From Candidatus Velthaea sp. (lineage in GTDB: Bacteria; Vulcanimicrobiota; Vulcanimicrobiia; Vulcanimicrobiales; Vulcanimicrobiaceae), in NCBI GenBank assembly GCA_050012475.1, contig JBEKHC010000010.1, positions 11,416 to 75,415 on the forward strand: a stretch of 64,000 nucleotides of DNA, in the 5' to 3' direction. The notes below the pieces were generated by a model. That model was not told the origin of the DNA. It searched no databases and saw only the letters and a list, made by a program, of their open reading frames with translations. Of this stretch, positions 1 through 64,000 are shown piece after piece (position 1 is the stretch's first letter; each line of letters begins with the position of its first letter). Both the position numbers and the translations under genes were made by a program.

Positions 1-2054
<2,054 letters not shown>

Positions 2055-2141
2055 AACTCTTCGGCGCGCCGCATCGCGCGAAGCGGTTTTTGCGGTCAAC
2101 GGCGAGACAATCGCGCAGCCCGCAGCGCCGGTGGATAGCGC

Positions 2142-2996
2142 TTAGTCGATGGTCAGGAAATCGCGGGTGAGCCGGCTGAACTCCGCCGCGTGCTCGATCT
2201 GGGTCCAATGTCCGCACGCGCCGAACACGTGCAGCTGAGCATCGGGAATCTTCTGCAGCAGTTTGAGGCTGGTCGACAGCGGGATGATGCGGTCGTCGCG
2301 GCCGTGGAAGATCAGCGTGCGCGCGCGGATCGCATCGAGCCGATCCTCGAAGGCGGCGAGACCGTCGACGCCATTCTGGCGCGGCGCCGGGAACATGCTG
2401 CTGAACGCTTCTTGGACGCCCGGACGCAGCGCGGCCTTATAGCGCAGCTGCGCCAACTCGTCGGTCGCCAACGCCTTGTCGGAGACGAAGAGATCGATCA
2501 GCCGGCGCATGTTCTCGACGCTGGGCGTATAGCCCCAGGCAAAATCCAGCCCGGTGCCTTCGACGATCGGGAAGCGCACGCCGCACGGCCCCATGAGCAC
2601 GAGCCGGTCGACGCGTGCAGGATGTTCGACGGCCGCCGCAATCGCGACGGCGGCGCCCATCGAGTTGCCGACGAGATGCGCGCGCTCGAGGCCGGCGGCG
2701 TCCATGAAGTCGAGCAGATGCTTCGTCCAGCGCGCGAGCGTGTACGGTTCATCGCTGGGTAAATCGCTGTAGCCGAAGCCGACCTGATCGTAAGCGAAAA
2801 CGTGGAGTTTTTCGGCGAGCACGGGGATCGTCAGCCGCCAATTCGCGTAGGCCGACACGCCGGGGCCCGAACCATGGATGAGCACGACCGGCGCGCCCGC
2901 GCCGGCTTCGAGGTAGTTGGTGTTGACCGGCCCGGCGAGCACGGATTTGCCGATTTCCGGCGAGCGCGGCTGAGCGGCCGTCGATGATGACGTCAT
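2142..2996 (-). CDS. Meta-cleavage product hydrolase (2-hydroxymuconic semialdehyde hydrolase-like, alpha/beta fold)
   Basis: HGSGPGVSAYANW, GNSMG nucleophile elbow, CGHWTQIEH; start reassigned to ATG at 2996. Confidence 0.9.
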   Translation of the reverse strand: MTSSSTAAQPRSPEIGKSVLAGPVNTNYLEAGAGAPVVLIHGSGPGVSAYANWRLTIPVLAEKLHVFAYDQVGFGYSDLPSDEPYTLARWTKHLLDFMDAAGLERAHLVGNSMGAAVAIAAAVEHPARVDRLVLMGPCGVRFPIVEGTGLDFAWGYTPSVENMRRLIDLFVSDKALATDELAQLRYKAALRPGVQEAFSSMFPAPRQNGVDGLAAFEDRLDAIRARTLIFHGRDDRIIPLSTSLKLLQKIPDAQLHVFGACGHWTQIEHAAEFSRLTRDFLTID

Positions 2997-3033
2997 GGAT
3001 TCGCTTTTGGCCTTTCCGTCTTTCGACCGGCGG

Positions 3034-3783
3034 TCAGTACGTCGCGCGGCCGCCCGAGACGTCGAAGACGGCGCCGGTGCTGAACGAGCATTCCGCACTC
3101 GCCAGCCAGCACACCAGTGCCGCGATCTCTTCGATCTGGCCGAAGCGGCCGATGGGGATTTTCGAGAGCATGAAATCGATGTGTTCTTGCGTCATCTGAT
3201 CGAAAATCGCGGTGCGCACGGCGGCCGGCGTCACGCAGTTGACGCGGATCTCGGTCTTCGCAAGTTCCTTGCCCAGCGATTTCGTCAAGCCGATGACGGC
3301 CGCTTTCGAAGCGCTGTAAGCGGAGGCGTTGGGATTCCCTTCCTTCCCCGCCACCGATGCGATGTTGACGATTCGCCCGTAGCCGTTGCGCAGCAGGTGC
3401 GGAACGACGGCCCGATTGCAGTAGAATACGCCGTTCAAGTTCACGTCGATGACGCGCTGCCACTCCCGCACGGGATACTCCCAGAGCGGCGCGTTCGGCC
3501 CGGTGATCCCGGCGCTGGCGACGAGGATGTCGAGCTTGCCGAACGCGGCCGCCGTCGTGTCGGCGGCGGCGGCGACGGCTTCGGCATCGGCGATGTCGAC
3601 GACGGCGTGATGGGCAGCACCCGTTGCCGCGGCAGCCTCCGCAAGCGCACCGGCGTCGCGATCCCACAGGCTGACGGCCGCGCCTTCGCTCACTAAGCGC
3701 GCGGCGATCGCGCGCCCGATGCCCGCGGCGCCGCCCGTGACGATCGCATGCCGCCCGGCAAAGCGCGGAGCTTCATTCACCAC
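3034..3783 (-). CDS. Short-chain dehydrogenase/reductase
   Basis: TGGAAGIG, NIASVAG, YSASK catalytic motif. Confidence 0.9.
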   Translation of the reverse strand: MVNEAPRFAGRHAIVTGGAAGIGRAIAARLVSEGAAVSLWDRDAGALAEAAAATGAAHHAVVDIADAEAVAAAADTTAAAFGKLDILVASAGITGPNAPLWEYPVREWQRVIDVNLNGVFYCNRAVVPHLLRNGYGRIVNIASVAGKEGNPNASAYSASKAAVIGLTKSLGKELAKTEIRVNCVTPAAVRTAIFDQMTQEHIDFMLSKIPIGRFGQIEEIAALVCWLASAECSFSTGAVFDVSGGRATY

Positions 3784-3801
3784 AACCGTGTTCCCCGCAA
3801 G

Positions 3802-4746
3802 CTACTTCGCGACGAGTTCCGCCGCGCCCGAGGTCGTAACCCCCAGGAACGCTTCGTTGAGCCGGCCTTCGTAGTAGAAGATTGCGCGGCCCAGCTCCGC
3901 GGCATCCCACTGGATCGTCGGACGGTCGGGGAAGTAGGCGTAGCCGCCGGAGTAGACTTCGTTGCGGTTGCCCGACGGATCGAAGAAATAGATCGTGTAG
4001 CCGCGCGTGATTCCGTGCCGGGTCGGCCCGATGTCCAGCGCGATCTTCTTCTTGGCGATGATGTCGGCCGCGGTCTTGACGTCTTCCCACGACTCCAAAA
4101 AGAACGCGACGTGGTGGAAACGGGTCTCGGGCGCATTCACGAACGCGATGTCGTGCGATTTGTTGGCGCACGTCAGCCAGACGGCGATCTGCGCGCCGTC
4201 TTCGGTGATGACTTCCTCGGCGACGCCGAAGCCGAGCACTTCTTTGAACAGCCGCGTCGTCTCGGGCACATTCGGCCCGTAGAGCAAGCCGTGATCGAGA
4301 CGCGTCGGTTTCATGCCGCGCAGCCCGTCGGGCCACACGTCGGGGTTCTTGAGCGGCAAGCCGTTGCCGACCAGATCGGCATGCGCGTAGAGTTCGATCC
4401 GGTGGCCGGTCGGGATCAAGAACGAGATGCGCCGGCCGATACCAGGCTGATCGCCCGCGGGGATATGGGTGACGCCGATGGCGCGTTCGGCCAGTTCGCC
4501 TTCGATGCGATCGAGGTCCGACTCGTTGCGCACTTTGAATGCGAAATGATCCAAACCGGGATCGTCGGACTCACGCAAGATGAGCGAATGATGATCGAAC
4601 TCGTCCCAGGCTTTGAGATACACCCGGTTGGCGTCGCGCGCAACTTCTTGCAGGCCGATGTATTCGGTATAGTGGCGCACCGCGGCTTCCATGTCCATCA
4701 CGCGCAGCTGGACTTGCCCGACGCGCATCACACCTTCGATTGCCAT
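3802..4746 (-). CDS. xylE: Catechol 2,3-dioxygenase
   Basis: GVMRVGQV, YLKAWDEFDHHS, RLDH, FHHVAF, IGPTRHGITRGYTIYFFDPSGNRNE extradiol dioxygenase signature. Confidence 0.93.
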   Translation of the reverse strand: MAIEGVMRVGQVQLRVMDMEAAVRHYTEYIGLQEVARDANRVYLKAWDEFDHHSLILRESDDPGLDHFAFKVRNESDLDRIEGELAERAIGVTHIPAGDQPGIGRRISFLIPTGHRIELYAHADLVGNGLPLKNPDVWPDGLRGMKPTRLDHGLLYGPNVPETTRLFKEVLGFGVAEEVITEDGAQIAVWLTCANKSHDIAFVNAPETRFHHVAFFLESWEDVKTAADIIAKKKIALDIGPTRHGITRGYTIYFFDPSGNRNEVYSGGYAYFPDRPTIQWDAAELGRAIFYYEGRLNEAFLGVTTSGAAELVAK

Positions 4747-5099
4747 GAGATCCTCCGTTGTTCGCTAAGTGGTGACGGCGCCGTCTTCACGCCGACCGGC
4801 GCGGGTTCGAGGATGAGGTCGCTCACCGGATAGATGCGGCAGGCCAGCGCGTATCGCTCACCGTTTTCACCCGCCGCGACGTGCTGTTTGGCCATTTTGC
4901 CGGCGACGTAGTCGCCGCTGCGCACGATCACGCGGCAAACGCCGCACCCGCCGCCCCGGCAACCGACCTTGAGCCAGTTGTGGCCGGCCCGGACCGCGGC
5001 GTTGAGGATGTCCTGGTCGGCGGCGCAGTTGATTTCGCGATCCGCACCCATGATGCGGATGCGGTACGATCGCGGAGCAGGGGTTGAGTCGACGTTCAA
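4728..5099 (-). CDS. XylT-like 2Fe-2S ferredoxin (dioxygenase reactivation)
   Basis: VGCRGGGCGVC...LACRIYP; TTG start at 5099 preceded by AGGAGA; immediately upstream of the catechol dioxygenase gene. Confidence 0.85.
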   Translation of the reverse strand: MNVDSTPAPRSYRIRIMGADREINCAADQDILNAAVRAGHNWLKVGCRGGGCGVCRVIVRSGDYVAGKMAKQHVAAGENGERYALACRIYPVSDLILEPAPVGVKTAPSPLSEQRRISWQSKV

Positions 5100-5187
5100 A
5101 AGCTGACGTCTCCTACGGGGGCGTAGTTCAGAAGGGCAGCCGGCAAGTGCTTGGAAGAATGTTCCGTTCGCCCGCCGGCGTGAGCGT

Positions 5188-5236
5188 ATTTTCGTCCCAA
5201 AAACATCGTTTGTCAAGATAAAAATCGATATTTTTT
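5188..5236 (-). promoter_or_regulatory. Putative sigma70 promoter of the meta-cleavage operon with adjacent GntR operator candidate
   Basis: TTGACA (5216-5211, minus strand) with GAAAAT 17 nt downstream; near-palindrome AAAAATCGATATTTTT at ~5220-5235 between divergent genes. Confidence 0.45.
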
Positions 5237-5284
5237 ACGAATATCGCTGAATGTGATCCGGATTCCGCCGGAGAACATCGTGAT

Positions 5285-5995
5285 GTGCGATCGCAGGCCG
5301 ACGTCGACCCTCCAAAGACGCTGAGCGATGAGGCATACCGGCGTATACGCGACGATCTGATCGCCGGCCGCCTGGTGCCCGGCTCGCGTTTGCGCGTCGA
5401 GCGGCTCAAAGCGGACTACGATATCGGCGCGAGCCCCCTGCGCGAAGCCCTCTCGCGACTGGCCTCCGAAGGCCTCGTCACGGCCGAAGGGCAGCGCGGC
5501 TTTCGCGCCAGCGAATTGTCGCTCAGCGATCTCGAGGACATCACGCGGATGCGGATCTTCCTCGAAGTCCAGGCGATCGAAGAGAGCGTCGCGCGCGGCG
5601 ACGACGCGTGGGAAGCGCGCGTGGTTGCCGCCCACCACCATCTGGCCAAAGCCGAGCCGCGCAACGCCGCGACGTCGAACGTCAACTTCGACGATTGGGA
5701 ACAGCGCAACCGCGCCTTTCACGACTCGCTCGTCGCGGCGTGCACCTCGCGCTGGCTGCTGCACTTTCGCGAAGTCATTTACGATCAGCACCAGCGCTAT
5801 CGGCGTATCGCGATCAGCCACCCGGAGATTCCGCGCGACGTACGCGACGAACATCGGCTGATCTTTGAGGCCGCGCTGTCGCGCGACATTCCGCACGTCA
5901 CGCAACTCTCGGCGGTGCACATCCAGCGCACGAGCGACCTGGTTCGCGAACTTTTGCGCAAGGCGGACGGTTTCGCTCGCTCTGTCTCCGCTTAA
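5285..5995 (+). CDS. GntR family regulator with FCD domain
   Basis: AYRRIRDDLIAGRLVPGSRL, SPLREALSRL.SEGLV, NRAFHDSLV, EHRLIFEAAL. Confidence 0.92.
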   Translation: MRSQADVDPPKTLSDEAYRRIRDDLIAGRLVPGSRLRVERLKADYDIGASPLREALSRLASEGLVTAEGQRGFRASELSLSDLEDITRMRIFLEVQAIEESVARGDDAWEARVVAAHHHLAKAEPRNAATSNVNFDDWEQRNRAFHDSLVAACTSRWLLHFREVIYDQHQRYRRIAISHPEIPRDVRDEHRLIFEAALSRDIPHVTQLSAVHIQRTSDLVRELLRKADGFARSVSA

Positions 5996-6049
5996 CCGCT
6001 TGGGTGACTGACCAGGAGCCGCGCATCGCACGAGCGATGTACTGTTGGC

Positions 6050-6364
6050 ATGGTCGATGTCTTGGATGCGATCGAGTCTTGGCGCAAAGCCGGTCAGCGG
6101 GTTGCCGTCGCGACGGTCGTGGGCGTCGAGAAGTCGGCTCCGCGCGGCCCGGGCGCCGTGCTCGCCGTGAACGAGCGCGGCGATGTCGCGGGCTCCGTCA
6201 GCGGCGGCTGCGTCGAGGCCGCCGTTTACCAGGAAGCGCAAGACGCGATTGCGACCGGACGCGCGCGGCTGGTCGTGTACGGCATCAGCGATGCCGACGC
6301 GATCTCCGTCGGACTGACCTGCGGCGGGACGATCCACGTGTTCGTCGAGCGCCTGGACTGGTGA
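6050..6364 (+). CDS. XdhC/CoxI family N-terminal domain protein
   Basis: VATVV..SAPR.PGA, GSVSGGCVE, GLTCGGTI. Confidence 0.88.
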   Translation: MVDVLDAIESWRKAGQRVAVATVVGVEKSAPRGPGAVLAVNERGDVAGSVSGGCVEAAVYQEAQDAIATGRARLVVYGISDADAISVGLTCGGTIHVFVERLDW

Positions 6365-7164
6365 TCTTCGACCGGCTTGCCGCGGCGATTCGAGCGGACC
6401 GGCCGGTCGCGCTGGTCACGCGCCTCGACGGTTCGGCCGCCGGCGCGAAACTGCTCGTCTTCGCCGACGACGCGGAAGGCGACATGGGCAGACCCGGACT
6501 GACGCATGCCGCCACGCAGGAGGCCCGTGCCTTGCTCGCCGCAGGCGAGACGACGATCCGAACCTTCGGCGCCGACGGCGAGCCGGTCGGCATGGAGGTG
6601 CAACTCTTCATCCAGGCGTTCGCACCGAAACCCGCGATGTACATTTTCGGCGCGATCGATTTTTCACGCGCCATGGCGCGCATCGGCAAGTATCTGGGCT
6701 ACTGCGTGACCGTCGTCGATGCGCGGCCGATTTTCGCGACCAAGGCGCGCATTCCGGATGCCGACCGGGTGGTGGTTTCGTGGCCCGATGAATTCCTGGC
6801 CGGGGCAGCCGTCGACGAACGCACCGCGCTGATCGTGCTCACGCACGACGTCAAATTCGACATCCCGCTGCTGCAAGTCGCCTTGCAGACGCCGGCGGGA
6901 TACATCGGGGCGATGGGCAGCCGGCGCACGCACGCCAACCGGATCGGCGAACTGCGCCGCGCCGGCGTCAGTGACGCGCAAATCGCACGGATCAACGCGC
7001 CGATCGGTCTCGATCTGGGGGCGCGCACGCCCGAAGAAACCGCGATCTCGATTGCCGCCGAAATCATTGCCTTGCGCGAGCGCCGGCGCGGCGGCCGCCT
7101 AGCCGAGAACGACTTGCCGGTGCATAACCCGCAGGCGCCCGTCGTTTTGGCCAAGCGCCTCTGA
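6361..7164 (+). CDS. XdhC family Rossmann-domain protein (Mo-cofactor insertion chaperone)
   Basis: GTG start overlapping upstream TGA (GTGA); IFGA, DARPIFA, LTHD.KFD, YIGAMGSRR, APIGLDLGARTPEETAISIAAEI. Confidence 0.88.
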   Translation: MIFDRLAAAIRADRPVALVTRLDGSAAGAKLLVFADDAEGDMGRPGLTHAATQEARALLAAGETTIRTFGADGEPVGMEVQLFIQAFAPKPAMYIFGAIDFSRAMARIGKYLGYCVTVVDARPIFATKARIPDADRVVVSWPDEFLAGAAVDERTALIVLTHDVKFDIPLLQVALQTPAGYIGAMGSRRTHANRIGELRRAGVSDAQIARINAPIGLDLGARTPEETAISIAAEIIALRERRRGGRLAENDLPVHNPQAPVVLAKRL

Positions 7165-8822
7165 TCACCGGCGGACGGCTGTTGGTCGATGCGTTGATCG
7201 CCAACGGCGTGCAGCGCGCGTTTTGCGTTCCGGGCGAAAGCTATCTGCCGGTGCTCGATGCCCTCTACGACGTCCAAGACCGTTTGCCGCTCATCGTTTG
7301 CCGCCACGAAAACGGCGCGGCCAACATGGCCGAAGCATACGGCAAGCTCACCGGACGGCCGGGTATCGCGTTCGTGACCCGCGGACCGGGTGCAAGCAAT
7401 GCGAGCATCGGGGTGCACACCGCGAAGCAAGACGCCACGCCGATGATTCTGTTCATCGGTCAGGTCGCGAGCGCGCTGCGCGGCCGCGAAGCGTTTCAAG
7501 AAGTCGACCTGGTCGCGATGTTCGCGCCGCTGGCAAAATGGAGCGCTCAGATCGATGCCGCCGACCGGATACCGGAGTTCGTCGCGCGGGCCTTCGTCAC
7601 CGCGACGTCCGGGCTGCCCGGTCCCGTCGTGCTCGCTCTGCCTGAAGACGTCCTGGCGGCGCAAGTGAACGGATCCGCGTGTCCGGCCGGGCCGCACGCC
7701 GCGCCGCCGCTCCACCCCGACGACGCGGCGGCGCTACGCGCCCATCTCGCGCGCGCGCAGCGGCCGCTGGTGATCGCGGGCGGCGGCCCGTGGAGCGCTG
7801 CCGCGGCCGCCGACCTCGCTGCGTTCGCGTCCAGCAACGCTTTGCCAGTGGCCGTCGAGTTTCGTTGTCAGGATTTCATTGACAACGATCACCCGTCGTA
7901 TGCCGGCGTGCTGGGCTTGGGCACGCAGCCAGCGCTGGCCACCCTGGCGCGGGAAGCCGATGTGATCTTGGCGCTAGGCGCGCGCTTGGGCGAAGTCGTC
8001 ACGCAAGGTTATACGCTGCTGCACGTACCGCAACCACGCGCCCGCGTTCTCACGGTGGGGATCGACGCCGCTGAAATCGGCCGCGTCTACCAACCCGCCT
8101 ATGCCGCGATTGCCGACCCGTGCGATGCGGCAGCGCGCCTGCGCGACGCCGAGCCGATCGCCGATCCGGTGTGGGCACCGCGCACGCAAGCGGCGCACGC
8201 CGCACTGTTGGAATCGCGCACGGCGGTGTCCGCCTCCGGCAGCGGCGTCGACCTCGCCGAGTTCGTCGCGTTCCTGCGCGAGCGTTTGCCGGACGACGCG
8301 ATCGTCGTCAACGGCGCCGGCAACTTCACGACGTGGCTGCATCGCTTCTTCACCTATCGTCGTTACGGCACCCAACTCGCGCCGCGCAGCGGTGCCATGG
8401 GCTACGGCGTCCCTGCCGCCATCGCCGCAAAATTAACCTATCCGCGGCGCACCGTGGTATGCTTCACGGGCGACGGCGACTTTCTCATGAGCGGCAACGA
8501 ACTCGCCACGGCGGTGATGTACGAGGTGCCGATCGTCATCATCGTCGTCAACAACGGCATGTACGGGACGATCCGCATGCATCAGGAACGCCAGTATCCG
8601 GCGCGCGTGCTCGGTACGCATCTCGTCAACCCCGATTTCGCCGCGTACGCGCGCGCCTTCGGCGCCTATGGCGAAACGGTCGGAACGTCGGCCGGCGTCG
8701 CGGCTGCCTTCGAGCGCGCCGTTCGCTCGGGCGGACCTGCGCTGCTCGAACTGCGCGTCGACCGCAACGCGCTCACGCCGTCGCTGACCATCAATGCGTT
8801 GCGCGCGGCCGAGCGGCCATGA
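7161..8822 (+). CDS. Thiamine pyrophosphate-dependent enzyme (acetolactate synthase large subunit-like)
   Basis: FCVPGESYL, CRHENGA, TRGPGASN, GAMGYG, GDGDFLM..NN TPP motif; start uncertain (CTG 7161 or TTG 7182). Confidence 0.9.
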   Translation: MITGGRLLVDALIANGVQRAFCVPGESYLPVLDALYDVQDRLPLIVCRHENGAANMAEAYGKLTGRPGIAFVTRGPGASNASIGVHTAKQDATPMILFIGQVASALRGREAFQEVDLVAMFAPLAKWSAQIDAADRIPEFVARAFVTATSGLPGPVVLALPEDVLAAQVNGSACPAGPHAAPPLHPDDAAALRAHLARAQRPLVIAGGGPWSAAAAADLAAFASSNALPVAVEFRCQDFIDNDHPSYAGVLGLGTQPALATLAREADVILALGARLGEVVTQGYTLLHVPQPRARVLTVGIDAAEIGRVYQPAYAAIADPCDAAARLRDAEPIADPVWAPRTQAAHAALLESRTAVSASGSGVDLAEFVAFLRERLPDDAIVVNGAGNFTTWLHRFFTYRRYGTQLAPRSGAMGYGVPAAIAAKLTYPRRTVVCFTGDGDFLMSGNELATAVMYEVPIVIIVVNNGMYGTIRMHQERQYPARVLGTHLVNPDFAAYARAFGAYGETVGTSAGVAAAFERAVRSGGPALLELRVDRNALTPSLTINALRAAERP

Positions 8823-9676
8823 ACGCCGGCGACGAACGTCCGGACCAACTGGCGTTCGTGATCTGGAAAAGCCGGGTGCTGGTGCGCTCGGCGCTCGACC
8901 CGGAGCCGCTCGTCATCTCGGGTCGCGCCTTTGCGTCAAGCGTACCGCTCGTTCCGGTCTACGACGAAGGCGGCGCGCGCATTGCCGTGTACATCCTCGA
9001 AACGGACGAGCGCGGCGCGCATGAGGCCGTCGCCGAGATCGCGCCGGCGGCGGTGTTTGCCGAAGTGATGCGCGAGCTGGGCCGTTTAGACGCAAACGAG
9101 CGAAGGGCACTCGTGCGCGCGATCGCCATCGAGCGCTGGTCGAACCGGTATCGCTATTGTCCGGTGTGCAGCACGACATTGATTTGGACGCGCGATGCCA
9201 TCGCGAAGATCTGCACCAACCCGCAGCGCGTGCATCGCCATTTTCCGCGGCTCGATCCTGCGATCATCGTGCTCGTAACCGACGGCGAGCGCGCACTCCT
9301 CGGACGTTCGGCGCGCTTTCCGCCCGGCTTCTATTCGACGTTGGCCGGTTTCGTCGAGCCCGGTGAAAGCGTCGAAGCCGCGCTGCGGCGCGAAGTCTTC
9401 GAAGAGTCCGGCATTCGCGTCGGCACGACCCGCTATTTCGATTCAGAGCCGTGGCCCTTCCCCCGCTCGCTTATGCTCGGATTTTTCGCCCAGGCGCAGT
9501 CGTCGGAGATCGTTCTGCGCGACTCCGAACTCGAAGACGCCCGCTGGTTCGACGCTCGCGAGCTGGCGGCACTCCAGACGCACATGAAAACGGAGCGGCC
9601 CTATTTCGACACGATCGCGCGGCGCTTGATCGATACGTGGCTAACGCAGCGGGAACACGGAACACTGTTTGCGTGA
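8819..9676 (+). CDS. nudC: NAD(H) diphosphatase (Nudix)
   Basis: ATGA overlap at 8819; YCPVC, FPRLDPAII, AGFVEPGES.E...RREVFEE Nudix box, SEPWPFPRSLM. Confidence 0.88.
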   Translation: MNAGDERPDQLAFVIWKSRVLVRSALDPEPLVISGRAFASSVPLVPVYDEGGARIAVYILETDERGAHEAVAEIAPAAVFAEVMRELGRLDANERRALVRAIAIERWSNRYRYCPVCSTTLIWTRDAIAKICTNPQRVHRHFPRLDPAIIVLVTDGERALLGRSARFPPGFYSTLAGFVEPGESVEAALRREVFEESGIRVGTTRYFDSEPWPFPRSLMLGFFAQAQSSEIVLRDSELEDARWFDARELAALQTHMKTERPYFDTIARRLIDTWLTQREHGTLFA

Positions 9677-10968
9677 ACTTGCGCCAGCAGGGCCAGTGCC
9701 GCGTCGAGCTGCGGATCGCTGCCGGGAACGCCGCGCAGCGCGGTCGCCGGCTCGTCCACCGCGAGATCGGGCCGCAGGCCAATGCCGTCGATATCATGTC
9801 CGCCCGGCGTGAAGTAACGAGCCGTCGTCAGTTTCACCGCCGAACCGTCGGGCAGCGGAAACATCGTTTGCACGAGCCCCTTGCCGAATGTGCGTGTCCC
9901 AACCACTTTGCCCAATCCGTGGTCGGCGATCGCTCCAGTTACGAGTTCCGACCCCGATGCCGAGTCGCGGTCGACCAGCACGGCCAGGGGCTGCGGGGCC
10001 GGTGCGGTTCCGTCAGCGACGACGATGTTCTGGTGGCCGTGATTCGTCTGCGTGACGACGATCGTGCCGCTCGGCACGAAAACGGAAGCCACCCGCACCG
10101 CCGCTGTTTCGTAGCCGCCGCCGTTGCCGCGCAGATCGAACAATGTCGCGCGTGCGCCGCGGGCCCGAAGCCGGATCAACGCCGCTCGGACCTGCTCGCC
10201 CGCCGCTGGTCCGAAACCGCGCAGCGCGATATAGGCGACGTCCCCGGGCAGCAGGCGTGCGCTCACCTCAGGCGGCGTGATCGCAGCACGCACGATTGAA
10301 AGCCGCTGCGTCTGCGCATCGGCCGCGCGCAACACGTCCAACTGCACGGTCGTGCCGGCGCGCCCCTTCAACAGCGCGGCAACCGCCGCGGGCGAACGTC
10401 CGGCGAGCGGTTTGCCGTCCACCGCCACGATCCGGTCGCCGGCAAGCAGACCAGCGCGCGCCGCCGGGGCGTCGTCAAAAACTTGATCGGCTTGGTACTC
10501 TCCCTCAGCAGTCAAAGCGAGCGACACGCCGATGCCGCCGAAGGGAGCACCATCGAGCGCGGTCGTAAAGCGGCGTAACTCCGCGCGACGAAAAAAAACC
10601 GAATACGGATCGTGCAGAGCTGCGAGTTCGCCGCAGATCGCAGCGTAAACGAGCTCGCGCGTCTCGACACGCGAACCGTACCGATCGATGGCCTTGCCGA
10701 GCTGCTGCTCGATCGCGGGAACCACGCCGCGGCCATCGGGGCGTGCGCGCAGCAGCGGCACCGCCGGATCGGCGACCCCACGGCCTCGCAGGTATGCGAC
10801 AATACCCGTACGAGCCCCGTCGAGCAACCGCTGCGGCGAGGCGGCTTGATAATAATTGTCGGTAATCGTCGTGTAGCCCATGTCGAGCTCGACGATGTCG
10901 AGGAGTGAAACGTCGCGGGCGGCCGGCGCGGGCGACGTCGCGCCGAGCAGAGCGGCCGCGATGAACAT
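9601..10968 (-). CDS. S41 family C-terminal processing peptidase with PDZ domain
   Basis: DPYS, GGIG, PDZ, DLRGNGGG, SASGSE, RTFGKGLVQ, TTARYFTP; start approximate. Confidence 0.9.
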   Translation of the reverse strand: MFIAAALLGATSPAPAARDVSLLDIVELDMGYTTITDNYYQAASPQRLLDGARTGIVAYLRGRGVADPAVPLLRARPDGRGVVPAIEQQLGKAIDRYGSRVETRELVYAAICGELAALHDPYSVFFRRAELRRFTTALDGAPFGGIGVSLALTAEGEYQADQVFDDAPAARAGLLAGDRIVAVDGKPLAGRSPAAVAALLKGRAGTTVQLDVLRAADAQTQRLSIVRAAITPPEVSARLLPGDVAYIALRGFGPAAGEQVRAALIRLRARGARATLFDLRGNGGGYETAAVRVASVFVPSGTIVVTQTNHGHQNIVVADGTAPAPQPLAVLVDRDSASGSELVTGAIADHGLGKVVGTRTFGKGLVQTMFPLPDGSAVKLTTARYFTPGGHDIDGIGLRPDLAVDEPATALRGVPGSDPQLDAALALLAQVHANSVPCSRCVSHVSIKRRAIVSK

Positions 10969-10991
10969 CGCGGCGCCGGCCTGCCGGTTCG

Positions 10992-11297
10992 CTATGCGGT
11001 CATCGAGTCGGCGCCGTCTTCCAACACCCGCATGATCATGTGCGAGTAGGCGCGCCGATAGTTTTCCAGCCACAACAACACGAGGTCGTTTGGATACGAG
11101 GTCGGTTGCCTCGAGCGATCATCGCGAATGACCTCGACGATATCGCGCGCGGTCGTCGCCGGCAGCTCAGTGGCGACATGCCCCTGGACAAAGTCGAGGA
11201 TCGCGAAGCCCTCCGCGATCGACTTGATCTTGTCGCGCTGCTCGATTAATTCGCCGACGATGCGTTGCGCCGCCCGGACCGGCTCGCGTTCGGACAT
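10992..11297 (-). CDS. Hypothetical protein (101 aa)
   Basis: ATG start, protein-like composition, abuts the S41 peptidase gene. Confidence 0.55.
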   Translation of the reverse strand: MSEREPVRAAQRIVGELIEQRDKIKSIAEGFAILDFVQGHVATELPATTARDIVEVIRDDRSRQPTSYPNDLVLLWLENYRRAYSHMIMRVLEDGADSMTA

Positions 11298-11807
11298 CTG
11301 TTCCAGCGTCGATTCTCCAATGAAGCTATCTGAAGAGTGTACCCAGGATGCACGAATTTTGCACCCGCTACTAGGTCACCATTTTCCCGAAACAAAGTAC
11401 CTTCGGGGAAGTTGGTGCGTGATGCATCTCACAAAGGCCGATAAAATGGGCCTTTTTCACTATAATTTGTGCGCGCGATCCGTGCATCGAGCCGCTCAAA
11501 CCGCATGCGTTCGATGCACACTCCATCACGCAAAAGCAGATGAGTAGCTACTCCGCGCGTCCGCAGTCCGCTCCCGCAAGCAGCGTCGCGCACGCGTGCA
11601 TCGCTGCCTTTGCGTCGTACGCGCGCCGCCTTTGAGTCGTTAGGCCCAGCGCGCTACGGATCGCAGGCCCACGCCGCGCCCCGCCTGCCAAGGACAGCGA
11701 GCACTTTGTTACTCGAACGCTGCCCGGCACAACTTCCAAAGTGTCCGGCGGCGTTCGCTTGCCTTCCTTGCAAGAGCAGGCTGCGGTCCTTTGCCCCGTG
11801 CTGCCGG

Positions 11808-13253
11808 CTACGAGGTTTTTACTTCCGCACCGTCCTGCGCCCAGCGCGTGTGGAACGAACCAAATGCGTCCGGTCGCCGATAGGTGTGCGCCCCGTAGTA
11901 ATCGCGCTGTCCCTGGAGGAGATTGGCCGGCCCGCGCTCGCGCCGGTACCCGTCATAATAAGCGAGCGCCGATGAGAATGCCGGGACCGGGACTCCAGCC
12001 TCAACCGCTTGGCTAACGACGCGTCGCCATGCCGCCTGCGCGTTCATCACCGCGGAACTGAAGTACGGCGCGAGCAAGAGATTTTTGAGCCGCGCATCGG
12101 CATCGTATGCTTCTTTGATGCGATTGAGAAAGCGGGCGCGAATGATGCACCCGCCGCGCCATATCGTCGCGATCGTCCCGAGCTGCAGGTCCCAGTGGTA
12201 TTGCGCCGCGGCAGCCGACATCTGCTCGAAGCCCTGGGCGTACGCGACGATCTTCGAGGCGTAGAGCGCGTCGCGAATATCGTCGACGAAGCGCACGGTG
12301 CGATCGTCGCCGGTCAAGCGCGGATCGGGGCCGCTCAAGATACGGGACGCATCTTCACGCTCGGCCTTGCGGGCCGAAAGCGCGCGCGCAAATACCGCTT
12401 CCGTGATCGCCGTCAGCGGAACCCCCAGTTCAAGCGCCGATTGAGACGTCCAGCGCCCGGTGCCTTTTTGTTCGGCTTCATCCAAAATCAAATCAACGAG
12501 CGGACGGCCCGTCTGCTCGTCGACTTTGTGCAGCACTTCGGACGTGATTTGAATGAGATACGAATCGAGTTCGCCCTCATTCCAGCGCGCGAAGATGTCG
12601 CCGATCTCGCGCGCGTCATAGCCGAGCAACTCCCGAAGCAAGTCGTAGGCCTCGGCAATGAGTTGCATGTCGGCATATTCGATTCCGTTGTGCACCATCT
12701 TCACATAGTGACCGGCGCCGTCGGCACCGATGTACGTGCAGCACGGCTGCCCGTCGACTTGCGCCGCGATCCGGGTGAGAATCGGCTCGATCAGCTTATA
12801 CGCCTCGGGCGTGCCGCCGGGCATGATGCTCGGTCCGAGCAGCGCGCCTTCTTCACCGCCGGAAACGCCCGTGCCGATGTACCGAAAGCCTTTGGCTTCG
12901 ACATCATGCGTTCGCCGGACCGTATCGGCGAAAAACGAGTTTCCGCCGTCGATGAGGATGTCGCCGGAATCGAGATGCGGCAGCAACTCGTCGATGACGT
13001 CGTCGACCGGTTTCCCCGCCTTGACCATCATGAGGATCGCGCGCGGCCGTTTGATGGCGGCGACGAATGCGGGAACGTCCTGCGCACCCACGAACGTGCC
13101 CTCGCTGCCGAACTCGCGCAGGAATTCGTCGGTTTTTGTATTCGTGCGGTTGTGTACTGCCACCGTGATCCCGCGGCGCGCGATGTTTCGGGCTAAATTC
13201 GCACCCATAACCGCTAGGCCGGTGACGCCGATCGTCGCTTCTGCTGCCATCAT
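11808..13253 (-). CDS. gndA: NADP-dependent 6-phosphogluconate dehydrogenase
   Basis: GLAVMG.NLA.N, IDGGNS, GVSGGEEGA, HYVKMVHNGIEY, QKGTG, QRDYYGAHTY; GGAGG RBS before ATG 13253. Confidence 0.97.
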   Translation of the reverse strand: MMAAEATIGVTGLAVMGANLARNIARRGITVAVHNRTNTKTDEFLREFGSEGTFVGAQDVPAFVAAIKRPRAILMMVKAGKPVDDVIDELLPHLDSGDILIDGGNSFFADTVRRTHDVEAKGFRYIGTGVSGGEEGALLGPSIMPGGTPEAYKLIEPILTRIAAQVDGQPCCTYIGADGAGHYVKMVHNGIEYADMQLIAEAYDLLRELLGYDAREIGDIFARWNEGELDSYLIQITSEVLHKVDEQTGRPLVDLILDEAEQKGTGRWTSQSALELGVPLTAITEAVFARALSARKAEREDASRILSGPDPRLTGDDRTVRFVDDIRDALYASKIVAYAQGFEQMSAAAAQYHWDLQLGTIATIWRGGCIIRARFLNRIKEAYDADARLKNLLLAPYFSSAVMNAQAAWRRVVSQAVEAGVPVPAFSSALAYYDGYRRERGPANLLQGQRDYYGAHTYRRPDAFGSFHTRWAQDGAEVKTS

Positions 13254-13474
13254 GTATCCTCCGTTTCGAATGCTAAGTGCGGCTCGGAGCCAGATGATTC
13301 CAGCCAAGGGAGCGGCGGCCGATGAGCGCGCGAGGATATTTGCGCCGCAATCCGCTATGTTAGGCGACCGCATCTCGCCCATGGTTCGCGCGAACTCGTG
13401 CGTCCGGCGAGTCGGCACCGCTGAGATAGCGTCGGTGCGAAAAGAAGTTCCGCACGTGAACGGGAGGTTTTTTT

Positions 13475-14332
13475 ATGAGCAGCCAAATCGGTGTGCATGC
13501 CGCGGTCTGGTCGGGCGGCTGGAGCGATGCCGAAAGCCGGCACGCGATCGCCGAGAGCAAAGCGGCGGAATACGATTACATCGAGATCATGGCATTTGAT
13601 CCGGCGTCGATCGACGTCGCGAAAACGCGCGCGCTGCTGGCCGACGCCGGGCTCGGTGTGACGAGTTCGCTCGGGCTGAACTGGGACAATGACCTTTCTA
13701 GTGAAGACCCTGCTGTCGTCGCCCGCGGCGAAACGCTGCTGGAGGCCGTGATCGATTGCAACGCCGCCTTGGGATCGAAATACCTCGTGGGCGTAATTTA
13801 CAGCGCATTGGGAAAATATTCGCGCCCCGCGACGCCGCGCGGACGCGCGAACTGCGTCGCCGCGCTGCAGCGCCTGGCGCGCCGCGCCGCCGACAGCGGA
13901 ATCACCTTGGGACTCGAGGTGGTCAACCGCTACGAGACCAATCTGTTCAACACCGCCGCGCAAGCGCTCGACATCGTGAGCGAAATCGGCGCCCCCAATC
14001 TCGGCGTGCACCTCGACACCTACCACATGAACATCGAAGAGGACGACTTCGACGAACCGGTGCGCTTGTGCGGTGACAAGCTCGTCTACGTGCACATCGG
14101 CGAAAGTCATCGCGGCTATCTGGGTTCGGGAAACGTCGATTTTGCGACCTTTTTTCGCGCGCTGGGCGAATGCGGATACGCCGGGCCTATCGCATTCGAG
14201 AGCTTCTCGAGTGCCGTGGTCGCACCCGCACTTTCCAACACGCTGGGCGTCTGGCGGAACCTCTGGACCGACAATCGCGATCTCGCGCGCCACGCCAAAG
14301 AGTTCATCGACCGGCTGCGAGCACCGTCGTAA
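13475..14332 (+). CDS. Sugar phosphate isomerase/epimerase (D-psicose/D-tagatose 3-epimerase family)
   Basis: LEVVNRYE, HLDTYHMNIEE, HIGESHRG, FESFS; GGAGG RBS. Confidence 0.9.
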   Translation: MSSQIGVHAAVWSGGWSDAESRHAIAESKAAEYDYIEIMAFDPASIDVAKTRALLADAGLGVTSSLGLNWDNDLSSEDPAVVARGETLLEAVIDCNAALGSKYLVGVIYSALGKYSRPATPRGRANCVAALQRLARRAADSGITLGLEVVNRYETNLFNTAAQALDIVSEIGAPNLGVHLDTYHMNIEEDDFDEPVRLCGDKLVYVHIGESHRGYLGSGNVDFATFFRALGECGYAGPIAFESFSSAVVAPALSNTLGVWRNLWTDNRDLARHAKEFIDRLRAPS

Positions 14333-14338
14333 CCCACG

Positions 14339-14402
14339 CCCTGCGGCTCGGGCCGCAGGCCCGAACGCCATGGATTCGCGGCGCGTTCAGCGCCGCGAAT
14401 CC
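14339..14402. repeat. REP-like double-hairpin element, copy 1
   Basis: CCCTGCGGCTCGG-hairpin-CCGAACGCCATGGATTCG-hairpin-CGAATC; same scaffold at 19981-20038. Confidence 0.6.
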
Positions 14403-14407
14403 TGCTG

Positions 14408-16075
14408 CTATGGCAGCGTCAGCGGACGATACCGGATCCGGTGCGGTTTGGCGGCTTCTTCGCCGAGCCGGACGATTTTATTCGCTTCGTACTCCGTGTA
14501 GTTGCCTTCGAAGAAAAAGACCCGCGAGTCGCCCTCGAAGGCAATGATGTGCGTCGCGATGCGATCGAGGAACCAGCGATCGTGGCTGATGCACAGCACC
14601 GTGCCGGCAAATTCGCCGAGCGCGTCTTCGAGCGCGCGCAGCGTTTCGACGTCCAGATCGTTGGAGGGTTCGTCGAGCAGCAGCACGTTGGCGCCGGCCA
14701 AGAGCGTCTTGGCGAGGTGAAGCCGGCCGCGTTCTCCGCCGGAAAGCGTTCCGACGTTCTTCTGTTGGTCGCCGCCCTTGAAATTGAAGCGCCCCAGGTA
14801 CGCGCGTGAGGGCATCTCGAAACGTCCGACTTTGAGCACGTCGAGCCCACCGCTGACGTCGTCGAAGACCGTCTTCGTGTTGTCGAGTGATTCGCGGGTT
14901 TGGTCGACGACGGCCAGCTTCACCGTGGGACCGATGTGAATCTCGCCGGCGTCGGGCTGCTCTTTGCCCGCGATCAAGCGAAACAGGGTCGATTTTCCCG
15001 CGCCGTTGGGGCCGATGATGCCGACGATCGCGCCGGCGGGGATGCGGAACGAAACATCGTCCATGAGCAGCCGGTCGCCGTATGCTTTGCGCACGCCGGA
15101 AAAGTCGATGACGCGATCGCCGAGCCGCTCGGCGACCGGGATGAAGATCTCCTGCGTTTCGTTGCGGCGCTGATATTCGTAGCTCGAGAGTTCCTCGAAC
15201 CGTGCCAGGCGGCTCTTGCTCTTGGATTGCTGGCCCTTGACCCCCGAACGCACCCATTCCAGCTCGCGCTTGAGCGCGCGCCGGCGGGCTGACTCACTCG
15301 ATTCTTCCTGCGCCAGACGCTGCTGCTTCTGATCGAGCCACGAACTGTAGTTCCCCTTCCACGGGATGCCGCGTCCGCGATCGAGTTCGAGGATCCACTC
15401 GGCGGCGTTGTCCAGAAAATAGCGGTCGTGCGTCACGGCGACGACGGTACCGGGGAAACGTTGCAGGAAGTGTTCGAGCCATTCGACGCTTTCGGCATCG
15501 AGATGGTTCGTCGGTTCGTCGAGCAGCAGCATGTCGGGCTTCGAGAGCAGTAAACGGCAGAGCGCCACGCGGCGCTTCTCGCCGCCCGAAAGCGGCCCGA
15601 TCTTGGCATCCCAGGGCGGCAACCGCAAGGCGTCGGCCGCCAATTCCAGCTGCTGTTCGAGATCGTCGCCTGCGGCGAACAAAATCGCCTCGAGCTTGTG
15701 CTGCTCGTCGGCGAGTTTGTCGAAGTCGGCGTCCGGATCGCCGTACGCGGCGTAGACGTCGTCGAGCCGTTTGCGCACGGCGAAGATTTCGCCCAGGGCC
15801 TCTTCGACCGTCTCGCGCACCGATTTTTGAGGATCGAGCTTGGGCTCTTGCTCGAGGTACCCGACGCTCAAATTGGCCATCGGCTTCGCTTCGCCGTCGA
15901 TGTCGGTGTCGACGCCGGCCATGATCCGCAATAGCGTGGATTTTCCGCCGCCGTTCAGGCCTAAAATGCCGATCTTCGCCCCCGGCAAGAAGCTCAAAGA
16001 AATGTCCTTGAGGATCTGGCGCTTGGGCGGGACGGTCTTGCCGACCCGATGCATCGAGTAAACGTATTGCGTCAT
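14408..16075 (-). CDS. ettA: Energy-dependent translational throttle ABC-F protein
   Basis: MTQYVYSMHRVGKTVPPKRQILKDISLSF N-terminus, two ABC domains, WILELDRG.GIPW.GNYSSWL. Confidence 0.97.
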   Translation of the reverse strand: MTQYVYSMHRVGKTVPPKRQILKDISLSFLPGAKIGILGLNGGGKSTLLRIMAGVDTDIDGEAKPMANLSVGYLEQEPKLDPQKSVRETVEEALGEIFAVRKRLDDVYAAYGDPDADFDKLADEQHKLEAILFAAGDDLEQQLELAADALRLPPWDAKIGPLSGGEKRRVALCRLLLSKPDMLLLDEPTNHLDAESVEWLEHFLQRFPGTVVAVTHDRYFLDNAAEWILELDRGRGIPWKGNYSSWLDQKQQRLAQEESSESARRRALKRELEWVRSGVKGQQSKSKSRLARFEELSSYEYQRRNETQEIFIPVAERLGDRVIDFSGVRKAYGDRLLMDDVSFRIPAGAIVGIIGPNGAGKSTLFRLIAGKEQPDAGEIHIGPTVKLAVVDQTRESLDNTKTVFDDVSGGLDVLKVGRFEMPSRAYLGRFNFKGGDQQKNVGTLSGGERGRLHLAKTLLAGANVLLLDEPSNDLDVETLRALEDALGEFAGTVLCISHDRWFLDRIATHIIAFEGDSRVFFFEGNYTEYEANKIVRLGEEAAKPHRIRYRPLTLP

Positions 16076-16286
16076 CGGTATCGCCTATTGCCCGCCCGCC
16101 GCGCGCCCTCATCCCGGTTGCGGACGGCCGATTTTCGACGAAACGGGACGCGCCGACGCATTTCGGACGCTCCGAGGACGCCCCAGCGCTATGCTGAGGT
16201 TGCCACGGATCGTCACCCCGGCGCGTAGAGGCGCCGAGGAATCAGGGCCGGCCGCCTCGAGCGGCCGGCCCTTCTCGCTTTTGCCA

Positions 16287-16573
16287 TCAGGAAACTGCGC
16301 GCAGGGTCGCACTCGCCGCCGCGGGTTGCGCCCCGTCGAGCGGCCGGCCCGCTTGCAAGCTCATGTAGCGCAGGCAGCAGACCCGCAAGAACGACGCAAA
16401 GTTCTTCACGTCCTCGCGGTATTGGGTGACTTCGTCGTGCAATTTCACGATCAAGCCGTTCGTCGTGGTCTGCTGCTGGGTGGCCTGATCGTCGTGAGAA
16501 CGCCGTGAATGCGCAGCGAGCGCGCGCGCGATTCATACAAGATCGGATCGGCCTGGGCGTACACCTGGCACAT
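16287..16573 (-). pseudogene. Frameshifted ribbon-helix-helix domain protein gene
   Basis: ATG 16573 gives MCQVYAQADPILYESRARSLRIHGVLTTIR, then the frame breaks at ~16484; another frame continues TTNGLIVKLHDEVTQYREDVKNFASFLRVCCLRY to TGA 16287; length 287 bp, not a multiple of 3. Confidence 0.7.
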
Positions 16574-16575
16574 GC

Positions 16576-18147
16576 CTACACCGCTTGTTTGGACATCGCG
16601 TCGGTGATGAACTCCGCTTGCCGGATCGCCAGCGTGACGATCGTGAGCGTCGGGTTCTCAGCGGCGCTGGTGGTATAGACGCTGCCGTCGCTGATGAACA
16701 GATTGGCGATGTCGTGCGCCTGGCCGTGCTTGTTGACGACACCCTTGGCCGGATCTTCGCTCATGCGGCTCGTGCCGACATTGTGCGTCGACGGATAGGG
16801 CGGTGTGCGGAACGTTTTCGTCGCACCGGCCGCCAGATAGATGGCCTCGCCGCGTTCGTAGGCGTGGTTGCGCATTGCGATGTCGTTGGGGCTGTCGTCG
16901 TAGTGCACGTTGGGAACCGGCAAGCCGTGCTGGTCCTTGACCGCGGTGTTGAGCGTGACGCGGTTGGTTTCGCGCGGCAAGTCTTCACCCACCAGCCACA
17001 TCCCGGCGACATTGTTGTAGTTGTCGAGGAAGTGCGTGAAGTCGCTCCCCCACGCGCCCGGATCGAGAAACGCTGCAAAGAACGGCAGACCCAGGGAGAT
17101 CGTCTCCATCTCGTAGCCGCCGGCAAAGCCGCGGCTGGGGTCGTGCTTGGCTTCGTCTTGCACGATCCCGGCCATTGTCGTGCCGCGGTACATGTGCACC
17201 GGATGATCGAAGAGCGCATAGACCGACCCGGTCATGTGGCGCATGTAGTTGCGCCCGACTTGGCCCGAACTGTTCGCCAAGCCGTCGGGATATTTGCTGG
17301 TCGCCGAATTGAGCAGCAGCCGCGGCGTTTCGATCGAGTTGGCGGCAACGGCGACGACGCGCGCCTTTTGACGCTGCTGTTTGCCGTCGGCATCCACGTA
17401 CACGACGCCGGTCACTTTGCCTTTGGCGTTGCTCTCGATGTTGAGCACGAATGATTCCGGCCGCAGATCGAGCCGCCCGGTCGCCTCGGCGTGCGGAATC
17501 TCAGTATACAAGGTGGACCACTTGGCACCCGTTTTACAGCCTTGAAAACAGAAGCCCATCTGCTGACACCAGACGCGGTTGTCGCGCGGATGGCTGTTGA
17601 TCGCCATGTGACCGGTCGACACGCGTTGATAACCGACCTTGGTCGCACCGGCGTACAAAACTTTGAAGTTGTTGTTGCCGGGCAGACCGGGGTTACCGTT
17701 GGTTCGCGTCACGCCCATCTTCGCTTCGGCGCGGTCGTAATACGGCTCGAGTTCGCCAAGCGTGACCGGCCAATCGAGCAAGTTGGCGCCGGCGACATCG
17801 CCGTAGGTCGTCCGGGCCGCGAACTCGTGCGGCTGGAATCGCAGCGAGGCGCCGGCCCAGTGCGTCGTGGTTCCGCCGACCGTCTTGCAAATCCACGTCG
17901 GTAGGTTGGGAAAATCTTTGGCTACGCGCCAGGTACCCGACGTGGTGCGGTTGTCCAGCCAAGCCAGCTGCTTGAACGACGGCCACTCTTCTTGCGTGAA
18001 GAGGGCGCTGGACTGACGTTTGCCCGCCTCGAGGAGGACGACGTTCACGCCTTTTTGCGTGAGCTCGTTCGCCAGCGTTCCACCCCCGGCGCCGGACCCG
18101 ATGATAACGACGACCGAATCGTCATTGTGATCGAATGGTGCTGCCAT
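16576..18147 (-). CDS. GMC family FAD oxidoreductase (gluconate/2-ketogluconate dehydrogenase-like)
   Basis: IIGSGAGG, VGGTTTHW, CQQMGFCFQGC, GLANSSGQVGRNYM, HNVGTSRM, NPTLT. Confidence 0.92.
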   Translation of the reverse strand: MAAPFDHNDDSVVVIIGSGAGGGTLANELTQKGVNVVLLEAGKRQSSALFTQEEWPSFKQLAWLDNRTTSGTWRVAKDFPNLPTWICKTVGGTTTHWAGASLRFQPHEFAARTTYGDVAGANLLDWPVTLGELEPYYDRAEAKMGVTRTNGNPGLPGNNNFKVLYAGATKVGYQRVSTGHMAINSHPRDNRVWCQQMGFCFQGCKTGAKWSTLYTEIPHAEATGRLDLRPESFVLNIESNAKGKVTGVVYVDADGKQQRQKARVVAVAANSIETPRLLLNSATSKYPDGLANSSGQVGRNYMRHMTGSVYALFDHPVHMYRGTTMAGIVQDEAKHDPSRGFAGGYEMETISLGLPFFAAFLDPGAWGSDFTHFLDNYNNVAGMWLVGEDLPRETNRVTLNTAVKDQHGLPVPNVHYDDSPNDIAMRNHAYERGEAIYLAAGATKTFRTPPYPSTHNVGTSRMSEDPAKGVVNKHGQAHDIANLFISDGSVYTTSAAENPTLTIVTLAIRQAEFITDAMSKQAV

Positions 18148-18186
18148 CGTCGTGCTATGCTCCTTCGCTCATGCGGAAAGCGCTGG

Positions 18187-18744
18187 TTACAGATAGGGTG
18201 CGGGGCTCGCGGCTTCGGGCGGGTTCGGCAGCCAGCTCAGATCGTTGAAGCCGCGCCGAAGGTAGCCGCCCTTGGGCCACGACGGTCCGGGGTAACCGAA
18301 GTGCGCAAACGCCATCTCGTTGTCGTAGAGCGAGGTGATGCACTGGCCGCGCACGGTCGCGAAAAACGGCGTGCCCTCCAAACTCTTGACCGCTTTGAGT
18401 TTGACCTCATCGCTGGCGGCGGCGAAGTTTCCGCCGGCCGCGGCATCGAGCGCGGCGGTTCCTTGCGTGAGTTGCGCCGCGACGGTCGGATCGGCCGCCT
18501 TCGCGTCGAGATCCTTGGCCAGCAGTGCATAGACTGCCGTGTCGAGCTTGTTGTGCGGGTAGAGAACTTTGCCGAAGGCGACGAGCGTCGTGCCTTCCTG
18601 CGTCGAAAGACGCGCAAGCTCGAGCGCCCAGACGCGGGTGGGTGCCAGTTCGGCGAGCACGGAACCAGCCGCAATCGTTCCCACCAGCATAGCCGCGCCG
18701 CGCAAAAGCTCGCGACGGTTCAGAGTCGGTTGTCCATCGCTCAC
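18187..18744 (-). CDS. Tat-signal protein, gluconate 2-dehydrogenase subunit 3-like partner of the GMC enzyme
   Basis: LNRRELL twin-arginine motif, LYPH, FGYPG.S..KGGY..RGFNDL.WLP; GTG 18744 after GGAGG. Confidence 0.8.
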   Translation of the reverse strand: MSDGQPTLNRRELLRGAAMLVGTIAAGSVLAELAPTRVWALELARLSTQEGTTLVAFGKVLYPHNKLDTAVYALLAKDLDAKAADPTVAAQLTQGTAALDAAAGGNFAAASDEVKLKAVKSLEGTPFFATVRGQCITSLYDNEMAFAHFGYPGPSWPKGGYLRRGFNDLSWLPNPPEAASPAPYL

Positions 18745-18982
18745 GCTGACCTCCACAAGCGAAAAAATCCAAAGCCGAGTCCGGCAAACGCCGTGTCGGT
18801 TCGACGAAAATCGGCGCAGAGGTAAAAATTTCCTACCAGGCCGCCCGCCTGGGATAGTTTATTCCGCTCGGCGGCAACCCGGGGTAATACTCCCGTATAT
18901 TTTTCCGCGCTCACGAGGCGCACAACGTCGCGCGGGGTCCGTGTTTCCGGGTGTTTTGCGTGCCGCTGGGTACAAGATCCGC

Positions 18983-19876
18983 ATGGCACAACTACCACTT
19001 TCTGCAGCTGCTGCGGGCTCGTTTGCGATCGGGGGCGACCTGCGCGTCTCCCGGATGGGTTTCGGCGCCATGCGCATCACCGGCCCCGGAATCTGGGGGC
19101 CGCCCCGCGATCGCGCGGCCGCCCTGGCCGTCTTGCGCCGGGCGGTAGAACTCGGCGTGAACATCATCGATACCGCCGACTCGTACGGCCCGGACGTCAG
19201 CGAAGACCTCATCGCTGAGGCACTTTTCCCCTATCCCGCCGATCTCGTCGTCGCGACCAAGGGCGGCCACACGCGCAGCGGGCCGGATCAGTGGACCCCG
19301 GCCGGCGAGCCGGCCCATCTCCAGGCGGCCCTCGCGGGCAGTCTCAAACGTCTGCGCCTGGAGCGGATCGATCTCTATCAACTTCACCGGCCCGATCCCA
19401 AAGTCGCGTTCGAACGCTCCGTCGAGGCGGTCGCCGAGATGCAAGCTGCGGGCAAAGTCCGGCATGTCGGGCTTTCCAACGTCAGCGTCGCGCAGATCGA
19501 GAGCGCGCGCAAGATCGTCCCGATCGTTTCGGTGCAGAACCGGTTCAACAACGCAACGCGCGGCGACACGGTTTTCAATGGCGTCACCAACGACGAGACG
19601 CTCGCGGTCGTCGACTACTGCACCGCGCACGGCATCGCGTTTTTTCCCTGGGGTCCGCTCGCCGCCGGAAAACTCTCGTCGGAACGCATCTCCGCGGTGG
19701 CCGCAGCGCGCAACGCGACAGCCAATCAAATTGCATTGGCGTGGCTGCTGCGCCGCTCGCCGGTGATAATCCCGATTCCGGGCACCGCCTCGATCGCACA
19801 CCTCGAAGAAAACGTCGCTGCCGCTTCGATTCAGCTCTCCGACCAAGAATACGAATCGCTTCTCGTCGCCGGCTGA
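18983..19876 (+). CDS. Aldo/keto reductase
   Basis: RMGFGAMRITG.GIWG, IDTADSYGP, ATKGG, DLYQLHRPD, PIPGT; ATG 18983. Confidence 0.93.
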   Translation: MAQLPLSAAAAGSFAIGGDLRVSRMGFGAMRITGPGIWGPPRDRAAALAVLRRAVELGVNIIDTADSYGPDVSEDLIAEALFPYPADLVVATKGGHTRSGPDQWTPAGEPAHLQAALAGSLKRLRLERIDLYQLHRPDPKVAFERSVEAVAEMQAAGKVRHVGLSNVSVAQIESARKIVPIVSVQNRFNNATRGDTVFNGVTNDETLAVVDYCTAHGIAFFPWGPLAAGKLSSERISAVAAARNATANQIALAWLLRRSPVIIPIPGTASIAHLEENVAAASIQLSDQEYESLLVAG

Positions 19877-19980
19877 AATCGCATCCCCGGCCGGGAGGGG
19901 CCGCCGCTTTCGGTAGGAGTGTGTCGGGCTTTGCCCGACACGCGACGACCGGATGGGTGCCCTCGGCTTCGCTCGGTGCA

Positions 19981-20038
19981 CCCTGCGGCTCGGCGAAGCC
20001 GAACGCGATGGATTCGTCGAGCGAAGCCGCGGCGAATC
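19981..20038. repeat. REP-like double-hairpin element, copy 2
   Basis: CCCTGCGGCTCGG-CGAAG-CCGAACGCGATGGATTCG...CGAATC between convergent genes. Confidence 0.6.
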
Positions 20039-20391
20039 TAGTGCTTGGACGTCGTCGAGCGCACGAACGACGACAGGATGAACGACACGATGCTGAGCAC
20101 CAGCGCGCCGATGAACGCGGCGCCGAAGTTATCGACCCGTAAGCCGATCCCCAGTTTCGCGACGAGATAAAACAGCGCGGCGTTGATGACGAGCGTGAAC
20201 AGGCCGAGGGTCAGAATCTCCAGCGGCAAGCTCAAGATGATGAGGATCGGCTTGAGCACGGCGTTGACGATGCCCAAGATGAGCGCGGCGAGCAGCGCCG
20301 CCCCGATGCCCGACACGTGCACGCCGGGAATGAGGTATTCGACGAGCAGCAAGGCGATGGCGTTGATGACGAGCCGGACGAGTAAACCCAT
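20038..20391 (-). CDS. 4-TM membrane protein, YvlD/phage holin-4 family
   Basis: NAVLKPILIILSLP..ILTLGLF.LVINA motif. Confidence 0.88.
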   Translation of the reverse strand: MGLLVRLVINAIALLLVEYLIPGVHVSGIGAALLAALILGIVNAVLKPILIILSLPLEILTLGLFTLVINAALFYLVAKLGIGLRVDNFGAAFIGALVLSIVSFILSSFVRSTTSKH

Positions 20392-20466
20392 GATGCCCGC
20401 GATTTTCTCGCCGCCCGGGCTTCGTCCCCCGCGGATCGCTGCGGATGCGAGTTCGCGGTTCGCGCG

Positions 20467-22491
20467 TTAGGCGTTGAGCGCGGTTTTGATGTGAGACGCC
20501 AAGGCCGGCGACACGCCTTTGACCGCCGCGATTTCATCGACGCTCGCGCGCCGAATCGCGCCGACCGAGCCGAACGCGGTCATCAGGCGTTTTTTGCGCA
20601 CGGCACCGACGCCCCCGAGCGTATCGAGGACCGACTTGGTCATGGCTTTCCCACGCCGCTGCCGATGGTACGTGACGGCGAAGCGATGGGCTTCGTCGCG
20701 CACGCGCATCACCAGATGCAGGCCCGCCGAGTTGGGCGGCAGCACGATCGGATCGGGGTTGCCCGGAACGTAGAGCCACTCGTTTTCTTTCGCTAAACCG
20801 GCCACCGGGATGCCCCACATGTCCAATTCGTGCAGCACCTCCACGACCGCGTTGAGCTGGCCTTTGCCGCCGTCGATGAGCAGCAGGTCGGGCTTGTAAT
20901 GAAAGCGTTCTTTGCGCGCGGCCTGAACTTCCATCGCCGCGGCGGCGGCATCGCCTTCACCGATCGGCGGGCGATCGGCGTCGTGACGCAAGTAGCGCAA
21001 ACGCCGCCGCAACGTCTCTTGCATCATCGCAAAATCGTTGGGCCCCTTATCGTATTGAATTTTGAAGTGCCGGTAGTCGCTTTTCTTTGCCCGGCCTTCG
21101 ACGAAGACGACCATCGAGCTGACCGAGTTCGTGCCCTGGATGTTGGAGATGTCGTAACACTCGATGCGGTGCGGCGGTCCGGGCAAATCGAGCGCGGCCG
21201 CCAGTTCGCCGAGCGCATTGGCCGAGGCGCTTTCGGTCGCTTCCTGGTGCATGAGAAACGCTTTGAGATTCTGTTCGGCGTTTTGCTGGACGAGGCGCAT
21301 GTAGTCGGCGCGGCCGCCGCGCTGCGGACGCAAGATGCGCACCCGCTGGCCCTTGAGTTCGGTCAGCCACTGCTCGATCACGGTCCGGTCGGCGGGCAGC
21401 GCTTCGATCGAGATCTCTTTGGGGATCGCGGCAGCGCCGGCAAGCGAACGGCGATGCCGTGTCCGCTCGCGCAGCGCAACCGGCGCTTCTTGTTCGCGCG
21501 CCGAGCGCAGCGCGAGCGGACTGCCCAGCAGCTCGGCGTCGATCTCAGTCCCGGCTCCCGTGTTTCCGCTGCGCGCGGTGTAAAATTGTTTGAGAAACTC
21601 CGAGAACAATTCGGCGGCGGGCACGTCGCCCGTTCCGTCGAGGATGAAGTGTTCTTGGCCCAACAGCTTGCCGCCGCGCACCATGAACACTTGCATGCAG
21701 GCTTGCCCCTGGGCGCGCGCGACCGCAATCAAATCCATGTCGATCCGCGAACGCCAGACGACCTTCTGCGCCTCGGTCACGCGGCGAACGGCAATGATGC
21801 GGTCCCGCAGCCGGGCCGCCGCCTCGAAGTTGAAGTGTTCGGCGGCATCTGACATCTCGCTTTGCAGCCGCAAGATCAGCGCGTCTTGCTGGCCTTCCAA
21901 GAACAGCACGACTTCATCGACGAGCCGATCGTACTCGGCCTCGGATTGATAGCCGACACAGGGCGCCAAACAGCGCTTGATGTGATACTGCAGGCAGGGC
22001 CGTCTGCGTTTACCGTCGATCGGTTCGCGGCACGTCCGCAGCGGGAACACGATGCGCACCAGATCGATGAGTTCGCGCAAACCGTGAGCGTTGGTGTACG
22101 GCCCGAAATACCGCGCACCGTCGTCTCTGAGCGTGCGGGTAAAAATCACCCGCGGAAACGGCTCGTTGGTGACCTTGAGATACGGGAAGCGCTTGTCGTC
22201 GCGCAGCCGGACGTTGAACGGCGGCTGATGCCGTTTGATGAGGTTGGCTTCGAGGATGAGCGATTCGATCTCGTTCGAAACGACGATCGTGCGCACGTCG
22301 ACGACCCGTTCGACCATCGACCGCGTGCGCGGCGGGTGAGCGGCCGAGTCCTGAAAATACGAGCGCACGCGGTTGCGCAGCGAGACGGCTTTACCGATGT
22401 AGAGGATCCGGCCATCCTCGCCGACCATCATGTAGACGCCCGGCACGTCGGGCAATTGCGCCAACGTCCGTTCCAATCGGTTTTCGTGCAC
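20467..22491 (-). CDS. uvrC: Excinuclease ABC subunit C
   Basis: PGVY, YIGKA, GIY-YIG domain, CLQYHIKRCLAPC, RIECYDISN, DGGKGQL, RDEAHRFA, HhH. Confidence 0.97.
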   Translation of the reverse strand: MHENRLERTLAQLPDVPGVYMMVGEDGRILYIGKAVSLRNRVRSYFQDSAAHPPRTRSMVERVVDVRTIVVSNEIESLILEANLIKRHQPPFNVRLRDDKRFPYLKVTNEPFPRVIFTRTLRDDGARYFGPYTNAHGLRELIDLVRIVFPLRTCREPIDGKRRRPCLQYHIKRCLAPCVGYQSEAEYDRLVDEVVLFLEGQQDALILRLQSEMSDAAEHFNFEAAARLRDRIIAVRRVTEAQKVVWRSRIDMDLIAVARAQGQACMQVFMVRGGKLLGQEHFILDGTGDVPAAELFSEFLKQFYTARSGNTGAGTEIDAELLGSPLALRSAREQEAPVALRERTRHRRSLAGAAAIPKEISIEALPADRTVIEQWLTELKGQRVRILRPQRGGRADYMRLVQQNAEQNLKAFLMHQEATESASANALGELAAALDLPGPPHRIECYDISNIQGTNSVSSMVVFVEGRAKKSDYRHFKIQYDKGPNDFAMMQETLRRRLRYLRHDADRPPIGEGDAAAAAMEVQAARKERFHYKPDLLLIDGGKGQLNAVVEVLHELDMWGIPVAGLAKENEWLYVPGNPDPIVLPPNSAGLHLVMRVRDEAHRFAVTYHRQRRGKAMTKSVLDTLGGVGAVRKKRLMTAFGSVGAIRRASVDEIAAVKGVSPALASHIKTALNA

Positions 22492-22570
22492 GGTTCGCTA
22501 TTCGCCGGCCGGAGCGGGTTTCCAGGCTCGCAGGGAGTCGCGTGCCGGTGGCCAAACGTCGGTGCCCGGT

Positions 22571-23011
22571 ATGGCAGCCTTTCGTTTTTCGCTGCAGCCA
22601 GTGCTCGAGCGGCGCACCCGGATCGAAACCGCGCAACGCGAGGTGTTGCTCGCCGCCGAGCGAGCCGCGGCGGGCGCGAGAGCCGAGCTGGTTGCGCTCG
22701 ACCTGCGCCTGCACGGGTTGAGCCGCGCTTTCAGCGGCTCGTTCGCGGCGCTCGGCGCAAGCGACGTCCGCGGGTTGCTGCTCGAAATCGAGGTCGTCAA
22801 AACGTCCCTTGCCAAGCAGCGGCACGTCACCGACGCCGCCCGCGCGGCGGCGAGCAGGGCGCGCGATGCGTTCGGGGCCGCACGCGCCGAGCGCACGACG
22901 CTCGAAGCCGTACGGGACAGATGCTACGCGACGTTCCTAGCCGAGCAAGAGCTGCGCGAGGCGGCAGAATACGACGAGTCCAACGCCCGGCGCCGCATAA
23001 TTTCGGCATAA
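22571..23011 (+). CDS. fliJ: FliJ-like export chaperone
   Basis: FRFSLQPVLERR N-terminus, coiled coil, E..EYDE near C-terminus; heads the flagellar-type operon. Confidence 0.65.
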   Translation: MAAFRFSLQPVLERRTRIETAQREVLLAAERAAAGARAELVALDLRLHGLSRAFSGSFAALGASDVRGLLLEIEVVKTSLAKQRHVTDAARAAASRARDAFGAARAERTTLEAVRDRCYATFLAEQELREAAEYDESNARRRIISA

Positions 23012-23054
23012 TCCGCGCACGGTCGGCCCATATTCGGCCGCTACGCTGTGCGGC

Positions 23055-23282
23055 ATGATGAATCTGACCGGCAACCTCGAATCGGCCGCGCTCGCCGGAC
23101 GCGACGGCCTAAGCGCCGACGCAGCGGGCACCGCGCGCTCGATGACGGGGCCGTCTGCGCAACGCGATTTCGAGGCCCCGATGGCGCAGGCCGCGCGGCA
23201 TGAGCTATTTACCGAAGCGTTGCTTTCGGCCGCCCACGCGCGGCTCGAAGAACTCAAGACCGCGGCCATGAACGGCCGATGA
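23055..23282 (+). CDS. Very short FlgB-like proximal rod protein
   Basis: 75 aa directly upstream of flgC; C-terminus DFEAPMAQAARHELFTEALL...LKTA resembles the FlgB C-terminal helix. Confidence 0.5.
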   Translation: MMNLTGNLESAALAGRDGLSADAAGTARSMTGPSAQRDFEAPMAQAARHELFTEALLSAAHARLEELKTAAMNGR

Positions 23283-23689
23283 CCGACTTTGCCATCCTCG
23301 GCGCCGCGTCGAGCGGGATGCAAGCGCAACGCGCGGCGATGGATATTGCCGCGCGCAATGTCGCGCTGGCACAAACCGGCGACGCCCGGCATCCGGCGCA
23401 TGGACTCGTGCCCGATTTCGCGACCGTTCTTTCCGCTTCCAGCGCGCCCGAAGGCCCGGAGGACGCCGACGTCACGGCTCTCGAGGCGCAACTTTCCGAC
23501 TCCGGCGACGACGCGAACGCCGGCGCAGTGGTTGCAATCAGCGGAGCCCACGTCGGCTCCGCGCCGCTCGATTCAATTACGGAGATGATCAACGTCTTGG
23601 ATTCACAACGCGCGTACGAAGCCAACGCGTCGATCTTCGACATCGGTAAACGCTTGTCGGAACGCACGATCGACATGGGGCGGCTGTGA
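23279..23689 (+). CDS. flgC: Basal-body rod protein FlgC
   Basis: ASSGMQAQR..MDI.A.NVA N-terminus; EMINVLDSQRAYEAN C-terminus. Confidence 0.85.
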   Translation: MTDFAILGAASSGMQAQRAAMDIAARNVALAQTGDARHPAHGLVPDFATVLSASSAPEGPEDADVTALEAQLSDSGDDANAGAVVAISGAHVGSAPLDSITEMINVLDSQRAYEANASIFDIGKRLSERTIDMGRL

Positions 23690-23994
23690 CCATCACGCCG
23701 CTGGACGCTATCGCAGAAAGCCCCGCTGCGACGGCGCTGGAGCCTGACATCTCGCGCGCATCCGGCAACGATGCGGCGACCTTCGGATTTGGAAGTTTGG
23801 TCTCTGCGCTGCGGGCCGGCACGCAATCGCTGCAGCGTGCGGAGGGTGCCGAAAACGCCTTCATCGGCGGAACCGGCGGACTGCAAGAGCTGGTCTTCGA
23901 GCGCGCCAAGGCCGACATCGTCGTCTCGATCGCGACGGCGGCTTCCTCGCGCGTGACCCAATCGATCAACACCGTCACCCAAATGCAACTATAG
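23686..23994 (+). CDS. fliE: Hook-basal body protein FliE
   Basis: 102 aa, L.ELV....KA, terminal MQL, position after flgC. Confidence 0.8.
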   Translation: MTITPLDAIAESPAATALEPDISRASGNDAATFGFGSLVSALRAGTQSLQRAEGAENAFIGGTGGLQELVFERAKADIVVSIATAASSRVTQSINTVTQMQL

Positions 23995-24064
23995 TGAATT
24001 CGACTTCATCGAATCCCTCGCGTTCGGCCTCACGGCTGAGCCGCATCAGTGCCAGGCTCTGACG

Positions 24065-25579
24065 GTGCTCAACGGAACCGTGCCACGCCGCTGGCAAGAT
24101 CTTTCGCGCTCCGCGCAGATCGGGTCGCTGGCGCTCGTCGCGATCGTGCTGATCGGACTGGCGGCCTTCTTCTTCACCCGCGATACGCAAACGGGACTCT
24201 TCGCGCGTCCGCTGCTGCCCGAGCAGCTCGCCGACGTCGAGACCCGACTGGCGGCCTGGAATGTGCCGTTCTCCGCGACGAGCGACAACGTTCGCGTTCT
24301 GAGCGCTCAGAAAAACGAAACGCTCTTGCGCCTGTCGCTCGCGGGCGTGCCGCGCCTGCACATCGCGGATTCGAGTGAAACGCTGGCCAAAGTCGGCGCG
24401 CTGACCCCGCAATCGGTCCTCGAAGCGCAGACGCGCGACGGACTTGCCGGCGACCTTGCGCTGGGCTTGCGCGACATCACCGGCATTTCCGACGCGCGCG
24501 TCATCATCGCGCCCGCAACGCCGGGCTACTTCGCCGACGAAACGGCGCATGAAGCCAGCGCCAGCGTTCAACTCGTGCGCGCGCCGAGCGCCCAGCTGTC
24601 GCCCGAAACCATCGGCGGGATCAAGGCGTTCGTGGCCGCCGGCGTGCCGGGGCTGGACCCGGCGCACGTCGCGGTCGTCGACGACCGCGGGGTCGCGCTG
24701 AGCGGCACCGCGTGGACTGGTGAAGGCGAAGCGCAGCAATTGCAGGCGTCCATTCAGTCGGCGCTCGATCAGGCGCTGGGGAATGGCCGGGCGATCGTCC
24801 GCGCCCACGTCGACGTCGATCCAACCACAAGCACGCAACACGAAACGAAGCGCACGCCGGTGACGGCCAAACCGATCGCCGGGCAAACGACTGACGAACA
24901 CTACACGAGCGACAAGAAACGCTACTCGAAAATTCAATCGTCGACCGACCGCGGCAGCGACGTCGTGGTCACCGATAAGAGCAGTGCCGCCGGGCGTCCG
25001 CAGCGCGTCTCGATCGCGGTGTTTCTCGATCGGCCGCTGGCTTCGGAGATCCCGCTCATTCGCTCGCTGGTGGAAAGCGCCGGCGGATTGAATTATGCGC
25101 GCGGCGACAGCCTCAGCGTGCAGCCCATCGCGCTCGCGACTGCCCCGCAAACGGCGCCGATTCGCACGGTCCCGCCGGCCCAAGCCGTGCTCGCGACGTT
25201 CGTGCCGCTCCTGCCGCCGACGATCTGGATCCTCGCGCTCGGCGGGCTGCTGGTCGTGTTCGCGCGCCCGCTCAAGCGGCTGCTCGCCGATTTGGGCCCG
25301 GGCGTTCCCGCTGCCGCACCGACGCTCGCTGCCATGTCCGTGCCGGGGCCGGCAAGCGCAGCAACGCTCCCCCCTGTCTCGCCCGACGCGATCTTCCGCG
25401 CGCTGGCCGACGAGCCGCCGCACACCGCGGCAACCGTGATCGCCGGATTGTCGACACCGGATGCGGCCGCCGTGCTCGACTTGTATCCGGCCGACGCGCG
25501 GCGCGAAATCATCAGCCGGCTGGCGCGCCCGCGGACGCCGTTGGCCAACGACGTGTCGGGCGCCGTCGGCCATGGCTGA
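24065..25579 (+). CDS. fliF: MS-ring protein FliF/YscJ family with fused C-terminal FliG-middle-like domain
   Basis: N-terminal TM, ARV.I..A, ASASVQL, FVAAGVPGLDP..V.VVD..G, RGDSLSV, second TM, then EPPHTAATVIAGL...AAAVL..YP...RREIISRLA. Confidence 0.8.
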   Translation: MLNGTVPRRWQDLSRSAQIGSLALVAIVLIGLAAFFFTRDTQTGLFARPLLPEQLADVETRLAAWNVPFSATSDNVRVLSAQKNETLLRLSLAGVPRLHIADSSETLAKVGALTPQSVLEAQTRDGLAGDLALGLRDITGISDARVIIAPATPGYFADETAHEASASVQLVRAPSAQLSPETIGGIKAFVAAGVPGLDPAHVAVVDDRGVALSGTAWTGEGEAQQLQASIQSALDQALGNGRAIVRAHVDVDPTTSTQHETKRTPVTAKPIAGQTTDEHYTSDKKRYSKIQSSTDRGSDVVVTDKSSAAGRPQRVSIAVFLDRPLASEIPLIRSLVESAGGLNYARGDSLSVQPIALATAPQTAPIRTVPPAQAVLATFVPLLPPTIWILALGGLLVVFARPLKRLLADLGPGVPAAAPTLAAMSVPGPASAATLPPVSPDAIFRALADEPPHTAATVIAGLSTPDAAAVLDLYPADARREIISRLARPRTPLANDVSGAVGHG

Positions 25580-26075
25580 AGCTTTTCGCAGCTTTGCCGC
25601 ACTGCTGCTCGGCCGCGACGAGGCCAACGCCGAGCCGCCGGGCCCGCCCGAATCCGAACCGGCCGTCATTACCGAACCATGCCGCGAAACCGACCCGCGG
25701 GTAGCCGATCTGCTGGCTGGGTTCACCGTCGAACTGAACCGGTTGACGGCGCGCGCCGCCGAACTGTTGGAGGAGCAGGCCGAAGCCGCACTCGCCGATC
25801 TCGCACGACGCGTGTTGGGACGGGAATTCGCTTCCTCGCCGGCCGAGATCGCAGCGCTGCTGGCCGAAACGCTCGCGGAGTTCGGCGTCACGCGGCCGCT
25901 CGCCGTACGCGTTTCGAGCGCCGACGCGCAGCACGTCGTTTCGCCCTGGCGCGTACAGATCGACCCGAGCCTTTCCGCCGGTGATTTCGCGGTCGACGTC
26001 GAGGACGGCAGCTACGATCTCAACGTCCAGACCCGGCTGGATGCGCTGCTCGCGGCGCACCGGATCGCGCTGTGA
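25572..26075 (+). CDS. fliH: FliH/SctL-like ATPase regulator
   Basis: LARRVLGRE, VRVS..D, DPSLSAGDF.V....G.YD; directly upstream of the ATPase. Confidence 0.75.
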   Translation: MAEAFRSFAALLLGRDEANAEPPGPPESEPAVITEPCRETDPRVADLLAGFTVELNRLTARAAELLEEQAEAALADLARRVLGREFASSPAEIAALLAETLAEFGVTRPLAVRVSSADAQHVVSPWRVQIDPSLSAGDFAVDVEDGSYDLNVQTRLDALLAAHRIAL

Positions 26076-27346
26076 GCTTTGCTGCCCGGCGCGGCCGGGT
26101 TCTCGCCGCGCTGGGCGAGAGCGTGATCGCCCAGCTGCCCGGGGCGCGTGTCGGCGAAGCGGTCACGATCCGGGTCGGCGCGGCGCCGCGCGTTCCCGCG
26201 ACCGTAACGCGCGTCGATGCCGCACGCGTTGAACTGCGGCCGCACACGTCGGTCGCCGGCGTCGGCGTGGGCGACGAAGTGGTGACCGACCCGCTGGCCA
26301 CGACTTTGCCGCTCGGGATGCGGCTGCTCGGGCGCGCGATCGATTCGGCCGGCTGCGCTCTCGACGCCAAAGGCAGCGTGCGCGGGCGCCGGAGCGCCGT
26401 CATCGATCCGCCGATCGATGCCGGTCAACGCGGTCCGGTCGAGCGGCCGTTTTGGACCGGCGTCAAAGCCATCGACGGGCTGATGACGATCGGCCGCGGC
26501 GCGCGTGTCGGCATTTTCGGCGGCCCGGCGACCGGAAAATCGCTGCTCGTCGAAGCGCTGGTGCGCGGCGCCGGCGCCGACGCCGTGGTCGTCGGGCTGA
26601 TCGGCGAGCGCGGCGCAGAAGCGGCGGCCTGGATGCAGCGCATCTCGCCGCACGCCACGATCGTGTGTTCGCCCAGCGATCGTTCCCCCAGCGAGCGCGT
26701 GCGCGCGGCGCACGTCGCGCTCGCGCAAGCATCGCAATTGCGCCGGCGCGGACTCAACGTGCTCGTCGTGCTCGACAGCCTGGCGCGCTTCGCGCTGGCC
26801 GCGCGTGAGATTGCGCTGCGCAACGGTGAAGCCGTCGGCCGCGGCGGCTATCCGCCCAGCGTCTTCGCCGAGATGACGCGGCTGCTGGAACGCGGCGGAA
26901 ACGTGGGCGGCGGCAGCATCACGCTCGTGGCGACCGTGCTGTCCGACGGGCCGGACGACCGCGAACCCTTGAGCGACGGGGCTCGCGCAGCCCTCGACGG
27001 ACACATCGTGCTGTCGGCCAAACTCGCGCGTCGCGGGCTCTTTCCCGCCATCGACGTGGCCGCCAGCGCGAGCCGCACGATGGACGCCGCGGTAAGCGCC
27101 GGGCATCGGCGCAGCGCGCGGATCGTGCGGCGAGCAATCGCGGCGCTCGACGCCACCCGTGAACTGCGCGACCTCGGTTTCAGCCATACCGACCGTCATC
27201 TCGAACGCGCCGTCGCGCTGCAAGAACGCATCGAAGCCTTCATCCACGACGGTCGGCGCACATCCGGCTCCGCCGAAATGCTGGCCGAGCTGCGCGCGCT
27301 CGCCGAACAACTGGATCTCGACGGACTCGAAGCGGTGTCTTTTTGA
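26072..27346 (+). CDS. fliI: Type III export ATPase FliI/SctN
   Basis: TGVKAIDGL.TIGRG.R.GIFGG..TGKS, LIGERG, DSL.RFA.A.REI, GYPPSVF, LLER.G, LDGHIVLS, FPAID. Confidence 0.92.
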   Translation: MSFAARRGRVLAALGESVIAQLPGARVGEAVTIRVGAAPRVPATVTRVDAARVELRPHTSVAGVGVGDEVVTDPLATTLPLGMRLLGRAIDSAGCALDAKGSVRGRRSAVIDPPIDAGQRGPVERPFWTGVKAIDGLMTIGRGARVGIFGGPATGKSLLVEALVRGAGADAVVVGLIGERGAEAAAWMQRISPHATIVCSPSDRSPSERVRAAHVALAQASQLRRRGLNVLVVLDSLARFALAAREIALRNGEAVGRGGYPPSVFAEMTRLLERGGNVGGGSITLVATVLSDGPDDREPLSDGARAALDGHIVLSAKLARRGLFPAIDVAASASRTMDAAVSAGHRRSARIVRRAIAALDATRELRDLGFSHTDRHLERAVALQERIEAFIHDGRRTSGSAEMLAELRALAEQLDLDGLEAVSF

Positions 27347-27954
27347 TAGCGCTCGCCGATGTCGCCGCCGTCGAACGCCGCGTCGCTCAACTCGCCGACG
27401 GCGAACGTCCGCCCATCGATCGCACGTCCGGCGGCGCCGCGTTTTCAGCACTGTTGGCTGCTGGGGGCGCCGCGCCCGACGGCACGCCGCCCGCGCCGCC
27501 GCCGCGTTCGATCCCCTTCGCCGAACTCGAGCGAACGATCGCGCAGGCGTCGGCGGCGAACGGGGTCGATCCCGCGCTGGTCAAAGCCGTCATTGCGAAC
27601 GAAAGCGGCTTCGACGCTGGCGCAACGTCGAGCGCCGGCGCGCAAGGACTCATGCAGCTCATGCCCGGCACGGCGGCGAGTGAGGGCGTCGCCGACGCGT
27701 ACGATCCGCGCCAGAATGTCGCCGGCGGAACGCACTATCTCCGTGGTTTGCTCGAACGTTTCCACGGCAATGTCGCGCTCGCGCTCGCGGGCTACAACGC
27801 TGGGCCGGGGGCGGTCGAGCGCGGCGCCATCGGAACCGAAACGCAAAACTACGTGCATTCGGTGCTCGCTTCGTACGCGGCGCTCCGTGCCTCCGCAAAG
27901 CCGGACGCCGACGCCGTTTCGCCGGACGCTGTTGCCGCAACGCCGATTGGATAG
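27343..27954 (+). CDS. Lytic transglycosylase (SLT domain)
   Basis: AVIANESGF, GAQGLMQLMP.TA, ALAGYNAGPG.V, ETQNYV. Confidence 0.93.
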   Translation: MIALADVAAVERRVAQLADGERPPIDRTSGGAAFSALLAAGGAAPDGTPPAPPPRSIPFAELERTIAQASAANGVDPALVKAVIANESGFDAGATSSAGAQGLMQLMPGTAASEGVADAYDPRQNVAGGTHYLRGLLERFHGNVALALAGYNAGPGAVERGAIGTETQNYVHSVLASYAALRASAKPDADAVSPDAVAATPIG

Positions 27955-28334
27955 CCGAACGGCTTCCGCAACGGCCCGAGGGGTGGGCTGCCCGTTCGCC
28001 GGAATGGACTCGAGGCCTCAACCGCCGCCGATCTGAAGCTCGAAGCAGCCCAGCTCGAGCGCGAGGCCGGTTGCCGGTTGCGCCCGGCGGTGAGCCGATG
28101 AGATTGCGCACGACTGGGAATCGTACTTCGATGTTCCTGATGGCCGAAGCTTCGAGGGACATTGGGTCACGGTGGAGCTCGGCGAGTCCGGCGGCGGATC
28201 GGTCTTGTCGCTTACAACGACAGCGATCCGCGAGCGCGCCGAGCGTGACGCGGCCGACAGCTATTGGCTCGATAAACTCTTCAAGCTCTATTGGGCGCTG
28301 CAATCCGATCGTTCAGGTGCGTTGTCGCCGACAG

Positions 28335-28706
28335 CTAGAATTGAATAGCACACAGGCGTGGCGCGGCTGGGACCGGATAAAGTTTCGCTTCGATAAAGTA
28401 CGTAACTACCATAATACCGACAAAAACTATCGTCACGAGCATCCATCTTGATGCACTTGCACGAAGAGATGCAACGAGCGGAAGTCCAAATAGCACGCCC
28501 GGAAGCCAAATTATCGCACCGAGTGTAACTTCGCTGACAATGAGCAACTCATTGAATGAACCTTCTCCGCAGTCGTGATAATGCGCAAGCAGGGACAACG
28601 TCATCCAAACACATGCGCTCATAACGGTCACTAAAAATACCGCAAGGGCGGCATTTGGTGGCGGCTTCGAGCTCTTCTCGTCGTCCATGTCGTCCATGTC
28701 GTCCAT
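28335..28706 (-). CDS. Hypothetical membrane protein in an AT-richer islet
   Basis: 123 aa, about three hydrophobic segments, N-terminal MDDMDDMDD. Confidence 0.5.
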   Translation of the reverse strand: MDDMDDMDDEKSSKPPPNAALAVFLVTVMSACVWMTLSLLAHYHDCGEGSFNELLIVSEVTLGAIIWLPGVLFGLPLVASLRASASRWMLVTIVFVGIMVVTYFIEAKLYPVPAAPRLCAIQF

Positions 28707-28711
28707 GTCGT
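28681..28711. repeat. 9-bp tandem repeat (TCGTCCATG) x3.4
   Basis: Directly visible; encodes MDD repeats on the minus strand. Confidence 0.85.
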
Positions 28712-29117
28712 TGATTAAACTCTCGCCGTTTGGACCCGCTTCCCCTCGCGAATCTAATACTTTCTAGGCCAAGTCGGAGACGGTCATCCGAATCTGACCG
28801 CCGGTAGGCGCGACGACACGACCGGCTCGAGCTGCATGCGCTCGCAACCACCGTCAAAGAGCACGATGCTGAACGTTGTACCGAGTTTGCTGCACTTGTG
28901 CCCTTATTGGGTATGTAGTGGGTGATCGGGAATCACACGGTGTCGCATAGCGGGAGGTACGTTCCTGGCGTGATCGCAGCTCTCGGACCAAACACAACGC
29001 GTCCGAGCAAGCAACGTTAGTGAGAAACTCCTTCTTCTTTTGCTCGTCTCAGGCGGATCAGATTGTCAAGTGGAACGATTGCTCCGGTATCGGATCATGG
29101 ATACGGTTGCTTCGGGC

Positions 29118-29882
29118 CTAAGCGATCAAGATGGAGCTCTGCGTGCAATCGTCGGGCGGATACTCCGGCGCGTCGCCGTGCTCGCCCCTTTCGTCCGCTG
29201 GACGCCGGCACGGTTGTTCGTGCCGGCGCTTGCGGCGATCGAGGGTGTCCGGAGCCGGCGGTGTGAGCGCGTTGGCCACCAAGATCGGCGGCGGCGTGTT
29301 GTCGGCATCCGGCGTAGCGGGAGGCAGCAAGCGCAGCGCCGCATCGCTGCCGTAGCGCTCGATGGAGGCGGCTAGACGACCGGCGGTCGCCGCAGCGAGT
29401 TCCGTCTTGCTGGGGGACGCGGCGCCGCGCGTCCGCCCACCGGCCGCAAGCTGCGCCAGTGTCAGCTGGGCGATGAACGCTTCCCGCACTTGGGTCGGAA
29501 GCGCCGCGATGACGGTCGCGAACGCCTCGCCATACCGTCGGAGCAACACTCCGACCGCGTTCGGCCCGTACTCCGGCATCGTTTGCAGCAACGCCGCGAC
29601 GTGCGCGTAGGGAACGCCGAACGTCGTCGCCGGATCGCATGCGATGCTATCGGCGGCCGGCATCGGACCGGTAAAAGCCCCCAGCGCTGAATCGACTGGG
29701 GTTTCCGCTGCCGCAGCAACGCGAACCGCCGGCACCGGCGAAACGCCTGGTAAGGCATCGAATTCCCTCATCCGGCCTCCTCCGCTCCCCCGCAGCGCCC
29801 TTTCACGCGCACGGGGTGCTTTTTCAAGGGCCGGCGGCCTCGGACCGACGATTATTTTGCGCGCAGAGAACACATCGGACAC
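29118..29882 (-). CDS. Hypothetical protein divergent from fliQ
   Basis: 254-aa ORF with a helical-looking core (PYAHVAALLQTMPEYG...); start uncertain. Confidence 0.5.
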   Translation of the reverse strand: MSDVFSARKIIVGPRPPALEKAPRARERALRGSGGGRMREFDALPGVSPVPAVRVAAAAETPVDSALGAFTGPMPAADSIACDPATTFGVPYAHVAALLQTMPEYGPNAVGVLLRRYGEAFATVIAALPTQVREAFIAQLTLAQLAAGGRTRGAASPSKTELAAATAGRLAASIERYGSDAALRLLPPATPDADNTPPPILVANALTPPAPDTLDRRKRRHEQPCRRPADERGEHGDAPEYPPDDCTQSSILIA

Positions 29883-29906
29883 ATAAGCCGCCGCTACGCT
29901 TGCGAC

Positions 29907-30179
29907 GTGGATGTTTTTGACGGCCTCCTGCGCGAGGCGCTCGTCGTGTGTGCGGTCATCTGCTTGCCGGTCTTAGGGGCGGCGGCGCTCATCGGGACGA
30001 TCATTGCGATCGTCCAGGCGGCGACGCAGATTCAGGAACAGACGTTGACGCTGCTGCCCAAGCTCATCGTCGTCGCGTTCGTGGTCGCCGTGTTCGGCCG
30101 GTTCGGTTTGGGATTGTGCGCGAATCTCTTCACCGACGCGCTCGGCCGCATCCCGGCGTTGATTTCGTCGCTGGGGTGA
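29907..30179 (+). CDS. fliQ: Export gate protein FliQ/SctS
   Basis: QAATQIQEQTL..LPKL. Confidence 0.93.
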   Translation: MDVFDGLLREALVVCAVICLPVLGAAALIGTIIAIVQAATQIQEQTLTLLPKLIVVAFVVAVFGRFGLGLCANLFTDALGRIPALISSLG

Positions 30180-30895
30180 CGCAGCTGTATGCGCTCGTCT
30201 TCGCCCGCTGCGCCGGCTTCGTTTTCCGCGCGCCGGGCTTTTCGCACCCGGCGGTGCCGCCGATGGTGCGTGCGGGTTTGGCGCTGGTGCTTGCCGTCGG
30301 ATTGAGCCCCGCGTTGCGCGGTCCCGGCGTTCTTCCCACTGGTTCGTTCGTCTTCGCATTGGCACTTGAGGTCGCGCTCGGCGCGATGGTCGGCATGGCG
30401 GCATCGATTCTTTACGACGGCATCTCAGCGGGAGCACGCGCGCTCGATGACTACGTCGGCATCCAGGATAGTCTGCGCAACGCGACGACCTCGGCCGGCG
30501 GCGAGGCGTTCAGCCGGCTGTGGACGATCACGTTCATCGCAGCCTTCTTCGTCCTGGGCGGATACCGTTTGCTGATTGTCGCCTTTGCGCGCGGGTTCGA
30601 GCTGCTGCCGCCGGGCTCGCTGCTGCGTCCGGGGCATCTGCTCGACTTCGCTCTCTCGCTGCCGACGCTGTCGCTGCGTGCCGCGCTCATCGTCGCGGGG
30701 CCCGGCATTTTGCTCGCGCTGCTCGCCCAGCTCGCGCTGGGCAGCGTCGCGCGCGTCATCCCGCGCTTTGCGAATTTCACCTTGACGTTTCCGATCGTCT
30801 TCGGCGTCGTGCTCCTCGCGACACTGGCCACGCTGCCGTTTGCTGCGGACCTCGCCGGCCGTCCGTGGCTGCACCTGCCGATGCTGAACCCTTAA
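30176..30895 (+). CDS. fliR: Export gate protein FliR/SctT
   Basis: GTG start overlapping fliQ stop; FAR..G....AP.FS...VP..VR, LE..LG, LG..AR..P; multiple TMs. Confidence 0.88.
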   Translation: MTQLYALVFARCAGFVFRAPGFSHPAVPPMVRAGLALVLAVGLSPALRGPGVLPTGSFVFALALEVALGAMVGMAASILYDGISAGARALDDYVGIQDSLRNATTSAGGEAFSRLWTITFIAAFFVLGGYRLLIVAFARGFELLPPGSLLRPGHLLDFALSLPTLSLRAALIVAGPGILLALLAQLALGSVARVIPRFANFTLTFPIVFGVVLLATLATLPFAADLAGRPWLHLPMLNP

Positions 30896-30898
30896 TTC

Positions 30899-31903
30899 AT
30901 GGCCGACGACAAACCGTTCGAGCCGACGCCCAACTGGATCGCGCGGGCTAAGCGCGAAGGCAACGTCGCACGCTCGCAGGAGCTGGGCGCGATCTGCGGG
31001 TTTTTGCTTGGCGCCGTCGCGCTCGCGGCGCTCGTGCCGGCGCTGGGCGGCGTCGCTGCCCGTTGGATGGTGCAGACGGCGGCGGACGGCGGTCTGCACA
31101 CCGATGGACTGCTGCCGTTCGCCGGACTGGCGCTGCTGCCGCTCGTCGCCGTTGCAATCGGCGGCACGACGACGGCCCTGCTGCAAGAACGGCTGTTCTT
31201 CGTGGCACCGCGCTTCAAAGCCGACCGGCTCAATCCCAAAGAAGGCCTCAAGCGCATGTTCTCGCGCGAAGCGGCCGTCGCGGCGGCACGCGCGGTGCTC
31301 GCCTTCGGACTGGCGACGAGCGCCATCGTGCCGACCGCGAACGAAGTCTTCGCCCGCGGCGTCGGCGCGGCCGATCTTCCGTTCATCGCGGCTTTGGTGC
31401 GCTCGGCCGGCGCGCGCATCGTGCTCAGCGTGCTCGTCGTCGGCGCGCTCTTTGCCATCTTCGACGTCCTCATCGTGCGCCGGCGCTGGCGCCGCAAACT
31501 GCGCATGAACGCACACGAGCTCAAACGCGACACCAAAGAAAGTGAAGGCGATCCGCTGCTGCGCCGGCACCGCCGGGGCATGCACCGCTCGCTGAGCTCC
31601 GGAGCCATGGCCGGCGTTCAGCGCGCGGCCTTCGTGCTCACCAATCCGACGCACATCGCGATCGCTCTGGAATACCGGCCGCCCGAGGTCCCCGTGCCGC
31701 GCATCCTCGTTCGCGCCAGCGACCAAAACGCGCTCCGCGTGCGCGACTTGGCGGCCGGTTATGCAATACCGGTGATCGAGAACGTGGCGCTCGCGCGCGA
31801 ACTCTACGCGCTGGGCCGGCCCGGCGACGAGATTCCGGTCCAAACGTACGTCGCAGTGGCCGAGGTCATAAACGCACTCTTGCAAACGGGGACCCTGACG
31901 TGA
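30899..31903 (+). CDS. flhB: Export switch protein FlhB/SctU
   Basis: K..EPT....AKREGNVARS.EL, LRM...ELK...KESEGDP, intact NPTH autocleavage motif, EN..LAR.LY. Confidence 0.93.
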   Translation: MADDKPFEPTPNWIARAKREGNVARSQELGAICGFLLGAVALAALVPALGGVAARWMVQTAADGGLHTDGLLPFAGLALLPLVAVAIGGTTTALLQERLFFVAPRFKADRLNPKEGLKRMFSREAAVAAARAVLAFGLATSAIVPTANEVFARGVGAADLPFIAALVRSAGARIVLSVLVVGALFAIFDVLIVRRRWRRKLRMNAHELKRDTKESEGDPLLRRHRRGMHRSLSSGAMAGVQRAAFVLTNPTHIAIALEYRPPEVPVPRILVRASDQNALRVRDLAAGYAIPVIENVALARELYALGRPGDEIPVQTYVAVAEVINALLQTGTLT

Positions 31904-33945
31904 AACCAAGTGCGATGACCGCCGCGTTCGGCGCGCTCGTTTTGTCGGTCGTGTTGATTCTCGTCGTTCCGCTGCCGCCGTTCGTGCTCGACGCGCTCCT
32001 TGCGATCAACATCTTGGGAACCGCGCTCGTGCTGCTCATCAGCATCACCGTCAGCGATCCGTTGGAATTCTCGGCCTTCGCACCGGCCTTGCTCGTCGCC
32101 ACGCTCTTTCGCCTTGCGCTCGACGTTTCGGCGACGCGCTTGATCCTGACCCAAGGATCGCTGCCCGGCGGCGTGGGGTCGATCATTCCGGCCTTTGGCG
32201 ATTTCGTCGTGCGCGGCAATCTCGTCGTCGGCCTCATCATGTTCGTCATCCTCATCACGATCCAGTTCATCGTGATCGCGGCCGGTTCGCAGCGGGTCGC
32301 CGAGGTGGCCGCGCGTTTCACCTTGGACGCGATGCCCGGCAAGCAGATGGGCATCGATGCCGAACTGCACGCGGGGTCGCTCACGCCCGAAGCGGCCCGC
32401 AAGCGCCGCGCCTTGGTGCAGAAAGAAGGCGACTTCTTCGGCGCCATGGACGGCGCGGGCAAGTTCGTCAAAGGCGACGCGATCGCGGCTCTGGTGATCG
32501 TGGTGCTCAATTTGGTCGGCGGCGTTGCCGTCGGCATGATCTACGACGGCTTGTCGCCGCTCGACGCGCTCAATACGTTTGCGCTGCTTTCGATCGGCAA
32601 TGCGCTCGTCACGACGTTGCCCGCGTTCCTGATGTCGATCTCGATGGGCATGATGGTCACCCGCGTGGCGGCGGACGGTTCGCTGGGAACCGACCTGATC
32701 ACGCAACTCTTCGCGCGCCCGGAAGTCCTGCGCTCGGCCGGCTTCTTGTCGTTCGGACTGGCACTGGTACCCGTCTTGCCGCATCCGTTGTTTATCGCCC
32801 TGGGTCTGGCCGCGATTGCGTGCGCGCAGCTCTCGGCACGGCGGATCAAGCGCGACGCCGACCACGGCGCCGCGCGAGCCGAATCGCTTCGGAAAGCCGA
32901 GCGGCGACGGCCCGAATCGGCCTTCGGATCGGTCGGCGTCGACATCATCGCCGTCGAGTTGGGCAAGGATCTCGCACCGTTTTTTCTGCCCGAAAACACC
33001 GAAGCCATCATCGAACGCGTTTTCGAGGCGCGGCGCATGATCGCGCGTGAACTGGGCATCGTGATGGCCGGGGTGAACGTCCGCGACGAAGGTACCCGTG
33101 AGCCCGCATCCTACGAGATCCGCTTTCGCGGTGAAGTCGTCGGTTGCGGATCGCTGCGCCCGGAGCGCTTTCTGGCCATCGCCGACACAACCGTCCTCGG
33201 GGCGCTTAGCGGCGAAGAAGTGCGCGATCCCGTGTACGGCTTCCCGGTGAAGTGGATCGCGCCCGCCGATCGCGACTTTGCGATGGCCGCCGGCGCGCTG
33301 GTCTTCGATCCGATCACCGTGCTCATCTCGCACCTGGGCGAGTGCGTGCGCAATCGCGCGGGTCTTCTGTTCGGGCGTCAAGAGATGCAAACGCTGCTCG
33401 AATACCTCAAGCCCGCATATCCCGTGATCGTCAAGGAAGTCGGAACCGACGCCCTGCCGTTCGCGACCGTCCACAAAGCCTTTCTCTATTTGCTGCGCGA
33501 ACGCGTTTGGCCGCGCGACCCGGTGGCCACCATCGAGGCCATGATCGAGGCCTCCGCAACAACGCGCGACGCGCGCGATCTCGCCGATGCGGCGCGCAAA
33601 GTCTTGGTCCCGCCGCTGCTCCATGCGCGCAAACTGCGCGAGCTGCCGGCGCTGATGTTCGACCCGGAATTCGAGGCGCGCGTGGCCGCAGCATGGACGG
33701 GCGACGCCGGCGTGCCCGAACCGCAGCTCGCACTGTACATCCGCGAGCGCGTGAGCGCGTATGCCAAGACCCTTCCCGGCGGCCAAACGTTTGTCGTCTG
33801 CACGTCGCCGCTGCGCCGTCACCTCAGCGACTTGCTCGAGAAGTTCGGCTTGCGCGCCGAAGTCTTCGGTTTTGGCGAGCTGCCGCCGGACGTCAACCTT
33901 CGACCCACCGCTATCGTATCCGACCCGCGTGGGGCGCTCGCATAA
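31900..33945 (+). CDS. flhA: Export gate protein FlhA/SctV
   Basis: FS.F...LL..TLFRLAL.VS.TRLIL, RVAEVAARFTLDAMPGKQM.IDAEL, FFGAMDGA.KFVKGDAIA. Confidence 0.96.
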   Translation: MKPSAMTAAFGALVLSVVLILVVPLPPFVLDALLAINILGTALVLLISITVSDPLEFSAFAPALLVATLFRLALDVSATRLILTQGSLPGGVGSIIPAFGDFVVRGNLVVGLIMFVILITIQFIVIAAGSQRVAEVAARFTLDAMPGKQMGIDAELHAGSLTPEAARKRRALVQKEGDFFGAMDGAGKFVKGDAIAALVIVVLNLVGGVAVGMIYDGLSPLDALNTFALLSIGNALVTTLPAFLMSISMGMMVTRVAADGSLGTDLITQLFARPEVLRSAGFLSFGLALVPVLPHPLFIALGLAAIACAQLSARRIKRDADHGAARAESLRKAERRRPESAFGSVGVDIIAVELGKDLAPFFLPENTEAIIERVFEARRMIARELGIVMAGVNVRDEGTREPASYEIRFRGEVVGCGSLRPERFLAIADTTVLGALSGEEVRDPVYGFPVKWIAPADRDFAMAAGALVFDPITVLISHLGECVRNRAGLLFGRQEMQTLLEYLKPAYPVIVKEVGTDALPFATVHKAFLYLLRERVWPRDPVATIEAMIEASATTRDARDLADAARKVLVPPLLHARKLRELPALMFDPEFEARVAAAWTGDAGVPEPQLALYIRERVSAYAKTLPGGQTFVVCTSPLRRHLSDLLEKFGLRAEVFGFGELPPDVNLRPTAIVSDPRGALA

Positions 33946-34114
33946 AACCCGCGGGCGACGCGCGAAATCCGGCATGTGGCGCAAACACTGGTATCATCTT
34001 TGCCCGTTACCATCCGTGCGGGGCCGCGCGCGACTGGAATCGCCGCCTGCGGGACGCGATCGAGCCCGGGACCGCACTGAAAATCTCTTTGCAGCGGACG
34101 TAAAGGAGCAATCC

Positions 34115-34384
34115 ATGGCATTTCTCGGTGCACTCTTTGCCGGTATCGGCGGCAGCTTGTTCTCCGGCGGCCCGCTGTCCGGGATGCTCAACGGCGCGGA
34201 GGCGGCCTCCGAGGCAAGTTACGAGGAAAACCAGGCCGAACTGCTGGCCTCGAACACGCGGCTCAATACCATGGCCGTAAAAATGTCGGAAACCACGAAT
34301 ACCGAGGAGCTCTCCGTCGCCGCCGACGAGGCGCACAACCACGTTGTACGTTCCTACATCGAAGCGGTCAAACAAGTACAATAG
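34115..34384 (+). CDS. Small orphan protein (89 aa), candidate type III-secreted pilin-like subunit
   Basis: Strong RBS AAAGGAGCAATCC-ATG; Gly/Ser-rich N-terminus, helical E/N/A-rich C-terminus; follows flhA. Confidence 0.7.
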   Translation: MAFLGALFAGIGGSLFSGGPLSGMLNGAEAASEASYEENQAELLASNTRLNTMAVKMSETTNTEELSVAADEAHNHVVRSYIEAVKQVQ

Positions 34385-34565
34385 GGTCTGCGGTTCCGCG
34401 GGGTTCCTCGGGCCAAACGACGGCGATCGATTCCCTTCAATGGCATGCAAGCGATGCCGCCTTTTTTCGTGCAGCTTCAGGAACCCGCGTGGGTCTACAT
34501 AGACTTCTAACATGAATTCACCGAAGGCGATAAGCAGAGCCGGGAGTCGATGTCGTCTCGTTCTT

Positions 34566-35123
34566 TTAGGCGGTACCGCCTCGTATGCGATAGCGCACGT
34601 GGATTACTCCAGTCCTGAAACGGCGCGTCTCAAGGAGTTCGAGATTCCGTCGTATGGCGGCTCGGAATGCCGGCTTTCCCCCGCCGACGATCACCGGGTT
34701 GAGAAACAGGTGACATTCATCGACGAGGTCGGCTTCGATCGCAAGTCCCGCAAGCTCGGCGCCGCCAATGATCATGTCGTGCTCCGATTCCCGCTTGAGC
34801 TTCCGAATAGCCTCGAAGTCGAACTCCCGCTCGACACGCGCGTTGTGTTTCGCAGCGCCGAGCGTTCGTGAAAAGACGATCTTTTCGGGCTTCTGCCAAA
34901 CCCGTGCGAAGTCGCGGTGTTCGGGCGGATAATCCTCCACCGGCGCATCCCAGAAGGCCATCGTCTCATAGAGTCGCCGCCCCAAAAGAAGGGCTCCAAT
35001 CGGCCGCAACAGCTCGGTGATGAAGGCGAATACCTGATCGGGATTGACCCAATCGAAAGCACCGCTGGCGTCCTCGACGTAACCGTCGAGCGACGCGCTC
35101 GTGATGTAGATCAGCTTCGACAT
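34566..35123 (-). CDS. Dihydrofolate reductase/RibD C-terminal family protein
   Basis: MSKLIY..SASLDGY, LLGRRLYE.M, K.VFSRTL, GGA.LA, LVDE...F.NPV.VGGGKP. Confidence 0.9.
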   Translation of the reverse strand: MSKLIYITSASLDGYVEDASGAFDWVNPDQVFAFITELLRPIGALLLGRRLYETMAFWDAPVEDYPPEHRDFARVWQKPEKIVFSRTLGAAKHNARVEREFDFEAIRKLKRESEHDMIIGGAELAGLAIEADLVDECHLFLNPVIVGGGKPAFRAAIRRNLELLETRRFRTGVIHVRYRIRGGTA

Positions 35124-35353
35124 ACGAGAGAGGTCGAACGTTTCGTGCAGGCCGCAGATGAATTCCTCTGCGTCGTTGCGCAGCCCCTCGCCAAGAGCAC
35201 GCACTTGCTGGGACATGCCAATTCGTTGTGCGAGGCGCGGCCCAACGAGCTCCCGACGACAGGCGCGGAAGAACCCCGCGCAATGGCCGCCCATTCTCCA
35301 GTAACTCAGCGACACCGATTGTCCGAGGGCGCCAAGCACGCCGAAGGCTCGCC

Positions 35354-35896
35354 CTACAACCCCGTGGGTTCAGTTATGAGCCCACCTCGCCGTCTGCGCG
35401 CTCGAAGCTGAGTCTGCGTGGCTCGATTCGGCAAGACCCGGCGCAGATTCGGTGTGTCGAGTTGCAAACCGCGGTTCTCACGGACGATGCGCCACGTTCC
35501 CTCATAGGTGGTGGTAACGAATCGTCCGCCAGCTCCATGGTCGTTGGAAGTCAACCGCACCGATACGAGGCTCGGCGAGTCTGCGTGTGCCGAGATGAGA
35601 GAGATAAACCTTGTCTGCGCGGTCATCGGGAGCCAGCCCACGTAGGGATGTCCGTGACGGTATGCACGAGAGAACAAATGGTACATGTCGGCGTAGCGCT
35701 CTTGGCTCCACAATCGAAAAAAGTAATCGACCAGCACTACGGCCTCTTGCTCACGCGAGCCCTGCACGGACGCGTTCGCGCTGCGACCGCAAAGGTGATT
35801 CCCGTCGTAGGCTAGGCTGCACGCGATGGGCATGGGCACTCCGAGCGTCAGACGTCGCAAGCCAAACCATGAAAGCACGCTTCGACGACCGCCCAC
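35354..35896 (-). CDS. Hypothetical protein, possibly NTF2-like fold
   Basis: V..FF..W....Y..MY.L.S and YEGTWRIVRE pattern; start uncertain. Confidence 0.45.
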   Translation of the reverse strand: MGGRRSVLSWFGLRRLTLGVPMPIACSLAYDGNHLCGRSANASVQGSREQEAVVLVDYFFRLWSQERYADMYHLFSRAYRHGHPYVGWLPMTAQTRFISLISAHADSPSLVSVRLTSNDHGAGGRFVTTTYEGTWRIVRENRGLQLDTPNLRRVLPNRATQTQLRARRRRGGLITEPTGL

Positions 35897-36087
35897 GGGC
35901 GAGCCTAGCAGAGTCGGACGTTATGATAGAAACGAATCTCTTCGGACGCCCGAACAGGTTCGCTTTCCTCGCTGCAACCCTTGACTTTCGAACCTTGAAA
36001 CGCGATAGGGCACGTGGAGGCGATCGCCTCACTACGCGGCTCGTTCCTTTCCGTTCCGTCCGACCGAAGTCAACAAGGAGCAATCTC

Positions 36088-36360
36088 ATGTCATCCATTG
36101 CACCCTCTCTCAGCAGCACAGCCGGATCCGCCGTTTCGAGCACGGCGAACAGCAGCAGCGGCGACAGCAGTTCGCAGGCGTTGCTGCAAGAAGAACAGGC
36201 GCAGTTCGAGGCAAACTTCGCGCTGCAAACGCACCAGGCCATGATCGACAACCAAAATGCGACCAACACCGCGATTGCCCAGTCGCACGCACAGACCGCA
36301 TCCGCGTCGACCGCAGGCGCACGGGAAGTCGGCGACTCGAACGCCCATATCGTTGCATAG
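36088..36360 (+). CDS. Small orphan protein (90 aa), candidate type III-secreted pilin-like subunit
   Basis: RBS AAGGAGCAATCTC-ATG; Ser-rich N-terminus, Q/A/N-rich helical remainder. Confidence 0.7.
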   Translation: MSSIAPSLSSTAGSAVSSTANSSSGDSSSQALLQEEQAQFEANFALQTHQAMIDNQNATNTAIAQSHAQTASASTAGAREVGDSNAHIVA

Positions 36361-36604
36361 GCGCGCGGGGGAGCGCCGCCGTTCCACAACGCCTGCACGG
36401 ATCGGCAAAAGAGGCTGATACGACAGAGTCCCGAGCGTCACGAGCGACCATCCGCCCCGTGGCGCTCGAGCTTCTTTTCTCGATCGTTTTCACGCCGCGT
36501 GCACACCCCAACCATATCAACGGGTGAAAGCCGCCCCATCTCGATCGGCGGGTCTGATGCTCGCCCGTTGAATTCTGCGCGGACCGCCTCGTTCGTGCCG
36601 ATCC

Positions 36605-36922
36605 TCAACCGAAACGATACGCGCCGCTGTCGTCGATTTGAACCGTGCCGTGCTCGATTTCCAAGCGGTGGACGCGATGATCCCAGTAGCCGAGCAGCCG
36701 GATCGCATACGGCTTCATTCGTGCGAGCAGCGCTTTGGTCGCGCTCGAGACGACGAAGCGGTCGCGCACCCATTTCGGATGATCTCGCGGCAAGACGATC
36801 TCGCCGATCGCACCGGCATCGGTCAAGCCGCCCATGACCGTCGGCGATTCGGCCGCCTGCTGCGCGGGCGGTGCAGCGCTGGTTCCCTCGCGCCGTCGCA
36901 CGATTCCAGCTCGTTTACTCAT
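36605..36922 (-). CDS. Hypothetical protein coupled to fliA
   Basis: ATGA overlap with the fliA stop; 105 aa. Confidence 0.55.
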   Translation of the reverse strand: MSKRAGIVRRREGTSAAPPAQQAAESPTVMGGLTDAGAIGEIVLPRDHPKWVRDRFVVSSATKALLARMKPYAIRLLGYWDHRVHRLEIEHGTVQIDDSGAYRFG

Positions 36923-37587
36923 GCGCTGATCATCTCTTCGCGAACGATTTCGAGCGCGCGATCGCGCAACTGCGCGATGCGCTGCTTGGTCACGGACAAC
37001 TCGCGCGCTACGGCTTTGAGTCGATAGCCGGAAAAAAAGTAGAGTTCGACGACCTGCCGATGGCGCACGGGCAATTTCTGGAGCGCCGCCCGTAAAATCG
37101 CGCGTGCCTCGTGTTCGCAGTACAGCCGAGCCGGATCCGTTTCCCAGTTCGCAGCGACCAGCGCGTCGACCGGGATCGCATCATCGAGTGAAACGCACGA
37201 ACGGTGATGGGCGGCAATCCGAGCAGAGCGCAGCTTGGGATGCCGGCGCTCCATCTCGAGCATCGACGGCAGGTGACCAGCCGTCAGCGCGATGGCGTAG
37301 CGGTCCCGTTCCGCCTGACGTAAGATACGCCGGGTGAATTCGGTCAGCCGGTCCATGCGCCGCAACCCGTTGAGCATTGCGCCGAGAATGCGGGCGCGCG
37401 CGTAGCGATCGAGCGACGCTCCGCGAGCCGGATCGTAGGAATCGACCGCGCGGACGAGCCCCAGGCAGCCTTCGCCGACCAGATCGTCGAGGTCCACGCG
37501 CCCGGCTCGGCGTGCTACCGTGCGCGCGATGGTGCGGACTACCGGATACAATCGCACGATCGTCGCATCCCGCTCGGCCGCGGTCAT
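36919..37587 (-). CDS. fliA: Sigma-28 (FliA/WhiG family) RNA polymerase sigma factor
   Basis: DDLV.EG..GL..A...YDP.RG, YAR.RI.GAML..LRR.D, region 4 L..VA..L.VT..RI.Q. Confidence 0.85.
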   Translation of the reverse strand: MTAAERDATIVRLYPVVRTIARTVARRAGRVDLDDLVGEGCLGLVRAVDSYDPARGASLDRYARARILGAMLNGLRRMDRLTEFTRRILRQAERDRYAIALTAGHLPSMLEMERRHPKLRSARIAAHHRSCVSLDDAIPVDALVAANWETDPARLYCEHEARAILRAALQKLPVRHRQVVELYFFSGYRLKAVARELSVTKQRIAQLRDRALEIVREEMISA

Positions 37588-37844
37588 TTGAGCCGCTCGG
37601 CGTCCTGGGCGGCGGCGCCGCCGGCGCCGGAACGTTCGGTCAGCGCTCGCAACTCATCGTAGAAGGCGTCGTGTTGGCCGCGCGCGATGGCGGCGCCCAG
37701 CGCATCGGTGAACACGTCGCCCAGCGGCCCCAATGCTTGCGCCAAGGGCGCGAGCACGCTCGACCACAACAGGCCCTCGAACTTCGCCGCGGTCTCGGCG
37801 TTCGGCGCCGATCCCGCCGCAGTTCTCGGCGGATCGACCGCCAA
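37584..37844 (-). CDS. FlgJ-like rod-binding domain protein (no muramidase domain)
   Basis: AAKFEGLL...VL motif like the FlgJ N-terminus; lies after flgG; probable TTG start at 37844. Confidence 0.5.
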   Translation of the reverse strand: MAVDPPRTAAGSAPNAETAAKFEGLLWSSVLAPLAQALGPLGDVFTDALGAAIARGQHDAFYDELRALTERSGAGGAAAQDAERLK

Positions 37845-37860
37845 CGGGACGCCGGCGGGA

Positions 37861-38589
37861 CTAGCTGCGCTGGATGTTGTTGGCAACACGCATCATCTCG
37901 TCGGCGGCAGTAACGCCTTTGGCGTTGGCTTCGTAGGCGCGCTGCGCAGAGAGAATTTCCATCATCGCTTCGATCACCGAGACGTTCGAGCGTTCGAGCA
38001 TCCCGAACGCGACCTTCGGACCGCCGTCGCGACCGGCATCCACATAGCGCACGGGTCCCGAATCGTTGGTCGCCGCGAACACGGTCGAACCGGCGACGCG
38101 CAGACGTTCGGGCGCGGCAAACGTGGCTAGGCGGATGCGGCCGGCAAACTGACGCTTCCCGGCCAGCGTGTCGACGTAGGTCATGCCGTCCGGTTCGGCC
38201 GTTATCGCCAGTGCATCATCGGGAACCTTGATGCCGACGAGCGAGAAACCGTCCGCGTTGCGCAACACGCCGTCGGGCGTGCGGTGAAATTCACCGTCGC
38301 GGCTGTAGACGAACGTCCCATCGGGGCGCTTGAGGGTAAAGAAACCGACGCCGTCGATTGCCGCGTCGAACGGACCACCCGATTTCATGAGCTTGCCCTG
38401 CTCGAAAAGCAGCTGTTTGCCGGTGAATGCGGTGCCCAGACCCGAGGTGCCGTCGGTGAGTGCAGCAAACCTGGCGGCACTGCCTTTGAATCCGGGCACT
38501 TCGGCATTGGCAAGATTGTCCGAAATCGTCTCGAGATTGTTTTGCTGCGCTGCCATCCCCGTTGCAGCCGCGAACATCGCCCGGTTCAT
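37861..38589 (-). CDS. flgG: Distal rod protein FlgG
   Basis: AATGM.AQQ..L..I..NLAN...GFK, D.AI.G.GFF, YSRDG.F, LERSNVS...M...QRAYEAN.K....ADEM. Confidence 0.88.
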   Translation of the reverse strand: MNRAMFAAATGMAAQQNNLETISDNLANAEVPGFKGSAARFAALTDGTSGLGTAFTGKQLLFEQGKLMKSGGPFDAAIDGVGFFTLKRPDGTFVYSRDGEFHRTPDGVLRNADGFSLVGIKVPDDALAITAEPDGMTYVDTLAGKRQFAGRIRLATFAAPERLRVAGSTVFAATNDSGPVRYVDAGRDGGPKVAFGMLERSNVSVIEAMMEILSAQRAYEANAKGVTAADEMMRVANNIQRS

Positions 38590-39200
38590 TGAATCTTTCC
38601 CATCCCGTTAGCGGCTTTCGAGCGCGTTTCGTCGATCGCGACGAGCGTTTTTTGCGCGGTCTCGAACGCGCGCTGCGCATCGATGACGCCGATCATCTCG
38701 CCGATCGAGTTGACGTTCGAGCTCTCGAGGAAGCCGCTCCGCACGGTGGTGCCGCGCGGCAGCGCCAACTGCGCGACGGCCCGGCCCGACGCACGCCACG
38801 TTCCGTCGGCTTCGATCGCCGGCGCGCCGGGCGGCAAACGAACGAAACCGTTCTTGCCCAGCAGCGTGCGGCCGTGCGCGTCGACGAGATAGCCGTCGCA
38901 GTCAGAGGTGAACGCTCCCGCCCGCGTCGCAACGCGCAACTGCGGATTGCGGTCGGGCGCGACGAAAAACGAACCGCCGCCGATGAGGGCGAGATCCAGC
39001 GTGCGTCCGGTGAAGCGCGCGGGGCCTTTCTCGGGCGATGCGACCGCAACGGTCGTGAGGCCGCGTCGTGACGCAACGGTCCGGGCCAGGTGTTTGTGAA
39101 AGCCGTCGGTCGACGCGTTGGCGAGATTGTCGGTGGCGATTTCGAGCTTCGCCTTGGCGGAGAGCATTGCGCTCGCCATCCATTGAATGCCGGTCAACAT
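38586..39200 (-). CDS. flgF: Rod protein FlgF (shortened)
   Basis: NLANAST.GF, TGR.LDLAL.G..FF, TRAG.F, GFLESSNVN...EM...I..QRAFE. Confidence 0.82.
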   Translation of the reverse strand: MLTGIQWMASAMLSAKAKLEIATDNLANASTDGFHKHLARTVASRRGLTTVAVASPEKGPARFTGRTLDLALIGGGSFFVAPDRNPQLRVATRAGAFTSDCDGYLVDAHGRTLLGKNGFVRLPPGAPAIEADGTWRASGRAVAQLALPRGTTVRSGFLESSNVNSIGEMIGVIDAQRAFETAQKTLVAIDETRSKAANGMGKIQ

Positions 39201-39259
39201 AGTCTCTACCTTACTTTTGAAAGATGCGTACAGTATTTTCTGAGCGCCGCGGATTTCGG

Positions 39260-39913
39260 TCAGCGAAAGCTGCTCGCGATGCCGCCGCAGACCAGCGTCC
39301 AGCCGTCGACCATAACGAACAGCAGGAGCTTACACGGCAGCGAGATCACGGGTGGACTGAGCATGAACATGCCGAGGCCCATGAGGATCGACGCCACCGC
39401 CAGATCGATGGCCACGAAGGGCAAATACAGCGCGAAACCGATCGCGAACGCGCTGCGCAATTCGCCGACCACGAACGCCGGCATGACGACCGAGACTGGC
39501 TGCAGCGACGCTTGTGCTTCGGGCTCGTGCGCCACGCGCTCGAAGAGATCCAGATCTTTTTTGCGCGTCTGCCGGAGCATGAACGCGCGCAGCGGTTCGA
39601 TGCCGCGCTCGATGAGCTGCGCTTGCGAGATGCGGCCTTGACTGTAGGGCACGATGGAATCGTGCGAAATGCGCTGCAGCGTCGGCGTCATGACGACGAC
39701 GGTCAGCACCAACGAAACGCCGATCAAAACGATGTTGGGCGGCAGCGCTTGGGCGCCGATCGCGGAGCGCACGAGCCCGAGCACGACCACGATGCGCACG
39801 AACGCCGTCGTCATCACGAGCAGCAGCGGCGCGATGGCCAGGATCGTCAGACTGCCCAGCACGTCGAGCGGCAGGGCCGCGTGACTGCCGGGAAGGGCGA
39901 AGCCGGGTATCAT
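39260..39913 (-). CDS. fliP: Export gate protein FliP/SctR
   Basis: TAFVRIVVVL...R.A.G....PPN, P.R.FM..QT, PAF...EL..AF.IGF..YLPF..IDL.VAS.LM..GM.ML.P..ISLP.KLLLFV..DGW. Confidence 0.95.
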   Translation of the reverse strand: MIPGFALPGSHAALPLDVLGSLTILAIAPLLLVMTTAFVRIVVVLGLVRSAIGAQALPPNIVLIGVSLVLTVVVMTPTLQRISHDSIVPYSQGRISQAQLIERGIEPLRAFMLRQTRKKDLDLFERVAHEPEAQASLQPVSVVMPAFVVGELRSAFAIGFALYLPFVAIDLAVASILMGLGMFMLSPPVISLPCKLLLFVMVDGWTLVCGGIASSFR

Positions 39914-39919
39914 GCCGGA

Positions 39920-40177
39920 TCAGCGCTGCGCGACGAGTTCGGTGATCCGAACGCCGTAATTGTCGCCCACCGCCACGATGTCGCCGCGGGCAACGATTTT
40001 GTCGTTGACGAGCAAATCGATCGGTCCGCCGGCGCAGCGATTGAGGTCCAGGATCGATCCGGTGCCCAGTTGCAAGACCTCTTCGATCGTCAGCTTGCAC
40101 GTGCCGAGTTCAGCGGTCACGTGCAGCGGCACGTGCATGAGCAGCTCGAAGTTGCCGTACTCGTCGGGCGGGCTCAT
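39920..40177 (-). CDS. fliN: C-ring protein FliN
   Basis: VPL.V..ELG, L..GS...L....G.PID..VN...ARG..V.V...YGVRITE; ATG 40177 overlaps the upstream stop. Confidence 0.9.
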   Translation of the reverse strand: MSPPDEYGNFELLMHVPLHVTAELGTCKLTIEEVLQLGTGSILDLNRCAGGPIDLLVNDKIVARGDIVAVGDNYGVRITELVAQR

Positions 40178-40986
40178 GTCGTCGCCTCCCGGCGGCCCGC
40201 AGCCGCGATGACAACCGCGTTGCTTTGGGCGCGGATGCCGCAGTCGCCGCTGGCGACGACGCAATCGCCGATCTTGACCATCGTCGGCGCACCGATCTTC
40301 GTATCGAGCCGCACCGTCTGTCCCACCCGCCAGGCCGCGATTTCGCGCGCGTTGACGACCGCCTCGGCGAACTGCGCGCGAACGTCGAGCGCGATGCCGG
40401 ACAACATCGAACGCTCCAGCTTGCCGCCGAAGCGCGGACCCGGATCTTGCGAGAGCCCGATGCCGATCACGGCATCGAACGGCAGGCCGATCCGCAACTC
40501 GAAATACGTGACGCAGCGTGCGTCTTCACGCTCGGGTTCGATCCGTGCGAGGCCGTTCGCGTCGCCGCAGAACGGTGCGCAGAGCGCCGCGACCTCGGCG
40601 GCGATGCGTTCGAGCGCACGTTCTTCGAGCGCAGAAAGCGGCACGTTTTCGCCGCCGCACTCTTCGCCGAACACGCCCTGCGCGATGCGCCGCGCGTCGC
40701 GCCGGCGGAACACGACGTAGAGGTCGCAGATACTGCCACGCGCCCGGTACAGGCTTCCGCGCTCGAAAAGGACGCGCTGCGTGCCGTCTTTGACGAGCAC
40801 GGGCGCAAAGACGTCGAGCGTCAACTCGCGGGCCAGCAGGTTCGAGAGCCGGGCTCGCGCGTGATTGGCCGCTGCACACACGGCGGAAATCGGCAAGTCC
40901 GTGACCGGCTCGAAATAGGTCTCACGAACGAGTTTCGCGCCCGACGCGCCGCTGGGTTGGGCCCGAAAGCGCAGCATCGTGATCAC
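40174..40986 (-). CDS. Divergent FliM/SctQ-like C-ring protein with C-terminal SpoA domain
   Basis: C-terminal I..W.VG..V.LD.....P...KIG......G..G; LS.LE...L middle motif; upstream of fliN. Confidence 0.65.
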   Translation of the reverse strand: MITMLRFRAQPSGASGAKLVRETYFEPVTDLPISAVCAAANHARARLSNLLARELTLDVFAPVLVKDGTQRVLFERGSLYRARGSICDLYVVFRRRDARRIAQGVFGEECGGENVPLSALEERALERIAAEVAALCAPFCGDANGLARIEPEREDARCVTYFELRIGLPFDAVIGIGLSQDPGPRFGGKLERSMLSGIALDVRAQFAEAVVNAREIAAWRVGQTVRLDTKIGAPTMVKIGDCVVASGDCGIRAQSNAVVIAAAGRREATT

Positions 40987-41711
40987 TTGATGAGATCCAC
41001 GGCGATCTTGGCCGCGCGGGCATCGGCCTGTGTGCCCGCGCTCATAGCATCGAGCGCGAGGAACGCCTCGCGAAGCTGAACGAGCCCGGCCTCGAAGTCG
41101 ACCGACCCGAGGTCGCGCGATTGCGTCGCGAGCGCCCCGAACGATCCTTCCGTCGCCCGCCCGACGGTCGCGACGATACCGGGCGCGGGCACCGCCTGCG
41201 TCGCGCCTACGCGCTGCAGTTCGGTTCCGGCCGGGAAGCGCGCTAAAGCCACCCGCCCGACGGCGACGCGTTCTTTGGACGGTTTGTTGGTCTTGGGATC
41301 GATCACGGTGCGCGTGTAGGCGACGGTGCCGTCGGCCTCGACGTGCGCTTCGCTCACCCGTCCCAGCGCGGCATCGACGGGATCGACATGCAGCGGCTGC
41401 GGCGACGCGCCCCGCGCCGCGGCGGGAAAGCCCAGCACCGCCGAACCGTCGGCGAAGCGAACGGTCCCGTCGACGACGGCGAAACTTCCGTCGCGCGAAT
41501 AAAACGGCTTCGCGGCTTTATCCAGGCCCATGAAGTAGGCGTGTTCGGGAGCCGCAACGCTCATCGGATCGAGCGCCGGTTTCGGGGGCGCCGGCGTCGC
41601 GCTGCGCACATCGTGATACGTGGCTTCGTACCCAGGCACATACGCGTTGAGCATCTCTTGGGTGCGCGCCGCGAGTTCGCTGAGCGCTTGCGCCGGACCG
41701 GGATTGATCAT
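40983..41711 (-). CDS. Short, degenerate FlgE/FlgG-family axial protein (242 aa)
   Basis: FYSRDGSF, GSAVLGFP, VGRVALARFP....L, LGSVD near C-terminus; ANNIAN motif eroded. Confidence 0.65.
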   Translation of the reverse strand: MINPGPAQALSELAARTQEMLNAYVPGYEATYHDVRSATPAPPKPALDPMSVAAPEHAYFMGLDKAAKPFYSRDGSFAVVDGTVRFADGSAVLGFPAAARGASPQPLHVDPVDAALGRVSEAHVEADGTVAYTRTVIDPKTNKPSKERVAVGRVALARFPAGTELQRVGATQAVPAPGIVATVGRATEGSFGALATQSRDLGSVDFEAGLVQLREAFLALDAMSAGTQADARAAKIAVDLIK

Positions 41712-42331
41712 GAATGCCCTTTCTGGATAGCATCGATCTCGATACGCACGCCGCGGCGCAGCAACGCGGCACGGGCTGCATCGAGTGCGGCCGCGACGCG
41801 CGGCGAGTTCCGGCCGTCATAGATGGCGATCAGACGCAGCACGGTACCGTGTTGCTGCACGAGCAGGTCGACGCCTGTGCCGTCGCCGAGTCTCGCCCGG
41901 CAATGGATTCGCTTGCGTACGATCGCGCCGGCGGCCGGCCGGAGCGTTGCCGTGACGCGCTGCTTGCGAGCCGGCAGCGCCGGGGAAAGCGCCGGCGCTG
42001 AGCTGACGAGCCGCATGCGCAGCGCCCGTTGCGCGAACGCGTTTGGGCTCGCGCCGGTTTGTGCTCCTGCACGCGCCGGCGCAGCGCGCAACGCCGCGGC
42101 AGCGCCGGCGACGAGCTCGGGGCGATTGCGTCCATTCGCGGCCGGTGGCTGCGCCGTAGCGCGCGGATGGAAGAGCGCGCGATACCACGCTTCAGAAAGC
42201 GCGCGGCGATCCGTGTACACCGAAGGCGATGCAAACGAAGCATTCGGCGGCTGCGGTACGATCTCGTTCACGGACGCTGTTCCGGCATGAACGAAGCGTA
42301 GCGCCGGAATTTGGGACGGCCGTGACCGCAT
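41708..42331 (-). CDS. FliK-like ruler protein (low-complexity N-terminus, T3S4-like C-terminus)
   Basis: Ala/Pro/Arg-rich region then G.VDLLV.....LRL.......V..AL...R.AL..RGV.I; ATGA-coupled to the FlgE-like gene; start 42331 or 42271. Confidence 0.45.
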   Translation of the reverse strand: MRSRPSQIPALRFVHAGTASVNEIVPQPPNASFASPSVYTDRRALSEAWYRALFHPRATAQPPAANGRNRPELVAGAAAALRAAPARAGAQTGASPNAFAQRALRMRLVSSAPALSPALPARKQRVTATLRPAAGAIVRKRIHCRARLGDGTGVDLLVQQHGTVLRLIAIYDGRNSPRVAAALDAARAALLRRGVRIEIDAIQKGHS

Positions 42332-42395
42332 TATGGTCCGGGTGTGTGCCGACGCGGGCGCGATCGCTTCGCTGAGCCCGCGCAGCGTGCGGCGG

Positions 42396-43076
42396 TTACG
42401 CGGCCACAAACTTATAGCCGTACCCATAGATCGTCGTGAGGCAGGGCGGTAACTGCAGCTGCTCTTCGACTTTCGTCCGAACGCGCCGAATGTGTCCGTC
42501 GACGGTGCGGTCGTCGCCGTCGTAATCGAAACCCCACACCTTTTGCAGCAAGGTTTTGCGCGACAGCACGACGCCGGGATTGCTGGCCAGCGCCCATAGC
42601 AGCGAGAACTCCTTGGGGCGTAAACCGGCGTCGACACCGTCGACGCGCGCGACGCGCGCGCCTTCGTCGAGTTCGAGCCGTCCATAGCGCAGCACGCGCG
42701 CGGCCGGCTCGGCGTCGGCCGTCTTGCGCCGCAAGATCGCGCGCACACGGCACACGACTTCGCGCGGAAAGAACGGTTTGGCGACGAAATCGTCTGCCCC
42801 CAGTTCGAACGTCACGACCCGGTCGATCTCGTCGGTTCGGCCGCTGAGCACGAGGACGGGAATGGACCGGTTCTCGCCGCGCAACGTCCGCATGACGCCC
42901 ATTCCGTCGATCACCGGTAAGCCCAGATCGAGGATCACGAGTTCGGCGCCTTCGCGAACGTGACGCAGCGCCGCGCAGCCGTCGGCGGCTTCCACGGCAT
43001 CAAAGCCCTCACTCTTGAGGTGAAAGACCATCAGGCTTCGAACGGCCTGATCGTCGTCGGCTACTACGATACGCAT
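42396..43076 (-). CDS. OmpR/PhoB family response regulator
   Basis: VADDD, ILDLGLP..DG, GADDF..KPF, wHTH L.PKEF.LL, RTVDGHIRR.R.K, TIYG.GYKF; no kinase adjacent. Confidence 0.95.
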   Translation of the reverse strand: MRIVVADDDQAVRSLMVFHLKSEGFDAVEAADGCAALRHVREGAELVILDLGLPVIDGMGVMRTLRGENRSIPVLVLSGRTDEIDRVVTFELGADDFVAKPFFPREVVCRVRAILRRKTADAEPAARVLRYGRLELDEGARVARVDGVDAGLRPKEFSLLWALASNPGVVLSRKTLLQKVWGFDYDGDDRTVDGHIRRVRTKVEEQLQLPPCLTTIYGYGYKFVAA

Positions 43077-43563
43077 TTATGCTCCAAGCTTTCTGGGGCG
43101 AAACACACGCTGCACGGTCCCGCCGCAACGAAACGACCGCGAACGCACCACGCAGGTGTGACGGCAAAGAGATCTCGAGATGTGCGAATGGCGCCAACGC
43201 CGTACGCGAGGCGTGCAATTGTGACGCGATGTTGAGCGTGTGTGCAAAATCTTCCAATGCCGCGGTCACAACCGGCGCGTAACATGACGGGATGGGAGAC
43301 CGAAACGCGCCCACATCGACGCCCCACGTCGCGCGCAGCGCGTCTGGCGGGGGCGAATCGTCCGGACAAACCGTGAATGTTCGAGCTGGCGGCAATCCTG
43401 GCATTGCCCTGGTGACGACGCTTGCTCCCCGACGTATCACCCGGTGCAGCACTTGTGCGACCGTTCACAATCGAACCAATCAGGCAAACGCGCGCGCACA
43501 CATCCGGTCGGCGCTTGCCGCCTTCGCGTCGGCCCGGCGACCGAGGCCTGACGGTCAGGCGCG

Positions 43564-44013
43564 ATGAGCGATATTCCTACCGTGCTGCGCATCGTCTCGG
43601 CATTCGCCGTCGTTGTGCTGCTGTTGTACGCCTTTGCCGTCGTCGCGCGCCAGCGCCGGGGAACGAAACTGCACGCGCGCAGCGATCGGCTCATCACGGT
43701 GATCGAGACGACGCCCCTGACGCAGAACGCGTCGCTGCACGTCGTGAAAGTGGGCGAGCGCTACCAGGTGATCGCGCTGACGTCGGCTACCGTTTCGCAG
43801 CTAGGTGAAATCGAGCCGGCAACGGTCGGACGCATCGCCGGCTCGCGCGATGCACCGTCGTTCTTTGCCGGAGCCGGCCGGCGGCCGAGCGCCCCTGCCG
43901 GGCAGCCGCCGCGAAGATCGCGGACCGGAGACGCTCAACCGGGCTGCGACGGCAATGCTCCAGACGGCGCGCACGGTACGGATCCATTTGATCGATCGGC
44001 CGCGCCTCAGTGA
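43564..44013 (+). CDS. fliO: FliO-like export gate chaperone
   Basis: N-terminal TM, then I.VIETT.L.....LHVVKVG.RY.VI......V..L.EI; C-terminal tail runs into the pseudogene. Confidence 0.75.
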   Translation: MSDIPTVLRIVSAFAVVVLLLYAFAVVARQRRGTKLHARSDRLITVIETTPLTQNASLHVVKVGERYQVIALTSATVSQLGEIEPATVGRIAGSRDAPSFFAGAGRRPSAPAGQPPRRSRTGDAQPGCDGNAPDGAHGTDPFDRSAAPQ

Positions 44014-44217
44014 GGTTGACGTGCCGCTCAAGTTCAAGGCGCCGCGCGCGCACTGTCGCTGCTGACCTACCTCTTCGTCCACCGAAGCGCGCCGTTGAGC
44101 CGCGCACCAACGACGTGCTGCCGCCGCCCGCCCGGGGGACGCCGTGGATCGTCGCCGACAAGCGCACCATCGGTTGGAACGCTCAGGCTCCAGCTTGCTG
44201 CGATCTGCGCGCATTCG
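43955..44217 (+). pseudogene. Truncated, frameshifted copy of the 5' end of the BTAD-NB-ARC-TPR gene
   Basis: Near-identical to 48091-48432 (ATGCTCCAGACGGCGCGCACGGTACGGATCCATTTG...), with a 1-bp deletion near 44043 and an ~80-bp deletion near 44104. Confidence 0.85.
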
Positions 44218-47200
44218 TTATTCGCAAACCGGAGCGCACGTCATCGACGCCTTCCGCGCCGCGGTGCTCTCGGCCGCGGCGATTTCGCTCGGGGGCGGCT
44301 CCATGGCGAGGATGGACGGCGTCTCATCCGGGAAATAGCAGCGCAACATGCCGTAACCGATCCCCGCCAGACCCGTGAGTAAGCCGGGAACGGGCTCGTT
44401 CGGAACGCATCCGCAGCGCCACGCTCTCCGGTCTTGGAATCGTTGAATCGCGCCGGTAGCGCGGCGCTTAGCTAAGGCACGTAAGTGAGGCCGGCCGGTG
44501 GAGCCGGCGGCCCACAGGAGCAACTCGATGTTCCCGAATTCACCGTGGCAAAGGCAATCGGTGGGCGAGATTGCCGAAGTCCGTATTGTTTCTAAGGCAT
44601 TATCGATATCGATCATCTCCGCCTTGCCGATACATCCCGGCGGGAGCGCGGCACGCGCCAATCCGATTCCCGGTGCCCCATGACACCAAGCCACAGGATA
44701 GCCTCCGCCGCCGCCCTCTGCGACACCTTCGCGAAAATCGGGCCAACCGGCTTTTGCATCGCAGTACACCGATCGCTCGTATTCGAACGCCTTCATTCCG
44801 GCAATCGTGAAGTCATCTCGGCTGGCATGATGGCCTACCTGTAGCAATGCCCAGCCGAACCCTGCGGCTCCGTGCGCAAAGCCGGTGAGCGGTGCGCGAC
44901 TGTTGCGGCTCGGCCATCCATACCCCATCTCACAGTCCATGTGCGTGGCGAGCAAATGCTCCGCAGCGCGCACTGCTGCATCCAAGAGAGCGGCGACGTG
45001 CGTGAGCCGATAGGCCGCGACCAGCACACCGCACATGCCTGCCGAGCCAGAGATAACGTCCAGCATTTTATCCTCGCGGGGATCGTCGGAAAGCTGGAGC
45101 AGAAACTCAATAGCGCGGTCGAACCAAGCTTGCTCTTGAAGTACCGTGGCGATGTGAAGCAGACCGTACGCGACGCTGCCGCGGCCCGAGAATGCGCCGC
45201 CGGCCGGAGTGCGGTTGTGGCGCACCGCAGCCAAAGATGTTTGTCCGCATAGCCTGGCCGTATGCAGCAGACGGTCGTCTACAAGACGTGCACCCGCGTA
45301 GCAGAGGAATACCCCGATTCCGGAAACACCGTCGTACAGGTCAGGTCCGACCGCCGAAAGCCGGCTTCCGTCATAACCGTTTTGCGCGAGGCCAATCCAG
45401 TCAATCTCTTCGTCGCGTTGAATTGCACGATCGCAAACCATGCCGGCAACCGTTCGAATCTCGCTTACTATTTCGTCCCGATCTAGCGCATTTTCCGGCA
45501 CCGGACGCGGAAGAGCCGATTCCGTGCCGGGCTCGCCCCGCCTGCGCAACGTGGCCATGGACAATCGCACAATGTCCTTTTGGAACGCCAAATTGTCTTC
45601 CGCGAGCCCCGCTGCACGTGCTCGGATCGCTGTCGCGGCATCCTCTTCCAAGAAGTCTGGAATCTCTACGTGCTGCTCGTCGAAGACGGACGTCGCTTGG
45701 GGGAAGCTCGTAAACCTTGGTATGTCGCCGGCAAAGAGGGCCGCCAACTCGGACTTTAGTAAGGGTCCGGCCGAAGGTATGACGCGGCTTCGTTGAGCGA
45801 GATTGGCCAGCACGAGTTCGCGGTAAACCGAGCGCCCTAGAAAATCAGGATGCGTAGCGCGGTGCAACAGCGCCGCATAAGCGAACGTCGCCAACGGTAC
45901 ATGCCGCACCTTGGCACCCAGCAATCTCGCAACCGGTCCCCAAGGAGACAACAGTGCCGAAGCGTTCGCCTGCAGCACGCGATAGCACGTCTCGAAGCCT
46001 TGAGTCACCTCGTCGGAATAGAACGACGGATTTACCCGCTTGCCTTCATACGTTGGGCGATTCGCATTTTCCAGCACGGCGACGCGCTTGCGGACGACCC
46101 TTATTGCTCCGTCGTCTTGAGTTTCAATCACGTCACTCTTATTCTTGTAATATTGCCCTTCACGATTGCCGATGCCGCTCAAATCCGGGCTAGGCGTTTC
46201 CAGATCCGCACTTGCCCAGCCCGGCAACAGCCCGCATGCAAAGACGGAATGCCGCAGCATCTGCTCGCCGCAGGTTGCCCGATAATCATCTCCGCTGAGC
46301 TTTGCGTCGGCATGCATGAGCGTTTCGAGATCGACCAGGACCGGCTGCTCCCCGCTCGCTATAATGTTCTCAGAGTGAAAGTCCGTTGCTTTCATCAGGT
46401 ACAAGACAGCCAAGAGAATGCCATGACGTATGTAGAACTGCCGAGCGGAGTCCTCCGCAGGCAGCGGCGCAGACTCCACGAACTCCACCCAGCCATAATC
46501 GGAACCCGCCACTACGTCGAGGACGCGTAATCGAGGCTCGATACCGACACTATTTAACCAGCTGATGAGCTGCTGATATCCGACGTCGACTTCGACGGAC
46601 CGCGGCTTGTAAACAAGCCTCCGGCCATCGGCGAATCCCAGGATGAGGACCCGTTTTCCGCCGTCGTGCGGGTCGGAAAGAGTTCCCTCGATGCTTTGCA
46701 GCGTACCGGGCGATCCTCGAAAAATCGTCGTTTGAATCTTCGGACCATCTTCGCGCAAACGAGTGAGAACGTCGTTAACGTTCTGCCGCCACTGCAAGAG
46801 CGTCGTCGCGATCAACCGTGTCAACCCCGGATAGGTTAGGTAGAGCCGCTGCAAGTATCGACCACGCTTCACCGCGGCTTGTGCAAATCGATCGACGATG
46901 GAGTCTTTGTCTTGCCCGGAAGCACCACCGGTGCACTGCCACAAGATGTTGGCCTCTAAAATAAACGTCCTATAAGACAAGGCACCAAGCTGTTCGGACA
47001 ACTGGATCAGCAGTGCTGTCCGCAGCGAGTTCCAATCTGCAGCATGGATCTCAGACAGCTCATCGATCCGCGCTTCGGCCCAGCTTAGAAACGGATACAG
47101 CGCTTTACGCAGTCCCGCGGCGCCAACTACTTGCTTATTCGACGCAGCAATATACTCGCTAGACAAAACCGTTACCAGGAGTTGATACCAGGAAGCGTCT

Positions 47201-47292
47201 TCGAACGCCGACGCGGAGACAAAACGCACGGATAGCGCCATGGACAGTTCTTCTTTGGAAACGCCGGTAAGCCGCAAGAACTGATCGAGCAC
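44218..47292 (-). CDS. lanM: Class II lanthipeptide synthetase LanM
   Basis: Dehydratase motifs SDPH.GG, YKPRS, DFHSENII..G..PVLVDLETL, GDIP.F; cyclase motifs LYDG..G, GFAHG..G, WCHGAPG, CLCHG, GL.TG.AGIG. Confidence 0.95.
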   Translation of the reverse strand: MLDQFLRLTGVSKEELSMALSVRFVSASAFEDASWYQLLVTVLSSEYIAASNKQVVGAAGLRKALYPFLSWAEARIDELSEIHAADWNSLRTALLIQLSEQLGALSYRTFILEANILWQCTGGASGQDKDSIVDRFAQAAVKRGRYLQRLYLTYPGLTRLIATTLLQWRQNVNDVLTRLREDGPKIQTTIFRGSPGTLQSIEGTLSDPHDGGKRVLILGFADGRRLVYKPRSVEVDVGYQQLISWLNSVGIEPRLRVLDVVAGSDYGWVEFVESAPLPAEDSARQFYIRHGILLAVLYLMKATDFHSENIIASGEQPVLVDLETLMHADAKLSGDDYRATCGEQMLRHSVFACGLLPGWASADLETPSPDLSGIGNREGQYYKNKSDVIETQDDGAIRVVRKRVAVLENANRPTYEGKRVNPSFYSDEVTQGFETCYRVLQANASALLSPWGPVARLLGAKVRHVPLATFAYAALLHRATHPDFLGRSVYRELVLANLAQRSRVIPSAGPLLKSELAALFAGDIPRFTSFPQATSVFDEQHVEIPDFLEEDAATAIRARAAGLAEDNLAFQKDIVRLSMATLRRRGEPGTESALPRPVPENALDRDEIVSEIRTVAGMVCDRAIQRDEEIDWIGLAQNGYDGSRLSAVGPDLYDGVSGIGVFLCYAGARLVDDRLLHTARLCGQTSLAAVRHNRTPAGGAFSGRGSVAYGLLHIATVLQEQAWFDRAIEFLLQLSDDPREDKMLDVISGSAGMCGVLVAAYRLTHVAALLDAAVRAAEHLLATHMDCEMGYGWPSRNSRAPLTGFAHGAAGFGWALLQVGHHASRDDFTIAGMKAFEYERSVYCDAKAGWPDFREGVAEGGGGGYPVAWCHGAPGIGLARAALPPGCIGKAEMIDIDNALETIRTSAISPTDCLCHGEFGNIELLLWAAGSTGRPHLRALAKRRATGAIQRFQDRRAWRCGCVPNEPVPGLLTGLAGIGYGMLRCYFPDETPSILAMEPPPSEIAAAESTAARKASMTCAPVCE

Positions 47293-47610
47293 GGCGTCGT
47301 TTTCGACAGGGAAAAATCGCTTTAGATCGGATGCCGCACGTCCGTGATCCCGCAGCCTCGCGCTCTCTTGCCATAGGAGGCTGAGGTGCTCCTTGACACT
47401 CGCAGCGCGGGCGGTAAAGTGCCTCGGTAAATGCTTGCCCGTGAGCGGGTACCTCGAAAGTTTGAGTCGCGGCAGAGGCCGATAACCGCTCGAAATGCAT
47501 CACCTGGCTAAACGTGCGCACGATGAAACCGGTCCGAACCATTGCTCGAATCGTTGAGGCGGACCGTTCGGCCCCCGCGGGTGATTAGCGGAGTATCGAA
47601 CCGTTCATTT

Positions 47611-47868
47611 TCAGCAGGGTGGTCGGTCGGTCGTATGAGGACAATGCTCGCCCAGGGTCTGGCACGGATCGGTACACACAACCCGAGAACATCCAGCACT
47701 TGTACAGCCGTCGCCAAGCGTGATTTCACAAAGTTGCACGCTCCAATCATTCTCGTCTTGGAGCGAGTCGCCGACCGGGTGCTTCGGTAGTCGCAACAAC
47801 GTCTCGATCGGCAGGTTGGAGCGGTATATCGGGTCGCGCCATGCTCGAGCCACGGTGTAACTGTCCAT
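47611..47868 (-). CDS. lanA: Lanthipeptide precursor with mersacidin/lichenicidin-like leader
   Basis: AAGGAG RBS; leader VARAWRDPIYRSNL......LPKHPVG; C-terminal 39 aa carry 7 Cys and 8 Ser/Thr; upstream of lanM. Confidence 0.88.
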   Translation of the reverse strand: MDSYTVARAWRDPIYRSNLPIETLLRLPKHPVGDSLQDENDWSVQLCEITLGDGCTSAGCSRVVCTDPCQTLGEHCPHTTDRPPC

Positions 47869-48090
47869 GTAAAACTCCTTGCCGGCAAGACAAGCGGGGC
47901 GTCAGAGATTTGATCTATTATTTCGGAAAATGAATCGACCCGTCAATACGAACCGGCTGCCCTTGATCGGATCGGATGCGTCGGCCCGCGCACTCAAGGC
48001 GCTGCCGTTTTCGCCGCAAGGAAGCGCCGGCAGACGCCGGGCCGGCGCGAAGGTCGGAGAGCGGACACGCTGAACCGGGCTACGACGGCA

Positions 48091-51000
48091 ATGCTCCAGA
48101 CGGCGCGCACGGTACGGATCCATTTGTTCGGTCGGCCGCACCTCAGCGAGGATGACGTGCCGCTCAAGTTCAAGGCGCCCGCGCGCGCATTGTCGCTGCT
48201 GACGTATCTCTTCGTCCACGGCAGCGCGCCGCTCAGTCGCGACGCCGTCGCCTTCGCGCTGTGGCCTGACGATATGGAGAGCGACGCCCGCGCGAACCTG
48301 CGCCGGCATCTCTTCTATCTCACCAACGACGTGCTGCCGCCGCCCGCGCCCCACACGCCGTGGATCGTCGCCGACAAGCGCACCATCGGTTGGAACGCTG
48401 AGGCTGCGGCCTGGTGCGATCTGCGCGAATTCGAGCGGCTGTCGACGGCCGGCGATGCTTCCGAAGCCGTCGCGCTGTATCGCGGTGACCTGCTCGAAGG
48501 GTTCGAGGATGAGTGGCTCGAGGCACCGCGCGAACGCTTTCGCGAGCTGCAAGTTCGCCTGCTGCTCGACCTCATTGCCGGGAGCCGGGCGGCGAAGGCG
48601 CACGCTGCCGGAATCGGCTACGCCCGGCAACTGCTGGCCATCGATCCCTGGCGCGAGGACGGGATTCGCGCCCTCATCGAACTGCGCAATGCCAACGGCG
48701 ACCGGGCCGGCGCGCTCGCGACCTACCGCGATTTCGTCAAACGGCTGGAAGCCGAGATGGGCGTGGCACCGATGCCCGAGACGACGCGGGTCTACGAACG
48801 CGTCGCGACCATCACGGCGCCGAGCGCGCCGCTCGAAAGCGGCGACGCCGGCGGCGACGCCGGCGCCGGCGACGGCCAGCCGCCAAGTGAGGCCGAGTCG
48901 GCCGACGGCGCGTTCGTTCCCAGCCCGTTCTGGCACGCGCCGCAATCGATCAGCAACGCCGAGGCCGTGCGTTCCGTCCCGAGTTTTACCGGGCGCGAGG
49001 CGGAACTCGCGCTGCTCGAGGCCGCGCTCTGGGAGCGCACGGGACAGGCCGCGATCTTCGGGTTGGGCGGAGTCGGCAAGTCGGCGCTGGCGCGGGAATA
49101 CGCGCGCCGCAACCGCGATCGCTACGCCGCGGTGTGGTGGCTCAACGCTGAAACCGAAGCGGGAATCGTCGACGGCCTCGTGCGGCTGGGTTCGGAGTTC
49201 GTGCCGGGGCTCGCCAAGATCGAGGACCGCCGCAGCGCGGCCGAACAGGTCACCGCGAACGTCCTGAGCGGCTTGACCAAGCCGGTGCTGTTGGTTTTCG
49301 ACAACCTCGACGACGAGCGGCTCTTGCGCATCTGGGCGCCGCGTTCGGTCGCGCAGATTCTGGTCACGTCACGGCATGCGGTGCTCGGCGGCGAAATCGT
49401 CGCGCTCCGCCTGCAGACTTGGCCGCCGGAGGAAACGGTTCGCTATCTGCAGCGCGAGATCGCGCGCGACGACATCAGCGATTCCGAGGCGCTGCGGCTT
49501 GCCGAGGCGCTGGGGTTTTTGCCGCTCGCGTTGGCTCACGCCGCCGCCTATCTCAAGGGCACGGTCAACGTCAGTGCTGCGCGCTATCTCGAACGAATCA
49601 ACGATTATCTCGATCGCACGCCGCGCGGCGCCGACTACGACCGCGCCGTTTACGCGACGTTCCGCGAAGCCATCGCCCGCGCCGAAGACGAAGCGCCCGG
49701 CGCCGCCGCGCTGCTCGGCCTAGCAAGCTGTTTCGCGCCCGATGCGCTGCCCGAAGAACTCTTCCGTCAGCCGCTGGATAGCTATGAAGCGCTCGTCCCG
49801 TCGATTCCGCAGGCCGAAAAACCGGCGTTGGATCTGCGGGCCGCGACGCTCGACGCGATCGGATTAGAAGACGCCCTAGGCGCGCTGCACCGGTTCTCGC
49901 TGCTGACGTTTTCGCTCGAAACGCGCACCTACACGCTGCATCGGCTCGTTCAGTGGGCAACGCGCGCACTGCTCGCCGCCGACGCCGCAGGGTGGACGCG
50001 AAGCGCGATCGCAGCGGCGCAGGCAGCGTTTCCGGAAGGTAGTTTCGAGAACTGGACGCAGTGCGAACGGCTCGCACCGCACGCGCGCGCCGTACTCGAG
50101 CGGCTTGCCGACGGAACGTGTCTGCCGTCGGCGGCGCGGCTGGCGCTACGCTGCGGACAATACATGCGCAAGCGCGCCGCCTTTGCCGAGGCGGAAAGCC
50201 TGTTGCGCCGCGGGCTCGCCGTTGCCGAAGCCTGCAGCACGGACGAGCCGTATCCCGAGATCGCAGCCCATATCGAAGCCCTCGCCGCGCTGCTGCGCGA
50301 CACCAACCGGTCGGGCGAAGCCGAGCCGCTGCTGCGCCGCTCGATCGAACTCAGTGAAAAGATGTTCGGCCCGCAGCACCCCAATGTCGCCGTCGCGCTC
50401 AACGAGTTGGCGATCTTGCTGCACTACGCGAACCGGCTCGACGAAGCCGAAGCACTCTATCGCCGCGCCCTCGCAATCGACGAACGCACCTTCGGCTCGG
50501 ATCACCCGGCGGCGGCGCTCCGGTCCCACAATCTCGCGCTCCTGTTGCACGAGACCAACAAACCCGCGGAAGCCGAACCGCTGCTCGAATGCGCGCTGCG
50601 CATCGACGAGCGCGCTCGCGGCCCGCAGCATCCCGACGTGGCCAGCGACCTGGGGAGTTTAGGCTGGCTGATCTTCCAGACCGGCCGCGTCAACGCCGCC
50701 GAACCTTTGCTGCGGCGGACGATCGATATCCGCGCGGCGGCCTACGGGACGCACCATCCGAGCTACGCGCACGCGGTCAGCGACGTTGCGGTTCTGCTCC
50801 ACGACACCGGACGATTCAGCGAAGCGGAACTGCTCTACGGCCAAGCGCTGGCGATCTATGAGGCCAGCTACGGCGCGGACCATCCCGTCGTCGCTGCCTG
50901 TTTGAACAACGTCGCCGAACTGTATGCCGACGACGGACGGTTCGAGGAAGCCGAGAAACGGTATCGCCGCGCGCTCGGAAGCGATGAAGCGACGTACGGA

Positions 51001-51267
51001 CCGGATCACGCGAACGTGGCCCGCGACCTCAACAACCTCGCCGGTCTGCTCGCAGCGTCGGGGCGGGCGGCGGAAGCGCAGCCTTGCCTCGCACGCGCCT
51101 CGGCGATCTTGGAGCGCCACTACGCATCCGATCATCCGCGCGTTCAAATCGTCCGCGACAATGGTTTGCTTCTGGAGCACTGGCTCGCCGAGCCGCCCGC
51201 GTCGCCGCCCGCGGGCCCGGCGCGCTGGCGCAACATCCGGCGTTCGCCCTCACGCGGTCTGCGTTAG
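48091..51267 (+). CDS. SARP/BTAD transcriptional activator with NB-ARC (STAND) ATPase and TPR repeats
   Basis: LL.YL, R......LWPD, A.ANLR, LY.GDLL.G, DPWRE (BTAD); FTGRE..L, GLGGVGKS, LLVFDN, LPLAL (NB-ARC); repeated G..HP..A..LN.LA (TPR). Confidence 0.9.
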   Translation: MLQTARTVRIHLFGRPHLSEDDVPLKFKAPARALSLLTYLFVHGSAPLSRDAVAFALWPDDMESDARANLRRHLFYLTNDVLPPPAPHTPWIVADKRTIGWNAEAAAWCDLREFERLSTAGDASEAVALYRGDLLEGFEDEWLEAPRERFRELQVRLLLDLIAGSRAAKAHAAGIGYARQLLAIDPWREDGIRALIELRNANGDRAGALATYRDFVKRLEAEMGVAPMPETTRVYERVATITAPSAPLESGDAGGDAGAGDGQPPSEAESADGAFVPSPFWHAPQSISNAEAVRSVPSFTGREAELALLEAALWERTGQAAIFGLGGVGKSALAREYARRNRDRYAAVWWLNAETEAGIVDGLVRLGSEFVPGLAKIEDRRSAAEQVTANVLSGLTKPVLLVFDNLDDERLLRIWAPRSVAQILVTSRHAVLGGEIVALRLQTWPPEETVRYLQREIARDDISDSEALRLAEALGFLPLALAHAAAYLKGTVNVSAARYLERINDYLDRTPRGADYDRAVYATFREAIARAEDEAPGAAALLGLASCFAPDALPEELFRQPLDSYEALVPSIPQAEKPALDLRAATLDAIGLEDALGALHRFSLLTFSLETRTYTLHRLVQWATRALLAADAAGWTRSAIAAAQAAFPEGSFENWTQCERLAPHARAVLERLADGTCLPSAARLALRCGQYMRKRAAFAEAESLLRRGLAVAEACSTDEPYPEIAAHIEALAALLRDTNRSGEAEPLLRRSIELSEKMFGPQHPNVAVALNELAILLHYANRLDEAEALYRRALAIDERTFGSDHPAAALRSHNLALLLHETNKPAEAEPLLECALRIDERARGPQHPDVASDLGSLGWLIFQTGRVNAAEPLLRRTIDIRAAAYGTHHPSYAHAVSDVAVLLHDTGRFSEAELLYGQALAIYEASYGADHPVVAACLNNVAELYADDGRFEEAEKRYRRALGSDEATYGPDHANVARDLNNLAGLLAASGRAAEAQPCLARASAILERHYASDHPRVQIVRDNGLLLEHWLAEPPASPPAGPARWRNIRRSPSRGLR

Positions 51268-51270
51268 CAA

Positions 51271-51289
51271 GGCTCGGCTGCGCCGAGCC
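51271..51289. terminator. GC-rich hairpin between convergent genes
   Basis: GGCTCGGC-TGC-GCCGAGCC, 8-bp perfect stem; no U-tract. Confidence 0.4.
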
Positions 51290-51292
51290 CGG

Positions 51293-51946
51293 CTAGGCTT
51301 CGCGCTGCGCTTCAAAGGCACGCCGCAGGTGCGCGACGCCGAGCCGGACCCGCGACTTGATCGTGCCCGCGGGCGCGCCCAAGGCGACCGCGGTCGCCTC
51401 ATAGGTCATGCCCGCGAAATAGACGCACTCCACGGCCGCGCGCTGGTCGGGCGATAACGCCGCCACCGCTGCCGTCAGCCGCGTTCTCTCATCTTCTGCC
51501 GTCGCGACGTCTTCCGGAGAAAACTGGCCGGACGGGAGATGCTGCGCGTCGTCAAGCGACGCCGCGGCTCGCTGGGCGCGCACGTGGTCGATCGCGGCAT
51601 TGCGTGCCACGGTCGTCAGCCACGGACGCAGCCGGAGTGACTTGGCAACCAGACGGTCTGCCCGAACCCAGAGCGCGGTGAACGTCTGTTGCGCGACGTC
51701 CTCGGCGGCGTCGCAATCACGGCAGATTTGGAGCGCTGCGCTCACGACCGCCGAGCGATGCCGGCCATGCAGCTCTTCGAAGGCCGCTTGATCGTCCCAG
51801 CGGGCGACTTCGGCGAGCAGCCGCATCTCGTATGCTTCATCGATGGTTTGCGCCGGGTTGAAGCGGCGGACCGAACGCGGTTTCGCGGCCGTCGACGAGC
51901 GTGCCGGCGCGGTTTTCGGAGCGAGCGGAGAGGTGGGTGAAAACAT
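51293..51946 (-). CDS. ECF sigma-70 factor
   Basis: D..AFEEL, AEDV.Q.TF..LW, WL..VARN.AID, L...QR......YF.G.TY...A..L..P.GT.KSR.R; start may be later. Confidence 0.88.
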   Translation of the reverse strand: MFSPTSPLAPKTAPARSSTAAKPRSVRRFNPAQTIDEAYEMRLLAEVARWDDQAAFEELHGRHRSAVVSAALQICRDCDAAEDVAQQTFTALWVRADRLVAKSLRLRPWLTTVARNAAIDHVRAQRAAASLDDAQHLPSGQFSPEDVATAEDERTRLTAAVAALSPDQRAAVECVYFAGMTYEATAVALGAPAGTIKSRVRLGVAHLRRAFEAQREA

Positions 51947-52044
51947 CGGAACGGCCCTTTCGGTCGGTGACGGGCGCTGAGATCAGCGTGCTGTCAGAAT
52001 ACCGAATGAACCGTCCCAGAAGCGTCCGTTTTGCGTCGTTCGGG

Positions 52045-53889
52045 TTAGGCGGCTTCCTGTGCCGGCGCCGCCGGCAGCGCGACCTTCGCGCGCTCCGAGA
52101 AAACCGCGTCTTCGTAGTACTTGATCTTGCGTCCGTAGATCGGCGCATGCCCGGCCACGAAGACGAGCGCGTCGTCCGGCGGCAAGCGTCGGGCTTCGTC
52201 GGGGGTCAGCAGCGGCCGTTCGGTTTCGGCAACGCTGATTTGAACGTTGCCGCGGAAGCCGAGCCGGCCGCCGGAGTAGCTGCGCTGCTCGGTTCGCACC
52301 GTGGCCTGTCCGGCGAGCTTCGAGAGCAGTTCCATCGTCTCGAGTTTGTTGGGCGCGTACGCCACTTGCACGTGGCAGTTGGCCATGATCGTTTCGGTCG
52401 AGTTGGGGCCGCCGTAGGCCGCCTGCAGCTGCGCGACGTCTTGGGTGATGAGATAGCTCTTGATGCCGTATCCGGCCATGTACGCCAGCGCCGTCTGCAG
52501 GATCTCGAGTTTGCCCAGCGACGGCAATTCGTCGATCATCAGCAACAGTTTATGCTTGTATCCCGCGACGCTGCGGCCGCCCTCGAACTTCATCTCCGAC
52601 GTGAGCGCGCGCAAAATTTGGTTGAAGATCAGGCGCGTCAGCGGCTTGAGCCGGTCCATGTCCGAGGGCGGGATGACCAAGTACAAGCTCAGCGGCCGGT
52701 CGTCGTGCATGAGATCGCGCACGCTGAAGTCGCTGACGGCAACGTTGGCGGCGACGATCGGATCGCGGAAGAGCGTCAAAAAGCGGATCGCGGTCGAGAG
52801 GATGCTGCCGCCTTCTTCGGGGCTCTTGTTGAGCATGTCGCGCGCGGCCATGGCGACGACGGGATGCGTTTGCGTCGGGTAACCGCTCGCGTCGACCCAG
52901 CCGCAGGTCCCGTCCGGATCGTGCACGGTGTTGAGCATGTATTCGAACATCTGCGCGGTCGACTCGAACAGCGGGCTCGAAATGAGGTTGGCGACGGCGC
53001 CCAGTGATTTGTCGGTCTCCGCATACAACACGTGCAGCACGATCCCGCTCAGCATCGCGGCAGCGGAGACGATCCAGTGCGCGTCGTCGCCTTCAGCGCC
53101 CTTGCCGTCCGGATCGACGAGCATGTTGACGATGTTCTGCACGTCTTGAACTTCATACAGCGTGCGCAGCCGAACTTCGGCCAGCGGATTGTAACGCGCC
53201 GAACTGCCGTCGATGGACGTGGCCTCGAATTTGAGGATGCGGCTGCCGAGATCGCGCTCCCGCCAGCCGCCGGTGAGGGCGTAATTCTCGCCTTTGATAT
53301 CGTGCACCACGACCGAGTGCGGCCACGACAACAGGGTCGGCAGCACCAAACCGACGCCCTTGCCCGAACGCGTCGGCGCGAACGCCAGCACGTGCGCGGG
53401 ACCGTCGTCGCGCAAGTAGTGCACGGTGCCGCGCGGATCTTGCCAGGCCCCGACGTAGACGCCGTCGGTTTTGCCTAGCAGGCCGGTCTGCTCGATCTCA
53501 TCGCGCGACGCCCAGTGCGCCGAACCGTGGGCGTCGGTGCCCCGCTTGGTCTTGGAAGAAAAGCGCGCGCCGACGACGATCGCGATCAGCAATGCGACCC
53601 CGAGGCCGATCCCGGAAAAGAGCCAGTACTGGGCGAGGACCGAGCGCACGCGCGGATCGGCGACCGCGCGAAAACGCGTCTCCCACATCAGCCCGTCCCA
53701 GGGCGCGTAGATGTGGGGCGCGAGCGGCGCGCCCAGGGCGCGCTGGAAATTGAAATGGTAAGCGACATACTCAGTGGCGAGCCAGGCAGCGACGAACGCC
53801 AGCATGACGCCGAGTCCGACGGCGCGCATCCAGCCGTTGATCGGGTCGGCTTGGGTGTAGGTGCGGGTCGCATAGGTCGTGGATTTCAC
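52045..53889 (-). CDS. traG: Type IV coupling protein TraG/VirD4
   Basis: HGSAHWA, APTRSGKGVG.V.PTLL.W, DIKGEN, YNPL.E, LL..DE.PSLG.L, RPLLTPDE; GTG start 53889. Confidence 0.95.
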   Translation of the reverse strand: MKSTTYATRTYTQADPINGWMRAVGLGVMLAFVAAWLATEYVAYHFNFQRALGAPLAPHIYAPWDGLMWETRFRAVADPRVRSVLAQYWLFSGIGLGVALLIAIVVGARFSSKTKRGTDAHGSAHWASRDEIEQTGLLGKTDGVYVGAWQDPRGTVHYLRDDGPAHVLAFAPTRSGKGVGLVLPTLLSWPHSVVVHDIKGENYALTGGWRERDLGSRILKFEATSIDGSSARYNPLAEVRLRTLYEVQDVQNIVNMLVDPDGKGAEGDDAHWIVSAAAMLSGIVLHVLYAETDKSLGAVANLISSPLFESTAQMFEYMLNTVHDPDGTCGWVDASGYPTQTHPVVAMAARDMLNKSPEEGGSILSTAIRFLTLFRDPIVAANVAVSDFSVRDLMHDDRPLSLYLVIPPSDMDRLKPLTRLIFNQILRALTSEMKFEGGRSVAGYKHKLLLMIDELPSLGKLEILQTALAYMAGYGIKSYLITQDVAQLQAAYGGPNSTETIMANCHVQVAYAPNKLETMELLSKLAGQATVRTEQRSYSGGRLGFRGNVQISVAETERPLLTPDEARRLPPDDALVFVAGHAPIYGRKIKYYEDAVFSERAKVALPAAPAQEAA

Positions 53890-54047
53890 GGTCGTGTCTT
53901 TCCTGGGCGGAGGCGAGCAGGCGCGACGCGTGCGGCGGCGTGAACGGCCAGACGCAAACGGCGTGGAGCGAGCGTATCGCACGCGCCGTCTGCGCTGCGT
54001 CCGAGCAGCGTCGGGGCGGCGTTCGGACCCAGCCCGGCGCGACAGAC

Positions 54048-55166
54048 TTATTTCGGTTTCTGTTTGGCCGACGGCAACGTTTTTGGCAACGTTTTCGGCA
54101 ACGTTTTCGGCGCTTCGCGCGAGGCGAGATCTTTTTCATCGGCCAGCAGCGTAGCGCGAGTTAACAGCGCGGACCGGTCATTCGAGCTTTTCGACGGCAC
54201 CTCTGGCCGAACGTGATTCGTAAGCGGTGCTCGCTCGAGCGCTTCGGATGCGCCGGGACTCAAGCGCGCGGCGCTCTTGATCTGAGCCAACAACGCAGCG
54301 TCCTCGCGGCTATGCGTCTCGACATGCAGGCCATGCCGGACCGCGTGCTCGATCACGTTCCGCTTGAAATTTTCGTCGCCGCTGAAGCTCAGACGGCTCC
54401 ACTTTTTGGCTTGCGCCAGCTCGAACATCGCGCCGACCTCCGCGGCGCTGCCGCTTGCGCCCGTAACGCGGCGACCATCGTCGACGAGCCGGTCTTGACC
54501 CTTTTCAAACTGCCAGCCGCCCGAAGGCGCGGATTTTCCTTGCCAGCCGCGCAGGATCGGCGCAGAGATTTCATGGACCGCGGCGTTTTCGCCGCGCCCG
54601 GAAGCTGGAGCGCGTTCCGGCCCGTCGGCCCGCTTCGCCTGTCCGATCAACTGCGCCAGTTTCGACAGCATTTCCGACTGGCTGCGATTCCCAACCAAGG
54701 CGGCCAGAATTTCCACGGTCTGCACTGCTGACGATTTGGCGTGCGGCGTCGCCGGGGTCGGTCCCGGAGGCCGCACCGCCCGCGGCAGCGACGTTTGGCG
54801 TTTGCCGTTCGTCTCGTCCTCGACCAGCCCGGTTTTCGCACTGGACTCGGCGCCGGTGCGGCCCTGCGGGCGCAGTATCGCTAGGGCCTCGGGCGACGGA
54901 CGCTTTGGAATCGGCGGCGGCTCGCGCTTCGGTTGCTCCGCAATCTGCGGCGGATCGGACACTTTCGGAAGCTTCGACATTTCTTCGTGCGAAAGCTCGG
55001 CGCTGTTCTTGCCGTTGCGCTGACCCGTTTTCACGGATGGCGGCTCGAGGGTCGTCGGCGTTTGCTCACCGGATTGCTTGGCGTCGACTTCAGCCGATCG
55101 TTCGGAACGGTTCGGAGGATACGCTAATGAGCGCTTAGCAAACGCTGAGCGAAATCGATCAAACAT
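54048..55166 (-). CDS. Orphan protein with LPD7-like domain, candidate T4SS substrate
   Basis: Pro-rich low-complexity N-half; AMFELAQAKKWSRLSFSGDENFKR..IEHAV..GL.V resembles LPD7; basic C-terminal tail. Confidence 0.65.
   Translation of the reverse strand: MFDRFRSAFAKRSLAYPPNRSERSAEVDAKQSGEQTPTTLEPPSVKTGQRNGKNSAELSHEEMSKLPKVSDPPQIAEQPKREPPPIPKRPSPEALAILRPQGRTGAESSAKTGLVEDETNGKRQTSLPRAVRPPGPTPATPHAKSSAVQTVEILAALVGNRSQSEMLSKLAQLIGQAKRADGPERAPASGRGENAAVHEISAPILRGWQGKSAPSGGWQFEKGQDRLVDDGRRVTGASGSAAEVGAMFELAQAKKWSRLSFSGDENFKRNVIEHAVRHGLHVETHSREDAALLAQIKSAARLSPGASEALERAPLTNHVRPEVPSKSSNDRSALLTRATLLADEKDLASREAPKTLPKTLPKTLPSAKQKPK
54073..54110. repeat. 12-bp tandem repeat x3 encoding PKTL
   Basis: GGCAACGTTTTY x3. 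Confidence 0.85.
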
Positions 55167-55256
55167 GATGTGTTCTCCGTTGGTGTGCGGCGCCTACGCT
55201 TCGAAGGCCGCGCGGTGCAGCCGGGCGCGCCTCCCCGGCGCGCATCTCGGCTCGCG

Positions 55257-56375
55257 CTACTTGTGCATGCGCACGACTTGATTGACGTGCGCGACGTTCC
55301 AGCTGCCTTTGAAGTACGATAGATGGATCGACGCGGCGTCGGAGCCTTGCTGTAAATTTTCGCTGATGATCTGATCGGCTTTCGCGTTCTTGATCACCTT
55401 GGGCAGTTGTTCTTTGGTCAGGTGAAGTTCGTTACCGCTGGCATCATCGCGAAACGCCAAGCCGCTTTCGCCGGGACGTCGTTCGGCTTGCGGTTTGACC
55501 ACGAAGCGCCCTTTGAGCGCAAAGCGCTCTTTGCCCGAAAGATCGAGCCGCTCCGGCGCCTTTTCCCGCTCATCCACCTCGGGCGGTGGCGGCAGCGGAT
55601 CGTCGATGGACGGCCGCTGACGGGCGACGTCGACGTGACGCGATTCGTCGCTGGACGGCCGTTGACGGGCGACGTCGACGTGACGCGATTCGTCGATGGG
55701 CGGCCGCTTCCGGGCGACGTCGACCTGCACGCGCCCGTCTTGGCGGCGTATTTGAACGGGGAGCCCGTCGCGCATCGCCGTTTCGAGCCGCTGCATGTCA
55801 CCCGCAGCGCGCAGGTCGGCGGTGCGATACGTGTAGGTCGTGTTTCCGCTTTGTTGCGTAACGTGTGAGTCGTCCATTTTGACGATCATGCCGCGCCCGA
55901 CGAAGTCCGTGTTCAGCGAAATCTCGGGCTTCGCGCCCTCTTGGACGCGCAACAGTGTCGGGGTCGGGAGATCCTCCGCGCGGGCCGGCGGGGCCACGTC
56001 CGCGCGAGCCAATGGCGGCGCGACCTTTGCGCGGGCGCGCTCGTCCATCTCGGATTCGAGCGTATCGGGGTCCATCGCGGGCATGCGCCGCGAATCGGGC
56101 GCACGATGCAGATCGGCCAGCGCAGCAACGCCGATCGATTCGCGCGCGTACAGGTCGGGATTCGAGGCCAGATCGCGATGCTTTTCGTGCAACTCGCGGT
56201 AGCGCTCGACGTCCTTGGGCTCGAGCGGGATGCCGGCGTCGCCGAGCAGTTTGGCATAGCGCGCGATCCGCTCGGGCGCGACGCTCTCGCCAGGCAGCTT
56301 GGCGATCGGCTCGGCGGTGCGCAGACGCCACATCGCCATTGCAAAGGATGGGCGCGATCGCGCGTTCGGATTCAT
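55257..56375 (-). CDS. Orphan protein with KfrB-like segment and 15-aa repeats, candidate T4SS substrate
   Basis: G.IV..DD.HV.Q..G..... motif; VDVARQRPS.DESRH repeats; LPPPP. Confidence 0.6.
   Translation of the reverse strand: MNPNARSRPSFAMAMWRLRTAEPIAKLPGESVAPERIARYAKLLGDAGIPLEPKDVERYRELHEKHRDLASNPDLYARESIGVAALADLHRAPDSRRMPAMDPDTLESEMDERARAKVAPPLARADVAPPARAEDLPTPTLLRVQEGAKPEISLNTDFVGRGMIVKMDDSHVTQQSGNTTYTYRTADLRAAGDMQRLETAMRDGLPVQIRRQDGRVQVDVARKRPPIDESRHVDVARQRPSSDESRHVDVARQRPSIDDPLPPPPEVDEREKAPERLDLSGKERFALKGRFVVKPQAERRPGESGLAFRDDASGNELHLTKEQLPKVIKNAKADQIISENLQQGSDAASIHLSYFKGSWNVAHVNQVVRMHK
55598..55724. repeat. 45-bp tandem repeat x~2.8
   Basis: Units start at 55601, 55646 and 55691. 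Confidence 0.88.
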
Positions 56376-56477
56376 CGGTTCGACCTTTCTTGCGGCTGGG
56401 CTCTTGCAGCTCGACGAGCGCGCCGTGCGGCGACACCGGACGTGCAACTACGATGACGGACGAATGGTACGATCGGC

Positions 56478-57941
56478 TCAGCGCCGGGTGAACTCCGCCA
56501 CGCGGGCATTCCACGACGCCGACTTGCCGCATCGGCGGCGCGCCAGTTGCTGCAAGTCTTCGGCGGCGTAGAGTGCGCCGGCGACGTCGGTGGCGACGCA
56601 ATCACCGCGATCGGCGAATGCGGCGGCGAGGGTCGTCGCCAGCGCCTCGGCCCGCCGCATTTCGAGTGCGAACGTATCCGATTCCGGATCGTCGCCCCGA
56701 TTACCGTACGCGATGACGACGGCGCTTGCGGGCGGCCGTCCGAGCAGCGTTTCGATATCGGTGCGCGCTAGGACGAGCGGCCGCAGATCGGCATCGGAGC
56801 AGGTGATATCGAGAAAAGCGATATCGAGATCCACGGCCTCGAACGACAGCGAGGCCAGCCGTTGGAGCTTGCCGGGAGCACTGCGTTCTTCGTTGGAGAA
56901 CGCTCGGGCGGCGGCGAGCGGTACGATTGGATCCGCGGTGGTTCTCGCGGCTATGGAAAGTCCATCGAGTTCCCGCTCGAGGAACGTCGCGGCGAATTCC
57001 GCCCGCCACGCCCGGCTCGAGAAGACGATCAATTCATCGCAGACGCCCTGCCGATTCGAGAACCAGAGCTGCGGCGGCGGTGCGTTCCGCTGCGCGGCGG
57101 CGGCGGCGAGCGCGAAACGATCGGCACGCATCTCATTGCGCGTCGCCGACACGTAGAGTTCCTCGGCACAAAACACGGCACCGCCGTCGTCGAGCGCGAT
57201 CGACTCGGCTTCGGCGGCCAACATTCCGGCCAGCAGCATGAGGGCGCGCTCGGCCTCGAGTGCGGCTTCGGGCTTGGCCGAACGGACCACGACCGATAGG
57301 CGAAGGACGCAAACGACCGGTGCGCTCAGCAGCGTCGATTCGCCGAACGGCGCGAACGGCTCGCTCGCGACCGCTGCAACGTGCAATTGAGCGGCGCCGC
57401 GAAAGTCGAAACCCACGCCGTCATCGGTGGCCGTCACGACCGCCCCGGAGCGCTCGGCAATCGCGGACGCCAGTGCATCGAGCTCGTCCCGCGTCACTTC
57501 CGACGTCCTCAGAACGTACAGACCCGAGGCAACCTCGCGGCCGGCGGACCCGGCCGCATCCAGCCGATTGGGGCCGATCGTCTCGGTCGCGACGCCGCCG
57601 GGCCGCTGGACGATGCGCACTTGGTCGCCGATGTTCGCGGCAAAGACACCGAGTTGCGCGCGATCGTAGGCGATCCAGCGGCCCTGGCCGACGTACTGCT
57701 CGACGCGCGCGTCGTCGAGATACGTAATCGTGCCCGAACGCATGCCGCGCCCGTCCCAGAGCACGGCCTCGTCGTGCCGCGTGTTGAAACCGAACATGCG
57801 TGTCGCTGGCGTGTCGGGGATCGCCGCGTCGGCCGACGCGGCGCCTTCCGATACGGCCACCGCTGCCAAGGCGCGTCGCGCCGGCGGCGCGGAGCGATCG
57901 CGGAGCAAGGCGATGTCGCGGACGAGTTGCGCCGACGGCAT
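56478..57941 (-). CDS. Orphan protein with N-terminal KfrB-like segment
   Basis: 487 aa; GTITYLDDARVEQYVGQGRWIAYDRAQL parallels the segment in the neighbouring gene. Confidence 0.6.
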   Translation of the reverse strand: MPSAQLVRDIALLRDRSAPPARRALAAVAVSEGAASADAAIPDTPATRMFGFNTRHDEAVLWDGRGMRSGTITYLDDARVEQYVGQGRWIAYDRAQLGVFAANIGDQVRIVQRPGGVATETIGPNRLDAAGSAGREVASGLYVLRTSEVTRDELDALASAIAERSGAVVTATDDGVGFDFRGAAQLHVAAVASEPFAPFGESTLLSAPVVCVLRLSVVVRSAKPEAALEAERALMLLAGMLAAEAESIALDDGGAVFCAEELYVSATRNEMRADRFALAAAAAQRNAPPPQLWFSNRQGVCDELIVFSSRAWRAEFAATFLERELDGLSIAARTTADPIVPLAAARAFSNEERSAPGKLQRLASLSFEAVDLDIAFLDITCSDADLRPLVLARTDIETLLGRPPASAVVIAYGNRGDDPESDTFALEMRRAEALATTLAAAFADRGDCVATDVAGALYAAEDLQQLARRRCGKSASWNARVAEFTRR

Positions 57942-57945
57942 GCGC

Positions 57946-58188
57946 TTAGCGTTTGCGCGTCATGCGCGCACGAGCGGCGCGCCGGCGCTCGGTGCTGATT
58001 ACATCGAGATCGAGCTGGGGCTGGCGCGGAATTTCCTTCCAATCAATCAGTTCGGAGGCTGCGGCGCCCGTGGTTTGCGCGAGTTGCAGGCCGTCGGCGT
58101 CATGGCGTTTGCAATCGACCTGCGCGTCGGCGGCTTCTTCTGCCGCCGGGGTTTGGCGCGCGCGCAGCGCGTCGAGATAGTGCAGCAT
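57946..58188 (-). CDS. Hypothetical protein (80 aa)
   Basis: ATG 58188 after GGAG; packed tightly between co-oriented genes; Arg-rich C-terminus. Confidence 0.45.
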   Translation of the reverse strand: MLHYLDALRARQTPAAEEAADAQVDCKRHDADGLQLAQTTGAAASELIDWKEIPRQPQLDLDVISTERRRAARARMTRKR

Positions 58189-58190
58189 CT

Positions 58191-58409
58191 CTAGCTCCGG
58201 CCCGTGCGCGAACGTTCGCCGCGCTCGAGCACTTCGGTAAGCCCCGCGTTGGCGTTCGATTCCGACTTGGAACGAAGATCGAGCTCCGCGCACAGACGCG
58301 CGGCGTTGCCGAACTTCGCCTGGCCGTCCCGCTCCGCACCTTGCGGCACCAAACCGTTTGCGTCGCGATCGTTCAAGACTTGGCTGTCGGGATTCATGTC
58401 GTCGTTCAT
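58191..58409 (-). CDS. Hypothetical protein (72 aa)
   Basis: AGGAA RBS, ATG start, co-oriented with neighbours. Confidence 0.45.
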   Translation of the reverse strand: MNDDMNPDSQVLNDRDANGLVPQGAERDGQAKFGNAARLCAELDLRSKSESNANAGLTEVLERGERSRTGRS

Positions 58410-58438
58410 CTTCTGTTCCTATGCTACTTTTTGAACTG

Positions 58439-59482
58439 CTACTTTTTGAACGCCGGGCCGACTTGATTGAGATTGAGCTTGCCCATGCGTTCAGCGATGG
58501 TCGGCACCGTCGACGCCTGGCCCAAAACGCCCTGCGCTTTACTTGGAACGGTCGATTTCACCGTCTCGAGCGTTTTGGCGGGGATGGGAGGCCGCCCGGA
58601 ATTCGTCGCGTTGCCCAACGTCGGAGTTTGCGAAGCGCCGTCAACGGTCTGGGGCGGTCTAGCGGGAATGGGCGGACGCCCGGAATTCGCTACGTTTCCG
58701 AACGTCGTAGCTTGCGGCGCACCGTGAACGGTCTCGGGCGGTTTGGCGGGGATGGTCGGCCGGCCGGAATTCGCTACGTTGCCGAACGTCGCGGTTTGCT
58801 GGACACTGGACTTTTGAACGGGATTCGGAGGCTTGACGTCACTTGTCGTTTGGAGCAACGGCTTGACGAGATTCTTCTGAATCGCGTTGGGAGGGTTGAC
58901 GTTTGAAGTCGTGGGGCCGGTCGGCGGCTTCGTGCCGTTGCCGAACGTCGCCGTTTGCGGACCCGTGGGTGCCGTCACCGGCTTGCCGACGTTGGGCAGA
59001 CGCATCCCGCCATTGGGCCCGTTCACCGCCGACTTGGGGCCGACCGGACCATTTGAAGTCCCGAACATTTTGTCGAACGCTGCGGTGCTTTCCCGAATGC
59101 CTTCATCGCGCAGCGATTCAACGACGTAGAACGAGTCGCCGTTCGCGCGGATACGCTGCTCGCCCATTTGGTCGGCGAACGCGTCGCGAACTTTTTCCAT
59201 CAACTTGCGATCGGTGGACAGTTCCAGCGCCGAGCGGAGGACCGCGTACGCATCCGCATCCGGCTGCAGTCCTTTGAAGACGGCCTGCTCTTTTTCAGCC
59301 GGGTCGGGATTGCCGACCCGCGCCGGTGAACCGACGGTGTTGCGAATCATTTGGACCATATCGGCGACTTGCACGAGCTTCTCGGGTGCAATCGGCGGTG
59401 CGTTCGGCTTCGTCTGCTCGGTCGCCGATTCGGGATATTTGCGCGAAAAGGGGGTGTTGGGGGGGTACATTGACGGCTCCAT
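58439..59482 (-). CDS. Proline-rich repeat protein, candidate T4SS substrate
   Basis: 347 aa; globular N-half followed by Pro/Thr/Gly-rich region with 28-aa repeats. Confidence 0.7.
   Translation of the reverse strand: MEPSMYPPNTPFSRKYPESATEQTKPNAPPIAPEKLVQVADMVQMIRNTVGSPARVGNPDPAEKEQAVFKGLQPDADAYAVLRSALELSTDRKLMEKVRDAFADQMGEQRIRANGDSFYVVESLRDEGIRESTAAFDKMFGTSNGPVGPKSAVNGPNGGMRLPNVGKPVTAPTGPQTATFGNGTKPPTGPTTSNVNPPNAIQKNLVKPLLQTTSDVKPPNPVQKSSVQQTATFGNVANSGRPTIPAKPPETVHGAPQATTFGNVANSGRPPIPARPPQTVDGASQTPTLGNATNSGRPPIPAKTLETVKSTVPSKAQGVLGQASTVPTIAERMGKLNLNQVGPAFKK
58549..58800. repeat. 84-bp tandem repeat x3
   Basis: CGGAATTCG recurs at 58597, 58681 and 58765; encodes Q..TFGNVANSGRP.IPA.P..TV.GA. 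Confidence 0.88.
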
Positions 59483-59613
59483 ATTGGACGGGAGTGAGTG
59501 GTGATGGTCAGTGGTTGGTGATACTTAAAGGACGGCCGAAGGCCATATCCGGCTCATGATGCAGCACGCACAAGGACGGGCATTCATCGTGAAGCGCGCT
59601 GCGCGCGATTCGA

Positions 59614-60183
59614 TCACGACGCGCAGGCTTGACCGGTGCCGACGATGAGGACGGGCTGTGCGATACCGACGATCCCGGATGCCGGCTGCGGACCGAAATA
59701 ACGCGAATCCCAACTGCGGGCAACCGGTGCGTAGAGCCACACGGTCCCGTTTGCGATCCGATAGCGGCCTGCGGGTATGCGACTCAGCGGGCGTCCGGCA
59801 CAGTCGCGCGCGAGTCGACCACTCTGTTCGAGCGCTGCGCCGTCAACGCTGACGGCACCCTCGGAGAGCTCGACTTCATCGCCGGCGATTGCCGCCACGT
59901 GCTTGAGCAGCGGTTCGACATTCCCCGGACACGGGCCGGGATCGAGGTAGTGACGCGGTGCCGCAAGAGCCAGGACATTTGCCGACGGGCAGACGACAAC
60001 AACCGTGCCGCGCGCGATCGGCCCCGCATGATAGGCAACGATCCGGTACAGGCCTTCGGGCATGCTCGCCGTTCGATTGATGCGCAACCCCGCAGTATAC
60101 GCGGCGATCAGTGTAAGATTCACGGACAGCAGGGTCACCAGCGCAATCGTCGCCGGCCGGCTCAGGCGCTTGAAGAGATTCAT
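59614..60183 (-). CDS. traF: Conjugative pilin-processing S26 peptidase TraF
   Basis: GLRIN.T.SMP.GLY, YL..G.CPG...PLLK.V.A..GD, SWDSRYFGP. Confidence 0.92.
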   Translation of the reverse strand: MNLFKRLSRPATIALVTLLSVNLTLIAAYTAGLRINRTASMPEGLYRIVAYHAGPIARGTVVVVCPSANVLALAAPRHYLDPGPCPGNVEPLLKHVAAIAGDEVELSEGAVSVDGAALEQSGRLARDCAGRPLSRIPAGRYRIANGTVWLYAPVARSWDSRYFGPQPASGIVGIAQPVLIVGTGQACAS

Positions 60184-60647
60184 GAGTCCAAGCCCGCAGC
60201 CTGAGCGACGCGCCGCGCGTATTGCGGTGCGGCAAAGAGGCTACCGCTATTGTAGGCGCTGAGAGCAAAACGCAGCGCCGCTTGACCGGCACCGAACCGG
60301 CGCGCCGCGGAGACGTACGCGCGTTCGAGGATCGATGCGCCCGCGCGCAGGTTGGTACAGGGATCGAGCACTTGCGCCGGGGTCAAGCCGAGTCCGGCGA
60401 GATTCGAGCTGTTGATTTGCGCCAGGCCCAGATCGATATTGTGACCGGCTGCCAGCAGTTTGCGCGCCGTCGCTTCCGCGTTCGGCCGATCGTCGAAGCG
60501 ATAGGACCGGTTGGCGCTATTGTCGTGGATGGTGAGCGGCCAGCCGCCGCTCTCGACACTGACGACCGCCGCCATCGTGCGCGGCGCGACGCCGGCCGCG
60601 CACGATTGAAGTGAGGTGGTGAGGGTCAGCACGGCGAGCAGCAGCAT
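60180..60647 (-). CDS. virB1: VirB1-like lytic transglycosylase
   Basis: CA..VAP.TM.AVV.VESGG.P..I, DLGL.QINS.N, DPC.NL.AG..IL, ALSAYNSG. Confidence 0.9.
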   Translation of the reverse strand: MLLLAVLTLTTSLQSCAAGVAPRTMAAVVSVESGGWPLTIHDNSANRSYRFDDRPNAEATARKLLAAGHNIDLGLAQINSSNLAGLGLTPAQVLDPCTNLRAGASILERAYVSAARRFGAGQAALRFALSAYNSGSLFAAPQYARRVAQAAGLDS

Positions 60648-60651
60648 GATG

Positions 60652-62112
60652 TTACTTTCCGTACGGGCCGGGCAGAACGAGATCGCGATCGACGACGATG
60701 TTGAAGAGGTAGCCCGGCCGAACTTCGATCGTGGGCGCCTGCTGCACACCTTGTCCCAAGGCTTGCTGCGCGGTCTGCGCAAGCTGCGTACCGACTTGAC
60801 CGGCGACTTGCGAACCGGCACTGGGAGCGGCGATGACCGCGGCTCCGCCCGTGACGGCCGTGATCGCAGTTCGCGGCTGCAGCAATGAGGCGCCGGCACC
60901 GATGATGCTGTAGACCAGCGCGTTGCGAAACAGTTTGCCGCTGTGGTCGTCGACTTTGCCGGTCAGGCCCGCGTAGCCGGCCGTATCGGCGCCCGCCATA
61001 CCGTTGATGTCGATGAAGCTGGCGTCGGGGAACAGGATGCGCTGCCACGCGACGAGCACGCGGCTCTGGCCGTTGGCGACTTGCGAGTCGTAGCGTCCGA
61101 CGATCTTCGATCCGGCGGGGATCAGCAGATAGCTGCCGGTCTTCGAGTCGTACACGTCTTTGCTGACTTGTCCGATCATCGTCCCGGGCAGGTCGGAATT
61201 GATGCCGCTGACGAGGATTGCCGGGATGATCGAGCCTGCTTGCACTTCGTAGGGCGAGATGCTGGCTTGACGCGGCGTGGTCAGGTAATCGTTCGCGGTG
61301 GTGGACTTCTGCAAACTCAAGAATTCGTTTTTGGCGCGCTGTGAGGCGGTCGTCGGATCGGTCGCGGCAGCGGCGTCGGCCGCTGCGGCGGCTGCCGGCG
61401 GGGCTCCCGCTCCGGCGGGCGGGATCGCGACGGCAACCGAAGCGCCGCGGGCGGCCCCGGCCGCGTTTGCCGCATTGCCGGCATTGGTCGAAGCGCTGAT
61501 GACGATCGACGAGTGCCGCGCGGCATCGGCGAGCTGTTCGGCTTGCTGCTGCGCTTGAAGCAGCCGTTGGGCTTTGGCCGCCGCGGCAATTTCGGCCGCC
61601 GACGGTGCTGCCGGCACGGCGAGCCGCGCGGCGCTGTCGCTCAGCGCGTGGATGTCGGGAACCTCGGCGGTGCGCTGGAGCGCCGGCTGGGTGGCCGGAT
61701 CGGGCAGAACGGGCGCCGCCGGCTGCTGTTGCTGGCGCTGCACGACGTGCTGCACTTGCGGTTTGGGCTGCGCGGGTTGAATCGGATGGAGCGGTACGCG
61801 CGGCTCGGGCGTCGAGACTGGGCGGCCCGGATCGGCACCGGGAATGTTCGCGAATGCATCCGGGTCGCTGGTGGCCAGGATTTGCGGTACGACGGTTGCC
61901 GGCGTTGCATCGGCGTGGTGGTTGCCGCTCGATGAGATGCCGTAGACGATGGCCAGGACGATTGCGCCCAGCACACCGACCGCGAGGAGACCGGCGCGGG
62001 CGCCGATCCGGGTCACGCCGACGACTTTGCCGGCGATGCCCGAGGACCCGATGGGCATCGCCACGCTGGGCGATGCCGGGGCGCTGCGCGCCCCGTCGTT
62101 GACGTTCGCCAT
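60652..62112 (-). CDS. trbI: T4SS core protein TrbI/VirB10
   Basis: SPYE..AGSIIPA.L..GINSDLPG...GQV...VYDS.TG..LLIP.GS...G.Y, G.AGL.GKVD.H, PTI.VRPG. Confidence 0.95.
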   Translation of the reverse strand: MANVNDGARSAPASPSVAMPIGSSGIAGKVVGVTRIGARAGLLAVGVLGAIVLAIVYGISSSGNHHADATPATVVPQILATSDPDAFANIPGADPGRPVSTPEPRVPLHPIQPAQPKPQVQHVVQRQQQQPAAPVLPDPATQPALQRTAEVPDIHALSDSAARLAVPAAPSAAEIAAAAKAQRLLQAQQQAEQLADAARHSSIVISASTNAGNAANAAGAARGASVAVAIPPAGAGAPPAAAAAADAAAATDPTTASQRAKNEFLSLQKSTTANDYLTTPRQASISPYEVQAGSIIPAILVSGINSDLPGTMIGQVSKDVYDSKTGSYLLIPAGSKIVGRYDSQVANGQSRVLVAWQRILFPDASFIDINGMAGADTAGYAGLTGKVDDHSGKLFRNALVYSIIGAGASLLQPRTAITAVTGGAAVIAAPSAGSQVAGQVGTQLAQTAQQALGQGVQQAPTIEVRPGYLFNIVVDRDLVLPGPYGK

Positions 62113-62113
62113 G

Positions 62114-62860
62114 TCAGACCTTCCGCCAGATGGTGGCGCGCTGAGAACCCTTGCCGCTGCCGACGACGAGCGCGATCCGGTCCGGAACGCCGTCGATGAT
62201 GTAGGTCGTCGAGTCTTTCACGCGATAATTGATGAGTTGATCGCCGTTGGGTCCGACTTCGAGCACCACCGGCATCTGCGGCAACTGCGTGTTGAACTCG
62301 AGATAGGTGTGCTTACCGTCGTTGAACGCGTGGTTGGGCAGAATCTTGTGTTCGCCCGTCGCAACGTAGCGGAAGTCGAGTTGAGCGGCCGCTGCCACCG
62401 CATCCATGGGCGTGGGCGAAGGCGACGGTGCAGGCGTCGGAAACGCTTGCGCGAGATTTTGCGGGTAGTAGAACCCGACGTGCAGCATCGGATTGTTCTT
62501 CACCGAATGCAGCGCCATGTCGTACGAACGGCGATTGGTCGTGACGATCAGGTTCGTGGTCAGGTTGACGTCGGTCGGTTTGACCAGGATGTGCGGCGTA
62601 TCGCCGGCATTGCCGCTCGTGGCCGGCGACAGGATCCAGCGGATGGAGTCGCCGACCGCGACGTTCTGAATCGTTTCGCCTGGTTCGAGCGTGATGTCGC
62701 AGACGTAGAACGGTGCGCAGTTGATGGTCGGCGGCGTCGTGTCGCCGAAGGGGAATCGCAGCACGCCGTCGGCACCCGTCACGGGATTCGCTGCAAACGC
62801 TGCAAGCGGGGCCGTGGCGATCGCGGCCGCGGCGAGGATCATCGATACAAATTTTTTCAT
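62114..62860 (-). CDS. trbG: T4SS core protein TrbG/VirB9
   Basis: Signal peptide MKKF; CAP..VCDI.LEPGE, GDS.RW, VKP......TNL.VTTNRRSY, FNDG..TY, LINYRV. Confidence 0.92.
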   Translation of the reverse strand: MKKFVSMILAAAAIATAPLAAFAANPVTGADGVLRFPFGDTTPPTINCAPFYVCDITLEPGETIQNVAVGDSIRWILSPATSGNAGDTPHILVKPTDVNLTTNLIVTTNRRSYDMALHSVKNNPMLHVGFYYPQNLAQAFPTPAPSPSPTPMDAVAAAAQLDFRYVATGEHKILPNHAFNDGKHTYLEFNTQLPQMPVVLEVGPNGDQLINYRVKDSTTYIIDGVPDRIALVVGSGKGSQRATIWRKV

Positions 62861-63009
62861 CGTACTTCTCGTGTGCGTTAAGTGATTAAAGTGAGTGACC
62901 GGGTGGCTAGGGATGCTCTGATGTCGTCCTGGCGAGGAGCATAGCGGTGAAGTTTGCCTTAGCAAATGAACCGCGCAGCGACGACGTCCAGGGCGAGATC
63001 AGAGCTTCC

Positions 63010-63705
63010 CTAGACGCGCTGCGTCCAGCTGAGTTGGGTAACGTAAATGCCCATCGGGTTGCGCAGGATCGTCGTTTCATCGGTGGGCGGGTGGAAGCCG
63101 ACGGAGAGCTGCGTCTCCCAGTGCGTCGTGACCGGATGCGAACCGTCGCGGTCGCGCTGTTCCTCGGTCCACTGCACCTGATACGTGGTGGCGCTTTGCG
63201 GGAGAACCGCATCGATCGTCACGGCGACGGTATGACTTTGACCGGTCACGAACGGCGAGTGCGCCGTGTACCAATCGTCGAGATACGGCTTGGCAGTCGT
63301 GCCGATCAGCGAATACACGCGGGTGAGCGTGGCGCGCTCGGCGACGGGATCCGAACTGACCGAGCGTGCGTCGCTGATCCAGCTCGCCAGCTGCGCGCGC
63401 ACGATCGATTGGTCGGGCGTTGCAACGCGGTCGGCGCGGCCAACCGCAACGCTGGCGCCGAGTTTGTCGACTTCGACGACGTACGGAACGAGTTTGGATT
63501 GGCCGGCCTGCCAGATCGTCCCGGCCGCGAGTATCACCGAGATGAGCAGCGAGAAAATTGCCGCCAGCCGCCAGTTCTTGGCTTGTGCGATGTAATCGCC
63601 GTAGCGTTCGTTCCATTCGCGCTTGGCGGCGACGAACGGGGACTCGACATCGGCGGTCTGCGCCGGCGTGCGTTGCCCTTTTTTGAATCGGAGTTGAGCG
63701 ATCAT
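63010..63705 (-). CDS. trbF: T4SS inner membrane protein TrbF/VirB8
   Basis: P..AA.REW.ERYG.....A..WR, TM, PYVVEVD..G, ARS.S.D, YQV.W.E, NP.GIYV...SW; GAGG RBS before ATG 63705. Confidence 0.92.
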   Translation of the reverse strand: MIAQLRFKKGQRTPAQTADVESPFVAAKREWNERYGDYIAQAKNWRLAAIFSLLISVILAAGTIWQAGQSKLVPYVVEVDKLGASVAVGRADRVATPDQSIVRAQLASWISDARSVSSDPVAERATLTRVYSLIGTTAKPYLDDWYTAHSPFVTGQSHTVAVTIDAVLPQSATTYQVQWTEEQRDRDGSHPVTTHWETQLSVGFHPPTDETTILRNPMGIYVTQLSWTQRV

Positions 63706-63871
63706 TGCGGTTTCCTCAGTCGACGTAACGGTGGTGCTGCGCGTTCGAGCGTACGTCAACGATACCGAAAGCAACGTCCGGGCAACGTCCGGTTAGCGTC
63801 GAAACCCAGTCGCTTTTCCGGTCCGCACGAGTGTGCGCGAAATCGCTCTCGCGAACCGCCGTCGGCCCAGC

Positions 63872-63914
63872 AAAAAAGCCGTGCGGCTGCAATGATCTTG
63901 CAGCCGCACGGCTT
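63872..63914 (-). terminator. Rho-independent terminator
   Basis: Perfect 17-bp inverted repeat AAGCCGTGCGGCTGCAA / TTGCAGCCGCACGGCTT with 5-nt loop, ending in a T6 tract on the minus strand. Confidence 0.85.
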
Positions 63915-63970
63915 CGTGCCGATCGTTCTTCGCACGGCAGGCGTCCTGCTGCCGCGGAGCGTGCTCGAAG

Positions 63971-64000
63971 CTACTCGGGCATCTTGAGCCCGATGGAGGC
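63971..64000 (-). CDS. Possible 3' end of an upstream gene (..ASIGLKMPE*), unidentifiable
   Basis: Ten codons ending in TAG at 63971, just before the terminator. Confidence 0.3.
   Translation of the reverse strand, partial: ASIGLKMPE

Follow-up and report, generated by a model that had tools for sequence, protein, structure and literature searches.

The window analysed here, a 64,000-nt stretch of an Eremiobacterota metagenome-assembled genome (MAG) from soil (contamination 5.3%), carries a flagellar gene cluster at 22.5-44 kb, bounded on the left by uvrC (20467-22491, reverse strand) and on the right by a gene for a class II lanthipeptide synthetase (LanM; 44218-47292, reverse strand), both assigned by Pfam scan. 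An earlier note on this DNA had described these flanks, the right one as a RiPP locus, together with an export gate, an ATPase complex, fliF, fliE, rod genes, a lytic transglycosylase (SLT), fliN and fliA, and Pfam scans of the open reading frames (ORFs) found the listed genes present and intact. In a genome-wide search, the Flagellin_N, Flg_bbr_C and FHIPEP matches on contig C10 were confined to the cluster. Related loci are here the best 80 of 251 stretches in public genomes that encode the fused FliF described below; nearly all of these 80 are titled Eremiobacterota or Vulcanimicrobiota MAGs.

The first operon lies on the forward strand beside uvrC and includes a gene for a fliJ-like export chaperone or stalk (22562..23011; Pfam FliJ E 4.9e-9, 36.9 bits, above cut-off; TIGR02473 below cut-off). 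At the usual position of flgB is a 75-aa ORF (23055..23282), kept in 21 of the best 80 of 251 loci (alignment A5), for which neither the PDB nor the FlgB of this genome yielded a match in profile searches. Next come a flgC-like proximal rod gene (23279..23689; Pfam Flg_bbr_C E 3.6e-5; TIGR01395 FlgC 54.5 bits, below cut-off) and a fliE-like gene (23686..23994; Pfam FliE E 7.6e-4, 20 bits, below the 22.4 cut-off), matched in 74 and 72 of the best 80 of 251 loci, respectively. The operon continues with fliF for a 504-aa MS-ring protein (24065..25579; Pfam YscJ_FliF, YscJ_FliF_C, FliG_M), fliH (25461..26075; Pfam FliH E 3.2e-11), which may in fact start at an internal ATG (25572), and fliI for the export ATPase (26072..27346; Pfam ATP-synt_ab E 5.4e-60), with Walker A and Walker B motifs. 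Its last gene encodes the SLT (27343..27954; Pfam SLT E 6.6e-28), which has a flagellar-assembly lytic transglycosylase as top NCBIfam match, below cut-off, and was matched in 64 of the best 80 of 251 loci.

Export gate genes on the forward strand are fliQ (29907..30179; Pfam Bac_export_3 E 5.1e-21), fliR (30170..30895; Bac_export_1 E 3e-31), flhB (30899..31903; Bac_export_2 E 5.5e-71) and flhA (31900..33945; FHIPEP E 1.7e-186), and fliP lies on the reverse strand (39260..39913; Pfam FliP E 3e-72; TIGR01103 230 bits, above cut-off). The fliR start is uncertain: the Pfam match runs from residue 80 of the ORF at 29948-30895, and this longer ORF overlaps fliQ. As the earlier note had read them, FlhB keeps its autocleavage motif NPTH (residues 249-252) and FliP is a 217-aa protein without a signal peptide, which the genome's canonical FliP has. 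NCBIfam flagellar models outscored injectisome models for FlhA (TIGR01398 FlhA 596 bits versus SctV 464 bits, both below cut-offs), FliP, FliR, FliQ and FliF. FliI scored 344 bits with the FliI and 336 bits with the SctN model, both below cut-offs, and for FlhB the SctU model (202 bits) was marginally above the flagellar one (195 bits). Since most components score below the NCBIfam equivalog cut-offs, functional assignments throughout are putative and draw on homology to divergent relatives.

The remaining structural genes lie on the reverse strand. They include a flgG-like distal rod gene (37861..38589; Pfam Flg_bb_rod, LlgE_F_G_D1, Flg_bbr_C; TIGR02488 187.6 bits, below cut-off), a flgF-like rod gene (38586..39200; Pfam Flg_bbr_C E 1.1e-13, Flg_bb_rod) and a flgE-like gene for a 242-aa "mini-hook" (40983..41711). 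The mini-hook consists of D0-D1 only, without a D2 domain; a profile of 20 orthologues searched against the PDB matches FlgE (3a69, E 2.4e-14) over both D1 halves and the C-terminal D0, and the gene was matched in 62 of the best 80 of 251 loci. Adjoining it is a 207-aa fliK/sctP-like ruler gene (41708..42331), assigned by position and predicted fold, with an ORF at the same position in 59 related loci. The predicted protein begins with a short motif, followed by a disordered linker and, at the C-terminus, a T3S4-like domain modelled with AF2 at a pLDDT of about 90. A sequence-level search gave no match for it; the top two Foldseek matches in the PDB were FliK-C (2rrl) and PscP (5cuk), with weak E-values, and an independent all-against-all search also ranked these two first (Z 8.0 and 7.6). 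Between flgG and fliA lies a small ORF (37584..37889, reverse strand) with no family match in Pfam or NCBIfam. It has tblastn matches in two of six complete genomes, two more of the six hold 75-84 aa ORFs in the same gap, and its position suggests a rod cap role (FlgJ N-terminal).

The sigma factor gene (36919..37587, reverse strand; Pfam Sigma70_r2, Sigma70_r4) is of FliA/WhiG type, its best NCBIfam family being TIGR02479 FliA_WhiG (117.8 bits, below the 189.6 cut-off). A conserved 105-aa ORF after it (36605..36922, reverse strand) also follows fliA in 6/6 complete genomes examined, with 34-49% identity, and on C57. Searches of Pfam, NCBIfam and the ESM Atlas gave no match or lead for it, and it is a candidate anti-sigma factor or partner only. 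An OmpR-type response regulator (42396..43076, reverse strand; Pfam Response_reg, Trans_reg_C) is encoded immediately upstream of the fliK-like gene; it occurs in the same position in only one of the best 80 of 251 loci (L024) and possibly controls the window copy only. The earlier note had counted fliO in the cluster. A FliO-like ORF is indeed present (43564..44013, forward strand; Pfam FliO E 1.8e-9), but its membership is doubtful, with matches in 0 of the best 80 of 251 loci; its 3' part lies inside a duplication at 43905-44217 that flanks the LanM gene.

FliF fusion and cytoplasmic ring

The C-terminal 50-65 or so residues of FliF (nt about 25382-25531) resemble the middle domain of FliG. 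This tail matches positions 1-50 of the 76 in Pfam FliG_M (E 1.1e-7), aligns with residues 141-193 of the genome's own FliG, carries EPPHT where FliG has EHPQ, and is conserved among orthologues (alignment A1). Judged from sequence, this fused FliG_M piece is all that survives of FliG in the reduced set.

Two genes on the reverse strand account for the putative cytoplasmic ring. The fliN gene (39920..40264; Pfam FliMN_C E 1.6e-23; TIGR02480 89.8 bits, above cut-off) probably starts at an internal ATG, giving a protein of about 86 aa. The 270-aa fliM-like product (40174..40986), recognised by Pfam through FliMN_C only, was assigned by fold. Its AF2 model (pLDDT 82.9) has a CheC-like middle domain and a FliN-like C-terminus, with Salmonella FliM (8umd_C) as best Foldseek match (E 7.9e-8) and TM scores of 0.56-0.62 to FliM middle-domain crystal structures. 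It lacks the CheY-binding N-terminal peptide, whereas the canonical copy carries LSQEEIDAL.

As the earlier note had stated, no flagellin, FliD, FlgK/L, FlgH/I, MotA/B, che gene or stand-alone FliG occurs among the ORFs scanned at 20-47 kb. Nor did family scans of ORFs in the window give any SctD-, needle- or translocon-like gene. That note had called the cluster stripped-down, which holds for the motor and filament; the set is less stripped than first described because FliM-, FlgE- and FliK-like genes are kept. Overlooked in that first reading were the FliM-like, mini-hook and FliK-like genes, the FliG_M fusion and, elsewhere in the genome, two further flhA genes.

Occurrence with and without a flagellum

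Occurrence was tallied in a phylum sample of 251 genomes, in which f1 is the window's family and f2 and f3 are a second and a third. The fused FliF is encoded in 144/160 f1, 3/3 f2 and 18/18 f3 genomes, and the FliG_C torque domain in 66/160, 3/3 and 0/18, the first tally including seven unpublished genomes and the second three. In genus g4, FliG_C is found in 0/50 genomes versus 43/50 for the fused FliF. Hand comparison of both lists for the 160 f1 genomes gave 81 with the reduced set only, 63 with both, three with FliG_C only and 13 with neither.

No match to FliG_C, MotB_plug, FlgI or FlgD, and none to flagellin above the Pfam cut-off, was obtained in 13 near-complete genomes that carry the reduced set (93-99% complete, six of them single contigs). 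Each of these has exactly three Flg_bbr_C genes, and in all 13 the FliF tail is the only FliG_M match above cut-off. Secretin genes never adjoin the cluster and are absent altogether from one single-contig genome. In f3, flagellin was found in 0/5 genomes, three rod genes in each and the mini-hook in 4/5. For the cultured Vulcanimicrobium alpinus, the published description reports that flagella were not seen and that the flagellin gene is absent, and its gene table (Table S8) lists, of the genes considered here, only a fliN (PMC9758169).

The window genome itself holds a complete ordinary flagellum on contigs other than the window's, with its own full export apparatus, and a second reduced set paralogous to that of the window (42-65% identity). 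It has three flhA genes, the window copy and two more, one of which belongs to the canonical flagellum. Both systems also co-occur in single-contig genomes, beyond this contaminated MAG. In its widespread form, the reduced set comprises a single co-directional operon and, apart from it, an operon of flgFG and fliA; the copy in the window is a second paralogue and is rearranged.

These distributions bear on whether the cluster encodes a second, divergent working flagellum that borrows FliG, stators, rings, junction and filament from the canonical regulon. All of the missing parts are encoded elsewhere in the window genome (C93, C42, C163), the 63 f1 genomes with both systems would permit such borrowing, and dual flagellar systems occur in other bacteria. 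However, 81 f1 and 18 f3 genomes have the reduced set and no FliG_C, and the 13 near-complete genomes also lack MotB, FlgI and FlgD and have no flagellin above the Pfam cut-off; the place where FliG would bind is already taken by FliF's own FliG_M piece, the FliM-like protein lacks the CheY-binding motif, and the canonical parts are accompanied by their own complete export apparatus. We therefore consider a borrowing flagellum very unlikely. It is extremely improbable that the cluster is a functionless, decaying leftover from a lost flagellum. Such decay would fit the loss of many flagellar parts, the divergence of most remaining proteins, which score below equivalog cut-offs, and the split flhA or fliF genes of some long-read MAGs; yet the same 20 or so genes are found undisrupted and in conserved order in three families (165/181 sampled genomes), catalytic and autocleavage motifs are kept, the derived FliF-FliG_M fusion and mini-hook are conserved, and the window genome has retained both copies of a duplicated set.

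Gene content, intactness, conservation and occurrence without flagellum genes are shown by this analysis. In the absence of stator, L/P-ring, secretin, junction, cap and filament genes, neither rotation nor a filament is possible, in line with the earlier note's proposal of a flagellum-derived apparatus that lacks these parts. Neither finding that the earlier note would have taken as a refutation was made: the filament, stator and FliG genes elsewhere in the genome come with a second export apparatus, and the cluster is conserved and not pseudogenised. We consider it likely that the window carries a conserved machine of the class Eremiobacteria, in one of its two paralogous versions in this genome, and that this machine derives from the flagellum, stands alone, does not rotate and is built on a type III export core. 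No published description of such an apparatus was found.

Proposed mechanism and known systems

Without motor, outer rings or filament, the set looks like a flagellum converted to export and no longer used for swimming, and we infer that it serves to export proteins rather than as a structural element. FliF would form the inner-membrane ring, and its fused FliG_M-like tail (EPPHT for EHPQ) may stand in for FliG and dock the FliM-like/FliN cytoplasmic ring. Lacking the CheY-binding peptide and torque domain, this ring would be a static sorting platform for FliH-FliI-FliJ. FliPQR-FlhBA would then export FliE, the rod proteins FlgC, FlgF and FlgG, and the 242-aa mini-hook, and the dedicated lytic transglycosylase would open the peptidoglycan. 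The FliK/SctP-like ruler and FlhB (NPTH) would next switch substrate specificity, and the FliA-type sigma factor with its small partner may couple completion of the structure to late-substrate expression. The structure would end in the periplasm or cross the outer membrane by another route. The small pilin-like proteins or pilus suggested in the earlier note found no counterpart: no such proteins were found, and nothing points there.

Rod and hook proteins kept without L/P rings or a secretin count against this reading, as does the failure to find a FlgD-like hook cap, which flagellar hooks require. An alternative is a mainly periplasmic structural or signalling device instead of a system that secretes external substrates, such as an envelope-spanning anchor or a checkpoint in which export of the small partner frees the FliA-type sigma factor. 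An outer-membrane component is absent, the sigma factor and small partner share one operon with flgF and flgG in 6/6 complete genomes, and a ruler implies a structure of defined length. However, searches of Pfam, NCBIfam and ESM Atlas gave no anti-sigma match for the partner, and the full ATPase complex, ruler and switch would be equally needed by a secretion machine; we regard a periplasmic device as unlikely.

With the flagellar hook-basal body the reduced set shares the FliPQR-FlhBA gate, FliHIJ, the FliF ring, FliE, the FlgC/F/G rod, an FlgE-type hook, a FliK-type ruler, the FliM/FliN ring, a lytic transglycosylase and a FliA-type sigma factor. It differs in lacking the FliG N- and C-terminal domains, with the FliG_M piece fused to FliF instead, in its hook without D2, its FliM without the CheY-binding peptide and its FliP without a signal peptide, and, in stand-alone genomes, in the absence of MotAB, FlgH/I, FlgD, FlgK/L, FliD and flagellin.

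Injectisomes are likewise relatives of the flagellum that lost motor and filament and kept the export core and ATPase, with a SctQ/FliMN-type platform and a SctP/FliK-type ruler, and FliP without a signal peptide is close to injectisome SctR in length. However, injectisomes lack FliE, the FlgC/F/G rod proteins and the FlgE-type hook, all kept here, and no secretin adjoins the reduced cluster. A secretin-less, early-branching non-flagellar type III secretion system of Myxococcales was reportedly described by Abby and Rocha in 2012. In a maximum likelihood (ML) tree of FlhA, the reduced sets form a separate, long-stemmed clade outside SctV (reduced clade 100/100; reduced plus f3 100/100; SctV clade 100/100; split between reduced and SctV 100/99). 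The independence from injectisomes proposed in the earlier note thus fits gene content and the ML tree, but a tree in which SctV and the reduced clade group together was not rejected by an AU test (p = 0.174).

Another parallel is offered by the aphid symbiont Buchnera, whose hook-basal bodies lack filaments and have been proposed as protein exporters: a flagellar basal structure without flagellin or motility and with export as presumed role. They arose recently, by reduction of an ordinary enterobacterial flagellum in a shrinking genome, with ordinary FliG and rings retained, whereas the set in Eremiobacteria is an old and divergent paralogue that has a fusion and a mini-hook of its own and often occurs beside a full flagellum. 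Non-flagellar use of the flagellar export gate was reportedly proposed by Bhattacharya et al. (2019), and is debated, for the flagellar CORE (FliOPQR-FlhAB), which would be a platform for nanotubes in Bacillus and in species without flagella; in contrast, the reduced set keeps far more than a gate, with its ring, ATPase, rod, hook and ruler as well as a sigma factor.

Layout of the reduced flagellar cluster

Open reading frames (ORFs) in the window, which has a G+C content of 65%, were picked via third-position G+C and scanned against Pfam. Three groups of flagellar-type genes, hereafter the reduced set, lie between uvrC (20467-22491, minus strand) and a LanM-type lanthipeptide synthetase gene (44218-47292, minus strand). 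The first (22562-27954, plus strand) comprises fliJ, a 75-aa ORF, flgC, fliE, fliF, fliH, fliI and a lytic transglycosylase gene, and the second (29907-33945, plus strand) fliQ, fliR, flhB and flhA. The third runs on the minus strand from 42331 down to 36605, its first half encoding a 207-aa ORF, a 242-aa ORF, a 270-aa FliMN_C protein, FliN and FliP, and its second half FlgF, FlgG, a small ORF, a FliA-type sigma factor and a 105-aa ORF (orf105). An OmpR-type response regulator gene is located just upstream of group 3 (42396-43076), with a FliO-like ORF beyond it (43564-44013).

Our scans confirm the stripped-down flagellar cluster described in the earlier note. All listed genes have open reading frames, the components of the export gate (FliPQR-FlhAB) and the ATPase complex (FliHIJ) all score above their Pfam cut-offs, and the NPTH motif of FlhB and the Walker A and B motifs of FliI are retained. 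FliP is 217 aa long and lacks a signal peptide, as that note had stated, whereas the canonical FliP of the same genome has one. The note's suggestion of pilin-like cargo found no backing, since Pfam scans of the window's ORFs gave no pilin family. Most components of the reduced set score under the NCBIfam equivalog cut-offs; for the sigma factor (36919-37587) the top family is TIGR02479 (FliA/WhiG), at 117.8 bits and thus below the cut-off of 189.6. Two further assignments were tried and rejected. The small ORF at 23055-23282 was considered as FlgB, for which a profile search of the PDB gave nothing relevant and hhalign against the genome's own FlgB a probability of 0.3%. For orf105, considered as an anti-sigma factor, there was no match in Pfam or NCBIfam, and ESM Atlas scores (<=0.79) were uninformative.

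The ORFs at 27954-29907 and 33945-36605 (among them a 123-aa membrane protein, a 254-aa ORF and a RibD_C protein) are without counterpart in 80 related loci, and G+C drops to 0.60-0.61 in the stretches 28000-29900 and 34000-36600. These ORFs look like insertions splitting the cluster, not parts of the machine. Next to the cluster, a direct duplication of about 310 nt with 87-91% identity (43905-44217 and 48041-48433) brackets the LanM gene and its neighbours. The FliO-like ORF extends into the left duplicate. The right one overlaps a BTAD-AAA-TPR regulator gene (48091-51267), of which it includes the 5' end together with some 50 nt of upstream sequence; the lanthipeptide cassette thus looks inserted into, or duplicated with, the start of that gene. 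Further right, two minus-strand genes, one for an ECF-type sigma factor (51293-51946) and the other for a VirD4/TraG-type type IV coupling protein (52045-53982), hint at a conjugative or integrative element nearby.

Hook-like, ruler-like and switch-like components

The earlier note had also listed parts missing from the cluster. Filament, stator and a full FliG are indeed absent from it, but FliM-like, FlgE-like and FliK-like genes had been overlooked. Orthologues of the 242-aa ORF (40983-41711) occur at 62 of the 80 related loci, and a profile of 20 of them matched FlgE in the PDB (3a69, E 2.4e-14) over both D1 halves and the C-terminal D0. FlgG and FlgF matched this profile much more weakly (about E 3e-5), and the single sequence reaches just Pfam LlgE_F_G_D1 (E 0.031). 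On this profile evidence the ORF is predicted to be a FlgE-type protein of domains D0 and D1 from which D2 is missing, a "mini-hook".

Adjoining the mini-hook gene upstream is the 207-aa ORF (41708-42331), with an ORF in the same position at 59 related loci. A variable linker of low complexity joins its short N-terminal motif, which is conserved, to a likewise conserved C-terminal domain; in its AlphaFold model, residues 55-128 are disordered and the C-terminal domain is a compact α/β fold (pLDDT about 90). The two top PDB matches of this model in Foldseek, with weak E-values, were the FliK C-terminal domain (2rrl, E 4e-3) and the PscP switch domain (5cuk, E 2e-2), and an independent structural alignment against 48,161 representative chains again placed PscP and FliK first (Z 8.0 and 7.6; next 6.4). 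At the sequence level, a profile search of the PDB with this ORF gave no match, and hhalign against the candidate canonical FliK, an ORF on contig C42 with a MgtE_N match, gave nothing. From the modelled fold only, we read the 207-aa ORF as a putative FliK/SctP-type ruler with a T3S4 domain.

The 270-aa protein (40174-40986), in which the Pfam FliM domain was undetected in the window ORF scan, yielded a model with a pLDDT of 82.9. In Foldseek, C-ring structures with full-length Salmonella FliM matched it at E 7.9e-8 and crystals of the FliM middle domain at TM 0.56-0.62, the fold comprising a CheC-like middle domain and a FliN-like C-terminal domain. The N-terminal LSQEEIDAL-type peptide of the genome's canonical FliM is absent from this FliM-like protein; peptides of this LSQxEIDALL type are the part of FliM that binds CheY-P. 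FliF (504 aa) ends in a segment called FliG_M by Pfam (positions 1-50 of 76, E 1.1e-7), which aligns with residues 141-193 of the genome's own FliG, DEPPHT standing opposite EEHPQT. In canonical motors this part of FliG forms the FliM-binding surface. The FliG_M tail is kept among relatives, and FliF proteins of this type are referred to below as fused FliF.

Distribution and occurrence without a flagellum

The genome that contains the window is a 5.36-Mb MAG in 204 contigs (93.8% complete, 5.3% contamination) with three flhA genes. A complete ordinary flagellum is spread over contigs C93, C42 and C163: one set comprises fliD, three flagellin genes, fliW, flgL, flgK, flgN, flgJ, flgI, flgH, flgA, flgG, flgF, fliE and flgC, and thus the L- and P-ring genes for FlgH and FlgI; another fliF, fliG, fliH, fliI, fliJ, flgD, flgE, motAB, fliM, fliN, fliO, fliP, fliQ, fliR and flhB; and a third flhA with cheA and cheC. 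The sole FliG_C copy is on C42, and none is in the window. The parts missing from the window's cluster therefore occur elsewhere, but they come with their own export genes, and not, as the earlier note had considered, without a second export apparatus. A second reduced set on C15 and C57 has the same parts, including the FliG_M-tailed FliF, at 42-65% identity to that of the window.

At most related loci, the reduced genes form one co-directional operon with the order small ORF, flgC, fliE, fliF, fliH, fliI and transglycosylase gene, often followed by a retropepsin-like gene, and later fliK-like, flgE-like, fliM-like, fliN, fliP, a methylenetetrahydrofolate reductase (MTHFR) gene, fliQ, fliR, flhB and flhA. 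A separate operon, flgF-flgG-(small ORF)-fliA-orf105, was present in all six complete genomes examined. The set on C15 and C57 is of this common type, and that of the window is a rearranged paralogue with orthologues at few loci only (L024 and L092).

The MTHFR gene is an odd, conserved passenger of the secretion operon, located between fliP and fliQ at every locus viewed in detail (C15, L018 10694-11599; L095 16653-17552; L054 18578-19465; L045 18394-19303). Genes for a bacteriophytochrome-GGDEF protein and a heme oxygenase are inserted between it and fliQ in the C15 cluster (L018 7524-10397). The retropepsin-like (Asp_protease_2) gene occupies a gap of about 2.1-2.3 kb between the transglycosylase and fliK-like genes at many loci (L045 13513-15297; L054 14001-15176; C15, L018 14948-16822, the last with a LolA-like region). 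At other loci, where about 620-640 nt separate the two flanking genes, it is missing, as it is in the window. Its product is perhaps an accessory part of the envelope.

Metagenomes contain hundreds of fused FliF family members, and in species-representative genomes 251 stretches encoding such a protein were confirmed. Among the best 80 of these, nearly all are titled Eremiobacterota or Vulcanimicrobiota MAGs, in agreement with the names attached to FliF homologues, and a few are labelled Rhodospirillales, Armatimonadota, Acidiferrales or Janthinobacterium. Parts of the window were found in twenty DNA runs from soil and peat metagenomes and in no RNA run.

To relate the reduced set to ordinary flagella, an evenly drawn phylum sample of 251 genomes was searched with the fused-FliF profile (E <= 1e-30) and, separately, for FliG_C; the tallies include 7 and 3 unpublished genomes, respectively. 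In the window's family (f1), fused FliF was found in 144 of 160 genomes and FliG_C in 66 (absent from 94). This conservation, together with the open reading frames, argues against the pseudogenised or unconserved cluster that the earlier note had allowed for. When the two lists were compared by hand, 81 f1 genomes had the reduced set without FliG_C, 63 had both, three had FliG_C alone and 13 had neither. Of two other families, f2 had both markers in 3/3 genomes, and f3 had fused FliF in 18/18 (with weaker matches, E 1e-74 to 1e-84) and FliG_C in 0/18. The remaining families had FliG_C in 62 of 69 genomes and weak fused-FliF matches (E 1e-31 to 1e-45) in 23, which we take to be ordinary FliF. 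FliG_C was absent throughout the genera g4 (0/50; fused FliF 43/50), g19 (0/7; 7/7), g25 (0/7; 7/7) and g3 (0/3; 3/3). In eight genomes, mostly of g25 (G078, G127, G157, G183, G186, G214, G248 and G254), the fused-FliF profile matched in two pieces (positions about 4-250 and a second match), perhaps because fliF is split or rearranged there, or through misassembly of long-read MAGs.

Thirteen reduced-only genomes, 93-99% complete and in six cases assembled as a single contig, were checked in detail. MotB_plug, which is also missing from the window's cluster, FlgI and FlgD were found in none of the 13, and flagellin (Flagellin_N) in none above cut-off, with two sub-threshold matches. Each genome has exactly three Flg_bbr_C genes, and therefore FlgK and a full-size FlgE are absent. 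FliG_M scored above cut-off in 13/13, in every case as the FliF tail alone. Where secretin genes occur they are distant from the cluster; none was found in one of the single-contig genomes. Five f3 genomes agree with this picture (flagellin 0/5, three rod genes apiece, mini-hook 4/5), and two of five large records reached via the loci have reduced flhA only, with neither flagellin nor FliG_C, one of them titled a complete chromosome. The core of the proposal that this is a non-motile derived apparatus thus holds. The reduced set is a conserved, duplicated, stand-alone machine of the class Eremiobacteria, neither a relic nor a borrower of flagellar parts.

For Vulcanimicrobium alpinus, the only cultured member of the phylum, the published description (PMC9758169) reports that negative staining revealed no flagella, that a flagellin gene is lacking and that the cells glide by means of type IV pili. 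In Table S8 of that paper fliN is listed for this organism, and hence structure (by cryo-ET), substrates and function may be directly testable.

Relation to flagella and injectisomes

The reduced set shares the FliPQR-FlhAB gate and the FliHIJ complex with the motility flagellum, whose FliG_C, MotB_plug, FlgI and (above cut-off) flagellin have no match in the 13 reduced-only genomes. The injectisome differs in its SctC secretin, which is not encoded in the window's cluster, and Pfam families for the SctD ring, SctF needle and translocon were found among none of the ORFs scanned in the window and three related loci. Judged by rotor, stator, filament and P ring, by the secretin and by the placement of its FlhA (below), the reduced set is neither a motility flagellum nor an injectisome. 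Scored with curated NCBIfam models, its components gave more bits with the flagellar than the injectisome model for FlhA/SctV (596 versus 464), FliP/SctR (230 versus 185), FliR/SctT (81 versus 65), FliQ/SctS (62 versus 57), FliF/SctJ (61 versus 28) and FliI/SctN (344 versus 336), and fewer for FlhB/SctU (195 versus 202).

We inferred an FlhA/SctV tree (IQ-TREE, LG+C20+F+G4 with PMSF, 698 columns) from 38 sequences of our choosing: nine of the reduced type including those of the window and C15, two from f3, 14 canonical Eremiobacterota FlhAs, six plasmid-borne flagellar FlhAs from other phyla, six SctVs and one aberrant long-branch sequence. The reduced clade, its grouping with f3 and the SctV clade were each supported at 100/100, and a 100/99 branch separated the reduced clade from SctV, which fell with the other flagellar FlhAs. 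The reduced clade has a long stem (0.71), and its sister group is not the canonical FlhA from the same genomes. However, an AU test on a quick tree did not reject a grouping of reduced, f3 and SctV sequences (ΔlnL 11.5, p = 0.174), and the reduced and SctV groups are both long-branched and the sampling is small. The independent exaptation suggested in the earlier note thus fits the gene content and a tree with these FlhAs outside SctV, and is not settled by FlhA alone; independence from injectisomes rests mainly on the presence of FliE, rod and hook proteins and the absence of a secretin.

The scans establish the parts list, its intactness and its conservation in genomes without any flagellum; how the machine might assemble and work we infer as follows. 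The MS ring of FliF would bring its own FliM-docking piece, on which a FliM-like/FliN ring could form. This ring, having neither rotor nor switch input nor stator, would serve FliH-FliI-FliJ as a fixed platform. The gate would export FliE, the rod proteins and the mini-hook via a hole made by the dedicated transglycosylase, and once the axial structure attains a set length, the ruler and FlhB would change specificity. By analogy with FlgM and sigma-28 in flagella, this switch may be tied to late genes by the FliA-type sigma factor together with the conserved 105-aa protein encoded next to it. Lacking L/P rings and a secretin, the structure could remain in the periplasm or pass through the outer membrane via other parts.

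Taken together, we consider it on balance probable that, in addition to flagella and injectisomes, there is a third kind of type III machine, carried by the class Eremiobacteria. This would be a non-rotating protein-export or envelope device of old and independent origin with a rod, a length-controlled mini-hook, a ring anchored by the FliF-FliG_M fusion and its own sigma factor, working without the motor, rings and filament of a flagellum. The prevailing view is that injectisomes derived from flagella, with the motility parts lost first, and we know of no characterised extant intermediate with rod and hook. If our reading is true, the reduced set would be a living parallel to that first step, and the FliM-docking piece fused onto the MS ring a natural replacement of FliG. 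No published description of such a system was found in the literature searched, the coverage of which leaves out most subscription journals. The system occurs widely across a phylum that is abundant in soil and peat, alone or beside a normal flagellum, and an organism of this phylum is not necessarily motile when its genome tests positive for "flagellar assembly" genes.

In genomes of other families (G012, G015, G020, G040 and G067), many ORFs of about 380-1000 aa match just the cytoplasmic C-terminal half of FlhA (FHIPEP about 320-656), with 5 to 15 FHIPEP matches per genome. One full-length FlhA-like gene, L126, is very divergent, with a branch length of 4.

Follow-up and report, generated by a model that had tools for sequence, protein, structure and literature searches.

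Two short plus-strand genes, P0001 (34115..34384, 89 aa) and P0002 (36088..36360, 90 aa), are genuine conserved genes which evolve slowly and are linked to a T3SS cluster. They lie in the window, i.e., the whole 64,000-nt stretch of Candidatus Velthaea sp. DNA that we analysed, and were assessed by their translations, homologues and AF2 models. Our best reading, which we hold tentatively, is that both encode dedicated exported 'late' products of a flagellum-derived, non-rotary T3SS. The original prediction, made from the sequence of the window, had described them as diverged paralogs forming a needle- or Hrp-pilin-like polymer in place of flagellin. Its observations were confirmed in part, and its interpretation was supported in part.

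Both genes are nested, as predicted, in longer ORFs of the same frame (33761-34384, 207 aa; 35611-36360, 249 aa). AAGGAG stands 6-7 nt 5' of the short starts (34115 and 36088), and the homologues of each protein start at the same Met as the short calls. P0001 has 23 homologues with 54-98% identity, giving 31 invariant columns in the family alignment, and its C-terminal 30 residues are invariant at almost all positions. P0002 has five homologues and 36 invariant columns. The aligned families have 24 and 6 members, respectively (30 altogether).

Other searches added little to these families. Used as single queries, P0001 and P0002 had no match in 40 relatives, and a P0001 profile scan of the genome's contigs gave 101 pattern matches, none of which was confirmed. 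Profile A1 against 301 genomes found only the organism's own genome and one weak match (in G015), which was rejected because it lies within a 251-aa ORF of unrelated build. An all-against-library profile search found no further relatives of either family, and an extra match in a representative-library search (P0032) was judged spurious, being a repeat protein with Cys-rich units. Scanning the organism's own genome for genes with an MxFL N-terminus returned P0001 alone; a paralogue on contig C35, whose start differs from MxFL, was found by tblastn.

Linkage to the T3SS cluster in other DNA holds for both genes, in contigs of differing gene order. Nine metagenome loci have a P0001 relative, six of these include upstream DNA, and T3SS genes are found there in 6/6: the 3' end of flhA in L022 and L023, and gene X, either alone or together with fliQRflhBA, in L024, L025, L027 and L029. 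L025 also has the order sigma, orf105, P0002 orthologue, and P0035, a distantly related P0001 homologue, is encoded within a paralogous compact cluster of genome G002. When the window is compared with L024, L025 and L029, identity is 66-74% for P0001 and 62% for P0002, alongside 78% for FlhA, 75-78% for FliQ/FliR, 63-64% for FlhB, 57% for sigma and ~32% for X; on these values, P0001 and P0002 are as conserved as core parts. More remote P0001 relatives occur outside T3SS clusters, namely 105-aa proteins of genus g48 and the homologue on C35, and these are in a three-gene unit beside yceD-rpmF-fabH. In g48, an SLT-domain gene stands upstream of the 105-aa gene in the same operon.

Judged by its gene content, the cluster is of the flagellar T3SS type, without motor or flagellin. 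Pfam and NCBIfam identify FliJ, FlgC-like, FliE, FliF, FliH, FliI and an SLT lytic transglycosylase at 22562..27954 (plus strand), and the export-gate operon of fliQ, fliR, flhB and flhA (29907..33945, plus strand; Pfam) ends 170 nt before P0001. Gene X (29118..29771, minus strand) encodes a 217-aa Ala/Pro-rich protein and, in L024, L025, L027 and L029, lies immediately before the P0001 orthologue, which it overlaps. Its product is of low complexity and shows just 29-34% identity from locus to locus; the conserved C-terminal stretch is absent from the copy in the window. Between P0001 and P0002 are a RibD_C-domain gene (identified with Pfam) and a 180-aa ORF (34566..35896, minus strand), neither of which is found in L024, L025 or L029; these two do not belong to the system. 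Next to P0002 is orf105 (36605..36922, minus strand), which has no family match in Pfam or NCBIfam. It overlaps the stop of a gene for a FliA/WhiG-like sigma factor (36919..37587, minus strand; matched by Pfam and, at 117.8 bits with a cut-off of 189.6, falling below the threshold of NCBIfam TIGR02479), and accompanies the sigma gene in L025 and on contig C57 as well. The cluster continues with FlgG, FlgF, FliP, FliN, a FliM-like protein and a 242-aa FlgE/F/G-like axial protein (37861..41711, minus strand), and then FliO (43564..44013, plus strand; Pfam PF04347, E=1.8e-9); since FliO is a separate gene, we ruled out a FliO analogue as the identity of P0001 or P0002.

The cluster has no FliG_C, MotA, FlgI, secretin, FliD, FlgK/L or flagellin, and there is no secretin or L/P ring in it to take a filament across the outer membrane. 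The genome's four secretin genes are all on other contigs, as are three flagellins, FlgI, FliD, FliG_C and MotA, which occur with a canonical flagellum. The idea that flagellin has been replaced therefore does not hold for the organism: because three flagellins are encoded on other contigs, flagellin is absent from this system rather than replaced.

In both proteins, an uncharged Gly/Ser-rich N-terminus of ~25 residues precedes what is predicted to be one continuous amphipathic helix of ~63-68 residues. The Gly/Ser-rich N-termini agree with the original prediction, as does the combination of a flexible N-terminus with a helical body in both AF2 models. The P0001 model is of moderate confidence (pLDDT 67, pTM 0.31), with a Gly-rich uncharged N-terminus at residues 1-27, a helix at 21-88 and a short helix of low pLDDT at 3-14. 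The P0002 model (pLDDT 76.6; >90 at residues ~40-70) has a Ser-rich disordered N-terminus at residues 1-26, of low pLDDT and without secondary structure, and a helix at 27-89. The helix regions contain no Pro and no Gly. The original prediction had itself named the lack of a helical hairpin as evidence against it, and neither model has a hairpin or any turn in the helix. A complex prediction for four copies of P0001 (score 0.01, mark 0.42) carries no weight either way.

All 30 members are free of charge over their first 19-40 residues, and in each the first basic residue is at position 44 or later. Because there is no charge before position 19, both families are without a Sec-type positively charged n-region. 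Both proteins thus show an export-substrate trait of low specificity, i.e., an unstructured N-terminus without a Sec or Tat signal. The best 19-residue Kyte-Doolittle mean is 1.25-1.84 in the P0001 family (n=24) and 0.34-1.43 in the P0002 family (0.53 for the window's P0002), so the P0001 N-terminus is borderline hydrophobic and could therefore be a membrane helix. All 30 members have 0 Cys and 0 Trp. LanM is 8 kb from P0001 and P0002, but the lack of Cys rules out a class II lanthipeptide precursor.

The relationship between the two proteins differs along their length. Both of the 27-residue strings reported in the original prediction are present (P0001 37-63, P0002 35-61), but their similarity is within chance: the helix parts, "EE..TNT" segment included, give z=0.1-0.7 vs shuffles, and the window pair has a BLASTP E of 5. 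Using hhalign with the two family profiles aligned 17 N-terminal columns with a probability of 18.8%. Between P0006 and P0027, other members of the two families, the N-terminal ~25 residues give z=5.1, a score reached by 0/500 shuffles. The N-terminal likeness therefore reaches significance when other family members are compared, but not for the window's P0001 and P0002, and the N-terminus of the window's P0002 has drifted to a Ser-rich form. Describing the genes as diverged paralogs thus suits the N-terminal module but not the helices, and the N-terminal part is all that the two families have in common.

A common upstream sequence, AAGGAGCAATC, had also been noted. It occurs exactly twice in the window, before P0001 (34103..34113, plus strand) and before P0002 (36075..36085, plus strand), but this is within chance, as 11/100 shuffles give two or more matches to the 11-mer when up to one mismatch is allowed. 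It consists of a Shine-Dalgarno site (AAGGAG) and five unconserved bases (CAATC), and orthologous loci keep AAGGAG/GAGGAG, not CAATC, so the Shine-Dalgarno part alone is conserved.

A promoter-like motif is also found in the cluster. It precedes P0002 as CTTGACTTT-N14-CGATAGGG (35980..36010, plus strand), with the same motif before L025's P0002 orthologue, and precedes gene X as CTTGAAAAA-N14-TGAAAGGG (29799..29828, minus strand), where it is conserved in L024, L025 and L029; it is therefore present before X in 4/4 loci and before P0002 in 2/2. The consensus, CTTGA(A/C)WWW-N13-14-(C/T)GA(T/A/G)(A/G)GGG, was defined post hoc, and as a strict regular expression it has three matches in the genome vs none in shuffles. 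Its geometry (TTGA-N15-..CGAT) resembles the sigma-28 consensus. The motif also precedes a 447-aa Ala/Gly-rich ORF on contig C1 and, in the G002 sister cluster, a Gly/Gln/Ser-rich gene that lies downstream of flhA; it is absent before P0035. Before P0001 there is a weak copy, TGGAAT-N16-CGATCG (34035..34062, plus strand), which is off consensus in both halves, and P0001 may therefore be read through from flhA. A terminator-like hairpin with a T run follows P0001 (34441..34469, plus strand).

As far as profile and fold searches indicate, P0001 and P0002 match no known family. Pfam and NCBIfam found nothing for either protein, and none of the 24 P0001-family or 6 P0002-family members matched the HrpA (PF09589, HrpA_pilin), HrpE-like (PF28047), needle or flagellin families of Pfam at E up to 10. 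There was also no Pfam match to the Flagellin_N, Flg_bb_rod, Flg_bbr_C or FliE domains, nor to the C-terminal sigma-binding domain of FlgM (PF04316), and a PDB sequence profile search gave no relevant match. The Foldseek check suggested with the original prediction gave 0 matches in the PDB for both models. A FliE-like C-terminus of P0001 was considered and rejected (hhalign probability <1% with the cluster's FliE). Language-model neighbours gave leads: P0001 is near a HrpA_pilin cluster (0.88, 169 shared features, a lead-range score), P0002 is near a cluster with 23% HrpA_pilin (0.91, 177 shared, also lead-range), and HrpE-like clusters are among the neighbours of both, again as leads.

We therefore return to the reading of P0001 and P0002 as dedicated exported late products, for which we infer sigma dependence, export and later assembly. 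The cluster's FliA-like sigma would read the common promoter type before P0002 and before the X-P0001 unit. Both proteins would be recognised by their common N-terminal module and exported via the FlhA/FlhB/FliPQR gate after rod completion. Once it has left the cytoplasm, the strongly conserved helix may then bind a partner; candidates are another copy of itself, the rod tip, the wall or a membrane. This reading is supported because the families are real and T3SS-linked and have an N-terminal module and a promoter-like motif in common, because a strong Shine-Dalgarno site precedes each gene and P0001 is followed by a terminator-like hairpin of its own, and because P0035 is inside the paralogous G002 cluster and HrpA_pilin/HrpE-like neighbours were found (as leads). 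It is weakened because the motif is post hoc, with a weak copy at P0001 and none at P0035, because distant P0001 relatives lie outside T3SS clusters, because the P0001 N-terminus could be a membrane helix and the C35 paralogue has a DUF1269 match, and because the cluster is without secretin or P ring and the P0001 model is of only moderate confidence.

An alternative we regard as possible but unlikely is that P0001 and P0002 are small membrane-inserted proteins which are not exported by the T3SS, with an N-terminal glycine-zipper helix embedded in the membrane, the long helix to one side of it, serving an accessory or wall-remodelling role with the lytic transglycosylase or basal body. The Kyte-Doolittle values of all 24 P0001-family members and the GxxxG-like spacing of their N-termini fit this, as do the C35 paralogue's weak matches to DUF1269 glycine-zipper (E=0.0013) and Gly-zipper_YMGG (E=0.9) and the SLT genes that precede the g48 relative and occur in the window's cluster. 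However, hydrophobicity is much lower in the P0002 family, with a plainly polar N-terminus in the window's copy, the hydrophobic stretch has no flanking positive charges (the first basic residue being so far downstream in 30/30 members), and a known small membrane accessory, FliO, is already present at 43564-44013. Glycine-zipper membrane proteins (DUF1269, YMGG-like) are similar to P0001 in their borderline hydrophobic N-terminal stretch, which is rich in Gly and small residues, but P0001 and P0002 themselves have no such match, a long polar helix follows the zipper, and the window's P0002 has no hydrophobic stretch. More improbable is that one or both proteins polymerise as the subunit of a needle- or Hrp-pilus-like filament replacing the flagellar filament. 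Their small size, disordered N-terminus with helical body and lack of Cys and Trp would suit such a subunit, and an invariant C-terminus like that of P0001 is expected if all helix faces make contacts; the cluster encodes a late-type sigma, a rod and a short FlgE/F/G-like protein, while FlgK/L, FliD and flagellin are missing from it, and both proteins have HrpA_pilin and HrpE-like language-model neighbours. Those scores are in the lead range, however, and the helix of each model runs unbroken, without a turn and without Pro or Gly, Pfam and Foldseek found no pilin, needle or flagellin relative, secretin and L/P ring are missing from the cluster, and P0001 relatives also exist outside T3SS clusters. 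Hrp pilins are also hypervariable, whereas P0001 and P0002 evolve as slowly as FlhA.

It is highly improbable that one or both are instead cytoplasmic regulators or chaperones, e.g., a FlgM-like anti-sigma factor or a FlgN/FliT-like chaperone. In the window as in L025, P0002 adjoins the FliA-like sigma; it has the late-type promoter motif and, like FlgM, is ~90 aa with a disordered N-terminus. FlgM, the exported anti-sigma-28, is a late-class gene whose product leaves via the flagellar T3SS. Yet neither P0001 nor P0002 matches FlgM (PF04316) or a chaperone family, FlgM is not among the language-model neighbours of P0002, and the gene kept with sigma in three systems (the window, L025 and C57) is orf105, with the C57 system having no P0002-like gene. 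For a FlgM-like role, orf105 is thus a better positional candidate than P0002.

Among known systems, Hrp pilins (HrpA, HrpE-like, HrpY and NopA) are the nearest named language-model neighbours of both proteins, and resemble them in small size, flexible N-terminus, mostly helical body, a gene inside a T3SS cluster and no detectable sequence family beyond close kin. They differ in that P0001 and P0002 have no HMM match and are highly conserved, and in that pilin clusters are injectisome-type (Hrc/Sct) with secretin, while the machine here is flagellar-type (FlgC/F/G, FliE, FliO) without secretin. The SctF needle and SctI inner rod are also T3SS substrates of 80-100 aa with a very conserved C-terminal helix, and are likewise two small proteins of similar build and low mutual similarity. 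SctF, however, is a helix-turn-helix hairpin, whereas P0001 and P0002 are predicted to be an unbroken helix and have no Pfam, PDB-sequence or Foldseek match. Regarding the machine as a whole, Buchnera basal bodies are flagellum-derived export machines without a filament. These and the 'needleless' T3SS* of Myxococcus (PMC12075869), another case of filament-less flagellum-derived export, have retained the export gate, ATPase complex and ring and are missing motor and filament genes, like the window's cluster. They differ from it in that the window's cluster retains rod genes and a FliA-like sigma, has no secretin, belongs to a free-living soil/peat phylum and sits beside a canonical flagellum in the same genome. 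The titles and abstract openings of literature on Eremiobacterota flagellar/type III systems and Vulcanimicrobium flagella contain no description of this system.

To our knowledge, no conversion of a flagellar export machine into a secretion device has been well studied except the injectisome. The soil/peat phylum considered here has export clusters of flagellar type that contain neither motor nor filament genes, and P0001 and P0002 are the best candidates for the export or product of such a machine. It is a long shot that a flagellum-derived Eremiobacterota T3SS which lost motor, hook-junction, cap and flagellin independently acquired its own small single-helix subunits, namely the P0001 and P0002 families with their common N-terminal export module, forming a new kind of periplasmic or surface fibre or tip; if true, the flagellum would have given rise to a needle-like secretion device by a second, independent route other than that of the injectisome, whose origin is treated in PMC3459982. 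The phylum's only cultured member is reported to be without flagella and a flagellin gene (PMC9758169), and in that paper's supplementary Table S8 fliN is the sole entry of this kind. Three complete related genomes have the same FlhA type and no flagellin. Because the N-terminal module or the promoter-like motif could each locate the rest of the substrate set, the purpose of a filament-less flagellar T3SS is directly testable. All 20 of the sequencing runs listed were of soil or peat DNA.

The window carries a compact flagellar-type T3SS, the first block of which encodes FliJ, a FlgC-like protein, FliE, FliF, FliH, FliI and an SLT transglycosylase. Gene X, for a 217-aa Ala/Pro-rich protein (29118-29771, minus strand), is divergently transcribed, and the export-gate block consists of FliQ, FliR, FlhB, FlhA and then P0001 (89 aa; 34115-34384, plus strand). 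Two unrelated genes, one with a RibD_C domain and one a 180-aa ORF without a family (34566-35896, minus strand), precede P0002 (90 aa; 36088-36360, plus strand); the RibD_C gene is present in the near-identical metagenome locus L023 and absent from loci L024, L025 and L029. After P0002 come orf105 (36605-36922, minus strand), a FliA/WhiG-like sigma factor (36919-37587, minus strand) and a 101-aa ORF, then FlgG, FlgF, FliP, FliN and a FliM-like protein, and lastly a 242-aa FlgE/F/G-like protein, an OmpR-type regulator and FliO. Residues 440-489 of the FliF homologue (24065-25579) resemble FliG_M (PF14841, E=1.1e-7), and the protein may be a FliF-FliG remnant fusion; the cluster has no FliG_C match.

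Three FHIPEP (FlhA) genes are present in the genome (window 22562-44013 and contigs C15, C57, C163, C93 and C42 are listed for this observation). One is part of a canonical flagellum, with flagellins, FlgI and FliD on C93 and FliG_C and MotA on C42, and two are of a flagellin-less type. Because the genome's sole matches to Flagellin_N, FliD_C, FlgI and FliG_C, like every MotA_ExbB match, are on other contigs, and the window's contig has no secretin, the window system is by gene content a non-rotary, filament-less flagellum relative that coexists with the canonical flagellum. Most of the 24 genomes searched from the same family encode an FlhA relative with 53-63% identity (any FlhA match: 23/24, a count that takes in unpublished G011, G022 and G024), and Flagellin_N matches are absent from three single-contig genomes with the window's FlhA type. 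The cultured species Vulcanimicrobium alpinus is reported to be without flagella and without a flagellin gene, and Table S8 of that source gives fliN only (PMC9758169). A filament-less flagellar export system may exist at the level of the phylum.

Relatives of P0001 are encoded in nine metagenome loci. In L022 and L023 the relative is 3' of flhA, as in the window, and in L024, L025, L027 and L029 the 3' end of X, a gene divergent from fliQ-fliR-flhB-flhA in L024, L025 and L029, extends into it; the remaining three loci begin inside or at the P0001-relative gene. L025 has, in addition, FlgG, orf101, sigma and orf105, followed by a P0002 orthologue. T3SS linkage of the small genes holds although the gene order differs from that of the window. 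Identity between the window and L024/L025/L029 is 78% for FlhA, 75-78% for FliQ/FliR, 63-64% for FlhB, 57% for sigma and about 32% for X; at 66-74% and 62%, P0001 and P0002 evolve at the pace of the core parts. In three systems (window 36605-37587, minus strand; L025:454-1427; L035:11321-12276) the FliA-like sigma gene and the start of orf105, a conserved ORF of ~100 aa, overlap, and orf105, which matches no family, is a candidate anti-sigma or co-factor.

Long spurious ORFs are frequent in the window, which has a GC content of 64.9%. The original prediction that both small genes are hidden in longer ORF calls was borne out: they lie in frame within 33761-34384 and 35611-36360, AAGGAG is found 6-7 nt 5' of the short starts (34115 and 36088), and these starts are the first Met of homologues. 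The common upstream sequence, AAGGAGCAATC, does occur exactly twice in the window, once before each small gene, but it is a strong ribosome-binding site and not the special leader it was taken for. At least two matches with at most one mismatch were found in 11/100 shuffles, orthologous loci keep the Shine-Dalgarno part only (ACAAGGAGCTTACC, ACGAGGAGTTCACC, GCAAGGAGTAGCAGAC), and related small genes of another genus are preceded by similar AAAGGAGCAAC contexts.

P0001 has 23 database relatives (54-98% identity, 84-103 aa) and 31 invariant columns, nearly all within the C-terminal 60 residues; P0002 has five relatives and 36 invariant columns. Searched against 1.84 billion representatives, the P0001-family profile found its own family and one repeat protein, which we judged spurious. 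The window's two proteins have no similarity by BLASTP (E=5), and against shuffled sequences their helices score z=0.1-0.7. The family profiles can be aligned over 17 N-terminal columns only. The first 30 residues of P0006 and P0027, other members of the two families, give z=5.1, a score reached by 0/500 shuffles, and C-terminal parts give z near 0 in every pair tried. It is the N-terminus that the families have in common. The “EE..TNT” segment is literally present in both proteins, but since the helix and C-terminal parts are unlike and it is the N-terminal module that is alike in other members, it is no sign of kinship.

In G002, a same-genus genome, a paralogous compact cluster encodes P0035 (101 aa), with an N-terminus as in P0001 and a C-terminal motif that matches P0001 (z=6-8.5; hhalign E=4.7e-4, probability 33%). 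A merged profile has matches, several of them weak, in 9/301 genomes of the phylum, including unpublished G285. In another genus (g48), 105-aa proteins belong to a unit of SLT, small protein and small helical partner beside yceD-rpmF-fabH, outside any T3SS cluster, and contig C35 of the window's own genome has a homologue of this conserved unit (yceD-rpmF-fabH-side units: L048:861-2076, minus strand; L047; L049:5177-6328, minus strand). The first gene encodes an SLT-domain protein in g48 and an Ala/Ser/Pro-rich protein instead on C35; both units continue with an MSFL/NFG-type small protein and then the partner, and the two small proteins have a C-terminal ..DDE(I/L).KK(F/W)I motif in common. 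Pairwise z-scores link P0001, P0035, the g48 protein and the C35 protein, to which P0002 is linked through its N-terminus only. The g48 and C35 members lie outside T3SS clusters and therefore weaken any case for a T3SS-specific superfamily. Read by eye, however, these relatives have scattered T3SS genes, and the unit could on that account still be part of the T3SS system. By eye, similar N-termini are seen in P0002 (MSSIAPSL, 36088), the g48 SLT protein (MSSIAATSL, L048:1426-2076) and a C1 ORF (MSSAITSR, L036:3040-4383).

Tentatively, and as the likeliest of the options, we read P0001 and P0002 as late products exported by this flagellum-derived T3SS. The original prediction put them forward as candidate Hrp-pilin/needle-like filament subunits, which we consider unlikely: resemblance is the sole positive support, and the prediction's own test failed, there being no helical hairpin in the AF2 model of either protein. 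P0001 is modelled with a short helix at 3-14 and a single helix at 21-88 (pLDDT 67, pTM 0.31), and P0002 with a disordered 1-26 and then a single helix at 27-89 (pLDDT 76.6, middle above 90). Neither matches the PDB by Foldseek or sequence search, nor Pfam or NCBIfam. Their ESM Atlas neighbours are unnamed small proteins of Vulcanimicrobiota (P0001) and Pseudomonadota (P0002), and among named sets HrpA_pilin and HrpE-like clusters are close to both. The scores, leads by the tool's own calibration, are 0.88 for P0001 (169 shared features) and 0.91 for P0002 (177 shared features, a cluster with HrpA_pilin in 23% of members), and this nearness may be caused by size and composition.

The main rival to export is a membrane-inserted accessory role, suggested by the borderline hydrophobicity of the Gly-zipper N-terminus and by the link with SLT; with the N-terminus of P0002 being polar, we think it possible but doubtful. 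Cys and Trp are absent from 30/30 aligned members, as are charged residues before position 19 and basic residues before position 44 (P0031, identified later, has one Cys). A FlgM-like role for P0002 is quite improbable, since the conserved sigma partner in three systems is orf105, and some function beyond these four readings is also unlikely.

A promoter-like motif, CTTGA(A/C)WWW, 13-14 nt, (C/T)GA(T/A/G)(A/G)GGG, is found 5' of X (window, L024, L025, L029), P0002 (window, L025), a 447-aa Ala/Gly-rich ORF on C1 and a 295-aa Gly/Gln/Ser-rich gene in the sister cluster of G002; the copy 5' of the window's P0001 is weak. The strict form has 3 genome matches against none in shuffles and the loose form 5 against 3.0, for a motif derived after the fact, with the pattern fixed beforehand only for the L029, L025 and G002 sites. 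The -10 part is without the final T of the housekeeping -10 and contains CGAT, and the spacing agrees with the sigma-28 consensus. We infer that the cluster's FliA-like sigma reads it. The C1 ORF (L036:3040-4383, minus strand) is Pro/Ala/Gly-rich with a hydrophobic C-terminal third rich in Gly/Ala/Val, has no Pfam match and is adjacent to dnaK; with a near-exact copy of the P0002 motif 45 nt upstream, it could be a further product of the motif-defined regulon. The 295-aa protein (L038:639-1526, plus strand; contig C18 of G002) is encoded directly 3' of flhA with an AAGGAG site, has no Pfam match and is presumably harpin-like in composition.

The region 44218-51267 encodes a class II lanthipeptide synthetase of the LanM type (DUF4135 + LANC_like, 1024 aa) and an adjoining BTAD-AAA-TPR regulator (1058 aa). 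The window has no tRNA genes. Conjugative type IV secretion genes at 52045-63774 encode a VirD4/TraG coupling protein, TrbI/VirB10, CagX/VirB9, VirB8, an S26 peptidase and an LPD7 protein, so the T3SS cluster lies next to a possible integrative conjugative element. An ECF-type sigma is encoded at 51293-51946.
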